Shown here one piece after another: positions 1-64,000 of a stretch of DNA of 64,000 nucleotides; within the stretch, counting starts at the first letter, position 1, and each line of letters opens with the position of its first letter. Under the pieces are notes generated by a model. That model ran no database searches, was not told the origin of the DNA, and worked only from the letters and a program-made list of their open reading frames with translations. A program made the translations under genes and the position numbers. This DNA comes from Bugula neritina. Lineage: Eukaryota > Animalia > Bryozoa. Location: contig OZ037769.1 of NCBI GenBank assembly GCA_964035545.1, positions 6,987,929 to 7,051,928 of the forward strand. Direction: 5' to 3'.

Positions 1-2624
1 AATGGTGACTATAAACGCACATGAAAATGATTTTCAGGTGATGGTAATTCAATACTAATGCCCTAAAGTATTTTTTATACCAACGCCAAGTCTAATATGT
101 TGACTCAATATGATAGTGACAGTTTAATTCAAAAGTTAATAGTGATAATCAAGTCAGAGTTTGAATCAACTTATAGTTTCATCATATCATAAAGTATTTG
201 GAATAATTGGTATCTTATAATCCAATAATCAAAATCAATTGCATGCTAGAAACTCGTCTGTTTGTTCCCTATTTCATCATGGTGAATTCGAATTATTTCA
301 ATAAAAAAATGTTAGTGCCAATCTAGCTTGAATTAATAATGGAACAACATTGAATCATATTCCTTATTTCATCTGAAAAATACACATATTTTTTAGTTTT
401 TTTTCCAATGCTTGATATCATATCAAATGCTTTAATTTTAAAAATAATTGTAGAATATATGTTTTATTGTAGTATGTTATTACATTGAGCTTATTAGTTC
501 TTTCAATTCAGCGTTTGATGAAAACTGTTGATTTTACTGTAGCTTTATTAGAGGGTAAAATTGTCCCAGAGTGTATTAAGCAGTATTGTTTAGTCTTCTG
601 TTTAGCTCTTTCATATAACAGAACTCATTTTTAGATGCAAACATTTATTTTGCCAAAATTTAGTAGGTATCAAGCTTTCTAATGTATGAAAGTGCTATAT
701 AACAGAAAATTGTGAGCTAGAAAAGCAGTTTTTTTCAATTTTAGTTTTGCACCAGGCTTGCTATTACACTTAATTTAAATAGCAAATTCTATTTACTTGA
801 TTAGGTGAGAAGTAATGTTACTAGATGATTAAAATCACCTTTTCTCTTAAAAGTGTTTTGCCATTCAAAATCTATTGTTTTCTTAATATCAATCCAATTT
901 ATTTCTTAATTTAATGAAATTAATTTGATTAAAGTAAGCAATTTGTTTAAAAACTAGAGAAAGATAAGCTTTTATTTTGTTATTAGTTGAAACAAAGTTT
1001 CTTACAAAATTACAATATGCATATCAGTTTGAATTAGTTAACACATCAATGCAATGTTTGATTAATAAAAAATGGCTCTTTTTTCTAATGGAATTTATTG
1101 AAGAAATTTTAAACCTATGATGTGGTACTTGATGCAGTTGAAGATAGACACTTGTTGAGTCAGCACTGTAAAGGTGCAAGGGTTCCAAACAAACATATCT
1201 ACTCTGAGTTTTACAACTTGAAGCTTGTGAAAAAATGAATAGCATTTGTGGTTATTGTGGTAGTTGTCTGCCCTGATATGCATGTTAACAGGAGTTATCA
1301 CTTCACCTCCAACTCTAAGGCTTTTGGTTTCAAGTGAACTGGTTACTATGGATATGTCATGTTCTCGTAATATATTGATAAATGGCTATTCTTATGAATC
1401 ACGTCATGTTAGAGAAGCAATACGAGCTCTACCAATATTTATGCTGAATCAGTGGTTTGGTTAGTTCATTCAGCTGTGACTTCCATTCCGTAGTTATATT
1501 TTCTTATAAATAAAAAAGATTTATAGAAAGTCTGATTATATTCTTGTCTGAAGAACTGGCATAGTATTAAATTATAATACATTTTCTTTGTAAAGTCATG
1601 CAATTTAGGTAAGGATTTTCATTATAATGTAACTTTTATATGTTTTAATACATTGCATTTAACTCTAAAGTACCATTTCAATTTGAATATTTTGTTTTAC
1701 GTGCCATTTATATGCGTCACTTGAAACATTGCCTCTATTGCAAATGTTTCTTGTAGCCTATTATGTTCTTATTGCTATACAGTTTAGTTGTACTAGGCGA
1801 TGCTTTAATTGCACAGATACATGAGGGTAGAAACAATTATTGCGTCAACATAACATGTTTTTCAGCATGTACTATTTGCCATTTTAAATTATTAGTTGGA
1901 TATTTTATCCAGAAGTGGTAGCTATGAGTGAAACTAAACACTATACCAATTTGGTATCTGCCAATATTTATTTGCATTTATCGTTACTTTAGGTGAGTTT
2001 AGCAGATTCCCTGTAAATGTTTCTGAATTCTTATTGTGCAGAAGTCTATTACTATATTATTGACTAGCAATATGTGGGCTTTTTATAGCCTAAACTTCTC
2101 ATAATATACCCACTTTTCGTATGTTACTTTATCTTTATTAACTCTTATTTTGCTCAAGATACAAGGTATCCCTAACTGCACTGCCATAACCATCTCACTC
2201 AAATAGTTCCGGTCTCACATTCATTTTCGACCAATCATGGGCGGTTTTCGAGCATTCGCGAGAGCTCTTGTGGAAAGTCGCATACATTATCGGCATTATT
2301 ATGCTGTTTAGGAATTTTGCTAACACAAGCCATAACCTAACTATAAACTCTAGCCTGTGCTTCTACATTGTTAAATGAGAATATTGGTAATTGATACGAA
2401 TGAATGACCTCATTTAGTTCACTGTGAGGTTTCTTATAATCATAATGCTTAAACAATAACCCGTGACTAACACGATACTAATACATTGAAACTGAGCAAA
2501 TATTAGTAGTAGAAGCTTGGAGCCATTGATTGACGGACTGTAAAGTGGGTGAAACGCAGCTGTTAGTCGACAGAGCTCTGTAATTATTAAAATTTGATTA
2601 GCTGCTTTATTTTTTAGCAAGAAA

Positions 2625-5600
2625 ATGAGGGAATATAAATTAGTGGTTCTAGGATCTGGTGGTGTAGGAAAAAGTGCTCTAGTAAGTATTGAACTTGTCT
2701 TAAAGTTTCCATTATGATTATACTTTGTAGCCTACTACTACTAGTACTACTACTAGAGTAGTAGCTGTAGTAGTACCACTATAACTACTACTAGTACCCG
2801 TACTTCTGCTTCAGTACTTGACTTTGTAAGTTTGTAATCATAATGTGTCTAATCCAACTTTTATCAACAATTACAATAAGTTTAACTGATCACTGTTTAA
2901 TTGTGCTGATATTCAAATCAATGTTGTTGATAGATTGCTCCCATTTCAATCATAATCATAATTCACTTTATCATAATGTTCATCATTATGATTATGATTA
3001 TTAATATTTCTACGACTACTTTTACTTTGAGGTTAAAGTTTAATTACTTTGTGCCTTAAGTTAAAGTTGAAAATGGGATATTGCTGTAGAGTTTAATAGC
3101 AAGATGCTTAATACTAATAACTGATAAGCATTGTGGTGCAGGTTAGCGTGTGAATGAGAATTAAAATAGAAACTTGTTATTAGGATTGTTCAATCATCAA
3201 TAGAAGGCTACAGAAAAGTTCTCAAACACTAGGCCATACAATTAATATTTTAACTAAGACTGGTGAGAATAATTAGTAGTAGTAATGATTATACTTGGCA
3301 GTCCTAGACTTACTTATTAAAACTATAACTTAGAATAGAATTTTGTGAATAACTTATACTAATTACTCAGATTGAAGGCCATCTGTTTTTGCTACATTGT
3401 GATATTAATAAGTGGAACTTTGTAATTTTGAAATTTAAATTTGTCAAGTCATTAGAATATTCATTATGATAAGAATGTTAATATGCTAATTAAATGGAAT
3501 TCATCATCCAGTGCCAGTGTAGCTTAGAGTTAGTGATTTGAGTTAGTTGTATGATTAGACCATAGAACTTATAATGAACTACATAGTTGGTTTAAAGTAC
3601 GGATAAACTGCTGGCAACATCATGCTAGTGGTATCACATTAATTATTATATAACTTAACTATAAAACTTTTTAAAGTCACTGTTGGTGCCGCTGTTGGCT
3701 TTTGATATACTAAAACTTATCTCAGTCAGTTGTCTACACATTATAACTTACTCTAATAGCAACAGTAAATATAATAAGTATGTGACATGTTTGTAGGTTG
3801 CTCAAATTTAATTCACAAAGCTTCCACCATATTATGACTATAGTATTAGAAGTTGGCCTAATATCTCTTAGCTTTTGTTTATGACTGATTATATATTCTG
3901 TATGAAATGTAGACGCTGTAAGTAAGCAGATGAAGTGTTACAGTTATGATTAGGAAGTCCTTGTGATAGTGTCTATACACTACTATACAGTGAAGTATAG
4001 GTACTTCATGTAAAATAAGCACACCATTCACCCAGAAACTTCAGCATGGCTAGACAGATTCTACACAGAATCGTCCTATTTCTCCTTGTAGACTGTCCAG
4101 TTTGTCCAAGGAATTTTTGTGGAGAAGTATGATCCAACCATTGAGGACAGCTACAGAAAAGTGAGTGTTCAAAATCTCTAGACACGTTGTATAGTTGTCA
4201 GGGTTCTGATTATCATATCTGATATATAACTCTCCACCATATTCCATCTATCAGGGGTTATCACAGGGAAGTCGGCTATGATATTCCATCTCATCAGTTG
4301 CTGGGAGTGAAAACAATGATGGCTGATTACTTTATGACTAATAGGTTGATACATTGTTGCAATATGATGAATGTTGAATAAATGAATCATTAAGGTTAAT
4401 CCTCTGGTTGCCATGGTTTCTACCAGATGCATTTAATTGTCCCCTATTTATTAGTTACTTAATAGAGCTTTGTTTGTTTTCCCTTGTGATTCAACAGAAT
4501 ACTATAATGCTATCTGCTCAACAACAGGAAGTCATATGTTCTACTCCCACATATCTGCTGTTCGCCAGTTGGTTGCTCATATGTCCTCCATAATTCCTAA
4601 CATTCACTTTCATAGCTAGCATTAGCATAGTTTACTTTACCAGAAGCTTGTGTTTATTCATAGCTTACTGTAAACAGTTCGTGGCCCCTTCATTAAGTAA
4701 TTAGTGGTTATAGTTTAGAGCGTGTCTCTAATTATACTCCACTAGCAGGTAAGTTTATGGTGAAGAAGTGTAATGATAGTTATTGACTTGTTGTCTCATA
4801 GGTGCTATGATGAACTTTGTCCTCCACCCCCACTGTTCCCTGCTTAAATACAGTTAGTTTAGTGTTTATAGTGGATACAGCTTCAAGTGTGAAAGAGTGC
4901 ATAGATAGCCGTTACAAAGTAGCAGGAGGCTAAGACACTGAGGAACTTTCTCCTTTCTTTATTAACCCAGCAACAAAGTCTCATTGTTTAGAAAAGAATC
5001 CACTTTACTTTGAAATATATGGCATACCTGGAACAATGTGCTGCTTTGAAGAAATATGACGCACTTTGAATGTGATCAAATCTGTTCTGCAGTCTGTCAG
5101 TGACAAGTACCTGTATTTCATGCAGCTAACACATAGCTGATCAGTAACAAGTACCTGCTACATAGTGCCTACTTAGTAACATGTACCTGCTATATAGTGA
5201 CTAGTTGGTAACAAGTACATGCCAAGGAGTGGCTATTTTGTGGCAAGCACCTGCTACCAGCTACATAGTGATGACTTAACAAGTACTCCTACGCAGGGTT
5301 TGGTTTTCAGTGTCACTGTGTGGAATTTTGATAGAGTGTAGATGTAGAACTGATTTTTACTCTGGCAACTCTCAAGCAAGGCTCTGCTAATACCAATCAG
5401 TAGAACGTGTGGCTTTGTATGTCAAAGATATATGTCTGAAGACATGGGATTTATTTAATCACTCACTTCCAGATTGGTGGTGTAGATAGGTGGCTTGTCT
5501 GATATGAGATTCACTAGCTCAGCTGTGTGTGCCAGAGTTGCGGTGACCGAAATCATTCTGGGTGCTTGAAATATTAATGCCGATGGTAGTTACTAACCAG

Positions 5601-8600
5601 CCACCAGCTCTCTGATCACAGAAGTCATGATATTCATTTAACTAGCCAATCTACCTTCTCCCTAATAAATTCTAGTAAATCTGTTCAACAGACCCGGATG
5701 TATTGCCATAATAACATTGCTACACTAGACTAAGTGATGACTATACTATAGTAGGGGACCTTTACTATAGTTGGAGGTCATATAGATGCTGCAGTAAAGT
5801 AGTTATATGTCGTACACTGAAAAGTGCACCTCTTTTGTATTATTGAAACAATTCATTGTTTTGTAGCAAGTTGAGGTTGACGGTTCACAATGTATGTTAG
5901 AAATCCTGGACACAGCTGGCACAGTGAGTATTATGGTAGTGGTAGTGGTAGTAGTGGTGGTGGTGGTAGTGGTAGTAGTAGTAGTGGTAGTAGTAGTCCT
6001 AGTACTAGTAGTGGTAGTAATCCTTTAGGCTATCTGTCTTGTATCTCAATGTCTAGATTCTATTGTTTTGCAAAATAATTTTTAATTAACTTGTCTTCCA
6101 CATTCTGATAAGACTGAGTGACACAATGCAGGTGGTAGACATAGTTCTATATAGTTGTGATTGCACAGTCTACACTATATTCGTGACAGATTACTATGAT
6201 AGTCTGAGTACAACATCTACTTACTAGTTTTACTATGATAGTCTGAGTACAACATCTACCTACTAGTATTGCTATGATAGTCTGAGTAGAAACATCTACC
6301 TACTAGCCGTCTGCTACTAAACAAGCTGACTGACTCACTGATATCAACTGATGAATTGATTACGCTGGTAGAGATTTCTTAGATAATTATAGCTGATCAA
6401 TATTTTATGTGCACAGATATCACTGCTAATGCAGTTTATTCTGATGAATATTCCATGGAGTGTATGTTGCTGTGATATTGTGCTAAGAGTACTGCATGTG
6501 TAAGGTAAAGTGATTATCTCCCATGTGTTTACAGGAACAATTCACTGCCATGAGAGATCTGTATATGAAAAATGGCCAGGGATTCATCCTAGTATACTCC
6601 ATTACAGCCCAATCCACTTTCAATGACCTGACAGATCTTAAGGAGCAGATACTAAGGGTGAAGGACGCCTCAGATGTAAGGCATTAGCTGGTGTATTTAG
6701 TTTTATAGGAAGTGTTTGGGAGAGGTTACCACCAGCAGTGGTTTTACAGGGTTTTTAGTGCCATTTATACTTCTCACTAGAAGAGGTCTTTTGAATGAAA
6801 ACTAAATTTGCCGACCATAATTTGTGTCCCCAGAAGTATAGAACGTACATACTAGAGAGTTTGAGAATGTAGTGAATTTTTAATCTCAACACTTGTAGAT
6901 ATTTAAACCAACAGATTCCTGTGATATTTTAGTACTTTAATGTATGGGATGTGCACTGGGGACTCTACAGTTTGAAAAGTTAGGATTTCAATGATTACAG
7001 CTGATAATGGACAGTTCCTACTCAGCATGATCAGCTAATTCTAAGTCATGTTTAAGTTATAGTGAGATGTTACTCAAAGTGCTGCTCTTCTCGAAAACAC
7101 AGTTCAACTCGATAGCTCTGAAATCTTAAAGTCTTAAATCTATAATTATTTCAAAATGTTTTCTTGGCTTCTACTGCCTCTCCTCTCTGATTGGCTGATT
7201 ACTAAAGGGCTGTTATTCTATTGGCTGCTATATATAGGACTAGTCATCTTGATAAGTCACTTGATGAATCATAGTTCCACTAAATGGAGTCAATTAAGAA
7301 ATTAATGAGTTATTGAGATTAGAGTGTGTTACAATGTAGTGTTAGTAATAGTTGATTGTTTCAAAAGAGACTTTTCTGATTCACAAAAGGACTTGAATAA
7401 CTTGTGAGGTTTTTCACATTGTTTATTGAATTACTTCACTTCTTTTCAGAGCTAAATCCACATCTTTCTTTGTTGTTCCACAATAATAGCTAAAGTTTTT
7501 CAAAAGATCAACTGGACCAGTGCTCTCTGGTAACCTTTGAGTTGTTTATATTATGGCCTTTTCTTTTTCCTTCAAATTGGAAACTAAAAAAAGAATCAGG
7601 TTTCACTCTTTCATGTCACAAGTTGATAGATTGCTAGACTCCTGTCCTAGACCCCTCTACATGTGTCCAAGTAGAGACATACACTTAACAGGTTACCGAT
7701 AAGGACAGCTATCATACCAATCTGTTACTATTCATAATTCAAGACTTGGCCTTATATAGCTATTAGTGCAGCAAGTGTTCATGTCAGCTGTGTTTGTTCA
7801 ACTTAAATTGTTTCTGCTTGCAATTTTTGTTGGATGTTCATTCTGAACTGAATTTGTTCTTCAACATAATTTTTCAAGTCATATCCGAGTGAAGCCTCTA
7901 ATTCCAGAGTTTTGACAATTGTTTTCAACATTGTGAAAACGGCGGTCAAAACCTCGTGCTTAAATAGCTGGTGTTAGCATCTTTGGGTTATAGATTCACT
8001 AAAATTGTAATTTTACTTTTTAATAAATCTAGTCAGCTTGCTAATAATTGTTGAAAATGATTAATTATTTGTCGATTGTTGTTTTTGTTTCTTGTGGATA
8101 CCAAATATTGTTTATTCACTTTTCAAATATACTCCTTGGCTTGAGCTAAGCTGAGTTTGCTATACCAACTTAATTCATACAGATGTATTTGTCTTATATT
8201 TTTAATAACTTTATTAGTCTCGACAGTGTGAATCTATTAGAATTATCATCGGTTTGAAATCAAAGGAGCTAAAAGTACGCCAAAAATCCAGTGTCATTCG
8301 ATCACAATATATCCTTACATTTTTTGTCTGAGAAGAAACTTTTTTCCAATGTATCCATTTCCTTTGTTAGGTGCCGATGGTGGTTGTTGGAAATAAGTGT
8401 GACTTGGAGGATGAGAGAGTTGTGGGTAAGGATCAAGGCCAGAGTCTAGCCAATGAGTGGAGAATTAAGTTTATGGAGACTTCAGCTAAGAAGAAGATTG
8501 GTGTAAATGAGGTCAGTTCAGTAGTTGATCTGATTGGTGGAAATGAAGTTGGTTCAGTAGTAACACTGTATCTGATTGGTTGCTGGGAATAATATACGCC

Positions 8601-9287
8601 CATAAGTTTTTGCAAAGTAAATGGCAATACAAATTTTCTTATCCAGAGTTGTGTTCTCATTTAATATATTTCCATTTGTGATTTGAGAACCTGTGCTTTT
8701 AATCTTAAAACCAATTATTTACTACTTGGTCTTAATAGTTGATGCTTGGTATTATACTTTTATTATCTATTTTATTGACTTGACTAGTTCAAGTTAGTGC
8801 GTAATGTCCTACTGTGATATTTGCAACTTGCTTTATGATGGTCAAGTATCTGCCAATGTTGGAGGTTAGCAGTATAACTTATACTACCTTCCGCTGCGGC
8901 AATTACTAGGTTATTACAGGAAGTGTAATATACAGTTATACTGGTAGATATTCTCTACGTATCAACTTGTAGATACTGATGTGTGCTATCAGTACTTGGA
9001 AGTGGCAGATTAGGTGTATTTTACAGTAAAATAGTGCTGCTCAATACTAGTATATTTGCTGCCCATAGCCCATTGATACCATTCTATTGCATTATACTAT
9101 ATTCCTTCATGGTCTGTTCATATTAAATCGTTGCCTGGGAGAAAGTTGCAATGCCAAACATTCAGTCAACCTAATTTTTCTGCAGATATTCTTTGACCTC
9201 GTCAGACAGATCAACCGTAAGCAGCCGGACACGAAGAAGGGAGGCAGGTCTGGCAAGTCATCAAAGGGTAAATGCAGCATTTTGTGA
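2625..9287 (+). CDS. RAP1: Ras-related GTPase Rap1 (188 aa, 6 coding exons)
   Basis: Exons 2625-2681, 4092-4160, 5867-5923, 6535-6675, 8371-8511, 9186-9287, all GT/AG and phase 0. Protein [42 protein letters not shown]...DTAGTEQF (Rap-type Thr61)...NKCD...ETSAK..., polybasic tail and CAAX CSIL. An acceptor at 2616-17 implies an upstream non-coding exon. AATAAA near 9509 and 9798. Confidence 0.98.
6192..6306. repeat. ~40-bp tandem triplication in Rap1 intron 3
   Basis: CTATGATAGTCTGAGTACAACATCTAC(T/C)TACTAG x3. Confidence 0.85.
6723..7536. mobile_element. Possible old non-autonomous DNA element (Kolobok-like ends) in Rap1 intron 4
   Basis: Imperfect TIR AGGTTACCA..AGCAGTGGT / ACCAGTGCT..TGGTAACCT and internal ATTGGCTG motifs; TSD degraded. 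Confidence 0.4.
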
Positions 9288-10074
9288 GCAGGCGCTGCCC
9301 ATCATCACCATTTTTAAAATAAAAACTAAACTTCAAAATAATTAATGATTAGCCAATAACATCAGCAGAGGTGACATAATTCACACTGTAGAAGGTTAAC
9401 CGAGTTGATGGAAATTTTTGTACCAAGACTTTTTTGCGTTAATCATGTGCACAACAATCCATTGACTTTGGTCAGATTTCTAGGTTGTTAGCTTGCTATT
9501 ATAGGTTTAATAAAATGAATTCTTGTATAACATTATTTACTTTTTTGTCTTGCTTTTTCACAGTAGTTGTAGCTTGATTCTATGCGACACTGTTGAAATA
9601 TATTCTGCTTTTCATCAAGTCCATCGCGTGTTTCAATAACCCATTGCACTAGATCATCATCTTTTTGAAATAAGTTGCTAGATAAGACAACAGTATTGTG
9701 TGCTGACATTTATATTGTTACAGTTATACTATTTATATGTGTATGTATTTACTCTTACGTAATTTATATTCATGATTCATTTTTTTAATTCTTTGTAAAT
9801 AAAAGCAACAAAAAATATATATATTTTGAATGTGTGCCCATGCAAGGGCCACAAGCTATCTTTATATGCACTATTAAGACAGAAACATAGAACTGGAAAA
9901 GTACTACATAAATTGAGGTTTATTGTATAGTGTAGAAAAACATTTACAACTGAAAATCAGAGTAATGAATATTGAATCTAGTAACTAGAAAACTTGGAGA
10001 TGAATATTCTATAATTATTGTCATAAACATGTATATACAAAACAGAATTTGAAAGTTTGAATAAAAGTATGAGG

Positions 10075-13000
10075 CTAGCTAACTTTTCCCTCATTTTCTA
10101 CATGGTAAAGGATATCTGCTAATGTGTGTTCTATGGTGGTAGCTGAAACTGCTTCACTCATCTACAAGAGGACATAGCTCATCAACAGTAGTATATGCAT
10201 AATATGTATACATATATTATATATTTCAATTCCAGGCATTCAAATCAAATGAGTATAATGAAATTTTCAAACGATTTATTAACTATCTATTTAAAAAATA
10301 AAACAGCTGAAACTAGTTTAATTTCTTAATGATTATAAGCATGGCAAATGGTTACAAAACATTGGCATCTGTAAACACTTTGAGACGGAGTTATTTTCTC
10401 TCAAGTTTCTTAAATATAGAAAATACAACTCCTAAATTTCATTGACCCTATTTATAAGTTACAATAAAATAATAATAAATAAAATTCAACCTACTGGTTC
10501 AAAAGGTACATCTTGAGGAGGAAATTTGAAGTATGGCCCAAAGTTTACAGTGACCTGCAAAATCAAACAATACGAATGAGTTGGGACGTATACCTGCTCT
10601 ATTACAAGTCAGTTTAGGATATAATGTATTATTAATATATTATAATGTATACATGTAAGCTCAAAGTTCATTGGTAGGACACTGTCCTAAGGGCACACAG
10701 TCCAGTGTTCGAATGAGCAAATAAATGTAAGCTCTACAGATTGAAAAGAACATTGTGATTTAAACTTCCTTTTCCACACAACATCTAACTTAGCTCTAGA
10801 ATTTTGATGTAAATGATGAATGGCAAATACAGACAAAAGAGAGACAGACTACTACATGATGAATGGGTTTTCAAACTCACAGCAGCATTTTTATACAGAG
10901 ATATAGCGGGATAGTACCAGCCCTGGTAGACATCAGTGTATGCCACTCCTTGGCTAATTCCATTCTTGTAGAATATAATCTAGTAACCATGGAGACAGTT
11001 ATAATATTGCAGTAACCAAAGACACAATAATATGGTAAATAGGAGTTATCATGATTATGCAAACTGGTCAAGATTTAGTTTATTGGGAAGACAAGTCTGA
11101 AAACAACCACTTGCTTGATGCAAGATATTGAACAAAGTTAAAAAGGTGATTAGTATCATTATATGCCATATTATTTATTATGATATATATTCACAAAAAC
11201 AGTAGGTTTAAGTGATTAATTCATTTGCTAAAACAATCTAGTAATCATAGTCCTTGAAAAATAGTTACATTAACATCTCCACATTTTAAAAGCCTCTTCA
11301 AATATAACATTAATAATAATGATAGTATTCTTTCAAGTTAACTTAGTGTACACTCAATATATTTTGCTGAATGCTTAGCTACAAATACTACAGTTATTAG
11401 CAGATACACCATTAAATTCTGAAGCCATCAGTTTTAAACAAAATAAAACAGTTACCTTGCTGCCAACTGACGGTTTCAATGTCTTTACGGCAGCACTCAC
11501 TTGATCCTTGTCCTCAAAGTACAAGTGACTTTTAAATGTAATGAGGGGCTGTAAGAGAATATGAGAGCAATAAGACTGAAATCTCAACAGAAATTTCAGA
11601 ATTTCTTATCGAATGTGTTCAGAATATATTCTGCATGTTGACAACAATAACAAACCCAACTCTGAAGCAAGTTTAAGGAATAAAATATGTTCATATTTTC
11701 ATGAGTGAATGATTGAGCAAATCTTACATAAAACTCACATGCATAACTCAAAATTATCCAAATAAGACTAAATAATAATGGCCAGCATGTTTTAGAAGAA
11801 TGTCATACTATTCTGGCAATCCTTCCTACATTTTGGTTTCTATCCCGGAATTGAGATAATAAAGCTATGAGAAATGAGCATGTAGTAGTGAGCATGTATT
11901 AACTGCTTTTTTACTGTTGGACCACTTTACTGTTGGACCAGTTTATTTTTGGACCACTTTACTGTTGGACCACTTTACTGTTGGACCAGTTTATTTTTAG
12001 ACCACTTTACTGTTGGACCACTTTACTGTTGGACCAGTTTATTTTTGGACCACTTTACTGTTGGACTACTTTACTGTTACACTACATTATTGTTGGACCA
12101 CTGAACCAATAAAGTTTAGCAGTTTGGAAAAGTTCAACTCTACAGAAAACTTGTTTATATCTAAACTTCAAAACAACTGGTAAACACTAAATCACCAAAA
12201 AGCAAATAATACATTTACTAGATATAACCTATATTTCAAATCACCCCAAGAGATTATAATATTATGTACACATTTGTATAAGGACAAACAATGCATTGTT
12301 TTACAAAATAACAAAGATTTGACCTCTAGTCAACCAATAATTAGTATTAATTCTGTAGAAATGGTAAACAAAAGGAAGGGTGACTCCTGGTCAAAGAGAG
12401 CAGTAGTTGGTGTTAGTTAACTTTCTCAGATTACATGCTACCATCACACAGATTATGATTTGCTTTGAGGGTTATTAGAATGTAGTTCTCAACATAAACA
12501 ATAGAAATACATGTGTGCATGTGAGAGTTCACTTCTTTTTCACTCTGATTCACATTAATTTATATTGAATGAATAGGCCAATCAGAATATTGCTTGCAAC
12601 ACGTTGCTAGAGCTACCAACTTGGCAGCTACATCAGTACTTTTACAAAAACACTTGCAACTTACAGCGTACAACTGTAGATTGGTGGAAGGAAAAGGCAG
12701 CTCTCACAACATATTATATTTCTATAAAAGGTAGGGTTACATGCATGGCTTATTTGAATTGTTTACATTAAAGAGCAATTCTAAGAATTGTTACATCACT
12801 TCAAGTTCATTAGTAGAATTGCATATTTAGATACATACGTATCCTTATTGTAAATGAATAATTAGCATTATTGTTATATCATATCAGTATCAATAAGATT
12901 AATCAACAAGAAGTTACTCTTTATCACTCATAATGAGTATAGAAGCCCTGGAAAATCACTTCTATTGGTGTATGACTCATGCATAGCCTGCTACTACGTC

Positions 13001-16000
13001 ATTCATGACTGCGCAGGTGATAGCAAGTGATAGCAAGTGACACAACAGACAAATACTAGAATAAGTACATACACAATGCCAAACACCATCAAAACAAGGG
13101 TTATCATAACATAAAAGCATTACTGGATTATAGGTTATCTACCAGTTCAATACCAGCAGCTCATAGATGAGTATGCTAGATCACTCATACAATACGATAG
13201 TTTATTCAAACAGAAAGCCACAGAAGTATCTATATTTAGATAGCAAGGTTTAAACAATGCCACTGCTATTGATGAATTTTACTGGACACAATTTTCATGA
13301 CGTCATATCTTAGTCATGAACTCGGGACGTATTGCTTAGTATTCCGCGTGTATTACCAGCCACACGCTTTATATAAATTGAGTGGTTCAATGAGTAGCAT
13401 TAGTAGCAGATCTAACCTTGATTCTAACGTTACACTACAGAACACCAGGAGTACCCAATACAACAGAAATGTAAGTTACAAGCTAGTCACAATAGAAGGC
13501 TTAGCTCTAGGCTAACATAACCTGTTCATTACTGTTTTTTACAAACATTTGGTTTTTTCTTAAACTTTCTATCATAAGTAAATTGGCAAATCAACATACT
13601 ACTTGAAATTAGTCCAGCGTCAAAACAGAACTGACAAAAGGTCAACTTGGCAATTTCATTCTCCTGGTACACAGGTATGCTCTTTATGTACTCAACAGTA
13701 GCTCCTTACACCTGCTGTTGAACCTTTCTGTCTCATACAGTATCATGATTTATGAGTCTTAAAGTATTTTTATTACCCTAAAATGTCAACACTGCTATTT
13801 TCGCTGTTATTGAACGTGTAGAAAATAAATAACAGTTTCATTTATGAGAATGGCTACTCTAATACTGCAAACAGTGCTAGCCACTGAAATGGAATATTTA
13901 TTTTAACTCAGAGGTGCTGGCTTAAAATTGCATGAGTGAACCAAGGTGAATAGTTAAATTAGGATAGAAATTTTATAGTCACATTATTGAATTTTATAAT
14001 TAATTCATATTACTTTATGGGATGCTGGTTTTTGGAGGAAGAGGTGGTTTGTAGGACGCAGGTGCAGTAATAGACAAATAAGGAAAACATTGTTTTTCTA
14101 AATGAATTTAGGTATTTTAAAAGTTAGGTTTTCATGGTGTTCAAGCTACGTCCCAAACCATAGTTCAGGAAACAATTGAAGAACTTAGGCTATTGAAATT
14201 TTCCCCAGAATGGTTCTATAAGCAGCTCCGAGTTAGGGGTGACTGAGTGTAATAGTTTGGGTTCTGCGGATTGGAGTTGGAGCTTCCACTAAACCCCCAA
14301 CTCTGAACTACAGAACCCTAAACTATTGCACTCATTCACCCCTAACTTGGAGCTGTACTTAATTCAGTGTGAAATATGAGCTGGGGACATCGAAATTTTT
14401 CCAGGAAGCTTACAAATATTTATAAAACCATAAAATACTTACGTGCCATTTCACATACGATGTAAATGCAATGCTAAAACAGTACACTGCAGTGTTATGC
14501 AACTGTGTCATGTCGTATTGTAATGTGTAAGAGTGCAATGTCTGAAAGATGACACAATGTTTCAGTGCGACACCCCAACCCTGACACCAACATGACACCA
14601 CAGTGAATAATATGAGGATGCAATAGCCTTCAATTCCTTCTCAAATCTATTTTCCATCCAGACACCACAATCAATGATTATTTAAAAATGAGCTAATAAC
14701 ATTTGGGTGTTGTATTATATTTTTCTATTGAAATGTGTTGAGAAATGACTCATCTACTGAATAGGCCAATGAGCCTGAAGAAGATAGAGCACCTGATTTA
14801 GAATGTCATTTCACAAGTAACCTATTGAAAGGTGTAGAATACTGCTATTATGTAAACTTATCTCATATATATTGTATACTCAGCAGCCTATGTGATACAA
14901 CTCTGCACATTCTTGTAGTCATAGCCAACTAGGCAATAAGAGTACACTACTGTTTAGAGCCAAAAGCAAGTCTGAGATGGGAGCAAATAACTCCAAGTCG
15001 CCAGACCAGAAGAGACACCGTGCGAAAGATGAAAACGGCGGACATGATGTTGTAAGAAACAAGCATGTGAATGACAAGAACTCAAACAGATTAACGCACC
15101 AGGAAGCTCATCGTCCAGAAGGTAAACTCAAGTGTGATGACAATTCACCGAAAGCTGTGAAAATTCCAAACGGGCAGAAAACTCCACATGCCGAGCATAT
15201 ACATAAAGGAAGTGCACCTTCTCCCCGCTCTACATCACACTACGTCAATCACTCACCATCAGGAGGCAGAGCTAGCTACCTGGCAGCGTCCGCAGGAGAT
15301 CCGCGATCTTCAAGGAGACAGCGTAGGGCTAGTGACTCCTCTGATGATGATTATCTGGACGTACCACAGATCATAAGAAGGTACTGTTCACTGTCATACA
15401 TTCGGTACCACAGACTAGCTGTGTGTGTAACTCAACTGTCTGCATGTATGTAACTCTATCTCTCTGTTATATACCAATATCGCTAGAAGCAGCACTGAGT
15501 TGAGGTGACTGAGTATTTGTAAACACTCCTAACCCCAACTCCAGACTCAAAACTCCCCCAAAACAATGTGCGTAGTGACCACCAACTGGTGCTGTTTCAA
15601 GCGATTTTAGTTATGTACAGGCAAGGAAAAGCGACATAATAATTATTGTGAAAAATTACAACCACTTTCTCATTCTAAGGGACAGCGAAATTGCTTATTG
15701 AATAACTTTGCAGGTTTTCTCCTATTTTTCAAATAGAACTACGTATTGAAACATTAGTTCTGCATACAACTCTGCTAGAGAACTAATGACTGTTTATGTT
15801 GAACTTTCAGTGTTCCAGAGAACGAAGGCAGAGTCAACGTAAGAGACAGAATCTCACAATTCACAGAAACCCAAACACAACACACCAGACTCAGTGGGAC
15901 ACCCCCTTCATCTAGTCATGTGACCTCCGCCAGTAATATGCAGAGAAAGGTGAGTAATGGGTTGGGTTAGAATATCGCTAGCATAGTGAGTAGTAAAGTG

Positions 16001-19000
16001 AATGAGTGAGTAGTACAGTGAGTAGTATAGTGAGTAGTAGAGTGAGTAGCACAGTGAGTAGTATAGTGAGTAGTATAGTGAGTAGTACAGTGAGTGAGCT
16101 ACTCCCGATCAGTGATTGTCTGAGAGTGACCGACAGTTGCGAAGTTGAGGCTAAGAGTCACCCCAAACCAGTTAGTAGTTCAATGTAAGACCTACTTGGT
16201 CAAACATTTAATTTTCCAAGAAATATTTGAGTGGACAGCATTGTAATGAATTACAACACTCAATCGTAGCCACTGTGTAAAGTTTAAGAAATTATTCCTT
16301 TACTAAATAGGGCAGTGACCCAAATACAGGACACCACAGTCACGTAGAAGCAGGCCCACTACCTGTAGCCACCAAACCACATGTAGCACAACATCACTTA
16401 CAAGAAAACACAAGGTGGGTTGGTACAAGTAATATTTTACACAATATATTATATTAAAGAACTTTAAATTGTGAATTATTAACACTTAATTCAGTAATTG
16501 AATAGTTTTAAATTGATGAGCTAAAAGTAAACTCAGTTCAAAGCGTGAACATTATGTAAAGTTAGTATGCTTCAGCATATTTATGTTAACATATATAGAA
16601 TGTACGTGTTATATTATATTGAGAATAGCATGCAATAAACTATACTAACTATACTCTATAGCACGCTAGGCAATAAGCATGCAATAGTATAACTAGCATG
16701 ACATATATTGTATAACACCATCACAGTACATGCTTAGGTGACAATTGTCTATATTATAGTGTAACTAGAAACTAGTATTAGTGTTGCACATGTCTATAAT
16801 TACTATGTTTATAATAACATAACATATATAATTGAAGTCAATAACATTTTAAATTAGTATACTGCATAATAGAGAAGTTATATCATATATACTAGATGTT
16901 AGAAGCTAGAGAATCCATCATTTGAACCATATTTTCAAAAAATACCGAACTTATGCATATAAAAACCAAATACAAGTCTAAATGGCTTTTCTCTGGATGA
17001 TATGCACATTAATAAGGTGCAGTAGAGGAGAAATTTCAATACCCCAAGTTTTTCTTAATTTTCTTGATAAATTATGGTGAAACTTCTGAGAATTTAATAT
17101 ACAAAGAGCTACATTTTCAAACTAGTCTACTGTGTGTAAAGCTAATACATTCATATCCACAATAACTCTGCAGGGGATCAGATGATTTTCCTGGTAATTC
17201 TTCAAAAGACTGGGAAGCGGAGAACTCCCCCTTACCACCAGTAGACTATGACAACAGGAAACAGGCTACAAGGATGAACACCTTGGAGTACTTAGACCAG
17301 GTGCCAAGAGAACAAGCCCTACTAAAAGGGGTGAGTGAGGTGACACCGTCATTAGAAGATAATAGTAGCAGCAGAATCATACTAGTCTATTGGGAAAAGT
17401 TGCTTCCCTTCGATAAAACACACAAAGAAATCAGTTAGAATAAAGAAAAGTTTAAAATGGACACATTTGCTTTAGTTTCACTCCATTTACTCATTATATA
17501 ATTATTATCTCATACGATGACTTGAAGCACAACAAATCTCACAGTGCATTTAATAACTTGTATAATATTTTTTGTTTTAGTTTGAAAAAGCAAAACCTGC
17601 AGCAAGGAACAAAAAGGTAAACAACTCTTGAGAATATATCTGCGAAGATAATGGTCTATACTTTATAGTCTATAGTACAGAGTGTCTATACTAAATAAGA
17701 TAGGGAAATAAACTCAAAGAGAGTGTCTAAAGTTAACATGTGGAATAATTTTGCAGCATAGAAACGACGTTTCTGTGAATTACAGGGTGTATCTCCACAG
17801 AACAGATTTCACAAGCCCAAGCACCTGAGGGACGAGCAGCTGCGACCTCAGAGCATGTTTGAACCGTCCCTCTACTCCAGTGACCTTGACCTGTCTAAAG
17901 AACTAGAGACAGAACAGCTGGCCTCTATTAACAACAGAACTGGACAGAAATACGCGTGAGTACTGAGTACTGCAGTGAAATGCAGACTAGAGTATAACAG
18001 ATTAATACGTCACGTAACTGTATATATACTTGACTGGCTGATGGAGAAATATTACTATCTTTTACAGAATTGACGACACGGCGTATGAGACACTCTCCAG
18101 GAAGAAGAAAATAGCTGGGCAAAGACTACCGTAAGTAAAAATTACACAAACAGTAGCATCAATAGAGAAGTAGGGTTTTGAGAGAACAAAATAAATGGAA
18201 GGGAAAATTGTTAGTTGTGAATGTGTATGGTAAGAGTTTCTAACTCTTATAAGGCTGTCCACATTTCACGCCTTAGCTTTGTGTGACTTTCACGCAGTTT
18301 CTGTATTCTGATGTGATTTCTTTAGAATCGGTGAAGTAGATGAACAAACAGAGAGCAACTTTTTGAAGTGTGAGTATACACTGTGTTATTTATTATACAG
18401 TAGAGTAATGTAATATTATACAGTATAGTAATATAATATTATACAGTATAGTAATGTAATATTATACAGTATAGTAATGTAATGTCATACAGTAGAGTAA
18501 TGTAATATTATATAGTATAGTAATGTAATATTATACAGTAGAGTAATGTAATATTATACAGTATAGTCATGTAATATTATACAGTATAGTAATGTAATGT
18601 CATACAGTATAGTAATGTAAAGTTATACAGTATAGTAATGTAATATTATACAGTATAATAATGTAATATTATACAGTATATTAATGTAATATTATACAGT
18701 ATAGTAATGTAATATTATACAGTATAGTAATGTAATATTACACAGTATAGTAATGTAATATTATACAGTATAGTAATGTAATGTCATACAGTAGAGTAAT
18801 GTAATATTATACAGTATAGTAATGTAATGTCATACAGTAGAGTAATGTAATATTATACAGTATAGTAATGTAATATTACACAGTATAGTAATGTAATATT
18901 ATACAGTATAGTAATGTAATATTATACAGTATAGTAATGTACTATTATACAATATAGCAATGTAATGCCATACAGTATAGTAATGTAACAACAAATATCA

Positions 19001-22000
19001 ACTAGTAAAGTAGCCTAGCTTCATCATCAGTGTGAAACTATTGACAGCATTAAAGAGGAACATCAAACTGAGACAAGCCAAGCAGCAGAAGAATGTTGAT
19101 AGGACGGATGCAGGAGGATTTCAAGATAGACTGGGAGATGTAGTATTCTAGACCAGCACACGGTTAGGCAGAATTCCTAGGAATATAAGCAGGGAACCAA
19201 GGCTACCCGACTACGACCAGGAATATAGAGGGCAGGAAATGAAATGCATATCATATTCAAGTTGAAACCTCAATGAGTCACCATGTTGGACATGTGTAGT
19301 ATCCCAGCGTCACATTTTGCCAATTATAGAATTAATTGTGAGTTTTTGTGAGTTTATAATCACATTAAAACTATGTTTCTTTAATTTTACTTACAGTATA
19401 TTACATCACACCACAATACTCAGACACTGTAGTGTTATAACATTACCAGTATGCAAGTATAATTATATACTTCATCATATCCTATTGCTACATTATTATT
19501 AATACATGTATATTTATTCATATTGCACAACACTATTTTGTGTGTTTATATATTTTCTTATAATCTAGTCTCATAACACTGCTGTGAAATTCCTTCAAAT
19601 ACATCTGTTATAATTAGTTTAGCTACAGTTTATTTACAATACATCTATCAAATGAAAATCATGCTGCTATGCTGTGAAACATATCAAAGGGTTTGCTTGA
19701 TGTAATTCTATATCTGGAATAGTGAAAGCTTAGTTAGGCTGTCACCTTTCTCTAACCTTGACCCCTAACTACCTTCAGTGAGCATAGCTATCTTCTACCA
19801 CATACAATCGCATACAACACGTTCCCCAACACACTTATGCAAACACACTAGCAGGCTCTCACACTCTTGCACATACATACGTATGATCTTATGATGAAAA
19901 TACTACTATTGTGCCTGAAGACATGATTAGAATCCTGTTAGACTTACTTTGTCCTTATAAGATGGAGGAATGAGACGGTCAGTCTCCGCGGGGGTTGGCA
20001 GGTGGATGTAAAACCCAACTATGTCCCCCTTCTTGTACCCCTCCTCAGCAAAATGCTTGCCTCGACTTTCGTGGAACTTTGTACCCTTCAGTGACCTCCA
20101 AGAGTACCCAAACTTGTCATAACCTAGAGGTGCTTGCAGGTTTCCTAGCAACAGAGAAACATATACAGGAATAAATTACACTCGCCCAACCACTACCTGT
20201 GATAAAAAACATTGTTCCATCAAAAACAAGTGTACTATCAAAATCAGTACTAATGCAAATAATAACTTTACATTAACCGTTTCCTTAGAATATCAATCAG
20301 AAGTTGGTAGAGATATGTATATCTGCCGCAGGTAGAATATAGAATGAATTTTCTAGGAGAGCAGAATATGCAAGTGAGCAATGCTCTAGAGTGCATTTAA
20401 TGTGAGCTAGTAGATTCTACGGGTAACAATATCGGAACAAAAGCTTTTACAAGTTTTACCAGTAAGGGCTTCATTGCCGAAAATTTAGTATTCGGTTTAG
20501 TAGCTCCAACCTGCAAGCACTGACTTATTGAATGCATAATGGAAAAATATATTATTGCACTTAGGTAACTGCATAACATAATTTAAGAAATTAGGAGACA
20601 CCACATTTAACTTCTCTACTTGGCATCACAAGTTGAGTGAGTTATAGTCACGGTCTACTTGTATTACTGTAAACTGGGAGAGGAGTGTTAACAGGGGTTA
20701 CCTAAATGTTGAGACCAGCCAATCCTAGTAGCTGAGTCTACAGGCATGTCGTCTATATTCACTTCAAAATACCAGCTGCCTCTGTTCACCCCTACAACAT
20801 AATCACAGGCAGTAAGTCAGGAAACATGCAGGACTATTTCTGGGATAACTCCTAAATTGTAATTCCTTACGTATATTTCGAACCCTTGCCCTCAATTGAC
20901 TTGCTAGCTTCGCTGACTGCACTGATAAACAAGCACTATTGCTGACGAGATGCCGTCTAACAAGTTTATTAGTCGACGACAGTTGATGCTTTCAGTTCTG
21001 GTGTTTGCATAATTTTCAAAGCAAAAAGTACATTTGAAGATGAGTCATATTTATGCGGCACTAGTTGCTTTAATATTCACTTTTTCTATTCAGTATATGA
21101 TTGATTTGTAAAGGCACTTTTTATTTTAGTAAATTATTACACTAGAACATAGTTGAATCTAATCACCATCAATTTGAGTCTCAACTAAACCTGGTGACCA
21201 GAAGTAGCAGTGAAGAAGTTGCGGTATACTACTGTAGATCATAGCTGAGTCATTGTCTACATCGGGGCTGCCTAACAGGCAGCCCCAAGGCCAAATGCAG
21301 CCCTAAGCCTACATTTATGTGGCCCTCAAAGGTATGAAAAATAAAATTCTTTTACACACATATATGAATTAGAGTGGAAAAACTATCTTTTAAATTTCTT
21401 ATTAATATACATGCTAAAAAACATGCAGCCTGCAGTAACTATTGGGACTTCATTGTGTAATGATTCATAGGAATTTGGAATAAAGTAGTTTGAAAAATAC
21501 TGATGCTATTGCTCCCAGACCAAGCTAAATTTTTCAATGAGGCCCTCGCCAAGGAATGTTGCACTTCAGTGGCCTTCGCTCTGGAAAGGTTGGACACCCC
21601 TGATGTATTTGTCATAAGAAAACTTTTAAATGTTATTGTTGATACTCTGATAGCAAATATTCCAACTACTAACTAGTAGGTACATTGAAGATTGGTATTA
21701 GTAAGTGGGTTGAGTTATTTCATTCACAGCCTGCATCTTCGGAAGATGCCAATAACTAGTCTGTTTGTTAAACATCAAAGAGTATTAAGCAATAATAACC
21801 AGCATATATATAAGTTTTCTTCTGTGACCACTACTCTGTTCTAACTGGTAGCAAAGACTATAAACCTAAACCAATGTGCAAGTATGGCAACATTCTGCTT
21901 GGATAGACAACTCCGAAGACGTGAGAGAGCTGTAGCTAAAAAAGGTCTGTATATTTTCCTATCAACTATGTTTAGCTTAAAACACCGGCAAGGCAACTCC

Positions 22001-25000
22001 ATCTTATCAGATATATCTGAGAATTACAATTTAAAGGCCTGGCCTCACGCTCGTGAGAATCACACGAAATCGTCTGTTTGACACGAAAATACAAACGTAC
22101 GATCAAATTTGAAAGAATTCAAACGAAATCGTCTTCGTTGGGTGCACCCAAAGAAAATAATAGACGAAAAATCGCAATTAACAATAAGCACCATTTGATT
22201 GGTCAATAGAATTTTAACAACAGTAACTATTTCATTTCTACCACGTTTCTCTGTTTGGCAATTTTCTGCTGTTTGTATCTTGTGCAAGACTCATTCACGG
22301 ACTATTTATTATGTGGTTCGTTCGACGAGTGTGTGGCTGGTCATAACGAGAGGATAACTCACGAAAATCGTCACACGAGTTTCGTGTAATTCTCACGAGC
22401 GTGAGGCCAGGCCTTAAAACTAAAACCGTACGTAATGAGATTACAAAACAATATTTTAATAATATACTACGTCACCAAGTGATCACCTAATCACCACGTA
22501 GCAACTAGTCACCATATGACACATTGCGTCATTTTTTCATATCTTGTTTAGAAAATTTCATCAACTGGCAATAGAGTTGAGTTGGTATAAACACTACAGA
22601 ACTTCTTAGAGTCGAGTGAACACCCACCCAGACAGACAGACGAGTGATATACTATCTTACCATGAGTGGCCCGCACCAACGAGTAACCCTTGTCACCGAC
22701 CACAGACATCCTGTCCTCACTGATCTTCAGCTGACTCGCTAGAAACAGGAAATAGACGACTTGCAGCAGATAGGATACACAGCAGCGCATTTGAATATTA
22801 TAAGAGTGTCAAGACCTGATGGGTCGGTGTGAAGATTTGGTTTTTAAATTTAAAATTTCAAGCAAGCTCCATAATTAGGTTATGCATTGTATGATTGTAG
22901 CAGCTAGGAACAGCATGGAATTTAAATCAACAATAGTTACTATTATTTTTATAGAAATTCAAAGTAAACTCAAGATGTGTGCACAAAATTTATTATAAAA
23001 CACAAGTGTTTAGGCACACAGCCCTTAAACAGTCTGTAGATATTAGCCAAGATATCCGTAGCTACATATTTTAATAATGCATAAATTCAACATGTCAGGG
23101 ATTATTTAATACATATTAGTGCTAGTGCTAGTGTTTTGAAGAAACTACAGTTTACTATCACATGGCAACTTTTCCCATCATTCAATACTCTAAGTACAAG
23201 AGAGACAATGTGTAATGCATAGTACCTCTGTCTTGCACAGCCAACATTACATGGTTACATATAAAAAGGCGGTAGAATCGTGCTGGGACCATCATTGGTT
23301 TATTCAGCTGAGATTCCATTGATTCTTCAAAGGCCTGTCTGCCAGGTGTGTGGGGGTCAGACTCAACTAGGATGTACCTGTAGCCGTCTTTGTTGTATGG
23401 GTGGTCTAGGGGCATACCACTGGGTACAAACCTACTTGTAGCCAGGGGGTCTCTGCCAATACAAAGAACAAGGTCGCTAGCTGCAGGTCACCATGAATCA
23501 CACAACATCAATACGATTCAGTCTCACAAGTTTCAAGTGAAACAAAGTGTAAGTTGTGAACGCATCGCTAGCCATTACAAATGTTTATATAGGCAAATAA
23601 TCTTATTGTGAAAAAGATACTAGACAGCAGGAATATGATCCTTTGTCCAAAGTAAAGATTGCATGACGTATTCATTTAATCAAAGCCTCTTACACATAAA
23701 ATGGAATAGAAAACATTAGAGTATAACTATCACAGTATAACTATCACAGTAAAACTATCACAGTAAAACTATCACAGTATGATTGTCACATTGACAGTCA
23801 CTTAGCAAGCAACTCTTAACCAGATGTAACACAGCAGGGAGTGTGATGAGCCTAATTAGTGGTCAGTGAGAGAAGATGCACCAACTATTCATGCAGCAAG
23901 ACAAGCAGCTGGAATCAAACATACACATCACCCATATTGATGTACATTCACTCATTAGACTTAGGTGAGATGCACTCACGATGGGATGCGGGAAGGGGCG
24001 CTAATCATCACAGACTGCCTAAATGCTGATTTACAAAATTCTTAAAAAGTGTAAACGGAGGGTTCAAAATATTGGAGCTACGTTCTCATGTCAAGTGAGC
24101 ATGCAACTCCAAAAATAAAAATCAATGTAGAGATGAACATAAAATTATATAACATAGCTAGCAACATGGAGCTACCTGACTGTTTCATGACACCTGCAAA
24201 TGTATCAAATGTAATGTTAGCATATAATAGAACATGCATTCCTTTGTTATCACAATAACAAAAAGGTGTGATTAACACATTAATAAATATAATACTGTTA
24301 GCACAGGAGTTTGAAATCAGGTTAGATCAGGCATGCCCAAATGTTTTGAACTATGGGCTAAAATCTGACGCCTAAAGAAGGCCACAAAATATACTTTAAA
24401 ACAATTAGGAGAGTAATGAATTGATGGTCGATAACAGAATTCATCAACCCTCTAGTAATATTGAGTAAAGTCCCAGGAAAAAGGAATCCAAAACATGGAT
24501 TTAAATTCTATATACAACTACAATTCATTGAGCGTGAAAGGTTACACTCCTGGGTGGGCAACTACTTGGGCACCCCTGCTTTAAATTATATTACAAAACT
24601 CCAGCAACTTGAAAGGTCAAGGTGAAAAGTGTCACTCACTTGCTACGAGATTTGCCAACAGGGGGCGTCAACTCAGACTGTTTCTCATTAACTGCTTTTC
24701 TCTTACTAACTCTGCTAGGGGGAGGCTGTGCTTGCATGTCGGCAAGCTTAAAGTCCTTGTAGTTGGGGCCAATCACAGAGAGGTCCTAAAGAGAAACTCT
24801 GTTCATATTACACAATACACATTACATATAACTTATACTATTAAATACACATTACACAATATCAATATAACCTATACTATTTAATTCATATTATACAATA
24901 TACATATAACTTATACTATTAAATACATATTACACAATATACATATATCTTATACCATTCAACTCCTATTATACAATATACATATAACTTATACTATCTA

Positions 25001-26935
25001 ACTAATATTACACAATATACATATACATTTATTTTTCACTAGCGCAAAAAATAAGAAGAAAATAAAAGCCCTAATTAGATAGGAAATGGAAAAAAATGCA
25101 CCTTATTTCTCAGAATATAGCACTTATTTCTCAGACTATAATAGTACCTTATTTCTCCAACTATAATAGTACCTTATTTCTCAGACTATAATACCACCAT
25201 ATTTCTCAGACTATAATAGTACCTTATTTCTCAGACTATAATAGTACCTTATTTCTCAGACTATAGCACGGGTCTGAAGCCAACTCTTCGATGTGTAAGA
25301 AAAGCTCAGACTCCTTAGACATGGTCTTCATAACTGTGTTGTGCCACGCCGTCTTGGTTTTCCTGGGGGTGGCGGTGAGGGACTCCCAGTGTTTGTCAAT
25401 AAACGGTACAATGTCCTAAAATAGTGACTTCTCATAGAAATACAGTGCACCTCATGGATCCCTTTCACATGAAATTCCATGTCATGAGGAGGGCTTGGGC
25501 TCTGTTTTGTGGCTTATGTATGTGTGTATAGAGACAGAATGGTCAAATTTAACAGATCCATGAGTTAAATCTGGTATTCTACTTTGTCACAAATTGAGGT
25601 TTTGGACCCATAGCTTAGTGAGATACGGAGGGAGCACTGCAGTTAGGAAACCTGTTTCATCAACTGGAGTTGTCTGCCATACATGCCATGAGAATGAGAA
25701 ATCTGCCACAAAAGGCTAGCATTGTGGAATCACACAAACACGTCAATTTGATCATTATTATGAAAATGGCCACAATAAGCTTCCCCTGACTATTGTTGGC
25801 CATGAAAGTAACTGTTATGCATACATCTGTTACCGGATATTACAACCCAGACAGCTGAATATTTAGTGCCAGCCTAAAACAGTCTTTACTGGCTTTATTA
25901 CAGTCACACAAATGATTCCTATTACTGCATAAACTTCAACAAAATGACAAAAATAAACACTAAGCATAGTTATTATAATGGCAACAAGATGTGAAGAAAG
26001 ATAACTCTAAGTTGTAAGAGAAGACAACACCAAGTGTAATTAATCTTGTGGAACTATAGTTCAAACTTTACCTTGTCCTTGGAGAAAAGCCTTTTCTCAG
26101 GGTACAGAATGGAAAGATTTGCTACAGCTGTTAGGCACATCTGTGTGAAGGCTGCAAAACACAAGCTAAACACTTCAACCGCCTGTAACTGTTGGAACTC
26201 ATAACAATAAGAGTGCAGAAGGAATAATTTTTAGAAATCAAATTGAAAACTTTGACTGTTGCTACATAGAGTGGTGGTGATAAATGCATAATGAGAAAGA
26301 AGTGCAGATTGTGTTAGCAAACTTACTAGCTGGTTTCTTCATGAAGCTCTCAATACCAGAGGGATGGCAGTTCTTACAGACAAAGGCATAACTTGTCATG
26401 CAGGCCAGACAACTCCTAAACAAGATAAACTGACAGAGTGAGACCTTACAACTTTGAATGATATTTTTACACACATATAAGCACAAGTTAACTCATCAGC
26501 AGATTGTCAGTTTATAACTCATAGTATAGAAGTGAATATACCCGAGGTAACAGCTGACACATCTCTCATGGAACCATCCATTACATAGACCACACTGTAG
26601 CTCTACCTTCTCTGGATTCCTTGGTTTACCACTAGAATGATTGGAGAATACTAAGTGTGACTATCAGATATGACAACTAGATTTGCATTGTATTACATAA
26701 TTTTTGTCACATCTAGATTAAAAAAAATCGACCTACAACAATTGCACAGAGTTGACATTCAAAATAAACTAGTGTTTTCAAAGTTTGACAAAAGATAGAG
26801 AATTGTGTACTTTCTCTACAACTGGACTATACAGCAGTCACATATCTTATATATATAATATAATACACACACGTATATAAGAGACTTTGCCTTAACTTAC
26901 CAATAACAAGTGGGATTAGTTGTGGTCTTTTCCAT
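10075..26935 (-). CDS. ASH2L: Set1/COMPASS core subunit ASH2 (ASH2L), ~512 aa, 14 coding exons
   Basis: Exons (-): 26935-26901, 26631-26542, 26415-26327, 26151-26072, 25415-25248, 24785-24640, 23452-23226, 22738-22661, 20791-20702, 20144-19948, 11548-11456, 10979-10881, 10554-10495, 10161-10075; phases are consistent, 1539 nt total. PHD-like [23 protein letters not shown], winged helix [33 protein letters not shown] (GSWYFEV...[19 protein letters not shown]...YYPAISLYK...VNFGP), and C-terminal DPY30-binding [18 protein letters not shown]. Confidence 0.97.
11910..12102. repeat. 16-bp tandem repeat (TTGGACCACTTTACTG)
   Basis: About 11 units with a recurring variant TTGGACCAGTTTATTT every third unit. 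Confidence 0.95.
12973..13476 (+). promoter_or_regulatory. Putative promoter and non-coding first exon of the nested gene (AP-1, CRE, TATA)
   Basis: TGACTCA 12973-79; perfect CRE TGACGTCA 13298-305; TTAGTCA ~13310; TATATAAA 13370-77; consensus donor GTAAGT at 13471; acceptor ttcttgtag ending 14918 upstream of ATG 14977. Confidence 0.6.
14223..14355. mobile_element. Small fold-back MITE (related degenerate copy at ~15490-15594)
   Basis: CAGCTCCGAGTTAGGGGTGACTGAGTGTAATAGTTTGGGTTCTG ... CAGAACCCTAAACTATTGCACTCATTCACCCCTAACTTGGAGCTG form long inverted arms. Confidence 0.75.
14977..19151 (+). CDS. Nested antisense gene in ASH2L intron: uncharacterised ~406-aa protein with N-myristoylation motif, disordered body, C-terminal WH2-like motif and putative PDZ-binding end
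   Basis: Exons 14977-15380, 15811-15949, 16311-16414, 17174-17330, 17581-17616, 17786-17955, 18068-18130, 18326-18369, 19048-19151 splice in frame via canonical GT/AG (1221 nt, no internal stop). Starts MGANNSK; ends ...[43 protein letters not shown]. Confidence 0.85.
15987..16097 (+). repeat. 12-bp repeat (GTGAGTAGTATA) of consensus splice donors
   Basis: About 8 GTGAGT-containing units 40-150 bp downstream of the true donor at 15950. Confidence 0.9.
18391..18988. repeat. 23-bp minisatellite (TATACAGTATAGTAATGTAATAT) filling the last intron of the nested gene
   Basis: About 26 units starting ~20 bp after the donor at 18370. Confidence 0.95.
21263..21602. mobile_element. Degenerate hAT/Charlie-type MITE
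   Basis: Right end GTTGGACACCCCTG (reverse complement CAGGGGTGTCCAAC), degenerate left end CGGGGCTGCCTAAC, internal GGCCC motifs. Confidence 0.65.
22035..22414. mobile_element. PIF/Harbinger (Tourist-like) MITE
   Basis: Near-perfect ~35-bp TIR AGGCCTGGCCTCACGCTCGTGAGAAT(C/T)ACACGAAA flanked by a TAA...TAA target duplication; no coding capacity. Confidence 0.88.
24328..24578. mobile_element. Degenerate hAT/Charlie-type MITE
   Basis: Ends CAGGCATGCCCAA ... TTGGGCACCCCTG with nnnTAnAn-like flanks. Confidence 0.6.
24803..25028. repeat. Degenerate AT-rich tandem repeat next to an ASH2L acceptor
   Basis: Recurring CATATTACACAATATACATATAACTTATACTATT units. Confidence 0.8.
25100..25265 (-). repeat. 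25-bp tandem repeat duplicating an ASH2L exon end plus donor
   Basis: Unit on minus strand TCTGAGAAATAAG|GTACTATTATAG, ~6-7 copies; the first copy is the real junction at 25248/25247. Confidence 0.92.
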
Positions 26936-27479
26936 GCTTTAAAAAGTAAATTAAATATTGAGCTAAAATATTAGGAAAAGAGATATTGCTCTAAACATAA
27001 AATAATAAGCAGTGGTAGGGCAGTACAAATTGTTCAAGGTAGTCAAACCTTCTTAGGTCTTGTTACAGTTATTAGAATAACAGTCCCTGTTTACTCATAA
27101 AATTTAAAAACCAATTATTAGTTAATTTTATTGTGTATTAAATGAATAGATATAAAAAATGTAGATTAAGTAATGGAAAGATCTTTTTACCTATTGAACA
27201 AAACATACCGCTTTATTAAAATGCAAGGATATATATTTAGAAACTTGCAAGAAAACATCTAGAAAAATAAAAATTGAATGACAATAAAACCATCAAACTA
27301 CATGAGCACAGATATCGGCATCTTAAAATAAACTCAATTAAAGTGAATGATAACTAAAAGTGCTCATATTGATTATCTAGCAATAGAGAAACTCCAACAT
27401 GTTGCAACAACAAAGGACCATCTGCATGAATGAATACATGTATTCTTTCTGATCTGATTACAGAAAGTATTTGGTGCCA

Positions 27480-28260
27480 ATAAATCTAAAAGGCTACCTA
27501 GCTGGAGTACCAGATGTCAACCCTATTCTACTTCTAGTATTAATAATCTCTCAGGTAAGACTCTTTGCAGATTACACCAACCAGCCTATCTCAGATGACC
27601 AAGACACAGTAGAGGAATGGAGCATCAAAACCCAATATGGAGTTTAATATCAAAAATAATAGGATTCGAATTCTTGATAAGCGAGATTTGCTATTACATC
27701 ACACACTAAATAAAACAGTGATAAAACAAATAAGTAAATTCAACATACTTCTCAGCGACCTTATAATATAAGCCTAAGTTTGACCATCATATTAAGAATA
27801 ACATATCACAAGAAAACCGATAATGATCAAAAGGGCTCTGCATTATGCAACAGCAAAAGCAAGACCTATAGCCTGCACGTCCACGTTCCTTCCTCACTTG
27901 GGCTATGCATCTGCTACACAAAACTCATATATCACAAAAGAAGTAATTACCATTAAAGAAGTAAAAACATGGATAAGAAAAGCTATAGCTAAAATCGAGC
28001 GAAAGAAATACCAGGGCACATTGTTGATATAAAACAAGAACTTAAGGGCCAAAACTTCTTTCGAGGATACTCCAAAATGAAGAAAATTATCCAGCACTTG
28101 AAAGTGTATGATGGTCTAATGTAAAATTACTCTCAACTATGGTTCAGGAACTTTAAAAAATAATGACACTCAATACCATGGTAGCTTTTATTTTGAACAA
28201 TCAGACACCTTAAAAGAAAACCATTCTCACAAGACAAACTTCAACACAGACTCAACCTAG
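27480..28260 (+). mobile_element. Decayed non-LTR retrotransposon (CR1/L2-like) reverse transcriptase fragment
   Basis: Frame-broken relics in the canonical order: AGVP..NPILLL..INNL, SQVRLFADYT (FADD motif), MEFNIK, FDHHIK, MIKRAL...FLPHLGYAS (cf. RPxLEYAS). Confidence 0.72.
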
Positions 28261-28384
28261 CACAGACAGGTCAAGTGAACACAACTGCTAAACAACCACT
28301 CACTGTAATCAATTTATGGACCATTGTATTTAACCATAAACATATGATGCACATCCCTCCCATTATCTAATAATCGAATCCGCA

Positions 28385-28762
28385 AATATTCGAAAATGTC
28401 AATTGGTAAACAATTATTTGGAAAACAAACAAATCACCAGTAGACAACTTGAAAATTGACAATTAGCAAATGGGCAATTGGAAAATAAGCATTTGGAAAA
28501 TAGACATTTGAGAAATGAAGAGTATTCAACATGGGCCTAGTCCAAAGTGAGCTGTTCAGATTCTGGTCGGGTACAAACTATTTTGAACCCGGCTAGATTC
28601 CGAACAGCCCACTGCGAACTAGGCGATGTTGAATATTCTTCATTTTCCAAATGTCTATTTTCCAAGTGCGATTTGCTAATTGTCTATTTTCAAGTTGTCT
28701 ATTGGTAACTTGTCCCTTTTTTTCCAAATAGGTGTTTTTCAATTGCCATTCTCGAAATGTCG
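28385..28762. mobile_element. ~380-bp imperfect palindrome / fold-back element
   Basis: Left arm (…tagacaacttgaaaattgacaattagcaaat…ttggaaaatagacatttg…atgaagagtattcaacat) is the reverse complement of the right arm (atgttgaatattcttcat…caaatgtctattttccaa…atttgctaattgtctattttcaagttgtcta); centre ~28578. Confidence 0.8.
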
Positions 28763-28769
28763 TGTCACC

Positions 28770-29830
28770 CTAGTAGTCTAGTATGCACACAGCAGTAGTA
28801 CTACTAATATTACTAATATTATAATAGTATTACCAGTAGTACTAACCTCGTTACCCAAACAGGACAAAGCGGAGATAGGTGAGGTGAGAATTACTAGTAG
28901 TACTAATAGCAGAAGTGTTCCACTATAGAAACGAGCTCTAGTACAATCGTGAGCACTACTACTAGTGAGTCTAGTGGGAACTCTTAATAGTTATACTGCT
29001 AATACCACTAGTACCACTAGATGTAGTCACACTTATAGTAATACTAATACTAATCGTAATAGCTAATGTTAGATTTCAAGTTCAACTTATATATAGCTAA
29101 TGTTATGTTATAGGTAATATCTACATTATAGTATTACTATTAGTTATACTATAACTAATACTTATAATTATGCTATAAGTATTAGTATAATATTAAGAAC
29201 AACAACTATAACTATAAGCTAAACTTAAACTTAAAGTTAAAGCAAGTTATACTAAAAGTAAATATTAATATAATACTTACACTTAGACTTTTAACTATCA
29301 CTAAGTTTTAGTTAGAGTTAATAGTTAAACTTATAGTTACACTTAATCTTATAGTTATAATATCAATATGACTTTTTTCTATCAGCATGACTATTAGTAT
29401 TAGCATCACTATGACTGTATGAGTATGAATAATTATAATAGAGTAAATGTAATAGTTTAATACTAATACTTAATCTTTACTCATAGTCATAGTGATAGTA
29501 TTAGTTATAGTCATAGTGTGAGTCATTATTATACTTATAGTTATAGTTATACTTATAGTTATAGTAATCATGTAACTCAAAGTGTATTGACTATTGAATC
29601 AAATTCAATAAAGTTATAAACACAATCAGTATCAGTATCACTCAAAGCCTAATACTCAGAATAGTAATACTAATAGTAATAGTAATAGTAATGGTAATCA
29701 CTAACTCTAAGTCTAATCAACTAAGTCTAATGCTAAGCCTAATGGCTAATGGCAATAAATATAATGATAATCACTAATCAGTAAAACTAAATCTAAATCA
29801 GTAAATGACTAAATCACAATGACAATGATT
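28770..29830. repeat. Extended low-complexity region with 3/6-bp periodicity (TAG/TAC/TAA/TTATAG)
   Basis: Mosaic of (TAGTAA)n, (TTATAG)n, (AACTTA)n and (CTAATG)n stretches between the ASH2L and dystroglycan-like 5' ends. Confidence 0.75.
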
Positions 29831-31093
29831 GAATGAATATATTACATTCCTGCAATGGTGTACTACATAGAAAATTTGGCATAAACATAAACTAAAACTG
29901 TAAAGCTACATGTATGGTCTAACTAGGGAGAGATGGTAAAATTTATGAACTAGTGGATCTTATTCAAAATTAATGTGTTATTTTGTTACAAATATTTGAA
30001 TGAAAAAAATTGGTGATCTAGTTTTCGCGATTCCAATATCGGTTGGTTTCAAAAAACATACTTGCACGATATGTAATATAATTATTTGCAGCAATATGCA
30101 TTAGCCCTAGAACCTAGATTGTTCATGGCACTCTCTTCTTTCTGAAATTCGAAAGATGTTGCCTAGGACGCTTTCTGGACCAAAGACGGAGGGAAAAGTG
30201 ATTGAAATAACGATTTAGCACGATCAACCTCAATATGATAGTGATAGTTGTCAGCCTGATATTTTAACCACAAAAACCTTATGGTGAGTCTATGATAATA
30301 TTTTAGAGAAAATTTTACTTTAATGAATAACATTAAGTTTAACTGTTCAATTTTTACTTCAAAACTCAGATTGAGTTTGTTAATGTTACAGAACAGAAAT
30401 AAGTTAAACTTAAACTTAAAGTTGCTATATTATTAATATTAATAATATATTCGTATAAATATATAGTAATTATTTTATTTTTAATAGTATTAAGGTATAA
30501 TATTGACAATAAAATTATTAATATGGAGTATTACACATTTTTTGGGTTATAATAATGTTGATTTTGATTTTATATGATCACATGACGATGTTTTGTAAGT
30601 GTTATAAATCTAAGTGTTGGGACATAAGATAAAGATTCAGATTGAAAATAAGCCTATCAGTATCATTATCATTAGCGATAGGTGATAAACTTTACGCTTT
30701 AATGATCATTTGTGGATCACTCTTAACATAAAACTAGATGTAACAATGATGCTTTAGTTAATTTTTGCTTACCATTGTGATTGTCATTCTGATTATAGTG
30801 ATTATAGTCAATGTTATGTTTCAAATTTAAGCTAATTTTGTCATTTTAAAGCTTGTTATAGAAAATTTTTGTATTGAGTCAGTTGTTACAGTTGATATTT
30901 AAATTTAAAAGTACAATTTAATTTTGTTTCAATTATAGGTTTCTTAAATTTCAATTTTTATTTACAATTTGTTAAATTTGAGCATTTATTTGAGTATACA
31001 TACATAGTAATTTGATATTTTTCTATATCTTTTAGGTTCAACTAAAAGATGCTAAGGTATTGAGTATGATGTGCTAGATATGACATCTTAAGT

Positions 31094-34000
31094 ATGGCGC
31101 TAGGTCTTCTTACCCTTACAGCTATTGCCTTATTCTGTGGACTTGTTTCTGGTGCTTTATTTACCAATATTAGCATTGTGCCTGGAAAGTATTTCCAATA
31201 CACTCTATTGGCCAATGAAAAGGTTAGTCAACTATGAGGTCCTATTTTTTGTGAGGTATTTTTTTATAGCATTTTGAGTGTACTCAAATTTTTGCACTTT
31301 AAAGTTTTTTGGAAAGTTTATTTCATTTTTAATTAGAAAAGTTACTAAATTATCAGTTCTCATGAAAACTATACACACCATTTGATATTTTTTTTCATTC
31401 TATTCTTGGTTTGTTAGTAAAACATTGTTGTACAAATCCGTAAACAAGAAATTAGTTATGTAATCAGAGAATTTTTGCACTTGTCCCAAACAATCTCAGT
31501 CTTTATTTGGTTTTTATAATTAACTCAGTTGCCTGTTGAATTATGTTCACTTTACTAAAAATAAAAAGATGCTAACGAAAAAGCCATTGTAACTGATATA
31601 AGTTTTACCTTTGATAATATTATGGTTTGTTTTGTTTTATCTTCTTAGCTATTACACTGCAACATAGTTTGGCAAAAATATTATCGTGGCAACCATCAGT
31701 AGATGGCTAAACCTATTTCACTTTTTTTGCTTTTATTGAAGCACTGAATATTATGTGTTGAGTATTTGTCAAACTGAGTTAATAAATTGCTTAAATTTTG
31801 CTGTAGCAAAAAAATGGCGATATTTCAACTGCATTCATTGGTTGAATGGTTTAACTTTAGGCTAATATTTTTGATTGTAGCTTGCAGACGTTTCTAGTGA
31901 TGTTCAAGATCCGTGGATATATTATGATGGAGAGTGTCACTGTGTTTCTGGTGTACCACTACAAGGACAAACCTCTCTGGTTAGTAGAATCAGTTACTTC
32001 AGTTCTGAAAATGTTTGACCAATGTATTTAGCTTGATACTCAAGTATGTTTTATCGGAGTGTGTTGAATGCATGGGTGTCTGGTGTGTTTTTGGTGTGTG
32101 TCTGCTAATGTCTGCTTCGACTACATCAAGGATGGGGCCATTATTGGAGCAAAGTTTGCTCAAATTTTCTCTACAGTAGAAGTATTTTAGTCCTACATGA
32201 GGATTATGATTATAGTATACCCTTTGTAAAAAGTAAAGCTGGTTACTTTAGCAGTTTATACAAATTTGCATATATAACAAAAAGTTTAGTTTTTGAAATA
32301 TTGTGAATGTACCTTTTTCTACTGTTCAAATTTTATTACTCAATAGCTGTTTGCTTGTAAACACAAGCCTTAATGAGCCATGAAATGTAAAGTACTATTT
32401 ATTAGCTTCTATAGGAAATGCTGAATGACGTGTGTTTAAGTTTGGCACCTTCTAACTGATGGCCATTGTATTTACTGCTTTCATAAACTCAAAGAATTTT
32501 TTATTCAAACCGTTGAATGAAATTGCATCAAAATATTTGCTTAGTGGTTTATACAGTTCTAGACTTCCTTTGAGCTAGTTTCTTTGACATGAGATATGCA
32601 GCTGAGGCCTGTATAAATATTAGGCATAGCTTGATAAATTAGGTGCTGCAACAGCGAATTTTCAATAGCAGAAGTTATTGAATGTTTTATGAGTTTTGTT
32701 TTTCCCAGTTTCCTGTTGCTGCACCCACCTCTGCTTAACACATGCCTTTACACTTCACACTAAAGATTTTGTTGTGTGTTTTAGATTAGTATTTTAGACA
32801 CAACATGCCACCTCTGCCCTCCTCATAGACTGGAGATTGCTGTGTCACAGGCTAACAATAGCCTGAGGAATCACGGGCTTACAGCCATGTACACGAAGTG
32901 CAGGGAGTTGGACAACCCAGTGTCTGTCATACTAAGATTTGGTTTACGAAAGGCAGGGCTGGACAACAAGGCCAGGGTGAGTGGTTAATCTATATAGATA
33001 GACTGCTATTGAACTTCTTGTAAACTGTGCAAATTACTACACTTTTCTGAGAAAGGGAATTCTTTTTCTCCCTCCCCCTCTCTCACTCCCCTCTCTCTAC
33101 ACTCTCCCCTCTTTCTACATTCCCCCTCTCTACACTCCCCCCTTTTTCTCTCTATCTATCTATCTATCTATCTATCTCTTTACAAAATGGCTGTAAAGGT
33201 CTAAAAGTATTATGCAGACTAAGCACTCACTACCAAACAGTGAACTCATTTCGGCTTTTCTTTTTATACTATTACAAAATCATTATAATATGTATTGCGA
33301 GTGATATCTCCACTGAAGATTGAACCCTCTTGATGCCAACTCAGTTGTCTGTATAGCCTGAACTTCTACTTGTTGAACTGTCATGAGCAGCAGCTTGCGC
33401 ATTGTTCATTCTACTGTGTGTAGCTTCATATCTGACTTCTGACCTGTAATAACTGAGGGAATTCTAGTTCCCCTCAGTACAGCATATCTATATAATACAG
33501 TTTTATCCGAGTTGATAAGGACCTCTTCACATAATCATTTTTGCACATAATGTATAAACAAGTAAAATAGAGAAGCAGCAAAATGAAATGATCATTCCGA
33601 TATAATGTAACAGAAGAATTGGAACTTATAATTTGAAAAAATATTTGTGTGCAATAAAGTCTTTGTATCATGTACAGTAAAATATGTTTGGGTGAAAGCA
33701 AGTCATTTCAACTGAGATATGAGTTGTCTCACCAATGCCTATTACTGTTCCCTCTGATTGGCTAGCTGCCTGTCCCAATATGGTTATTGCATCAAAATGA
33801 GCCTTGGCCTTCTGTGATGTAACTGTTCACAAAAATACATGAATCAAAATATGTTAGTACACTCTTTATGATTATTTAATTTTGTTACTAATTTTCTGCA
33901 ACTACTATATAATAAGTTGTTTGTTATATGCAATATGCCTAGAGATAGTAATTATTATAAATCCCCGTTTAGCTGAAGCAGTGGAGAAATTGTAGCACCG

Positions 34001-37000
34001 TACAATCCTCAACTTTTCTTTAACAAATCTTGGTTTGAGGCGTTGGTCGAAATTATCATGATGACAACTTATTTCGCCACATTTCAAATCTAGAACACAG
34101 GCTTTACTCAATTTCTCCATTACTGCATCTACCTCTTGGTGATGAAGTGTTCTAACTTGTTGAAAATAGCAATAGCTTTGTTTGGTTGGTTTGCACTATA
34201 CGAAGTGGTTCATTATTTGTCATGTAGTACAGCAGGTTTAAGTTAAGATTTTCTAAAACTTGGGTTCAAAGCGAACCGACATTTAAACTATCTCAATGCA
34301 GTAATCACAATGGGAAACATGTGCGTATTCACATTCATTATAGTGTTTGCAATTTAACTTTATAACAATCTAAACTTTCTGGTTCTAAAATAAATTTGTG
34401 TGTGTGTAAAACTTAACCAAATATAATATAAACATCATTCCTAGTTGTTGCAATGCACTTAGATTGTATCTATTGGTAAATTAGCACTTCTGTTTTGGAT
34501 TGCTTTAGGTTCTCCTTCTGAATGATTTGTCAAAGGAACTGAACGTTGACGTTAGCCTTTTGACTATGAGCAAAAGAGTGTCTTATATGAATATTTTACA
34601 AGCATGGTCAGGGGAGGTAACTACTGAAGTTGATGACAGCATAGACGTTTTCTGGGACTTATCATGTCAAAATGTAAGTCAATATTTTTTGAACCTATTA
34701 GGTACCTTAATGTATATATTAGAAACACTTTTGTTGTAGGCAATTTACTTTCCTAGATATGAATCAGAAGATGTTTGATTTTTGTCAGTCCGATTTCTTT
34801 TAAGTGCTTTTAGGAACCTGCAACAAGCACTATGGTAATGTTTCAATATGAGTCTTAGATCTTGTCTAATGAAGATAATAAAACATTTTTAGGACATTAA
34901 AACAAGCAAATGAAATACTAGATTGATCCAAAATGGTGCAATGTATTTTCTAGCTATATTAAAATGTTTTCCAAGAAATCTTTGTATTGTTTAGGAAATA
35001 AAAACAAATATCTACAAATACAATAATTTAAAAATATTTTCTGCCTAATGTAGTACTAATAAAATTTCTTTTGCGGTACAAGATTTTGTGCAGCATGATT
35101 TAATGTGCTGTAGTCACAAAACAGCATTAAAGTTAGTAAAAGAATGGTTCTGATGTGTGTTGAAGTACTCTTCAAGTTGATGAACTCCATCCACCTCCTT
35201 GAGTTTTCTGTAGATGGGTTAATTATAGTCTACAATACAGTAAATTATGATGATAGAACTTTATAAAAACAATAGATTTTCTTTACGGCCAGTACATCAT
35301 ATCATATACTGAAATAATCAATTATTTAGTAATTTGAATTAAAAAGTATTCAAATTGGTACATAATGTAATTACTTATTTATTTATGTTCTATTTCTTTA
35401 CCAATTTGTAATAAAACCTAAATTCATATGGAGGGTTTTCAAGCAGACTAAAGACTGCACCTTCTACCATGCTGGCAACATATAGTTTTTGAGTTTTTTG
35501 TCTAAAGTAAAGATGAATTACGACTGCCGATTCCCCTCTTGACATTGCCAGTGGCCATGCAGGGCTACGAACTCGGCTAGCATTCTAATCTGTGGACTAC
35601 TGCCGCTTCCAATGTTAATATTGTTGAATAATAGAATAGTTATTTATTAGCTTTGCTGATTGCAGCTAAGTATACTAACATGTAGTTGTCTGTCCCCATC
35701 CACCAGGAGCTGTAGTGGTTGGCTGGTAATGACCAGAACCTCCTTTAGGACCTCTATCTCCTTTAGGACCTGTATTTCCTTTGGGTCCACGTGGGCCCTG
35801 CTTACCTCTTTTTCCCCATGCACCTGAACATAGATCATAAATTATTCTAGTGTAGGACTAAAGACAACCATATAGTGTTAGCTTTATCAAATTCTTAATT
35901 TGCTTTTAGTGAAATTTCTAGACTCTTTCTTGCTGTGCTTAAAATGACTCAGAAAAATGAGCCAAGCACTTGATTTTTACATTATCGTCATAATATCTGG
36001 TTATACTATGCAGCATATAACAGACCAATTTCTAAAAGATTTTATGCCTGCAGTAGTTTAAGTGATTAAAAAGAGATAATCATTTATATTCTAAAATTAA
36101 GCTATTTCTGGAAACACACCTGTAGGACCTGTAAAGCCAATCGTTCCTGTTGGCCCTGTTGGGCCTGTGTTTCCAATACGTCCCTTTTCTCCTTTTGATC
36201 CGCTATTTCCCTTTGAACCTGTGTCACCTTTGATTCCTTTTTCAGTGCTTCCCTTGTCACCTGCAAAACATTGAGAAATAATTTTATTTTGCAAGATTCC
36301 ATTTGAAGTTATCAAAAATTTATTTTCTAGTAATAACTATTTGAAGTGCATTTATAATAAGTTTTGAAGTAAATATAAACATTATAATATAAATAATTTC
36401 TTATAATAAATGAATTTTATAATGAATATGATTATGAGATATTATGTATTGGTTATAAGTACACTGTGTAAGTGTTAACTTGTTAGCATAATTTTCTTAC
36501 CAGTATCTCCTTTATGTCCTTTGCTGCCTTTAGAGCCAGTACCACCAATGTTGCCTTTATCTCCTTTTGGTGCATCTTCCCCTCCAATACCTTTATTACC
36601 CTTGAGCCCCTGGCCACCCTTAGTACCTCGAAATCCTTTTTCGCCTTCTCCACCCTTGAATCCTTTTTCTCCTGTTGTACCTTTTGCTCCGTCAACACCT
36701 TTATGACCATCAACCCCTTTAGAGCCAGATTCACCCTTTGTGCCCATGATTCCTTTGAGGCCTTTAAAACCCTTATCACCTTGGGCACCTTTTGGTCCAA
36801 TAATACCCTTTTCTCCCATATCACCTTTACTTCCTTTGGTACCAAATTCTCCTTTAGCTCCCTTTTCACCTTGGTTGCCGTTGATTCCTTTATTACCATT
36901 CTGACCTTTGTGACCTTTTTCTCCTTTATTTCCGCCATCTCCTTTAATACCTCCAATTCCTTTATTTCCTTCAATACCTTTGTCACCTTTAACTCCTTTG

Positions 37001-40000
37001 TTGCCATTCTCTCCTTTGACTCCCTTATCACCTCCTTCTCCTTTGACGCCTTTAAATCCACTACTTCCTTTCTTCCCTTCACTTCCTTTAACTCCCTGCT
37101 CACCTTTTTGGCCAGTAGTGCCTTTGTCTCCTTTGTTACCTGCATTTCCTTTGACTCCCTTATTTCCAAATTCACCTTTAACTCCTTTCTCACCTTCACT
37201 CCCTTTGAAACCTTGGTCACCAAATTCACCTTTGTTACCTTTTGCTCCTTTAAGGCCTTCTTCACCTTTTTGGCCAGTATTACCCTCTTCTCCTTTGTCA
37301 CCAACCTCACCTTTAGTCCCTTTATTACCAGCAATGCCTTTGGCTCCTTTGCTACCTTGCATGCCTTTAATACCTTTACTGCCGGTTTCTCCTTTGTTGC
37401 CCATTGTTCCTTTGAGTCCCTTTTCACCTTTAAATCCACCCATGCCTTTATTTCCTTTAGCACCATTCTCACCTTTTCCCCCTTTAATCCCCACTTCACC
37501 TTTGGTTCCCTTGTCACCTTGATTGCCTTTAATACCTTTGTTACCAGTTTCTCCTTTATGCCCTTGGTTTCCTTTAACTCCCTTGTCACCTTGAAGACCA
37601 TTTTCTCCCTTCTCTCCTTTTTGACCTTCAATACCTTTAGCTCCTTTATCACCAACTTCACCTTTATCTCCCACATTACCTTCATCTCCTTTGACTCCTT
37701 TAAATCCACTACTTCCTTTATTCCCTTCACTTCCTTTAACTCCCTGTTCACCTTTTTGGCCAGTAGTGCCTTTGTCCCCTTTGTGACCAGTATCTCCTTT
37801 AACTCCCCTATTTCCAATTTCACCTTTGACTCCTTTCTCACCTTCACTCCCTTTATTACCTTTTTCACCAAATTCACCCTTGGTCCCTTTGGTACCTTTA
37901 AAGCCCGTTTCACCTTTAAACCCAATGGAGCCTTTATTTCCTTCACCACCTTTATTTCCTTTAGTACCTGTATTTCCTGTTTCACCTTTTTGTCCTTTGC
38001 TACCTTGCATGCCGTTGGTGCCTTTACTGCCAGTTTCACCTTTGTCACCCATCGTTCCTTTGCTACCCTTTTCACCTTTAAAGCCACCCATTCCCTTATT
38101 ACCATTTTCCCCTTTTTCTCCTTTAAAGCCCATTTCACCTTTTTGTCCGTCAAGACCTTTATTGCCTTGTTCACCTTTATTGCCCTTTTGTCCATTGGTA
38201 CCTTTACTACCTTCAATTCCTTTTTCTCCATCACTTCCTTTACTTCCCTTTCCACCTTTAACACCATCCATCCCAGTGTTTCCTTTATTGCCTTTGACCC
38301 CTTCAATACCTTGTTCACCTTTATCACCTTCAACTCCTTTAAAACCTTGAATACCTTTGGACCCTTTCTCACCAGTATCTCCTTTATGCCCTTTACTTCC
38401 TTTAAGTCCTTTTTCACCATTTGAACCTTTACTTCCTTGTTCTCCCTTTTGACCTTTTTCTGCTTTAACACCTTTCTCTCCGGTGTCACCTTTAACTCCT
38501 TTAGCACCCTGTTTACCCATAAAACCTTTGTTACCATTTTCTCCTTTAAATCCCATGTTTCCTTTAATGCCTGTTTCACCTTTATTTCCGTTGTCACCTT
38601 TTTGTCCTTTCTGGCCTGTCTCACCCTTAAACCCTTTATTGCCAATTTCTCCTTTAATTCCTTTATCTCCTTGATTTCCTTTATTCCCATTTTCACCAAT
38701 TTCACCTTTGTGCCCCTTTTCTCCTTTATCGCCTTTCTGGCCTTTGAAACCTTCAAATCCTTTGCTGCCTTTGAGACCCGTTTCACCTTTGCCTCCTTTA
38801 TTTCCACTCTCACCTTTGATGCCTTTATTACCATCATCACCTGTAAAGCCTTTAAAGCCAATTTCTCCTTTATATCCTTGGGTTCCTTTAAATCCTGTCT
38901 CTCCTTTCTGGCCATCACTGCCCTTTTCTCCCTTATCACCCTTTTCTCCATTGATTCCTTTATTGCCATTTGTTCCTTTAATTCCTTTATCTCCTTGACT
39001 GCCTTTAATTCCTTTGTTTCCTTTATTACCTTCCTGTCCTTTGACTCCCTTATTACCTGCTTCACCTTTGAGTCCATTCTCACCTTGTCCACCCTTGTGT
39101 CCTTTTTCACCCTTGGCACCTGTGTCACCTTTTTTCCCCATGACTCCTTTGTTGCCGTTGCTTCCCTTAGCCCCTTTGTTGCCATCATCTCCCTTATTAC
39201 CAACCATTCCTTTATTTCCTTTTTCTCCCTTAGACCCATCTTCACCTTTACTACCAAACATTCCTTTAACGCCTTTAGTTCCTTGCTCTCCTTTTGTTCC
39301 TTTGTTACCACCATCACCCTTATTGCCTTTGTTCCCATCTTCTCCTTTAAATCCATTTTCTCCTTTACCACCTTTGAGTCCTTTTTGCCCTGTTTCTCCT
39401 TTATTTCCTTTGAACCCTTCTTCCCCTTTATTGCCTTTAAACCCTGTATTTCCTTTGAGGCCCTTTTCTCCTTTAATGCCTTTGCTGCCAGAAAATCCTT
39501 TATCTCCTCTCGGACCTTTTTGACCACTTTCTGCTTTGATTCCTTTAAATCCTTGAGTGCCTTTTTCACCTTTGGGCCCAATACTGCCTTTGATTCCTTT
39601 ATCACCCATTTGACCTTTACTACCTTTATTTCCTTGCTCTCCTTTAAATCCTTTTTGTCCATCAGTTCCTTTGGTACCCGTTTCTCCTTTATGACCTTTA
39701 GTTCCTTTTTCTCCTTCTTCACCTTTTGTGCCTTTCTCCCCATTATTTCCTTTATCACCGTTGATACCTTTATCACCAGCGTGACCCTTGATACCCTTTG
39801 GACCAACAGCTCCATCTTTACCTTTTGCACCACTCTCTCCTTTGTCACCTGCCATCCCTTTGTTTCCTTTTTGACCTGTGACACCCTCATCACCTTTGAA
39901 TCCTTTATCACCAAATTGCCCTTTAATTCCCATGTGACCTTTAATACCTTTAGCTCCCTTTTCACCTTTTTCACCAGTTTTGCCTTTAATGCCTTGATTG

Positions 40001-43000
40001 CCTTTAATCCCTTGCACACCCTTTTGACCAACTTCACCTTTAAGTCCCCTAGCTCCTTTTTCTCCTTTACATCCTTTGAGACCCCTTTCTCCTTTTTCGC
40101 CCACATTCCCTTTATTTCCTAGCATTCCTTTCTGCCCTTTAATACCTTTTATACCTTTCAAACCTGTTGCTCCAGTAGCGCCAACTTCTCCTTTAACACC
40201 TGTGCTTCCAGTAGGACCTAAAATACTTTAAGTTGTTAATTAAATAAAAAGCGCATTTTGTGCATAATATTTTATATAATATTATAATGTGCACTATGTC
40301 CTTTATACTAAAGTTACATACCTGTAAATCCTAGGCCACCTGAAAACATATAAATAAATATATAATATATATATTGCATATATATGAAACATTGAATGCA
40401 TAATGTGCAAGTTGTAAGTGGTGTGTATAAATTGTAAATGCGATAACTCATTATCAACTGCCATCATGCAGATATAATACATAAAATGGTTGCAAACTAG
40501 TGATTACTAATAAACAATCATAAAAAGAAAGTCATTTTTATTCTAAATTTATTATTGTATTTACTAGTTGAGATATCAACTCAAGGGTATTATCCAAAAT
40601 AAAGATAATTAAATTGAAGCTATTACTAATTGCATATATGGTTGCTACTAATTTTTATTGGGTTAGCTTCCATGTTGGTGAAATTGTTTTTCCTTATATG
40701 GATAACCTGGATGTCTTCTGAAAGTCATTATGTAATAGTTTTTAGTATAAATACATGTAACATGAGTTTAAAAATGGAGATAGCTAAGTCTAACGAACCA
40801 ATGTTTCAAAAACTCAACACTGCCTAAGTGGTGACTTCATTTATTTTGAGCTCTGTGCAGTTCTGATTCGCTTATTTTCTATTAATTACATGCAGCTAGC
40901 ATTTGATTTGATAAGGATTTTTAATATATACACTGGATTAGAGTTATATCAATAACCATGTGTTTAGCTGATGGTCAACAAATTAAGTTAGCCATGCAGT
41001 CTTTCTCTATGTTTGTCTGTTTTTGCTTTATGCTTTTCTTTGACTATTAAATATTTTATACATGCAGGCTTTGAAAATAATTTTGGCTATTATAGGGTTT
41101 GAACTTTACTTCCCAAATTGATTGGCAGTATATCAAACCCTATACTCGAAACATACACACTTACAAATTTCCATATATTAATTTATTCATGTGCATCATC
41201 TTTCTTTCTTGAGGCTGAACCTACTATTAGCTTTCTACCTAAAATTAGGTAAAAATTTATTTTTATACATTAGCCTAAAACTTTTCATCCTGATTCAATA
41301 ATTTAATTAAATGTAACCCCAACCTTTAGGTCCAGTAGCTCCGATTTCTCCTTTGACTCCCCATCCAGCGGGTCCTCTAAGACCTCGTACTCCCCGAGGT
41401 CCACGATCACCTTTTGGCCCAGGAGGGCCTGGCGGACCAGCAGGTCCTGGTTTACAGTAGCAAGGGTTCTCAGTGGTCTTTGCAGTTCCTCCCCAACCAG
41501 TAGGAGGGGTTGTATACGTCTCCGCTCTTTTCTCTCTTCTTAGCTGAAATAGGAATAAACCAAGTTAATTGTTTTAGTTTTAATTTTCTTTCAAAGTAAT
41601 TTTATTTTGCTTGGAAGTGTTACAAATCTCACCTCAACGCCAGTAAATGCCTTGGCTATTTGTTGGTTCAGGTTGTTTGTCTTATTCTCGACATGACCTA
41701 CTCTGTTGATTATCTCCACTTTCTGAGCCTCTGATATTTCAAGTTTGACTTGCAACTCATAGACTGTCTTTAAAAGTTGGACATAAAACACCCCAAGAGT
41801 GGCCACTGCTCCCAGGACGAACAGACATAAAGTAAATTTTAGTATGGCAGTAGTGTTCTTGCTTTTCCCTGGCTTGAGGCTTGGTTCTACAAACCCTTTC
41901 TCCATGTTGTCTGTTGAAACCTAAAGCATAAGTTGGTTAGCTGTATACAGTGTTTTCTCTCTCTTCAAAATTCTGCAAGACCTTAGAGTTTAGTTCCATG
42001 TGACCTTCTGATCTATTTACTGCAGCTGACTGCCATTTTGAAAAGTTTTAATTTTCTGAACAGAAAGGACGTAGTTTTATTTATAATTATTAGGCTCAAT
42101 ATTATCTTACTATCGTGGTAGGTTACAGTTTCCTGTTGTAACACACATTACATTAAATATGCTAGCAGTTGTTTGAGTGTATTGAAGCGTAATATAGTCA
42201 TTTTATATTGCAATGCTGTATTCTATGTCCAACTTCAATATGTATTCTGATAAGAAGTGAACTGGGTTTACTCTGTTATTTGAAAAAGTCAAGGCGGTTG
42301 GAGATAATCAACAGAAACAGCACACCATTGATTATTAGAATAAACTCCATTAAACCCTAAATACTACAATAACAAACTAATAACAAAAGTTAAAATTTTA
42401 ATTTCCTAATTTTGTGAACTTATAATTTTTATTGACATATTTTTATAAGATCACCGTAAGAATAAAATAAGAAATTATTAATCCTAGGTTTTAAACTGTA
42501 GCATAGAAAATTAATAAGTGTGCCAGAATGTCACATTACACAAGTACTACAACATACCTGTTTGCTGGTGTCAGTGCAGAGTGTCTAACTTCCAGCTGCC
42601 TGTCACACTAAATATACAGTGGTGGATTTTTATAATGTTTTATAGGTCCATTATTTCAATTTGTCCTCGAATGCATTGCTGGTGTTTATAGCCTACCAAT
42701 GTGAAATTATCACGAAGGAAAGTTTGGTTATAGACAGCTTATGGTAGTTATTACACATTAAACATGATAATGTTGTTCAGCGTGCTATTAATAGTTTATT
42801 AGCAGCCTATGTTATTATATTATATTCATAGTTTGAGATGAATCAATTTTTTCAAGTCAAGATGCATATAGTTTAGAAATATGTTTTCAATTTAGTTTTG
42901 TTGACTACGTATCAATGTTTGACATTTAATCAAATGCAAACCAAGAGATTTGATTGACTTGGTTTTCTTGTTTGTCTGTGGAGATAAATATATCAAATTT

Positions 43001-46000
43001 TAGGGTTTCTTTCATTGACATGCAGCTTCATATCTCCCTTATGTAGCTCAACCTTTACACACACGCACACACGCATATCACTTTCATTCAGAAGATTAAT
43101 TGTATATTAACTTGTAGGGTGGTGAAATAGTGTTGCTCATGTAGCTGCATTTCAACGTAGCTGTTATATTTTACAGACAGACTTTGTGTCTGAGATGGTT
43201 GCCTTAATCTCTCAAGGCGTTCAGAGCTCTCAGTTCTCTCGTGCAGCTGGACATCCTGTCATCAGTTGGTTTCTTAAAACAAGAAGACCCATTGCAACAT
43301 CTAAACGTAGATTGAGAAGAGCTGTGTTATCTACAGCATTGCCCACCACTCTATCAACACCAAGTGTGTCCACAGTGTCTACAAATAGCACAGCTACTAC
43401 AACCAGCCCAGCTACAACAAATGGTACAATGTCTATAAATAGCACAGCTACTACAACCAGCCCAGTAACTACAGATAGTACAATGTCTATAAATAGCACA
43501 GCTACTACAACCAGCACAGCTACTACAGATAGTACAGTGTCTATAAATAGTACAGCTACTACAACCAGCACAGCCACTACAAATAGTACAGTGTCTATAA
43601 ATAGTACAGCTACTACAACCAGCCCAGTAACTACAAATGGTACAGTGTCTATAAATAGTACAGCTACTACGACCAGCACAGCTACTACAGATGTTACAGT
43701 GTCTATAAATAGCACAGCTACTACAACCGGCCCAGCTACTACAGATGGTACAGTGTCTACAAATAGCACAACTACTACAACCAGCCCAGTAACTACAAAT
43801 GGTACAGTGTCTATAAATAGTACAGCCACTACAACCAGCACAGCTACTACAGATGTTACAGTGTCTATAAATAGCACAGCTACTACAACCGGCCCAGCTA
43901 CTACAGATGGTACAGTGTCTACAAATAGCACAACTACTACAACCAGCCCAGCTACAACAAATGGTACAATGTCTATAAATAGCACAGCTACTACAACCAG
44001 CCCAGTAACTACAGATAGTACAATGTCTATAAATAGCACAGCTACTACAACCAGCACAGCTACTACAGATAGTACAGTGTCTATAAATAGTACAGCTACT
44101 ACAACCAGCACAGCCACTACAAATAGTACAGTGTCTATAAATAGTACAGCTACTACAACCAGCCCAGTAACTACAAATGGTACAGTGTCTATAAATAGTA
44201 CAGCTACTACGACCAGCACAGCTACTACAGATGTTACAGTGTCTATAAATAGCACAGCTACTACAACCGGCCCAGCTACTACAGATGGTACAGTGTCTAC
44301 AAATAGCACAACTACTACAACCAGCCCAGTAACTACAAATGGTACAGTGTCTATAAATAGTACAGCCACTACAACCAGCACAGCTACTACAGATGTTACA
44401 GTGTCTATAAATAGCACAGCTACTACAACCGGCCCAGCTACTACAGATGGTACAGTGTCTACAAATAGCACAACTACTACAACCAGCCCAGTAACTACAA
44501 ATGGTACAGTGTCTATAAATAGTACAGCTACTCCAACCAGCCCTGTAACTACAAATGGTACAGTGTCTATAAATAGCACAGCTACTACAACCAGCCCACC
44601 TACTACAGATAGTACAATGTCTACAAATAGCACAGCTACTACAACCAGCCCAGTAACTACAAATGGTACAGTGTCTATAAATAGTACAGCTACTACAACC
44701 AGCACAGCCACTACAAATAGTACAGTGTCTATAAATAGTACAGCTACTCTAACCAGCCCAGCTACTACAGATAGTACAGTGTCTATAAATAGTACAGCTA
44801 CTACAACCAACACAGAAACAACAAATAGTACAGTGTCTACAAATAGCACAGCTACTACAACCAGCACAGCTACTACAGATGTTACAGTGTCTATAAATAG
44901 TACAGCTACTCCAACCAGCCCAGCTACAACAGATAGTACAATGTCTATAAATAGCACAGCTACTACAACCAACCCAGCTACTACAGAAACTACAAATGGT
45001 ACAGTGTCTACGAATAGCACAGCTACTACAACCAGCCCAGTAACTACAAATGGTACAGTGTCCATAAATAGTACAGCTACTACAACCAGCACAGCTACTA
45101 CAGATAGTACAGTGTCTATAAATAGCACAGCTACTACAACCAGCCCAGTAACTACAAATGGTACAGTGTCTATAAATAGTACAGCTACTACAACCAGCAC
45201 AGCTACTACAGATGGTACAGTGTCTACAAATAGCACAACTACTACAACCAGCCCAGTAACTACAAATGGTACAGTGTCTATAAATAGTACAGCTACTACA
45301 ACCAGCACAGCTACTACAGATAGTACAGTGTCTATAAATAGCACAGCTACTACAACCAGCCCAGTAACTACAAATGGTACAATGTCTATAAATAGTACAG
45401 CTACTACAACCAGCACAGCCACTACAAATAGTACAGTGTCTATAAATAGCACAGCTACTACAACCAGCACAGCTACTACAGATAGTACAATGTCTATAAA
45501 TAGCACAGCTACTACAACCAACCCAGCTACTACAGAAACTACAAATGGTACAGTGTCTACGAATAGCACAGCTACTACAACCAGCCCAGTAACTACAAAT
45601 GGTACAGTGTCCATAAATAGTACAGCTACTACAACCAGCACAGCTACTACAGATAGTACAGTGTCTATAAATGGTACAGCTACTACAACCAGCACAGCTA
45701 CTACAGACGGTACAGTGTCTACAAATAGCACAACTACTACAACCAGCCCAGTAACTACAAATGGTACAGTGTCTATAAATAGTACAGCTACTACAACCAA
45801 CCCAGCTACTACAGAAACTACAAATGGTACAGTGTCTACGAATAGCACAGCTACTACAACCAGCCCAGTAACTACAAATGGTACAGTGTCTATAAATAGT
45901 ACAGCTACTACAACCAGCACAGCTACTACAGATGGTACAGTGTCTACAAATAGCACAACTACTACAACCAGCCCAGTAACTACAAATGGTACAGTGTCTA

Positions 46001-49000
46001 TAAATAGTACAGCTACTACAACCAGCACAGCTACTACAGATGGTGCAGTGTCTACAAATAGCACAACTACTACAACCAGCCCCGTAACTACAAATGGTAC
46101 AGTGTCTATAAATAGTACAGCTACTACAACCAGCACAGCTACTACAGATGTTACAGTGTCTATAAATAGTACAGCTACTCCAACCAGCCCAGCTACAACA
46201 GATAGTACAATGTCTATAAATAGCACAGCTACTACAACCAACCCAGCTACTACAGAAACTACAAATGGTACAGTGTCTACGAATAGCACAGCTACTACAA
46301 CCGGCCCAGCTACTACAGATGGTACAGTGTCTACAAATAGCACAACTACTACAACCAGCCCAGTAACTACAAATGGTACAGTGTCTATAAATAGTACAGC
46401 TACTACAACCAACCCAGTAACTACAAATGGTACAGTGTCTATAAATAGTACAGCTACTCCAACCAGCCCAGCTACAACAGATAGTACAATGTCTATAAAT
46501 AGCACAGCTACTACAACCAACCCAGCTACTACAGAAACTACGAATGGTACAGTGTCTACGAATAGCACAGCTACTACAACCGGCCCAGCTACTACAGATG
46601 GTACAGTGTCTACAAATAGCACAACTACTACAACCAACCCAGTAACTACAAATGGTACAGTGTCTATAAATAGTACAGCTACTACAACCAGCACAGCTAC
46701 TACAGATAGTACAGTGGCTACAAATAGCACAACTACTACAACCAGCACAGCTACTACAGATAGTACAGTGTCTATAAATAGCACAGCTACTACAACCAGC
46801 CCAGAAACTACAAATGGTACAGTGTCTATAAATAGTACAGCTACTACAACCAGCACAGCTACTACAGATAGTACAGTGTCTATAAATAGCACAGCTACTA
46901 CAACCAGCACAGAAACAACAAATGGTACAGTGTCTACAAATAGTACAGCTACTACAACCAGCCCAGAAACCACAAATGGTACAGTGTCTATAAATAGTAC
47001 AGCTACTACAACCAGCACAGCTACTACAGATAGTACAGTGTCTATAAATAGTACAGCTACTACAACCAGCATAGCTACTACAGATAGTACAGTGTCTATA
47101 AATAGTACAGCTACTACAACCAGCATAGCTACTACAGATAGTACAGTGTCTATAAATAGTACAGCTACTCCAACCAGCCCTGTAACTACTACTAGAGGAT
47201 TTACATCAACAATTCCTATTACAAGTTCAACATCTAACAGCACACTGTTCACTACTTCTTCAGACTTGGTTTCAAACATCACTCAGTCGTCAACATCTTC
47301 CACATCAAATACTACATCTATAATGTTCAACACTACCACTCTACTGCCAGCTGTTAACGTTACAGTGACGGCACCCACTAGTTCTTTCGCTCCAACATCC
47401 AATACTACAAGGCTATTTACGACAACGTCCAGCACATTGAATACTACGATCAAAACAACCCTTTTCACAACCCCAGATCTGAATAGCACATTGCCTTTTA
47501 ACACTACGCAGTCTTCGACTTCTTTTGCAAACTCCACATTGCCATCAACTACTCCTACAATCTCCGTATCCACCACCACATTACTGTCTAATTCCACAAC
47601 TCCGATAGCAACACCTACCACGCCAGCAAATTCTACTCAGTCAAACACAACGATGCCTTCAACTACTGCAGTACCGATGTTCAACAGCACTCTATCATCA
47701 ACAACTGAAGTATCAGCACCCAATACAACGTTGTCAACTTTAGGTACCACATTGTCTGGTACTACAGATGTAATGCCAAATAGTACACAATCAACAGAAC
47801 TAACAACAGGCTCTACTTCAATGTCAACTAATACTACAATTCAACCATCAAACAACACATCTACTTTGTCAACACTAACTTTTGAGTTAAACACTACAAC
47901 CGCTTCAACATTTACTTCTGATTCAACTGTAACTGTTGTGAAGTCCACTTTAAACACTAGTCTGTCAACTACCACCACTTTAAATACTAGTCTGTCAACT
48001 ACCACCACTTTAAACACGAGTCTCTCAACTACCACCGCTTTAAGCACTAGTCTCTCAACTAATACCACTCTACAACTAAATACTACACAGCTGACAACCT
48101 CAGCAAGCTCAACTCTGAACTCAACCCAGCTACCAACAACTACTACGGCTCCACCAAACAACACAACTCAACAATCAAACACTACCACCACATCCTTACC
48201 AACTAATAATACCTTTAACACCGAAACAGTTCCAACATCAAATGTCACATTGTCACCAAGTACGACATTGACAGCTCTATTAAACACTACACTTTCATCA
48301 TCAGCTGCTAATACAACTATTGTGCCAAACACAACGCTGCCATCAACCCCTAACACTCCTTCAACTCTAAACTCCACCATGCAACCAACAACAGTTATGA
48401 TTTCAACGCCGGACTCAACACTAAACACAACTGTGATTTCACCATCAAACGCAACGACAATGAGTTCTACTACAGATACAATCACCTCAGGTTCAACAGC
48501 GGCCACTATAAATTCAACAACCTCTACAGGTTCAGTTTCGAATACCACAGCACATTCTTCGACAGCTACCACTTTGCCAATTACCAGCTCTTTAAAACCT
48601 CCTACAAGTAAGAAACATTGTATTTGTTTTCAGTGCATTGTATTTTTTGCTCATTTTGTTTGCAGTTTCGTTGACTTCTTAAGTTGTTTATGTTAAAAAT
48701 CTGTTGTTTCAAGGCTGCATATAACTTTCTAGCAGGAAACCAACATAGTTACCTTTTATGTAAGTGGTTGTGTTGTTAGTGGTAGTTGCTGAGACTTATG
48801 ATACTGAGGGTAGTTATGAGCACTTATCTAGATGGTTAGTTTTTTCAACTATATTATTTAGCATCAGCTACGACGCCGATGTCAAACCCGATTGTTGTGA
48901 ACTCTGTCCCAGAAGTCCTTGTCAAGTTTGGAGTTCACTTTCTCTATAGAATTCCTAACAATACTTTTTATGATGAGCAAGATGGCTGGACAGGAAATCT

Positions 49001-52000
49001 TCAGCTTTCCCTTACAGATGACAATAGAAAGGTTGGTGCTTGTTCTAGAGCTGTGTGTACATGTGTAATAAGCAGTTTCCACTAATATTTTATCTTTATA
49101 ACTAATTTAGTTTTGGTGTAGTGTAAATTATTATTGCATTTGTGCAGGGAACAATCCGGTTTTACTGTACATTTCCATGTGCATTTTATGTTACTTCTAT
49201 GTCACTACGTTTCCATTGTTGGAATGTCTACTCAATCAGATCAGTTGAAAGTCACACATTCCTATATATAGTAGATTAGACTTCTCAAAGAATGACAACT
49301 CTAAGTAAACAGGCCTTTAACTCTGCTGTACATTTGGACAAAAATAGCCAATATTAACTTATTTTGGAGCTATTACTTTGCTGCAAATGTTAAAGATTTC
49401 CATTAATGCTATCAATAGGTTATACCTTGGAACTTTTTAGCTGTTGTATATGAGCCTATTTAGGATACTGTATAACACAACTCACTTACTCAATATAAGT
49501 CTGCATAACTTCAATTAGTTGATGTTACTCTAACATTACCAGCACCTGTGACACTGTTAATTGGGAGATTTGACTGTCTAGCGTTACAAAAATAGAGTTG
49601 AACGACAGACTAACACGCTACTTGTGGAGATGGCGCTACATTAGCACCAGCTGCATCACCAATTGCTTTATATCCTCTATCGTTTATTATCCTGTCTGAG
49701 TAATATATTATCTGAGTTCCAGTTAATACTTTACTGCTGATGTTCTCTGCTGAGTCAATAACTATGAGTTGAAGTTGAAACCATTGTTGGTAAACATCTT
49801 TAAGTTAGATGGCTTTTTAGATGACAAATTGCAAACTGTTAATCTTGTTTTATTGTAGGCTATTCATTCAGTGCCGTGGCTACAGTTCAATACTAAATCT
49901 CAGACTCTGCAAGGGTTAGCAGTGCCTCCCTTCTACACCCGAGAGTCTGGTGACAGAGTAAACCTCACTCTACGGGCCACAGACAGCACGGGGCAGACAG
50001 CATCTAGTCTTCTCACAATAGTAATATCATCGGATGACCTGTTCAAAATATCTCACGTCTTTGAAATGAATATTCGAACTGACTTTGTGTTGTTCACATC
50101 TGGTATTGAGCATGTCTCGTGGTGGGCTGGTAATATCACTGAATTCTTCAATAACTCTATAGACTCAATTCGAGTCCTAGAAGTTCACAACGCGTCGAAG
50201 ACATCAGTGATAGTCAAATGGTCTAATAACACCATTAATAATATCATACCTCCATATACGTGTCCTTTAGCTGATATCTTGCATGGGCTAAACCAGATGA
50301 GATCTGAGCTGTTCCAATCTGATCTCAATCAATTCATAATACAAGATGTGACTCTGGAGCTCCGTGGTGTGTGTCATGACTTCACCACGGCCCTTCCTTT
50401 GGCTACCTCTACACCTGAACAGATTACAACAGACTCTGCTAGCACCACAACACCTGTATCTATAGTCAGTAGGTTGTCAACTTACTTGAATGTATTTTAG
50501 TCAATGGGATGCTGCCGGTCATTCTTGACTTGTGTTGAATATTTAGTGTTGAGTGCAGAACCAGTGAAATGTGGTGCTCCAAATACAGCTTACAGCGAAC
50601 TGTGTGTATGTGTAATTATTTTTGTTTTACAGCCACTACAGCTAATCCACAGCCAATGGTAACTTCTACACTGGATGTACTTACTGTAGATTCTGGTATT
50701 TACTTTGAATATCAGATTCCAGAAAATACATTCTTAGATCTACAAGATGGAAACACAAGAAATCTCACTCTATCCTTACTAGACACTAACAGACAGGTGA
50801 ATATGTACATACGCCTACTGTTATACATACATGTATAAGTCAAATACTAAACCCATTACTGGGTGCTATTAATTTCACTGGAAGACAGCTGTAATATTAT
50901 ATTATATTAAATAATTCTGTTTACAGCCACTACCTCATGACTCATGGGTACAGTTAGACAGAGTTGAGCAGAAAGTATATGGACTGACAGTGTCACCATT
51001 CTGGTCTGGTATTTCCACTCAGTATAACTACACTGTGAGAGCATCGGATAGTCAGGGTAACCAGGTGCACACAACTCTAGTAGTCAGCATCTCTACCATC
51101 AATTCAGTGAGAGTGTCCCATTCCTTCAGTATGAGAATTCTCACAGACTATAGCCTGTTTACCAGTGAACTATCTCATGCTATATGGTGGGTGGGTAACG
51201 TGACCGCCCACTTCAATGAAAGTCTTAACGATATCACCACACTGAACATTGTGGACAGTGAATCTCCAGGTTTAGTGATATCCTGGTCTAACAACACTAT
51301 AAATAGTATAAATCCACCATACACGTGTCCTCTCTCCCTTATATACTCCACCTATTCTGAGTTAACTAGTGAGTCATTCCAATCAACTCTGAGTCAGTTT
51401 ATCATTGAGTCAGTCGAACTGAAACTTCAAGGTATCTGTGAAGGTTTTGATACGACTACTTCACTAATGACTACACCAACCACTACAGTCACCACACCAA
51501 CCACTACAGTCACAACGTCAACAACCACTTCAACTACAACTACACTGCCTCCCACCACAAGTATGATTTTTATCTTTTCATTATAAAATTATTATACCAA
51601 ACATTTTTATATTCTATTTTCTGTGAAATTTAAAGCATAGTGTATATCAGTTTGTTTTGTTGATTTGTTTTACAGCCACTACAGCTAATCCACAGCCAAT
51701 GGTAACTTCTACACTGGATGTACTTAGTGTAGATTCTGGTATTTACTTTGAATATCTGATACCAGAAAATACATTCTTAGATCTACAAGATGGAAACACA
51801 AGAAATCTCACTCTATCCTTACTAGACAGTAACAAACAGGTGTGTATTACTATATACTAGAGTATAGACACTAACAAACAGGTGTGTATTACTATATACT
51901 AGAGTATAGACACTAACAAACAGGTGTGTATTACTATATACTAGAGTATAGACACTACCAAACAGGTGTGTATTACTATATACTAGAGTATAGACACTAA

Positions 52001-55000
52001 CAAGCAGGTGTTTATTACTATATACTAGTATAGACACTACCAAACAGGTGTGTGTTACTATACTGGAGTATATTATAAACGTAGAAAATTCAAGCTCTTG
52101 GAAAAGGTTTGAATTTATTTCGATAAAAATTGAAAACGCGTTTTCAGACTCAAAGAGTGTGCACGATAAATGGTAATCAGCCAAATAAATCAAATCTGCA
52201 CCAATTTTTTCCGCACGCTTTAGCTGTTCAACATTTGGTCCACGTGAAATCATCTGAAATCCGCACACAACAACTCAGTCCGGGAAATCTTTCTAATATG
52301 ACCGGCACTAAACCAAGAGCATATTAGTAGCTACAGTGCAAAACTTTATGTGATGTGGACCAAATCTACAATTACAAGTATTATGCACAGTGTATAAGTA
52401 TAGTGAAGTAATTTTCTTCATACTCATATTACAGCAGAATAAGTTGCAGTGTTTTTTGTAGTTTACACCAACATGTTAAGAATTCCTTCAAAGATATTAA
52501 TAGCTTGAAGTAGTTGAGTATTTTGTAGCTAGAAATTAATATTTCAAGTATGTTATTCTGAAATTCTTAATGATGCTACAAATAATTTCATAACTGTTTT
52601 TATCAACTCTTGTAAGCAATGCTGGCAACAATCCTTCATGGTTTTAGAAATCAGCGTGTAGCCTTCTACCTGTGCTTCCCACCAAGAGTCATGAATATGA
52701 TATAGGAACTAATGCAACATAGTGATTGCACTTGTATATTTTATGTGTTTTACTCTGCAGTTTATAAAAGCTAATTTTAGTCTCGTAATATTTTGAATTT
52801 ATAAATCAATGGTGGTTCAATACCAGAAACATCTTCAAATTTTATTGTTACATTCAGGTATTCCTGCATGAATTAAGTTTGACTCACTACTTGAACAGTT
52901 GGTAAATAGATTAGTCTGTTTAGATGTGATACTTTTCATTTCAGCCACTACCTCATGACTCATGGGTACAGTTAGACAGAGTTGAGCAGAAAGTATATGG
53001 ACTGACAGTGTCACCATTCTGGTCTGGTATTTCCACTCAGTATAACTACACCGTGAGAGCATCGGATAGTCAGGGTAACCAGGTGCACACAACTCTAATT
53101 GTCAGCATCTCTACCATCAATTTAGTGAGAGTGTCCCATTCCTTCAGCATGAGAATTCTCACAGATTATAGCCTGTTTACCAGTGAACTATCTCATGCTA
53201 TATGGTGGGTGGGTAACGTGACCACCCACTTCAATGAAAGTCTTAACGATATCACCACACTGAACATTGTGAACAGTGAATCTCCAGGTTTGGTGATTTC
53301 CTGGTCTAACAACACTATAAACAGTATAAATCCACCATACACGTGTCCTCTCTCCCTTATATACTCCACTTATTCTGAGTTAACTAGTGAGTCATTCCAA
53401 TCAACTCTGAGTCAGTTTATCATTGAGTCAGTCGAACTGAAACTTCAAGGTATTTGTGAAGGTTTTGATACAACTACTTCACTAATAACTACACCAACCA
53501 CTACAGTCACCACACCAACCACTACAGTCACCACACCAACCACTACAGTGACAACATCAACAACCACTTCAACTACAACTACACTGCCTCCCACCTCAAG
53601 TACGATTTTTATTTTTTCTTTATAAAATTATTATACCAAACATTTTTATATTTTACTTTCTGTGAAATTTAAAGCATAGTGTATATCAATTTGTTTTATT
53701 GATTTGTTTTACAGCCACTACAGCTAATCCACAGCCAATGGTAGCTTCTACACTGGATGTACTTACTGTAGATTCTGGTATTTACTTTGAATATCAGATT
53801 CCAGAAAATACATTCTTAGATCTACAAGATGGAAACACAAGAAATCTCACTTTATCCTTACTAGACAGTAACAAACAGGTGTGTATTACTATATACTAGA
53901 ATATAGACACTACCAAACAGGTGAGTATTACTATATACTAGAATATAGACACTACCAAACAGGTGTGTATTACTATATGCTAGAGTGTAGACACTACCAA
54001 ACAGGTGAGTATTACTATATACTAGACTGCAGTGGTTCCCAACCTTTTTCATAAATGTTGACTATTAATCCCCCCCCTTTCAAATAGCAAAAATATTTTA
54101 TGACTTACGGAATGAGAATATATGATACAATGCAATATATTTTGTTCTATCATATTTGCATATAATATAATTATCATAATAGTAATATTATCATTATTTT
54201 TATGTTATCAAACGCAGAGCAGTTCAATTATTAATGTTATGGCTTCATTTAATACTTTTGTGCTAGCTTGCTTAAGCCTGGCTCCGTGTTTGACCAGGCC
54301 CATCTTAAGTCACTCTGCAGGTTAAGGCAGTTTCTTTTCTCTTTGAGATGGGAATCCTACCTCACACGGATAGGTGGTGCTGGACGGCACCAAAACTCTG
54401 CTTTGTCAGTTATGTGCGGGAAGAGTTTGCTTGTTGAAACCCACAATTATTTGGCACACTGATGTTAAATTTTTTTAAACTCAAACCCCAAACCCTCCAC
54501 ATCAAGCCCCCAACTTTTGAACCCTAAACCCCCACCCCCAAACTCCAGAACTCCAAGTGCAAACCCAAAATCCTTCCCCCAAACCCCTCTTTCAAACTCC
54601 AAATCCCAAACCCCGATATTGAAAACATATGCCATTTTTACTTACTTTTCCATTTGTGCCATTATTACCTGTGCCATTTCTACTGGACACTACCCACAAT
54701 ACATCAACTGGAGAAAATGTCAAATTACCCTTCATTGCTGAATTGTGAACCAATTCAATAAAATCCTCCTGTAACTCCTCTGAAAACTTTTCAACAAAGA
54801 GTTGCAATGGATCACACGTTAAGTTAAGAATCTAGCTCTTTCTTTTTGGGAGGTAGCTCAAAGAAATACTCTTGAAACTCCATTAAAAGTTCAGAGAGAT
54901 GCCTAGAAGTTTTTTTGAAAAATGATCTGGAACAGGTGGTGTCTGGTAAAAATGGCACAGGTAATAATGGCACAAATGGAAAATTAAGTAAAATGGGACG

Positions 55001-58000
55001 TTTTCAATATTAACATTGTAGATTTGAGTTAGGGGTTAGACGTTCAGAATGAGGTGTTTGGAGGTTTGGGTTTGGGAAAATTTAACACCAGTGTGCGATT
55101 TTTACTGGTGCCATTTTTACCTAAAATCGGAACAGGTTCTTTTTCTATCAAAGTTCATTGAGTGTAGGGAAAGACACCATGCTTTTGATAGAGATGTCAC
55201 CACTTTAGTGTAACCTTAAAAAAATTGCCGCTGCTATGAAAGGCAATGATATGATTGCACTCCTGCATTTTTAGGTTCAGATTATTCAGTGTAGCAAATA
55301 TATTCACTAGGTATGTAGTATACAGCTCATAGAAATTGACGTGCATGGCTGCTAAAAGTTGACGTGTTGGTTTTTGCATATTTTTTACTTCCATTCGAAG
55401 TAACACAGAGAACAGTTAGGGTAGAGTAATTAATAAACACACATTCATGTAGAAGTAAACTGAGATTGCAGAATATGGTTTAGTTAAACAGATGAACTAA
55501 GATGAAGATTTATAGACATGCATATACATGTAACTTGCAAGAGCTCAAAAACCGTCAACAAATTGCGTGAATTTTTCAAAATCCAAATTCCCCCTTTAAA
55601 TGTCCAAATTCCCCCCTAGGGGGGAATTCCCCCCAGGTTGGGAACCAGTGTGCTAGAGTATAGACACTACCAAACAAGTACACGTGTATTAGCTTAGGGC
55701 CAAATGTGACAGATTTTCCTCATGCGGGTTCAAATGGATGAAACTCTCTTGCGGGAATGACCTACTACACACAGTGCATAGTCTGCGGGTGCAGAAATTT
55801 ATTAGCTAATGATAATCACGTTGAAATTTACTGCTTGCCTACATGCGTTTGTTTTTATTGTTATGTCATATGCTCTGCAGCGAGAAGATGACTTTAGACA
55901 TTATAAGCGCGGAAAATGCAAACTATTGAAAAAAGTTTTAATTCGTTTAGCTAAAAATTAAAAGTTTGTATTCAAACTCGTAAAGTGTGCTTGATTATAA
56001 ATGGTAGTCAGCCAATTAGATCAAATCTGCTCCTATTTTCCGCACTGGCTGTTCAACAGTTTGCTCACATGAAACCATCTTGAAATCTGCACACACCAGC
56101 TCATTGCAGGAAATCTTTCTAATAGGACCTCACACTAAACCAAGAGCATATTAGTAGCTACGTTACAAAACTTTTTGTGTTGTGGAACAAATATGCAATT
56201 ATATTATGTATTGAGCATAGTGTATAGGTATAGTGAAGTAATTCTTTATATACTTATATTACAGAAGAACAGGTTTGCAGTGTTTCTTGTAGTTTCCTTC
56301 AACAATAATAATAGCTTGAAGTAGTCTTTTGTAGCTAGAAATTAATGTTATTTCAAGTATATTATTTTGAAATGCCTAATAATAACACTAGAAATAATTT
56401 GGTTGCTGCTTTCATCAACTCTTGTAAGTAATGCTGGCAAATTCACAGCTCTAAAGTTTGATAATGCCCATTTCAAACTTGATAATTCATAAATAATTGT
56501 TTTTAAAGTTTTTAAAGTAATCAATTTGGAAAATTTGAATCTGCAAGCGTTACATTATTGTAAAGTTCCAAATTATACCTCCCGTTCAATTACTTCACTT
56601 TTGGGCATGTGTCATTTTGCGAATTTGAACTATCCTTCCTAACTTTAGAAATCAGCGTGTACTACTTGCGCTTCCTAACAAAAGTAATGAATTCGATATA
56701 AGAACTAATGCAACATAGTGATTGCACTTGCATATTTTATGTGTTTTACTCTTCAGTTTATATAAGCGAATTTTGGTCTCGTAACATTTTGAATTTAAAT
56801 CAACGGTGGTTCAACGCAAGAAACATCTGCAAATTTTACTAGCATTACTTACATTGAGGTATTGCTGTATATATAAAATAGGTTTAACTCACTACTTGAG
56901 CAGCTGGTGGATAGATTAGTCTGTTTAGATGTGATACTTTTCATTGCAGCCACTACCTCATGACTCATGGGTACAGTTAGACAGAGTTGAGCAGAAAGTA
57001 TATGGACTGACAGTGTCACCATTCTGGTCTGGTATTTCCACTCAGTATAACTACACTGTGAGAGCATCGGATAGTCAGGGTAACCAGGTGCACACAACTC
57101 TAGTAGTCAGCATCTCTACCATCAATTTAGTGAGAGTGTCCCATTCCTTCAGTATGAGAATTCTCACAGACTATAGCCTGTTTACCAGTGAACTATCTCA
57201 TGCTATATGGTGGGTGGGTAACGTGACCGCCCACTTCAATCAAAGTCTTAACCATATCACCACACTGAACATTGTGGAGGGTGAATCTCCAGGTTTAGTG
57301 ATATCCTGGTCTAACAACACTATTAACAGTATAAATCCACCATACACATGTCCTCTCTCCCTCATATACTCCACCTATTCTGAGTTAACTAGTGAGTCAT
57401 TCCAATCAACTCTGAGTCAGTTTATCATTGAGTCAGTCGAACTGAAACTTCAAGGTATTTGTGAAGGTTTTGATACGACTACTTCACTAATAACTACACC
57501 AACCACTACAGTCACCACACCAACCACTACAGTCACAACGTCAACAACCACTTCAACTACAACTACACTGCCTCCCACCACAAGTACGATTTTTATCTTT
57601 TCATTATAAAATTTTTGTACCAAACAATTTTTATATTCTACTTTCTGTGAAATTTAAAGCATAGTGTTTATCAGTTTGTTTTGTTGATATGTTTTACAGC
57701 CACTACAGCTAATCCACAGCCAATGGTAACTTCTACACTGGATGTACTTACTGTAGATTCTGGTATTTACTTTGAATATCAGATACCAGAAAATACATTC
57801 TTAGATCTACAAGATGGAAACACAAGAAATCTCACTTTATCCTTACTAGACAGTAACAAACAGGTATGTATTACTATATACTAGAGTATAGACACTAACA
57901 AACAGGTATGTATTACTATATACTAGAGTATATACACTAACAAACAGGTGTGTTACTATATACTAAAGTATGGTGCGCGGTAAAAGTGGCATATTAAAAG

Positions 58001-60489
58001 TGGCACAGGTAGTTGTGGCAAGTAATAATGGCACAAATGGAAAAGTAAGTAGAAATGGAAAGTTTTCAATATTGGGGGTTTAGCCAAATTTGACATCAAT
58101 GTGCCATTTTACCTGATTTTCCATTTTTGCCATTATTACCTGTACCATTTTTTCCTAAAATCACTAGATTCTAGAATATACATACATACATAGAACATAC
58201 AGGTGTATATTACTATGAAGATGTTAGTAATAATAATTTCTATTTCAGGAAGTTGCGATCAATTCGTGGGTTCAGATTGATAGACCCACACAAACTCTGT
58301 TTGGGTTAGCAGTGGAGCCATTCTGGCAGGGTCAGGGGTCAACTAGCTTTTTCATACTCGCTGCTGATGCCGATGGAAATTCTGTAGCCACGGAGCTCGT
58401 CATAAAGGTAGCGTCCACTAACACTCTCCGCGTGTCGCACACATTCAATATGAAGATTCTCACTGACTACACTCTGTTCACCAGCGAGCTGGAGCACACC
58501 ATTTGGTGGTTGGGGAACGTGACTCGGTACTTTAACTCAGATCTGAGCTCAATTACTCTGACATCTCTCTCTGAGGGTTCCGTGGTAATCAGCTGGTCTA
58601 ACAATTCCATCAATCAAATAGATCCTCCATACATCTGCCCTGGATCTCAAATATACCAACAGTACAGAATTGTTAATGGCGGGGGCTTAGTCAACAGCCT
58701 TCCTCAATATTTGATACCCTCAATTGATCTAAAGCTACAAGGAATATGCAATGACTATACCACAACTACAGAAGTTCCTACTACCACTTCTACCATTTCC
58801 ACTACATCTACACCTACAACTACTACAGTGTCAACCACTACAACTACACCCACTACCACAAGTAAGTACATGACAACGTTTTCGTCTGTAAGTCAAACCC
58901 GCCATTTAGGAGTAAAACAGGAAGTCTCAGTAAGTGTTTCCTGTCTAGAATGTTCTCTGCTTGCTTGTAGCTACTCAACCCCAGCACCCTGTCGTACTGA
59001 ATACCCTGCCAGAACTTTCTGTACCGGCTGGTATCTTCACTGAGTTTATTATACCAGAAAGCACTTTCTATGACTATCAAGATGGTCCAACTCGCTCTCT
59101 CAATCTGGAACTACTCAATGATGAAGGACAGGTAAAATGTCTCACCAAACACCCTTGTGGTGCAAGACTAAGTCAATGTATCAATCTGTTTATCTGATTT
59201 CTTAGGTGGTAAACTGGCTTTATTGATGAAGTATATATATATTGCAAAGTGAAAATTGTGGTATATAAAAACTATTAGTTAATCAACTTTAACCTTGTAA
59301 TGTAATTTTGATATGATGCATTTTACCATATTTCTACTGTGCTATATTTGGTATGAATCCTGACTAGTTTGAAGGCTATGCACTGTGCATCATACCTTGG
59401 CTCAATAACCTAGCACCTCCAATGTGCAGTATGTATTTTATCTTAATCTATCCAACTATAATTTATAAGTGTATTATATTCTTGCAGGTAGTATCTCCAT
59501 CAAACTGGTTACAGCTCAGTTCTCTCAGGCAGTCAGTATCCGGTGTAGCCTCATATCCATACTTTGACGGGGCTTCTACCAACCAGAACTATTACATTCG
59601 AGCCTCGGACAATGAAGGAAACCACATAAACGCCTCCCTCAATGTTATCATAGATACTGAGAATCTGGCTAGTGTCTCTCATGTGTTTCTCATGACCATC
59701 ACCACAGACTTGTATCTGTTTACTCTAGATAGCAGTCACATTGTATGGTGGGCAGGAAATGTTACCAAGTTTTTTAACTCTGATATCTCCGACATTACAG
59801 TTCTCAATGTGACTGCGCCTTTAGTGACTGTTATGTGGAGTAATAATTCTATCCAATCAGCTTACACGTGTCCAATAGCATCTATCAGAGACCTCTACCA
59901 AATAGTATCCAGCGATCAGTTCATCCAATCACTGCCTCAGTTTTTTATCACATCAATTTCTCTCAAACTGGTGGGTATTTGCTCTGAGTTCAGTGTTGAA
60001 CCGACGGTTGAAACTACTACCACCCCTACTCCCTTTACAAACAGTACTACGAGCACTCTCCCTGCTTCAACCACACTTACTACCACAGTTGTTGCGACAA
60101 AGTTACCTCAGCAAACGCCTGATCCATTTTTAGCTCAGAAAATAGCAATACCAGCTGGAATAATTTTTGTAATACTTCTAGTTATAGTGATATTATTAGC
60201 CGTGCTGAGAAATCGGCGTAAATACCGCGGCAGGTCCCGCTTTGATGCAGACGGTCCTCTGTATGCGCCGAGGTCGCCTAAGCTAATGCCCGAAGAGACC
60301 GATACTACTGAGGACACTAACGGTCAGTTCAATGACCTCTTTGAAAGTGAAGTGATTGACTCACCAAATCAGGAATTCCCAAATGTTGAAAGACCAGCTA
60401 GCAAGGCTGCTCCCCCTGTTTACACGCTACCACCTCCTTTTCCTCACAACAAAACTCGCCAGTCAGATCAGGCTTTTGATTTGCCTTGA
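31094..60489 (+). CDS. Giant dystroglycan-like type I membrane mucin (~3716 aa, 17 coding exons) with six CADG+SEA-like modules
   Basis: Exons 31094-31222, 31881-31979, 32785-32976, 34509-34673, 43177-48607, 48862-49031, 49859-50468, 50633-50796, 50927-51560, 51676-51839, 52945-53599, 53715-53878, 56950-57583, 57700-57863, 58249-58861, 58971-59131, 59488-60489; phases are consistent. Signal peptide MALGLLTLTAIALFCGLVSG. DAG1-like N-domain: WIYYD..VSGVP; C..LDNPVSVIL; VFWDLSCQN resembles human LSWKLGCSLN; GHPVISWFLK..KRRLRR resembles GYPVVGWHIANKK..KRVRR. Then mucin, repeated G.YF.Y.IPENTF.D.QDG.TR.L.L / W.Q...Q.L.G (CADG) and V.WSNN...CP (SEA-like), TM IAIPAGIIFVILLVIVILLAVL, basic stop-transfer, APPVYTLPPPF. 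Confidence 0.88.
33900..34200 (-). mobile_element. Possible hAT transposase C-terminal relic
   Basis: Minus-strand ORF contains LRIVRCYNFSTASAKRGF, resembling the hAT dimerisation motif S(T/S)AxxERxFS; no TIRs identified. Confidence 0.35.
35675..41905 (-). CDS. Nested antisense type II transmembrane collagen (MACIT/collagen XIII-XXIII-XXV-like N-terminus), ~1505 aa, Lys-rich
   Basis: Exons (-): 41905-41633, 41543-41324, 40339-40322 (18 nt), 40217-36501 (3717 nt = 413 Gly-X-Y triplets), 36260-36120, 35823-35675. Short cytoplasmic N-terminus, TM FTLCLFVLGAVATLGVFYV, coiled coil, furin site RREKR, CYCKPGPAGPPG. The last exon boundary is uncertain: a gttagt donor overlaps the TAG, and a possible extra exon lies at ~35207-35172 (KTQGGGWSSST*). 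Confidence 0.9.
42558..42634 (-). promoter_or_regulatory. Putative TATA box and short non-coding first exon of the nested collagen
   Basis: Minus-strand TATAAAAA 42634-42627, CAG|GTATGT donor at 42558/42557, and an acceptor at 41922-41921 just upstream of ATG 41905. Confidence 0.5.
43370..47190 (+). repeat. Coding 54-bp (18-aa) mucin tandem repeat, ~70 units, with a 540-bp higher-order duplication
   Basis: Unit ~TT(N/D)(G/S)TVSINSTATTTS(P/T)(V/A). Lines 43441-43920 are identical to 43981-44460. Confidence 0.95.
51822..52065 (+). repeat. 42-bp tandem repeat duplicating exon end plus donor (also at 53861-54026/55651-55678 and 57846-57970)
   Basis: Unit GTGTGTATTACTATATACTAGAGTATAGACACTAACAAACAG; the junction CAG|GT is repeated. 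Confidence 0.92.
54030..55650 (-). mobile_element. Internally deleted hAT (Charlie/Buster-type) DNA transposon
   Basis: 15-bp TIRs CAGTGGTTCCCAACC / GGTTGGGAACCAGTG (1 mismatch). Minus-strand transposase relics YLVNIFATLNNLNLKMQ, EELQEDFIEL and RVLVPSSTTYPCEVGF (hAT dimerisation motif). Inserted in the 42-bp donor repeat at a tactagag-like site. Confidence 0.85.
57972..58162. mobile_element. Short MITE family copy (others at ~54939-55128 and inverted ~54450-54690)
   Basis: All three copies share GGTAAAA(A/G)TGGCA…GTAATAATGGCACAAATGGAAAA; the two forward copies end in TGCCATTTT…CCTAAAATC. Confidence 0.7.
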
Positions 60490-61149
60490 ATGAAACAAAT
60501 TCAGAAAACATGAACCTGTGGACATTTTAAAGATTTTTCAACATTGCAAACAAATACTAGTGATTAGTTTGCCAATCTGCTCTCTGGCCATTTTCATTTT
60601 ATGCAGCGTGTAATATCTCTTTGGTCATTTCTGACACTTCATGCATCATTACATTATTGTATTGTTTTAATTTTCTACACAAATTTGCCGGTTATAATCA
60701 TGTAAGCTTGCATAATATTATATTCTCCGTCCCTTTTAGTAATCTCTCGAGTGTATGTCTCTTTCTATTTACATTATATATATACTTTGCTATTTTTTAA
60801 TTCTATTATTTTTATGCAATTTTTTATATCATACTAAACTTTCTCTAGTCTGTGGTTGGATTTGATATACTTGTACATGATCTTGATATTAGTGTGGTAA
60901 TTTATATATATGTAATATATTAGCTTTTGGTAGTTGTGTTGAAGCTTTTGTATTATCCTGTATTTGTTTTTCTTTTTTTGCTAATGACATAATAAATATG
61001 GCATAATAATTATAGATCAAACACTCATTTGTGTATTAGCACTAACGTGCTAAATGAGTTTTAGAATCTATTATGGTTTTGAAATTAATAAGGCAATAAA
61101 ACAATTTATTTTCTTACTAGCAAGAAGTAGCTGTTTGTATAAGTTGTTT

Positions 61150-64000
61150 TTATTTATTTTCAACTAATTCATAATACACTTCTTTCTCATCTTCACACTC
61201 GGTGAATTCCTCATTTGAGTCATGAAACATAGAGTTTACATTATTTCTTGTATTACCCAAGTTGTCGTTTTCATACCCACTGCCTTTTTCTTGAGTGATT
61301 TTTATTTGATTGTTTTCTGTGGCCACAGCTCGTCCAAATTCAGCATCTACAATTAAACCCTGAGAATCTTGAAAATCTTGCGCCACCAAGTTTTCACTTG
61401 CCTCTGTTTGACTCTCCTCAGTTTTATCTTTAACAACTTGTGTTTCCCAGTGTCTACTTGAACTCCTGCAGCTTTCAATTATGGTTTCTGGTGCATCAAA
61501 ATACTGCCCAATCGTGTTATCACACATGTCAGATGGCTGGTAAAAATCTGATGCTTCAAGTTGCTCTGCATCTGTAAATGAATTCTCTTTCTGGAGCTCA
61601 TTTTTATACTCTATTTGGTTTGTGTCATCTTTACAAATTGATTCATTTGGAGATTTATCAGCAATTTTGTCTCGGGAGGATTTAACAAAAACAGCATTTT
61701 GGTCACTCTTGAAACACTCTACTAGGTCTGAGATTTCTACTATTAGGTGATTGGTTGCATCACTGTACTCATCATCGCTGCTTTCAAAACTGATCTCTTC
61801 ATCTTCCGTTGATAAGTCCCTTATAGCTTCTGCTATGAAAGAGGCTACTGCATCAGATACCTCCTCGCCTTCCGCGTCTAGTTCTACCATTTCGTTAAAT
61901 TTAAGCAGTTCGTCTGCTTCTTCATAATCTTCTGCAGAAGCCTTCACGCCAACAGGCCAACTTTGTTCCTTTCCATTTTCTGCTACGTTAATCTTTGTGC
62001 CAATTTTAAGATCGTGATTCGATGTTGTACCAACTCTGTTATCTGGAGATATCATTGTTACTTCTTTTTCACTGTCGGCTAAAAATTAGATTTTCATATA
62101 TAAGACTTTAAAGGAAAATTTAAAGTTAAATATCCTAACCAAATAAACTAATGTATAATATCTGGCTTGTCTAAACTAAGTGCAAGTGCAAAAGACTTGC
62201 AAAACTGACATTAAACTATATAAAATTTGAAACCAGGTTTATTTTGCTTAAAAAATTAGATTTAAATGTCTTCTTTTTTGGAACTCAATTTAAATTTGAG
62301 ACTACTTTGTTTTACAGACAAAATATTTGTATGGGTTCATTAATTTTCAACAACACCATAAAAATAATTACATGCAGCTGTTATTAAATGGTATATGTTG
62401 GGTCTAATGAATCACCAGTCCACCTGTTAAATGCAGCCTAACTCTGAAGAGATTCTTCCTGCACTAGCTAAATGTTCATAACTCTAGTGTTAATAATTAT
62501 TACCCAGTAGCCCCTGTAGTGTAATGGTTAATGCGCCAGCTGCAAGCCGGTGGTCTCAGGTTCAAATCTCAGTAGGGCAAAAGTTCACAATAACCATGGT
62601 TTTTAAAAGTTAGCTGTTTTTGCATATTATAGAATTTTTATGCAGCATTGTATAATTTAGAGTTTTTTGGCACTCAAAACCAAGATGCGAAAACATAGGT
62701 GGATCTTCTTATAGGGGAGTCACAGACCAATATTTGTTACTAAGCTGTAAATAAAAGCTCGAACATTTTAAACTTAGCTGTGAATTCTAACCTTTCATTT
62801 GCAAAGTTTCCTGTTCAGAAGCAATTCGTTCTCTAAAGTTCCACATGTGTTCACTGACAACCGGGACAAAAGCAGCTGCAGCTAGAGTTGACCTAAGAGT
62901 AAAATACTGAGATCATGCCTACATCTTATATTACATCTTACTAATAAAGGCTCAACATTTAGATATATTTTCGTTGCATGGCTGGTACAAGAAATTTTCG
63001 CAGAGTATAATTGTATGTCGTGAAATTGTATACATACTCGTTCTTTATGATTGAACTTTGTGCAGTTTAGATATAATGGAGTATATTATATAACATAAAA
63101 GTATACCAAATATAGAGTTAGGTGTAATAATGGAAAAATTAGGAAAAGCCTGTGTTCTAGATTAGAAATGTAGCATAAAAAGCTATGTTCTTGTGAGAAT
63201 TTCAACCCACTTCTCACACCAAAATTTAATAATAAAACTAAAGAAGTTAGGCTATCTCAATTTCCCACTACTGCTTCTAAATGCAAATATACAAAAAAAT
63301 AAATTGATCATTATAAACTCAAATATAGCCATTAAGGCAGTAAAGCTTTTGCAAACCAAATCTTACCAAGAGGAAAGTCACACTTACATGATGGTGATTT
63401 CTTCCAGTGCTACGGTGACGCTTTCAGACTCGGCCACCAGTATTTGATCTCCAGCAAGGTCAGTACTACTCGTTTCCATTAATGCGTTATTTAAATCAAT
63501 TTGTTCGTTTGAAAACTTTCCAGTAATTTCATGCTTAGACTCCACATCTTCCGATATAGAATTCCCCTCAATAGATTGTGGATTAAAATTTGAGTTTACT
63601 TTTGACTGTGAGCTTTTCACTGTATGGCCATCTAAAGCTAATAGGAGGTTACTAGAGTCGCTGTTAATATCTAGCCTTTCAACCAAGTCGTCTTCATTCG
63701 ACTGAGTGCAGTTGGTGCAGCTGCAGCTGGGGTCATCGGCAGTTTCGCAACCTTTAGTACAAATACATTTTAGCAGAGGTGTTGTTGGACCCTTTATATT
63801 TTCTATGGCGTTATTTATTTCAGTTTTAGCAACAAGAGAGGCCTGAGCTTCTGGTAAAGAATCACGCAGTGTCTGACTGCACTCTCCGCTTTCAGCTTTA
63901 CAGTTTGCAGCATCTTGAGGTTGTTTCTGAGAAGTCAGAGGTGTGTTTCCTTCTAGCACTGAATCGGATAGGTTCTCATTCTGAGTAGATAGGTTAACAG
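61150..64000 (-). CDS. 3' coding exons of an uncharacterised acidic, intrinsically disordered protein (gene continues beyond window)
   Basis: Exons >=64000-63388 (phase-2 gtaagt donor), 62892-62792 (phase 2 to 1; STLAAAAFVPVVSEHMWNFRERIASEQETLQMK), 62078-61150 (stop). E/D/S-rich with no recognisable domain. Minus-strand AATAAA at 61110-61105. Confidence 0.8.
62510..62579 (+). mobile_element. tRNA-derived SINE head or tRNA pseudogene
   Basis: A-box TAGTGTAATGG and B-box GGTTCAAATC at tRNA spacing, GCCC…GGGC(A) acceptor-like ends, imperfect anticodon arm; intronic and antisense to the host gene. Confidence 0.6.

Follow-up and report, generated by a model that had tools for sequence, protein, structure and literature searches.

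The window analyzed here, a stretch of 64,000 nucleotides from Bugula neritina, carries the gene of a dystroglycan-family member that is not the orthologue of canonical DAG1. Taken as a whole, the gene is likely to encode a dystroglycan of the DG2 lineage, a type I membrane protein of 3716 aa, DG2 being the label that we coined for a group of long-mucin dystroglycans. The 17 coding exons (31094-60489, plus strand) all have GT..AG borders and matching phases, and join to an open frame of 11151 nt with zero internal stops. The splice sites were read off the sequence, and the joined model was assembled in scripts and compared with fetched proteins; all coordinates given in an earlier sequence-only reading of this DNA were borne out. 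The domain order is signal peptide, short IG1, S6, furin site, mucin, six IG2+SEA modules, one transmembrane (TM) helix, and a PPxY tail.

The first four coding exons were assigned from the sequence, an RNA contig, and profile alignment. The first exon (31036-31222) holds the 5' untranslated region (31036-31093), the ATG at 31094, the signal peptide, seen by eye as a hydrophobic N-terminal stretch of ~20 aa, and the start of IG1. Exon 2 (31881-31979) encodes IG1 with its W.Y...GVP motif, exon 3 (32785-32976) the end of the shortened IG1, a linker, and the start of S6 with the first conserved Cys, and exon 4 (34509-34673) the S6 core, with W-x-x-x-C at its end. Intron 1 occupies the IG1 position that is universal among dystroglycans (PMC5216574); the IG1 introns of Lineus and Apostichopus align with it. 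Exon 5 (43177-48607), assigned from sequence and profile alignment, encodes the end of S6, the furin-type site KRRLRR (43303-43320), and the mucin stalk.

The sequence-only reading had claimed a signal peptide and alpha-dystroglycan-like N-terminal domains. A Pfam search exon by exon gave no match for exons 1 to 4, including a_DG1_N2, as the single exons are too short and divergent. When joined, however, amino acids 1 to 260 gave a collinear alignment, covering IG1, S6, and the furin site, with two N-terminal profiles built from fetched dystroglycans, scoring 45 and 40 bits (maximum of 200 shuffles, 5.4 bits; either half alone, 14-18 bits). This N terminus is very divergent, and its IG1 appears shortened. 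KRRLRR, at amino acids 238-243, aligns with the furin site of other dystroglycans. The Thr-Pro-Thr LARGE site that follows the furin site is not kept; the sequence there reads AVLSTALPTTLSTP, with threonines present. This site is only weakly conserved (PMC4582122). LARGE1 requires a prodomain contiguous with the mucin (PMC12514197), and the retention of IG1-S6 in the giant dystroglycan is consistent with that requirement. Two loci of the GT49 (LARGE/B4GAT1) family were found in the genome.

The mucin, expected at ~1770 aa, spans amino acids ~244 to 2010 (~1765 aa; 41% Thr, 18% Ser, and 143 N-x-S/T sequons) and is built largely of a 54-bp tandem array at 43372-47180, in which ~70 copies encode 18-aa Thr/Ser units, some of 21 aa. 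Homologue searches with residues 1 to 75 and 1340 to 1810 of the mucin exon were blank, which is uninformative given the query length limits. Scanning metagenomes with the first part of exon 5 yielded a single match, to a prokaryotic contig (L033), which was rejected as a chance hit.

Profile search recovered six tandem modules, described earlier as CADG+SEA, and the same number is present in another, independent B. neritina assembly. Each is a unit of one short and one long exon bounded by phase-1 introns: module 1 at 48862-50468 (exons 48862-49031 and 49859-50468), modules 2 to 4 at 50633-57583 (50633-50796/50927-51560, 51676-51839/52945-53599, and 53715-53878/56950-57583), module 5 at 57700-58861 (57700-57863 and 58249-58861), and module 6 at 58971-60489 (58971-59131 and 59488-60489), the last running on through the TM helix (~60142-60207) and the tail to the stop codon at 60487-60489. 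Ser/Thr linkers of 45-60 aa separate the IG2+SEA blocks. The Cys pair is kept in all six modules. The maturation site, Gly-Ser, occurs only in the penultimate module, module 5 (58576-58581), being absent from modules 1 to 4 and from the membrane-proximal module 6. An orthologue at ~55% identity likewise has Gly-Ser in the penultimate rather than the last module, whereas three more distant members of the DG2 clade keep it in the last. A 42-bp intronic tandem repeat that contains a copy of the splice donor lies at 51823-52062, 53862-54026, and 57847-57971, after the short exons of modules 3, 4, and 5, and creates decoy donors.

The fold of the modules is that of beta-dystroglycan. PF05454 matched them at an E value of 1e-4, just short of the cutoff, and a module profile searched against the PDB hit beta-dystroglycan at an E value of 9e-13. 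The predicted fold of the last exon (pLDDT of 90) had beta-dystroglycan 8yt8_O as its top Foldseek match (E value of 7e-10), and a full, spliced module of the orthologue (P0167; 57% identical to module 5; pLDDT of 92) superposed on the same chain with a TM-score of 0.84 and an rmsd of 2.3. The tail contains PPVYTLPPPF (60412-60441), with a PPxY motif just upstream of PPPF, and runs on for 15 aa beyond it. The usual terminal PPPY is changed to PPPF, a Tyr-to-Phe change seen also in nematodes and urochordates (PMC4582122).

Within either genome, modules 2 to 4 are 96.7-98.6% identical in DNA; between the genomes the figure is 95.4-96.9%. Eight sites are genome-specific and none is position-specific; the single-copy modules differ by 5-6% between genomes. 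This pattern points to homogenization of modules 2 to 4 by concerted evolution.

Compared with vertebrate DAG1 (PDB 8yt8, 9c3c, 8uf4, and 1u2c), the Bugula protein has the same order of signal peptide, IG1, S6, furin site, mucin, IG2, SEA, TM helix, and tail, the same module fold (the TM-score of 0.84 being for the orthologous module), the same SEA Cys pair, and the same IG1-intron position. It differs in its length (3716 versus ~895 aa), in its N-sequon-rich mucin (~1765 versus ~170 aa), in having six modules with Gly-Ser only in the penultimate one, in lacking Thr-Pro-Thr after the furin site, in a tail that continues past PPPF, and in its 17 coding exons versus 2. Measured against vertebrate DAG1 alone, as in the sequence-only reading, its novelty was overstated. 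The idea that six modules are unprecedented was rejected, since the dystroglycan of Nematostella vectensis has six tandem IG2_MAT_NU modules (PMC4582122), and proteins with 12 to 22 modules are present in the databases. The mucin of the Nematostella protein is unusually short, its module sequences are distinct, and it has no Gly-Ser site, whereas the Bugula modules are two-exon phase-1 units, three of them near-identical, behind a mucin ten times the vertebrate length. Two modules have also been described in arthropods, Saccoglossus, and Trichoplax, and a Ser/Thr region of ~500 aa in a sponge (Adams and Brancaccio, PMC4582122). The giant DAG1-repeat membrane proteins (the Hydractinia XP_057297854 cluster and relatives) also place tandem IG2+SEA blocks before one TM helix, but they lack a long mucin, have other tails, and fall on a separate tree branch. 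Eight of them (P0008, P0015, P0017, P0021, P0026, P0027, P0035, and P0067) are 3600-6200 aa long with 12-22 modules, a Hydractinia relative having ~22; such 12- to 22-module proteins are absent from both dystroglycan surveys (PMC4582122 and PMC5216574). MUC1-type SEA mucins (see also PMC9564314) resemble the Bugula protein in carrying a tandem-repeat Ser/Thr stalk over a TM helix and a SEA domain that cleaves itself, as that of module 5 would, and differ in that the Bugula SEA is of the dystroglycan type, is paired with a cadherin-like Ig domain, and comes with a dystroglycan prodomain and tail.

The giant protein would work like a hybrid of dystroglycan and a membrane mucin. By extension from vertebrate dystroglycan, the IG1-S6 prodomain would guide Golgi glycosylation of the stalk tip and would then be removed by furin at KRRLRR. 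The mucin, densely O- and N-glycosylated, would stand out as a stiff rod. Mucins extend by 0.2-0.25 nm per residue; the rod would be roughly 0.35-0.45 micrometer long, and the six IG2+SEA blocks with their Ser/Thr linkers would extend its reach. Self-cleavage at the Gly-Ser of module 5 would leave a long alpha chain held noncovalently on a beta chain with one additional module left intact, and the PPxY tail may bind a WW protein such as dystrophin. The product would be a long-reach tether of the glycocalyx or matrix that can be shed at module 5, rather than a close basement-membrane receptor of the usual kind, a part that two canonical paralogues could fill. [quoted passage not shown] Reasoning by analogy, we tend to favor such a long-tether or glycocalyx role.

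Some weight, if clearly less, is due to the view that the protein acts as a normal basement-membrane dystroglycan that binds laminin, its extra length being due to repeats that grew neutrally through unequal crossing-over. A stalk made of a 54-bp array and the homogenized state of modules 2 to 4 speak for this view, and the furin site, the Cys pairs, and a PPxY motif have been kept. It fits less well with the recurrence of long mucins in DG2 proteins of four phyla, with extra modules in other, more distant species of the clade, with the loss of the LARGE Thr-Pro-Thr site, and with the existence of the two canonical paralogues; we regard it as unlikely.

These paralogues came from a search of the 216-Mb genome for a separate canonical DAG1, a check proposed with the sequence-only reading. 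Two other dystroglycan genes were found, at C5:15412098-15428371 and C4:18327172-18337575 (both on the minus strand), and both belong to the canonical clade. They are sister to each other and apparently have two modules each; the C5 gene has a Thr-rich mucin exon of ~570 aa, and both tails close with PPAYPHN and an acidic stretch in place of the usual YVPP.

A profile search of 1.84 billion representatives returned canonical dystroglycans, the giant repeat proteins, and a long-mucin set with extended tails. Named members of this set are from Lineus (XP_064632762, annotated as "mucin-2-like"), Tubulanus (XP_074644461), Owenia (CAH1788430), Capitella (ELU03166), Plakobranchus (GFO15407), Biomphalaria (KAI8745409), Babylonia (XP_076448167), and the sea cucumber Apostichopus (XP_071816842). 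They resemble the giant protein in the long mucin, the tree position, the extended Y-x-L-PPP[YF] tail (Babylonia excepted), and a phase-1 intron (Lineus and Apostichopus), and differ from it in having no more than two modules, the last of which usually carries Gly-Ser, and in their well-kept IG1 and S6 and few introns. The gene model of the Capitella DG2 protein (CAPTEDRAFT_198354) is not the one, CapteG183589, that represents the dystroglycan of that species in PMC5216574. For the Apostichopus DG2 gene (P0111/P0184/P0185), isoforms of 1955, 1825, and 541 aa are annotated, the shortest without the prodomain and most of the mucin.

We consider it quite probable, from sequence comparison, that the giant gene belongs to DG2 as a second, noncanonical dystroglycan lineage. 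In a 587-column tree of the N-terminal region, last module, and tail, with no rows left out, the window protein grouped with seven long-mucin proteins (98/98), while the C4 and C5 proteins of Bugula fell inside the canonical clade (99/99). The same split of the window protein plus DG2 from the canonical proteins had an SH-aLRT of 98 under the LG+C10 site-mixture model in a tree of 24 rows, from which 18 canonical or cnidarian-type rows had been dropped (for three rows, the cnidarian-type label was inferred from their 6-7 modules). A module-only tree (70 rows, 242 columns) also recovered the canonical clade (99/97) with the window protein outside it and DG2 as an unresolved bush. Besides falling outside the canonical DAG1 clade, the giant protein has a tail without the YVPP end and a long mucin. 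The mucins of six full-length DG2 proteins measure 660-1255 aa versus at most ~400 aa in canonical proteins, the C5 protein with its ~570 aa being the exception. Gene structure gave a similar picture. A phase-1 intron lies just before IG2 in the window gene and in Lineus and Apostichopus, the two DG2 genes checked, whereas the C4 and C5 genes of Bugula have phase-0 introns before IG2, plus an IG2 intron ~19 codons earlier; since the mucin/IG2 border is of low complexity, it is the phase that was compared and not the exact position. The two Lineus modules are phase-1-bounded exons, as in the window. In chordates, molluscs, and annelids, the IG1 intron is the sole intron of the canonical genes (PMC5216574).

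The alternative is that the giant gene arose within bryozoans as a fast-evolving duplicate of canonical dystroglycan, and that long-branch effects and convergence drew it to the long-mucin proteins. Its end branch is indeed long (1.97), and in AU tests a clade uniting the three Bugula genes was not rejected (P values of 0.066 and 0.20). A PP-x-[YF]-PHN tail is common to the three Bugula proteins, the long mucin exon of the C5 gene could be read in the same way, and the match set had been ranked by a profile of the window protein's own lineage. Nevertheless, the free tree was better than one with the three-Bugula-gene clade by 13-23 log-likelihood units, and the split held under the site-mixture model. 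The intron positions and phases differ from those of the C4 and C5 genes and match Lineus and Apostichopus, and the canonical N-terminal profile gave the C4 and C5 proteins 163-166 bits versus 40 for the window protein. We therefore think a bryozoan-only origin rather improbable. The sequence-only reading had called the protein a lineage-specific dystroglycan-family paralogue. It is a family paralogue, the C4 and C5 genes being present besides, and its size and module number are specific to its lineage; its origin probably is not, as it is linked to long-mucin dystroglycans of several phyla by the trees, the motif in the tail, the length of the mucin, and the phase of the intron. The 54-bp repeat stalk, the six modules with modules 2 to 4 homogenized, and the keeping of Gly-Ser only in module 5 are bryozoan-specific additions to DG2.

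According to the surveys (PMC4582122 and PMC5216574), most species have one dystroglycan, duplicates occur only in teleosts and lamprey, and molluscs and annelids have short mucins. An old second lineage with mucins of 700-1800 aa would, if true, change this picture. Our view, held with some confidence, is that bilaterians ancestrally had two dystroglycans and that the long-mucin one, which databases conceal behind names such as "mucin-2-like," persists in bryozoans, nemerteans, annelids, gastropods, and echinoderms as a sheddable tether of glycocalyx scale, of which the Bugula protein would be the most extended form so far, with its cleavage site moved to the penultimate module. Six modules and a nested collagen are ordinary taken alone; the interest lies in the likely old second lineage. 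Its members would also offer natural variants for asking whether the prodomain has matriglycan added to stalks that lack Thr-Pro-Thr, what difference the length of the stalk makes, and what a SEA cleavage site does at a distance from the membrane. We found no paper on a second long-mucin or invertebrate dystroglycan lineage or on a bryozoan dystroglycan in the literature covered, from which subscription journals were mostly absent.

The locus is, with high confidence, one spliced gene across the collagen-bearing intron 4 (34674-43176; 8503 nt), a phase-0 intron within S6 whose joint WDLSCQN/TDFVSEM falls where it had been placed earlier. The joint of 34673 to 43177 is derived from S6 homology and from a fork in the RNA contigs. 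RNA-seq contigs were compared over 30700-35200 of the window. The runs are labeled RNA by guess in their records, and the contigs are spliced and so cannot be genomic. A 727-nt contig from run X1, ~94% identical and from another genotype, skips introns 1, 2, and 3 exactly as modeled, intron 3 being confirmed by a second run; its 83 further upstream letters are probably a noncoding first exon. The X1 contig ends exactly at the donor 34673, and a second contig starts at 34644, overlaps it by 30 letters, and enters intron 4. In our reading of the contig graph, a break of this kind at 34673 requires another continuation, so that part of the transcripts would go from 34673 to a site beyond 30700-35200, the graph itself not giving the destination. 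The S6 alignment is collinear over the joint, and exon 5 encodes the last S6 helix and strand and KRRLRR, so the joint completes a domain. Two short segments of intron 3 (33731-33824 and 34065-34136) match many RNA contigs with unrelated flanks and are probably fragments of a multicopy repeat; the second, of high depth, was considered as a tRNA and rejected by ARAGORN and Rfam.

It could be argued that exons 1 to 4 and the mucin/module part are separate transcripts, namely, a short N-terminal product stopping 24 codons into intron 4 and an independent mucin gene. One RNA contig does run from exon 4 into the intron, the draft annotation divides the locus, and the 34673-43177 joint rests on inference. 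However, the contig fork demands a second successor at 34673, and the mucin exon opens with the missing S6 end and furin site but lacks its own signal peptide. In other phyla, DG2 proteins run from S6 to mucin in one chain. The contig in the intron was found as well in run X3, where exons 1 to 4 are missing, and it lies downstream of the collagen stop; it is thus probably the collagen 3' untranslated region. Two separate transcripts are accordingly very improbable. The division of the locus in GCA_010799875.2 into a 1774-aa gene and another whose 365-aa product (KAF6029106.1) comes from the last exon is the kind of split that the sequence-only reading had expected of automated annotation, and the single-gene model corrects it in Bugula, a model fouling animal. 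The exons are ~94% identical to that assembly, and the last-exon protein shares a 90% cluster with KAF6029106.1. That the module repeats are an assembly artifact or the gene a pseudogene, as the 97-98% identity of modules 2 to 4 and small frameshifts in modules 2 and 3 of the older assembly (which may be assembly errors) might suggest, is hardly credible given six modules with distinct introns in both assemblies, a window frame intact over 11 kb, and the spliced RNA.

The collagen gene reported within intron 4 was confirmed as a minus-strand gene of six exons and 1505 aa at 35675-41905 (exons 41905-41633, 41543-41324, 40339-40322, 40217-36501, 36260-36120, and 35823-35675; PF01391). It encodes an N-terminal TM helix, a coiled-coil-like stretch, an RREKR furin-type site, and an ectodomain of ~450 Lys-rich Gly-X-Y triplets, fitting the type II membrane (MACIT-like) collagens. 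Its 3717-bp exon is Lys-rich and nearly Pro-free, and GWG motifs stand at both ends of the ectodomain. The 3' untranslated region probably reaches antisense down to or into host exon 4. Nothing supports a functional link between host and nested gene, and run X3 has the presumed collagen 3' end without exons 1 to 4.

Several COX1 matches in the assembly (C321, C6, C17, C214, C73, and C4) have differing stop patterns, one being without TGA and possibly bacterial, and the assembly may therefore contain numts and symbiont or contaminant contigs. Elsewhere in the window, an open reading frame at 14896-19151 (plus strand) starts with MGANNS, a possible myristoylation signal, and nearby exons at ~19900-24000 (minus strand) resemble ASH2L. 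A convergent neighbor at 61153-63998 (minus strand) has acidic low-complexity exons without a Pfam match; at its position the other B. neritina assembly calls a 573-aa gene, with a ribosomal L4-domain gene beyond.

What the first reader, a model, noticed from the sequence alone, without database searches (positions are those of the whole stretch)
34674..43176. ECM ligand-type gene nested antisense inside an ECM receptor gene (collagen in dystroglycan-like intron)
Seen: a complete 6-exon transmembrane collagen with its own putative TATA and first exon lies wholly within one intron of the dystroglycan-like gene. Both products are predicted to be furin-processed surface proteins: a very Lys-rich collagen rod and a heavily glycosylated mucin rod. 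Inference: a possibly co-evolved adhesion/cuticle/attachment module (co-expressed, perhaps interacting), or mutually exclusive expression through transcriptional interference.
Basis: partly seen in the sequence, partly recalled or inferred. Interest (0 to 1): 0.8.

Follow-up and report, generated by a model that had tools for sequence, protein, structure and literature searches.

The report
Collagen gene nested in dystroglycan-like intron
In a bryozoan (Bugula-type) genome, a complete gene for a membrane-anchored, very lysine-rich collagen sits backwards inside one intron of a dystroglycan-like gene; such nesting is common in animals, and nothing found here shows that the two genes work together.

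Summary
On the minus strand, six GT-AG coding exons (41905 down to 35675) with consistent phases encode a 1505-aa collagen. Its layout is a type II membrane anchor, a juxtamembrane coiled coil, an RREKR furin-type site, a CxC motif, and then about 1,370 residues of Gly-X-Y. It lies wholly inside a phase-0 plus-strand intron (34674-43176).

A profile built from 56 dystroglycan N-terminal domains picks the two flanking exons (34509-34673 and 43177 onward) among the top three of 205 open pieces. Their profile coordinates are colinear and nearly adjacent. The intron therefore splits one alpha-dystroglycan N2 domain, and the flanking exons belong to one gene.

Contigs from a Bugula neritina sample (87% nucleotide identity) keep the collagen 5' half next to the host acceptor, with exons more conserved than introns.

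The functional reading is untested. The context argues for an ordinary, probably neutral nesting:
- The collagen is one member of a dispersed family of membrane-anchored, furin-site collagens in this genome.
- The host is a six-module paralogue; the better dystroglycan match lies 8 Mb away.
- That gene and a third N2-domain locus have no intron at this position, and that gene holds no nested collagen.
- Published surveys find that most host/nested pairs are uncoupled.

Moderate-to-low interest.

The parts
31094..31222 (+). Host putative first coding exon: ATG plus a signal-peptide-like hydrophobic N-terminus
   Evidence: Open piece and hydropathy peak. Best donor AAG|GTTAGT, phase 0. Sequence-based inference only.
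31881..31979 (+). Host exon b: Ig-like/CADG motif of the dystroglycan N-terminus
   Evidence: Deep dystroglycan N-terminal profile, positions 6-33, E 0.014, second of 205 pieces. hhalign E 0.012 on the same motif.
32785..32976 (+). Host exon d (tentative; acceptor uncertain): start of the S6-like N2 domain
   Evidence: Open frame with donor AGG|GTGAGT, phase 0. No significant profile match. Placement is by eye only.
34509..34673 (+). Host exon e: middle of the alpha-dystroglycan N2 domain, immediately upstream of the host intron
   Evidence: Profile positions about 110-167, E 0.016, third of 205 pieces. Splice sites ttag| and AAT|GTAAGT, 165 nt, phase 0.
34674..43176 (+). Host intron (8,503 nt, phase 0) that contains the whole collagen coding unit
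   Evidence: The acceptor and the first 119 nt of the next exon are conserved in contig L013.
35643..35648 (-). AATAAA polyA-like signal 27 nt after the collagen stop
   Evidence: Motif only. Further candidates at 35383 and 35104, all inside the intron.
35675..35823 (-). Collagen exon 6: Pro-containing triplets, GWG, terminal Cys, stop TAG
36120..36260 (-). Collagen exon 5
   Evidence: Pfam Collagen 30.3 bits. Splice sites.
36501..40217 (-). Collagen exon 4: 413 in-register Gly-X-Y triplets, Lys-rich and almost Pro-free
40322..40339 (-). Collagen exon 3 (18 nt, two triplets)
   Evidence: Splice sites and phase. 100% identical in L013.
41324..41543 (-). Collagen exon 2: RREKR furin-type site, GWG, CxC, then Pro-rich start of the triple helix
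   Evidence: The relative carries an in-frame 18-nt insertion just after the site.
41633..41905 (-). Collagen exon 1: ATG, short Lys-rich cytosolic end, membrane anchor, coiled coil
   Evidence: Three-chain coiled-coil model 0.73 against best control 0.02. Single copy in the genome. 10 synonymous against 4 non-synonymous codon changes relative to L013.
42075..42090 (-). TATA-like element about 175 nt upstream of the collagen ATG
   Evidence: 16 of 16 bases identical in L013. Function not tested.
42517..42766 (-). Block conserved at exon level (about 94%) with TATAAA motifs and a donor-like CAG|GTATGT. Possibly an alternative promoter plus a 5' non-coding exon of the collagen
   Evidence: Sliding identity against L013 and sequence. 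Inference only.
43177..48696 (+). Host exon f: last third of the N2 domain, KRRLRR furin-type site, then a mucin repeat of about 1,830 aa
   Evidence: BLASTP E 0.003 against the paralogue; profile 183-223, E 8.7e-5.
48879..60489 (+). Rest of the host gene: six tandem CADG plus DAG1/SEA-like modules, membrane span, and a cytoplasmic tail with a PPxY-type motif
   Evidence: Pfam DAG1 29.4 bits against a cut-off of 23.3; six self-matches; hydropathy 3.35.

Best explanation
This is a genuine host/nested gene pair whose members most likely act independently.

The nested gene encodes a type II membrane collagen. A juxtamembrane coiled coil brings three chains together. The triple helix then zips along about 1,370 residues, with Pro-rich triplets at both ends and a Lys-rich, Hyp-free core probably stabilised by Lys-Gly-Glu/Asp ion pairs. 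A furin-type convertase cuts after RREKR and releases a polycationic rod into the extracellular matrix or cuticle.

The host encodes an expanded dystroglycan paralogue. Its N-terminal domain is removed at KRRLRR. It also has a long glycosylated mucin stalk, six CADG/SEA-like modules, a membrane span and a PPxY-type tail.

The collagen, one member of a dispersed family, came to lie in an intron specific to this paralogue, and the arrangement persists because it does little harm.

Shown here: the gene models, the nesting, the domain assignments and conservation in a close relative. Inferred: cleavage, shedding, trimerisation in vivo, and independence of the two genes.
For: - Gene model and phases.
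- Pfam Collagen hits.
- Composition.
- Coiled-coil trimer model: 0.73 against best control 0.02, a mark reached by 21 of 30 solved pairs of one chain and 0 of 23 single chains.
- The host intron splits one N2 domain: supported.
- Pfam DAG1 over its cut-off, and six modules.
- A better dystroglycan match lies elsewhere (DAG1 79.6 bits, N2 44 bits in a single exon). It has no intron at this position and no nested collagen ORF.
- Other loci share the anchor, furin-site and CxC collagen layout (L019, L022).
- The relative's contigs keep the arrangement. Exons are 93-100% identical without frame-breaking gaps, against 86-89% for the long intron and the intergenic DNA.
- Host/nested pairs mostly show no expression relationship: PMC11694760.
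- MACIT and nematode cuticle collagens use the same anchor-plus-convertase logic: PMC4678570 and PMC10538796.
Against: - No RNA evidence of any kind was obtained, so co-expression or antagonism is simply unknown.
- Both products are extracellular-matrix or cell-surface proteins. One is strongly cationic and the other is expected to be heavily glycosylated, so an interaction is physically conceivable.
- The nested collagen is the only Lys-rich member seen (20% Lys, against 10% or less in the seven other loci sampled). It has therefore diverged in a way the neutral account does not explain.
- Nesting is conserved in the one relative available, but that relative is too close to be informative.
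Confidence: 0.62

Rival explanations
1. Regulatory coupling by transcriptional interference. Transcription of the host, about 29 kb long, runs antisense through the whole 6.4-kb collagen unit. The two genes therefore cannot both be highly active in one cell, which gives either/or expression in neighbouring epithelial cell types.
For: The geometry fits: opposite strands, and the collagen fills about 73% of the intron. Interference between host and nested genes is documented in other systems (PMC3192792, title and abstract listed). One early human survey reported anticorrelation (Yu et al. 2005, as summarised in PMC11694760).
Against: Later and larger surveys find anticorrelation rare and most pairs uncorrelated. 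No expression data were obtained here.
Confidence: 0.2
2. Functional module. The shed polycationic collagen rod binds the glycan-rich mucin stalk of its host's product to build an apical matrix, cuticle or adhesive, and the nesting keeps the two genes linked and co-regulated.
For: Both products are predicted to be convertase-processed surface or matrix proteins. The collagen rod has a net charge of about +105 per chain. The host mucin exon is dense in Ser/Thr and N-glycosylation sequons. The arrangement is retained in a Bugula neritina sample.
Against: The other family members sampled (L019, L022) are not in the dystroglycan genes found. The better dystroglycan match lacks both the intron and a nested collagen. 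The only relative available is too close for its synteny to mean anything. No co-expression or binding data exist. Dystroglycan's known matrix partners bind through laminin-G domains (general knowledge), and this collagen has none.
Confidence: 0.08
3. Not truly nested. The exons at 31-34.7 kb would form a separate small gene, and the mucin/dystroglycan-like gene would start near 43.1 kb, head to head with the collagen.
For: No read-level evidence for the 34673-to-43177 junction. Exon e gives no BLASTP or hhalign match to the paralogue. Exon d has no significant match.
Against: Exon f begins in the middle of the N2 domain (profile position about 168 of 226) and has no start codon followed by a signal peptide. 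Exons b, e and f are the top three of 205 pieces, colinear and nearly adjacent in profile coordinates. The phases match, 0 and 0. The acceptor at 43177 is conserved in the relative.
Confidence: 0.05

Closest known systems
Host/nested (intronic, antisense) protein-coding gene pairs of metazoans
   Same: A complete gene with its own promoter-like region lies in one intron of another gene on the opposite strand, which is the arrangement surveyed in PMC11694760.
   Different: This particular pairing, a membrane collagen inside a dystroglycan paralogue, was not found in the literature searched. Both partners are matrix or surface proteins, which may be coincidence.
MACIT collagens (XIII, XXIII, XXV; C. 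elegans COL-99)
   Same: Type II orientation, short cytosolic end, juxtamembrane coiled coil, furin-type site next to the membrane, and a shed collagenous ectodomain (PMC4678570).
   Different: MACITs have 3-7 collagenous domains separated by non-collagenous ones, are about 600-800 aa long, and have a conserved C-terminal region. This protein has one almost continuous helix of about 1,370 residues, 20% Lys and 0.5% Pro in its core, and no specific sequence match to MACITs.
Transmembrane cuticle collagens of C. elegans processed by BLI-4 (e.g. SQT-3)
   Same: A membrane anchor in place of a signal peptide, an N-terminal RxxR-type site, Cys residues flanking the Gly-X-Y region, and release into an apical matrix (PMC10538796).
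   Different: Nematode cuticle collagens are about 300 aa long with short interrupted Gly-X-Y blocks. No match to any nematode cuticle collagen family appeared among the Pfam hits for exons 1 and 2. The phylum differs too.
Dystroglycan (DAG1)
   Same: The host has an Ig-like plus N2 N-terminus ending in a furin-type site, a mucin region, CADG plus DAG1/SEA-like modules, a single membrane span and a PPxY-type tail.
   Different: It has six tandem CADG/SEA-like modules instead of one, a mucin exon of about 1,830 aa, and introns inside the N2 domain. A better single-module dystroglycan match lies at C5:15.41 Mb, so the host is a paralogue.

Membership tests
Host/nested gene pair | The nested coding sequence lies wholly within one intron of the host | tested here: met
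   CDS 35675-41905 lies inside intron 34674-43176.
Host/nested gene pair | The exons flanking the intron belong to one host transcript | tested here: met
   Tested by homology only. Exons e and f occupy nearly adjacent parts of one N2 domain profile and their phases are compatible. No junction reads were obtained.
Host/nested gene pair | The nested transcript ends (start site, polyA site) lie inside the intron | not testable with these tools
   Only motifs are available: a conserved TATA-like element at 42090-42075, a possible 5' exon at about 42559-42700, and AATAAA at 35648.
MACIT collagens | Type II membrane anchor with a short cytosolic N-terminus | tested here: met
   Hydropathy peak 2.26 over residues 24-42, after a Lys-rich N-terminus of about 20 residues.
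MACIT collagens | Juxtamembrane coiled coil (NC1) that nucleates the trimer | tested here: met
   Three copies of residues 42-91 model as a heptad-register bundle. Score 0.73 against best control 0.02, a mark reached by 21 of 30 solved pairs of one chain and 0 of 23 single chains. This is a model only, and the calibration used two copies.
MACIT collagens | Furin-type site in NC1 | tested here: met
   An RREKR motif sits directly after the coiled coil. Cleavage itself was not tested.
MACIT collagens | Several collagenous domains separated by non-collagenous domains, plus a conserved C-terminal region | tested here: not met
   There is one near-continuous helix. Exon 4 has 413 in-register triplets with 3 Gly-to-Ala changes, and only short register breaks occur in exons 2 and 5. 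No MACIT-specific match appeared in the word search.
Nematode-type cuticle collagens | Cuticle-collagen N-terminal domain and short Gly-X-Y blocks flanked by Cys clusters | tested here: not met
   No such Pfam family appears among the hits for exons 1 and 2 at E up to 1. Only the CxC before the helix and the single terminal Cys resemble the layout.
Dystroglycan (DAG1) family | DAG1 (SEA-like, transmembrane) region | tested here: met
   PF05454 scores 29.4 bits against a cut-off of 23.3 on 58312-59043, and 22.5 bits on the last exon. The genome scan gives 28.3 bits.
Dystroglycan (DAG1) family | N-terminal Ig-like plus N2 (S6-like) domain ending in a furin-type site | tested here: met
   Met exon by exon: profile E values 8.7e-5, 0.014 and 0.016, colinear. 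Pfam PF18424 itself did not report the split exons. The joined domain was not searched.
Dystroglycan (DAG1) family | Single CADG plus SEA-like module, i.e. being the species' dystroglycan orthologue | tested here: not met
   This gene has six modules. A single-module gene with much stronger matches (DAG1 79.6 bits, N2 44.2 bits) lies at C5:15.41 Mb.

The most novel reading that the evidence does not exclude
The nesting is not accidental. A polycationic, hydroxyproline-free collagen rod shed from the cell surface docks onto the glycan stalk of the dystroglycan-like protein encoded around it. Embedding the ligand gene in the receptor gene locks the two into a co-inherited, reciprocally regulated unit that builds the bryozoan cuticle or attachment matrix.
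Probability: 0.06. Interest if true: 0.75.

Novelty: new member of a known kind. Interest (0 to 1): 0.3.

Why it matters
If the pair were functionally coupled, it would be a rare case of a matrix ligand gene physically embedded in its receptor gene. That would give a handle on how bryozoans build their cuticle or attachment matrix.

As the evidence stands, it is a well-formed example of an ordinary genomic arrangement. Its practical value is for annotation. The long plus-strand open frames across 36.5-40.1 kb are antisense artefacts of the collagen. The dystroglycan-like gene must be modelled across an 8.5-kb intron. The species has both a standard dystroglycan-type gene and an expanded six-module paralogue.

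The collagen itself is probably of more interest to collagen biochemists than the nesting is: 413 uninterrupted triplets, Lys at 60% of Y positions, and almost no proline.

Tried and rejected
After that, no letters of 40355-40392 were sent to any search tool. One slip: a local script translated the whole of 29000-43600, those places included, for a local hmmsearch. Later scripts left them out.
2. Pfam on the single host N-terminal exons found nothing. The PF18424 genome scan did not report the split exons.
3. BLASTP of exons d and e against the paralogue found no alignment. hhalign of exon e against a two-sequence profile found nothing. One search had a frame error.
4. A two-sequence HMM recovered only exon f as significant.
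5. PDB sequence search with exons e and f gave no hits.
6. A word search with the start of exon f gave no hits.
7. A word search with collagen exon 4 returned only generic collagens at 30-45% identity and no orthologue.
8. A word search with exon 1 returned only the close relative P0001.
10. Literature searches found no paper linking bryozoans, dystroglycan and nested collagens, or describing a comparable Lys-rich collagen.
11. The idea that the collagen is a recently inserted retrocopy was rejected, because it has five introns.
12. The long plus-strand ORFs at 36514-38424 and 38437-40122 were rejected as host exons. They are low-complexity mirror images of the Gly-X-Y codons.

The spliced protein models of both genes were never joined. 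Every search was done exon by exon by reference, so no whole-protein family scan, fold or search was run.


Full report
WHAT THE WINDOW IS

The window is G000:C5:6987929-7051928 of a 216-Mb assembly. Earlier notes on this genome call the animal a moss animal, that is, a bryozoan. The only close relative of the collagen's first exon in 5.8 billion proteins sits on two JGI metagenome contigs. Their record names carry AY690838, which is the GenBank accession of the Bugula neritina mitochondrial genome (PMC2678162). Those contigs are 87% identical to the window at nucleotide level. The window is therefore from a Bugula-type bryozoan, and the contigs are from a close relative.

THE NESTED GENE

Reading the minus strand gives six coding exons with GT-AG borders:
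- Exon 1, 41905-41633
- Exon 2, 41543-41324
- Exon 3, 40339-40322
- Exon 4, 40217-36501
- Exon 5, 36260-36120
- Exon 6, 35823-35675 (stop TAG)

Intron 1 is phase 0. Introns 2-5 are phase 1 and split a Gly codon. The lengths sum to 4518 nt, or 1505 aa.

Exon by exon:
- Exon 1 encodes a Lys-rich N-terminus of about 20 residues, a hydrophobic span (Kyte-Doolittle 2.26) and a heptad-repeat segment.
- Exon 2 opens with RREKR, followed by GWG, a CxC motif and Pro-rich triplets.
- Exon 4 is 413 in-register triplets with only three Gly-to-Ala changes. It is 20.4% Lys (Lys at 248 of 413 Y positions) and 0.5% Pro. It holds 63 KGE and 18 KGD motifs and has a net charge of about +105.
- Exons 5 and 6 return to Pro-containing triplets and end in GWG and a terminal Cys.

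Pfam Collagen scores above its cut-off on exons 2, 4 and 5.

Three copies of exon-1 residues 42-91 model as a parallel bundle with a heptad contact pattern. The score is 0.73 against a best control of 0.02; that mark was reached by 21 of 30 proteins solved as pairs of one chain and by 0 of 23 solved as single chains. The runs agree in at least 97% of contacts and the partner pLDDT is at least 85. The calibration held two copies, not three, and a pass is a model, not a measurement.

The layout is therefore anchor, coiled coil, convertase site, then a long triple helix. This is the logic described for MACIT collagens (PMC4678570) and for the transmembrane cuticle collagens of C. elegans (PMC10538796).

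THE HOST AND THE CRITICAL TEST

On the plus strand, a 5.5-kb exon starts at 43177 behind a ttttacag acceptor. It begins in mid-domain, reaches KRRLRR, and then runs through about 1,830 aa of Ser/Thr-rich repeats dense in N-x-S/T. Downstream lie six CADG plus DAG1/SEA-like modules, a membrane span and a tail with a PPxY-type motif. Pfam DAG1 reaches 29.4 bits against a cut-off of 23.3.

Single-exon Pfam, BLASTP, hhalign and PDB searches were too weak to decide. Only the start of exon f matched a paralogue (BLASTP E 0.003).

I therefore took these steps:
1. I aligned the two single-exon N2 domains found elsewhere in this genome.
2. I searched 1.84 billion representatives with that alignment.
3. 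I cut 54 full-length dystroglycan-type N-terminal stretches from the hits.
4. I built a 226-position profile from those and the two genomic domains (56 sequences).
5. I scored all 205 plus-strand open pieces of 29000-43600 against it, leaving out 40355-40392.

The top three pieces are exactly the predicted exons:
- Exon f: profile 183-223, E 8.7e-5
- Exon b: profile 6-33, E 0.014
- Exon e: profile 110-175, of which about 110-167 falls in the exon, E 0.016

They lie in genomic order. The aligned part of e ends at about profile position 167 and that of f begins at 183; the envelope of f starts at the 43177 acceptor. Both intron borders are phase 0, and exon f has no plausible start codon followed by a signal peptide. 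The intron 34674-43176 therefore splits one alpha-dystroglycan N2 domain, and its flanking exons belong to one gene.

Exon d and a small exon c remain tentative.

GEOMETRY

The collagen stop is 1,001 nt from the host donor, and the collagen ATG is 1,271 nt from the host acceptor. The CDS span fills about 73% of the intron.

A TATA-like element at 42090-42075 is fully conserved in the relative. A second block, 42517-42766, is conserved at exon level. It carries TATAAA motifs and a donor-like site, so it could be an upstream non-coding exon. AATAAA follows the stop by 27 nt. All of these lie inside the intron, but none is verified.

CONSERVATION

Contig L013 is colinear with window 43295-39977. 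It carries the host acceptor, the first 119 nt of exon f, the intergenic DNA and collagen exons 1-3 with the start of exon 4.
- Exons are 93-100% identical, without frame-breaking gaps.
- The long intron and the intergenic DNA are 86-89% identical, with indels.
- Exon 1 shows 10 synonymous against 4 non-synonymous codon changes.
- Exon 2 shows 7 against 4, plus an in-frame 18-nt insertion.

This supports the exon models and rules out a mis-join at that end. The relative is too close for the shared nesting to say anything about function.

CONTEXT THAT BEARS ON THE INTERPRETATION

1. The host is not the best dystroglycan match in this genome. A single-module gene at C5:15.41 Mb scores far higher (DAG1 79.6 bits; N2 44.2 bits in one exon). 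It has the usual N2, mucin, CADG and SEA-like/transmembrane order and no nested collagen ORF. A third N2-bearing locus lies on C4. Neither has an intron where the collagen sits, so the host intron is specific to this paralogue.
2. The collagen's exon 1 is single-copy, but the genome holds many long-exon collagens. At least two of them have the same layout of membrane span (with a coiled coil seen in L019), an RRKR or RVKR site, CxC and Pro-rich onset: L019 on C4 and L022 on C2. The nested gene is thus one member of a dispersed family. Of the loci sampled it is the only Lys-rich one (10% Lys or less elsewhere).
3. Published surveys of host/nested pairs report that most pairs show neither correlation nor anticorrelation (PMC11694760).
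4. An earlier, unchecked note reports a second antisense nested gene in this same 64-kb window. If true, that suggests nesting is frequent in this compact genome.

WHAT COULD NOT BE DONE

Sixteen runs hold part of the stretch. Twelve of them are guessed to be RNA, come from four studies, and each hold up to about 0.2 of the sampled words (most 0.15-0.20). The host exons make up only about 4% of the stretch, so that share hints that part of the collagen is transcribed. Without laying reads this is not evidence.

A local script did translate them; later scripts avoided them.

Word searches found no orthologue of either gene beyond the close relative, and both metagenome scans were empty. Deeper synteny is therefore untested. 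The spliced models were never joined: all searches were exon by exon, and no whole-protein scan or fold of either product was made.

VERDICT

The proposed functional link is neither supported nor excluded. The family context, the paralogue-specific intron and the published base rate make an ordinary, probably neutral nesting the best explanation (about 0.6). Transcriptional interference is second (about 0.2) and a true ligand-receptor module is a long shot (under 0.1).

It is a new example of a known kind of arrangement. The unusual collagen chemistry and the six-module dystroglycan paralogue are the more noteworthy items, and other findings of this scan already cover the collagen.

Noticed in passing
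G000:C5:15412110-15425769 (loci L009, L011, L015, L016) and G000:C4:18336973-18337341 (L010): A single-module gene with much stronger dystroglycan matches lies 8 Mb away on the same chromosome. It has N2 in one exon, a 559-aa Pro/Thr mucin exon, and a SEA-like region containing SGSVVV, a membrane span and a tail. A third locus with a dystroglycan N2 domain lies on C4. The species therefore has at least three dystroglycan-type genes.
   Followed up: partly
window 48879-60489 (+): The host carries six tandem CADG plus SEA-like modules, and modules 2-4 look nearly identical by eye (about 45% to module 6). Only module 5 (58312-59043) keeps a Gly-Ser motif (EGSVVISW) like the alpha/beta autoproteolysis site of dystroglycan. 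The other modules have other residues there.
   Followed up: no
L019 (G000:C4:17045000-17054999), L022 (G000:C2:33080000-33086000): Other collagen genes share the layout of membrane span (a coiled coil seen in L019), RRKR/RVKR site, CxC and GP-rich onset. The one in L019 has an open Gly-X-Y frame of at least 2,919 aa that runs off the fetched piece. The genome scan reports open frames of up to 3,506 aa there.
   Followed up: partly
L017, L018 (G000:C2:13480000-13497000): A tandem cluster of long-exon collagens built largely of GNTGATG-type triplets. They are Asn/Thr/Ala-rich with 2-4% Pro and 4-10% Lys. This is a second kind of Pro-poor collagen in this genome.
   Followed up: no
window 42517-42766: A 250-nt block in the DNA between the collagen ATG and the host acceptor is as conserved as exons (about 94% against L013). 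On the minus strand it has TATAAA motifs and a CAG|GTATGT donor-like site. An acceptor-like ttag|G sits 15 nt before the collagen ATG. This may be an alternative promoter plus a 5' non-coding exon.
   Followed up: partly
window 36514-38424 and 38437-40122 (+): Plus-strand open frames of 636 and 561 aa lie opposite the collagen exon. They are stop-free mirror images of the GGN-NNN-AAA codon pattern (Phe/Ser/Thr/Leu low complexity). They could be mis-called as genes or host exons.
   Followed up: yes
L013, opposite window about 41519 (collagen exon 2): The Bugula neritina-sample contig has an in-frame 18-nt insertion that duplicates a Thr/Pro-rich hexapeptide directly after the RREKR site. The new N-terminus of the shed rod is therefore length-variable between close relatives.
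   Followed up: partly
window 34400-43400: Twelve runs guessed to be RNA, from four studies, each hold up to about 0.2 of the sampled words of the stretch (most 0.15-0.20). That is more than the host exons alone (about 4%) could give, which hints that part of the collagen is transcribed.
   Followed up: no
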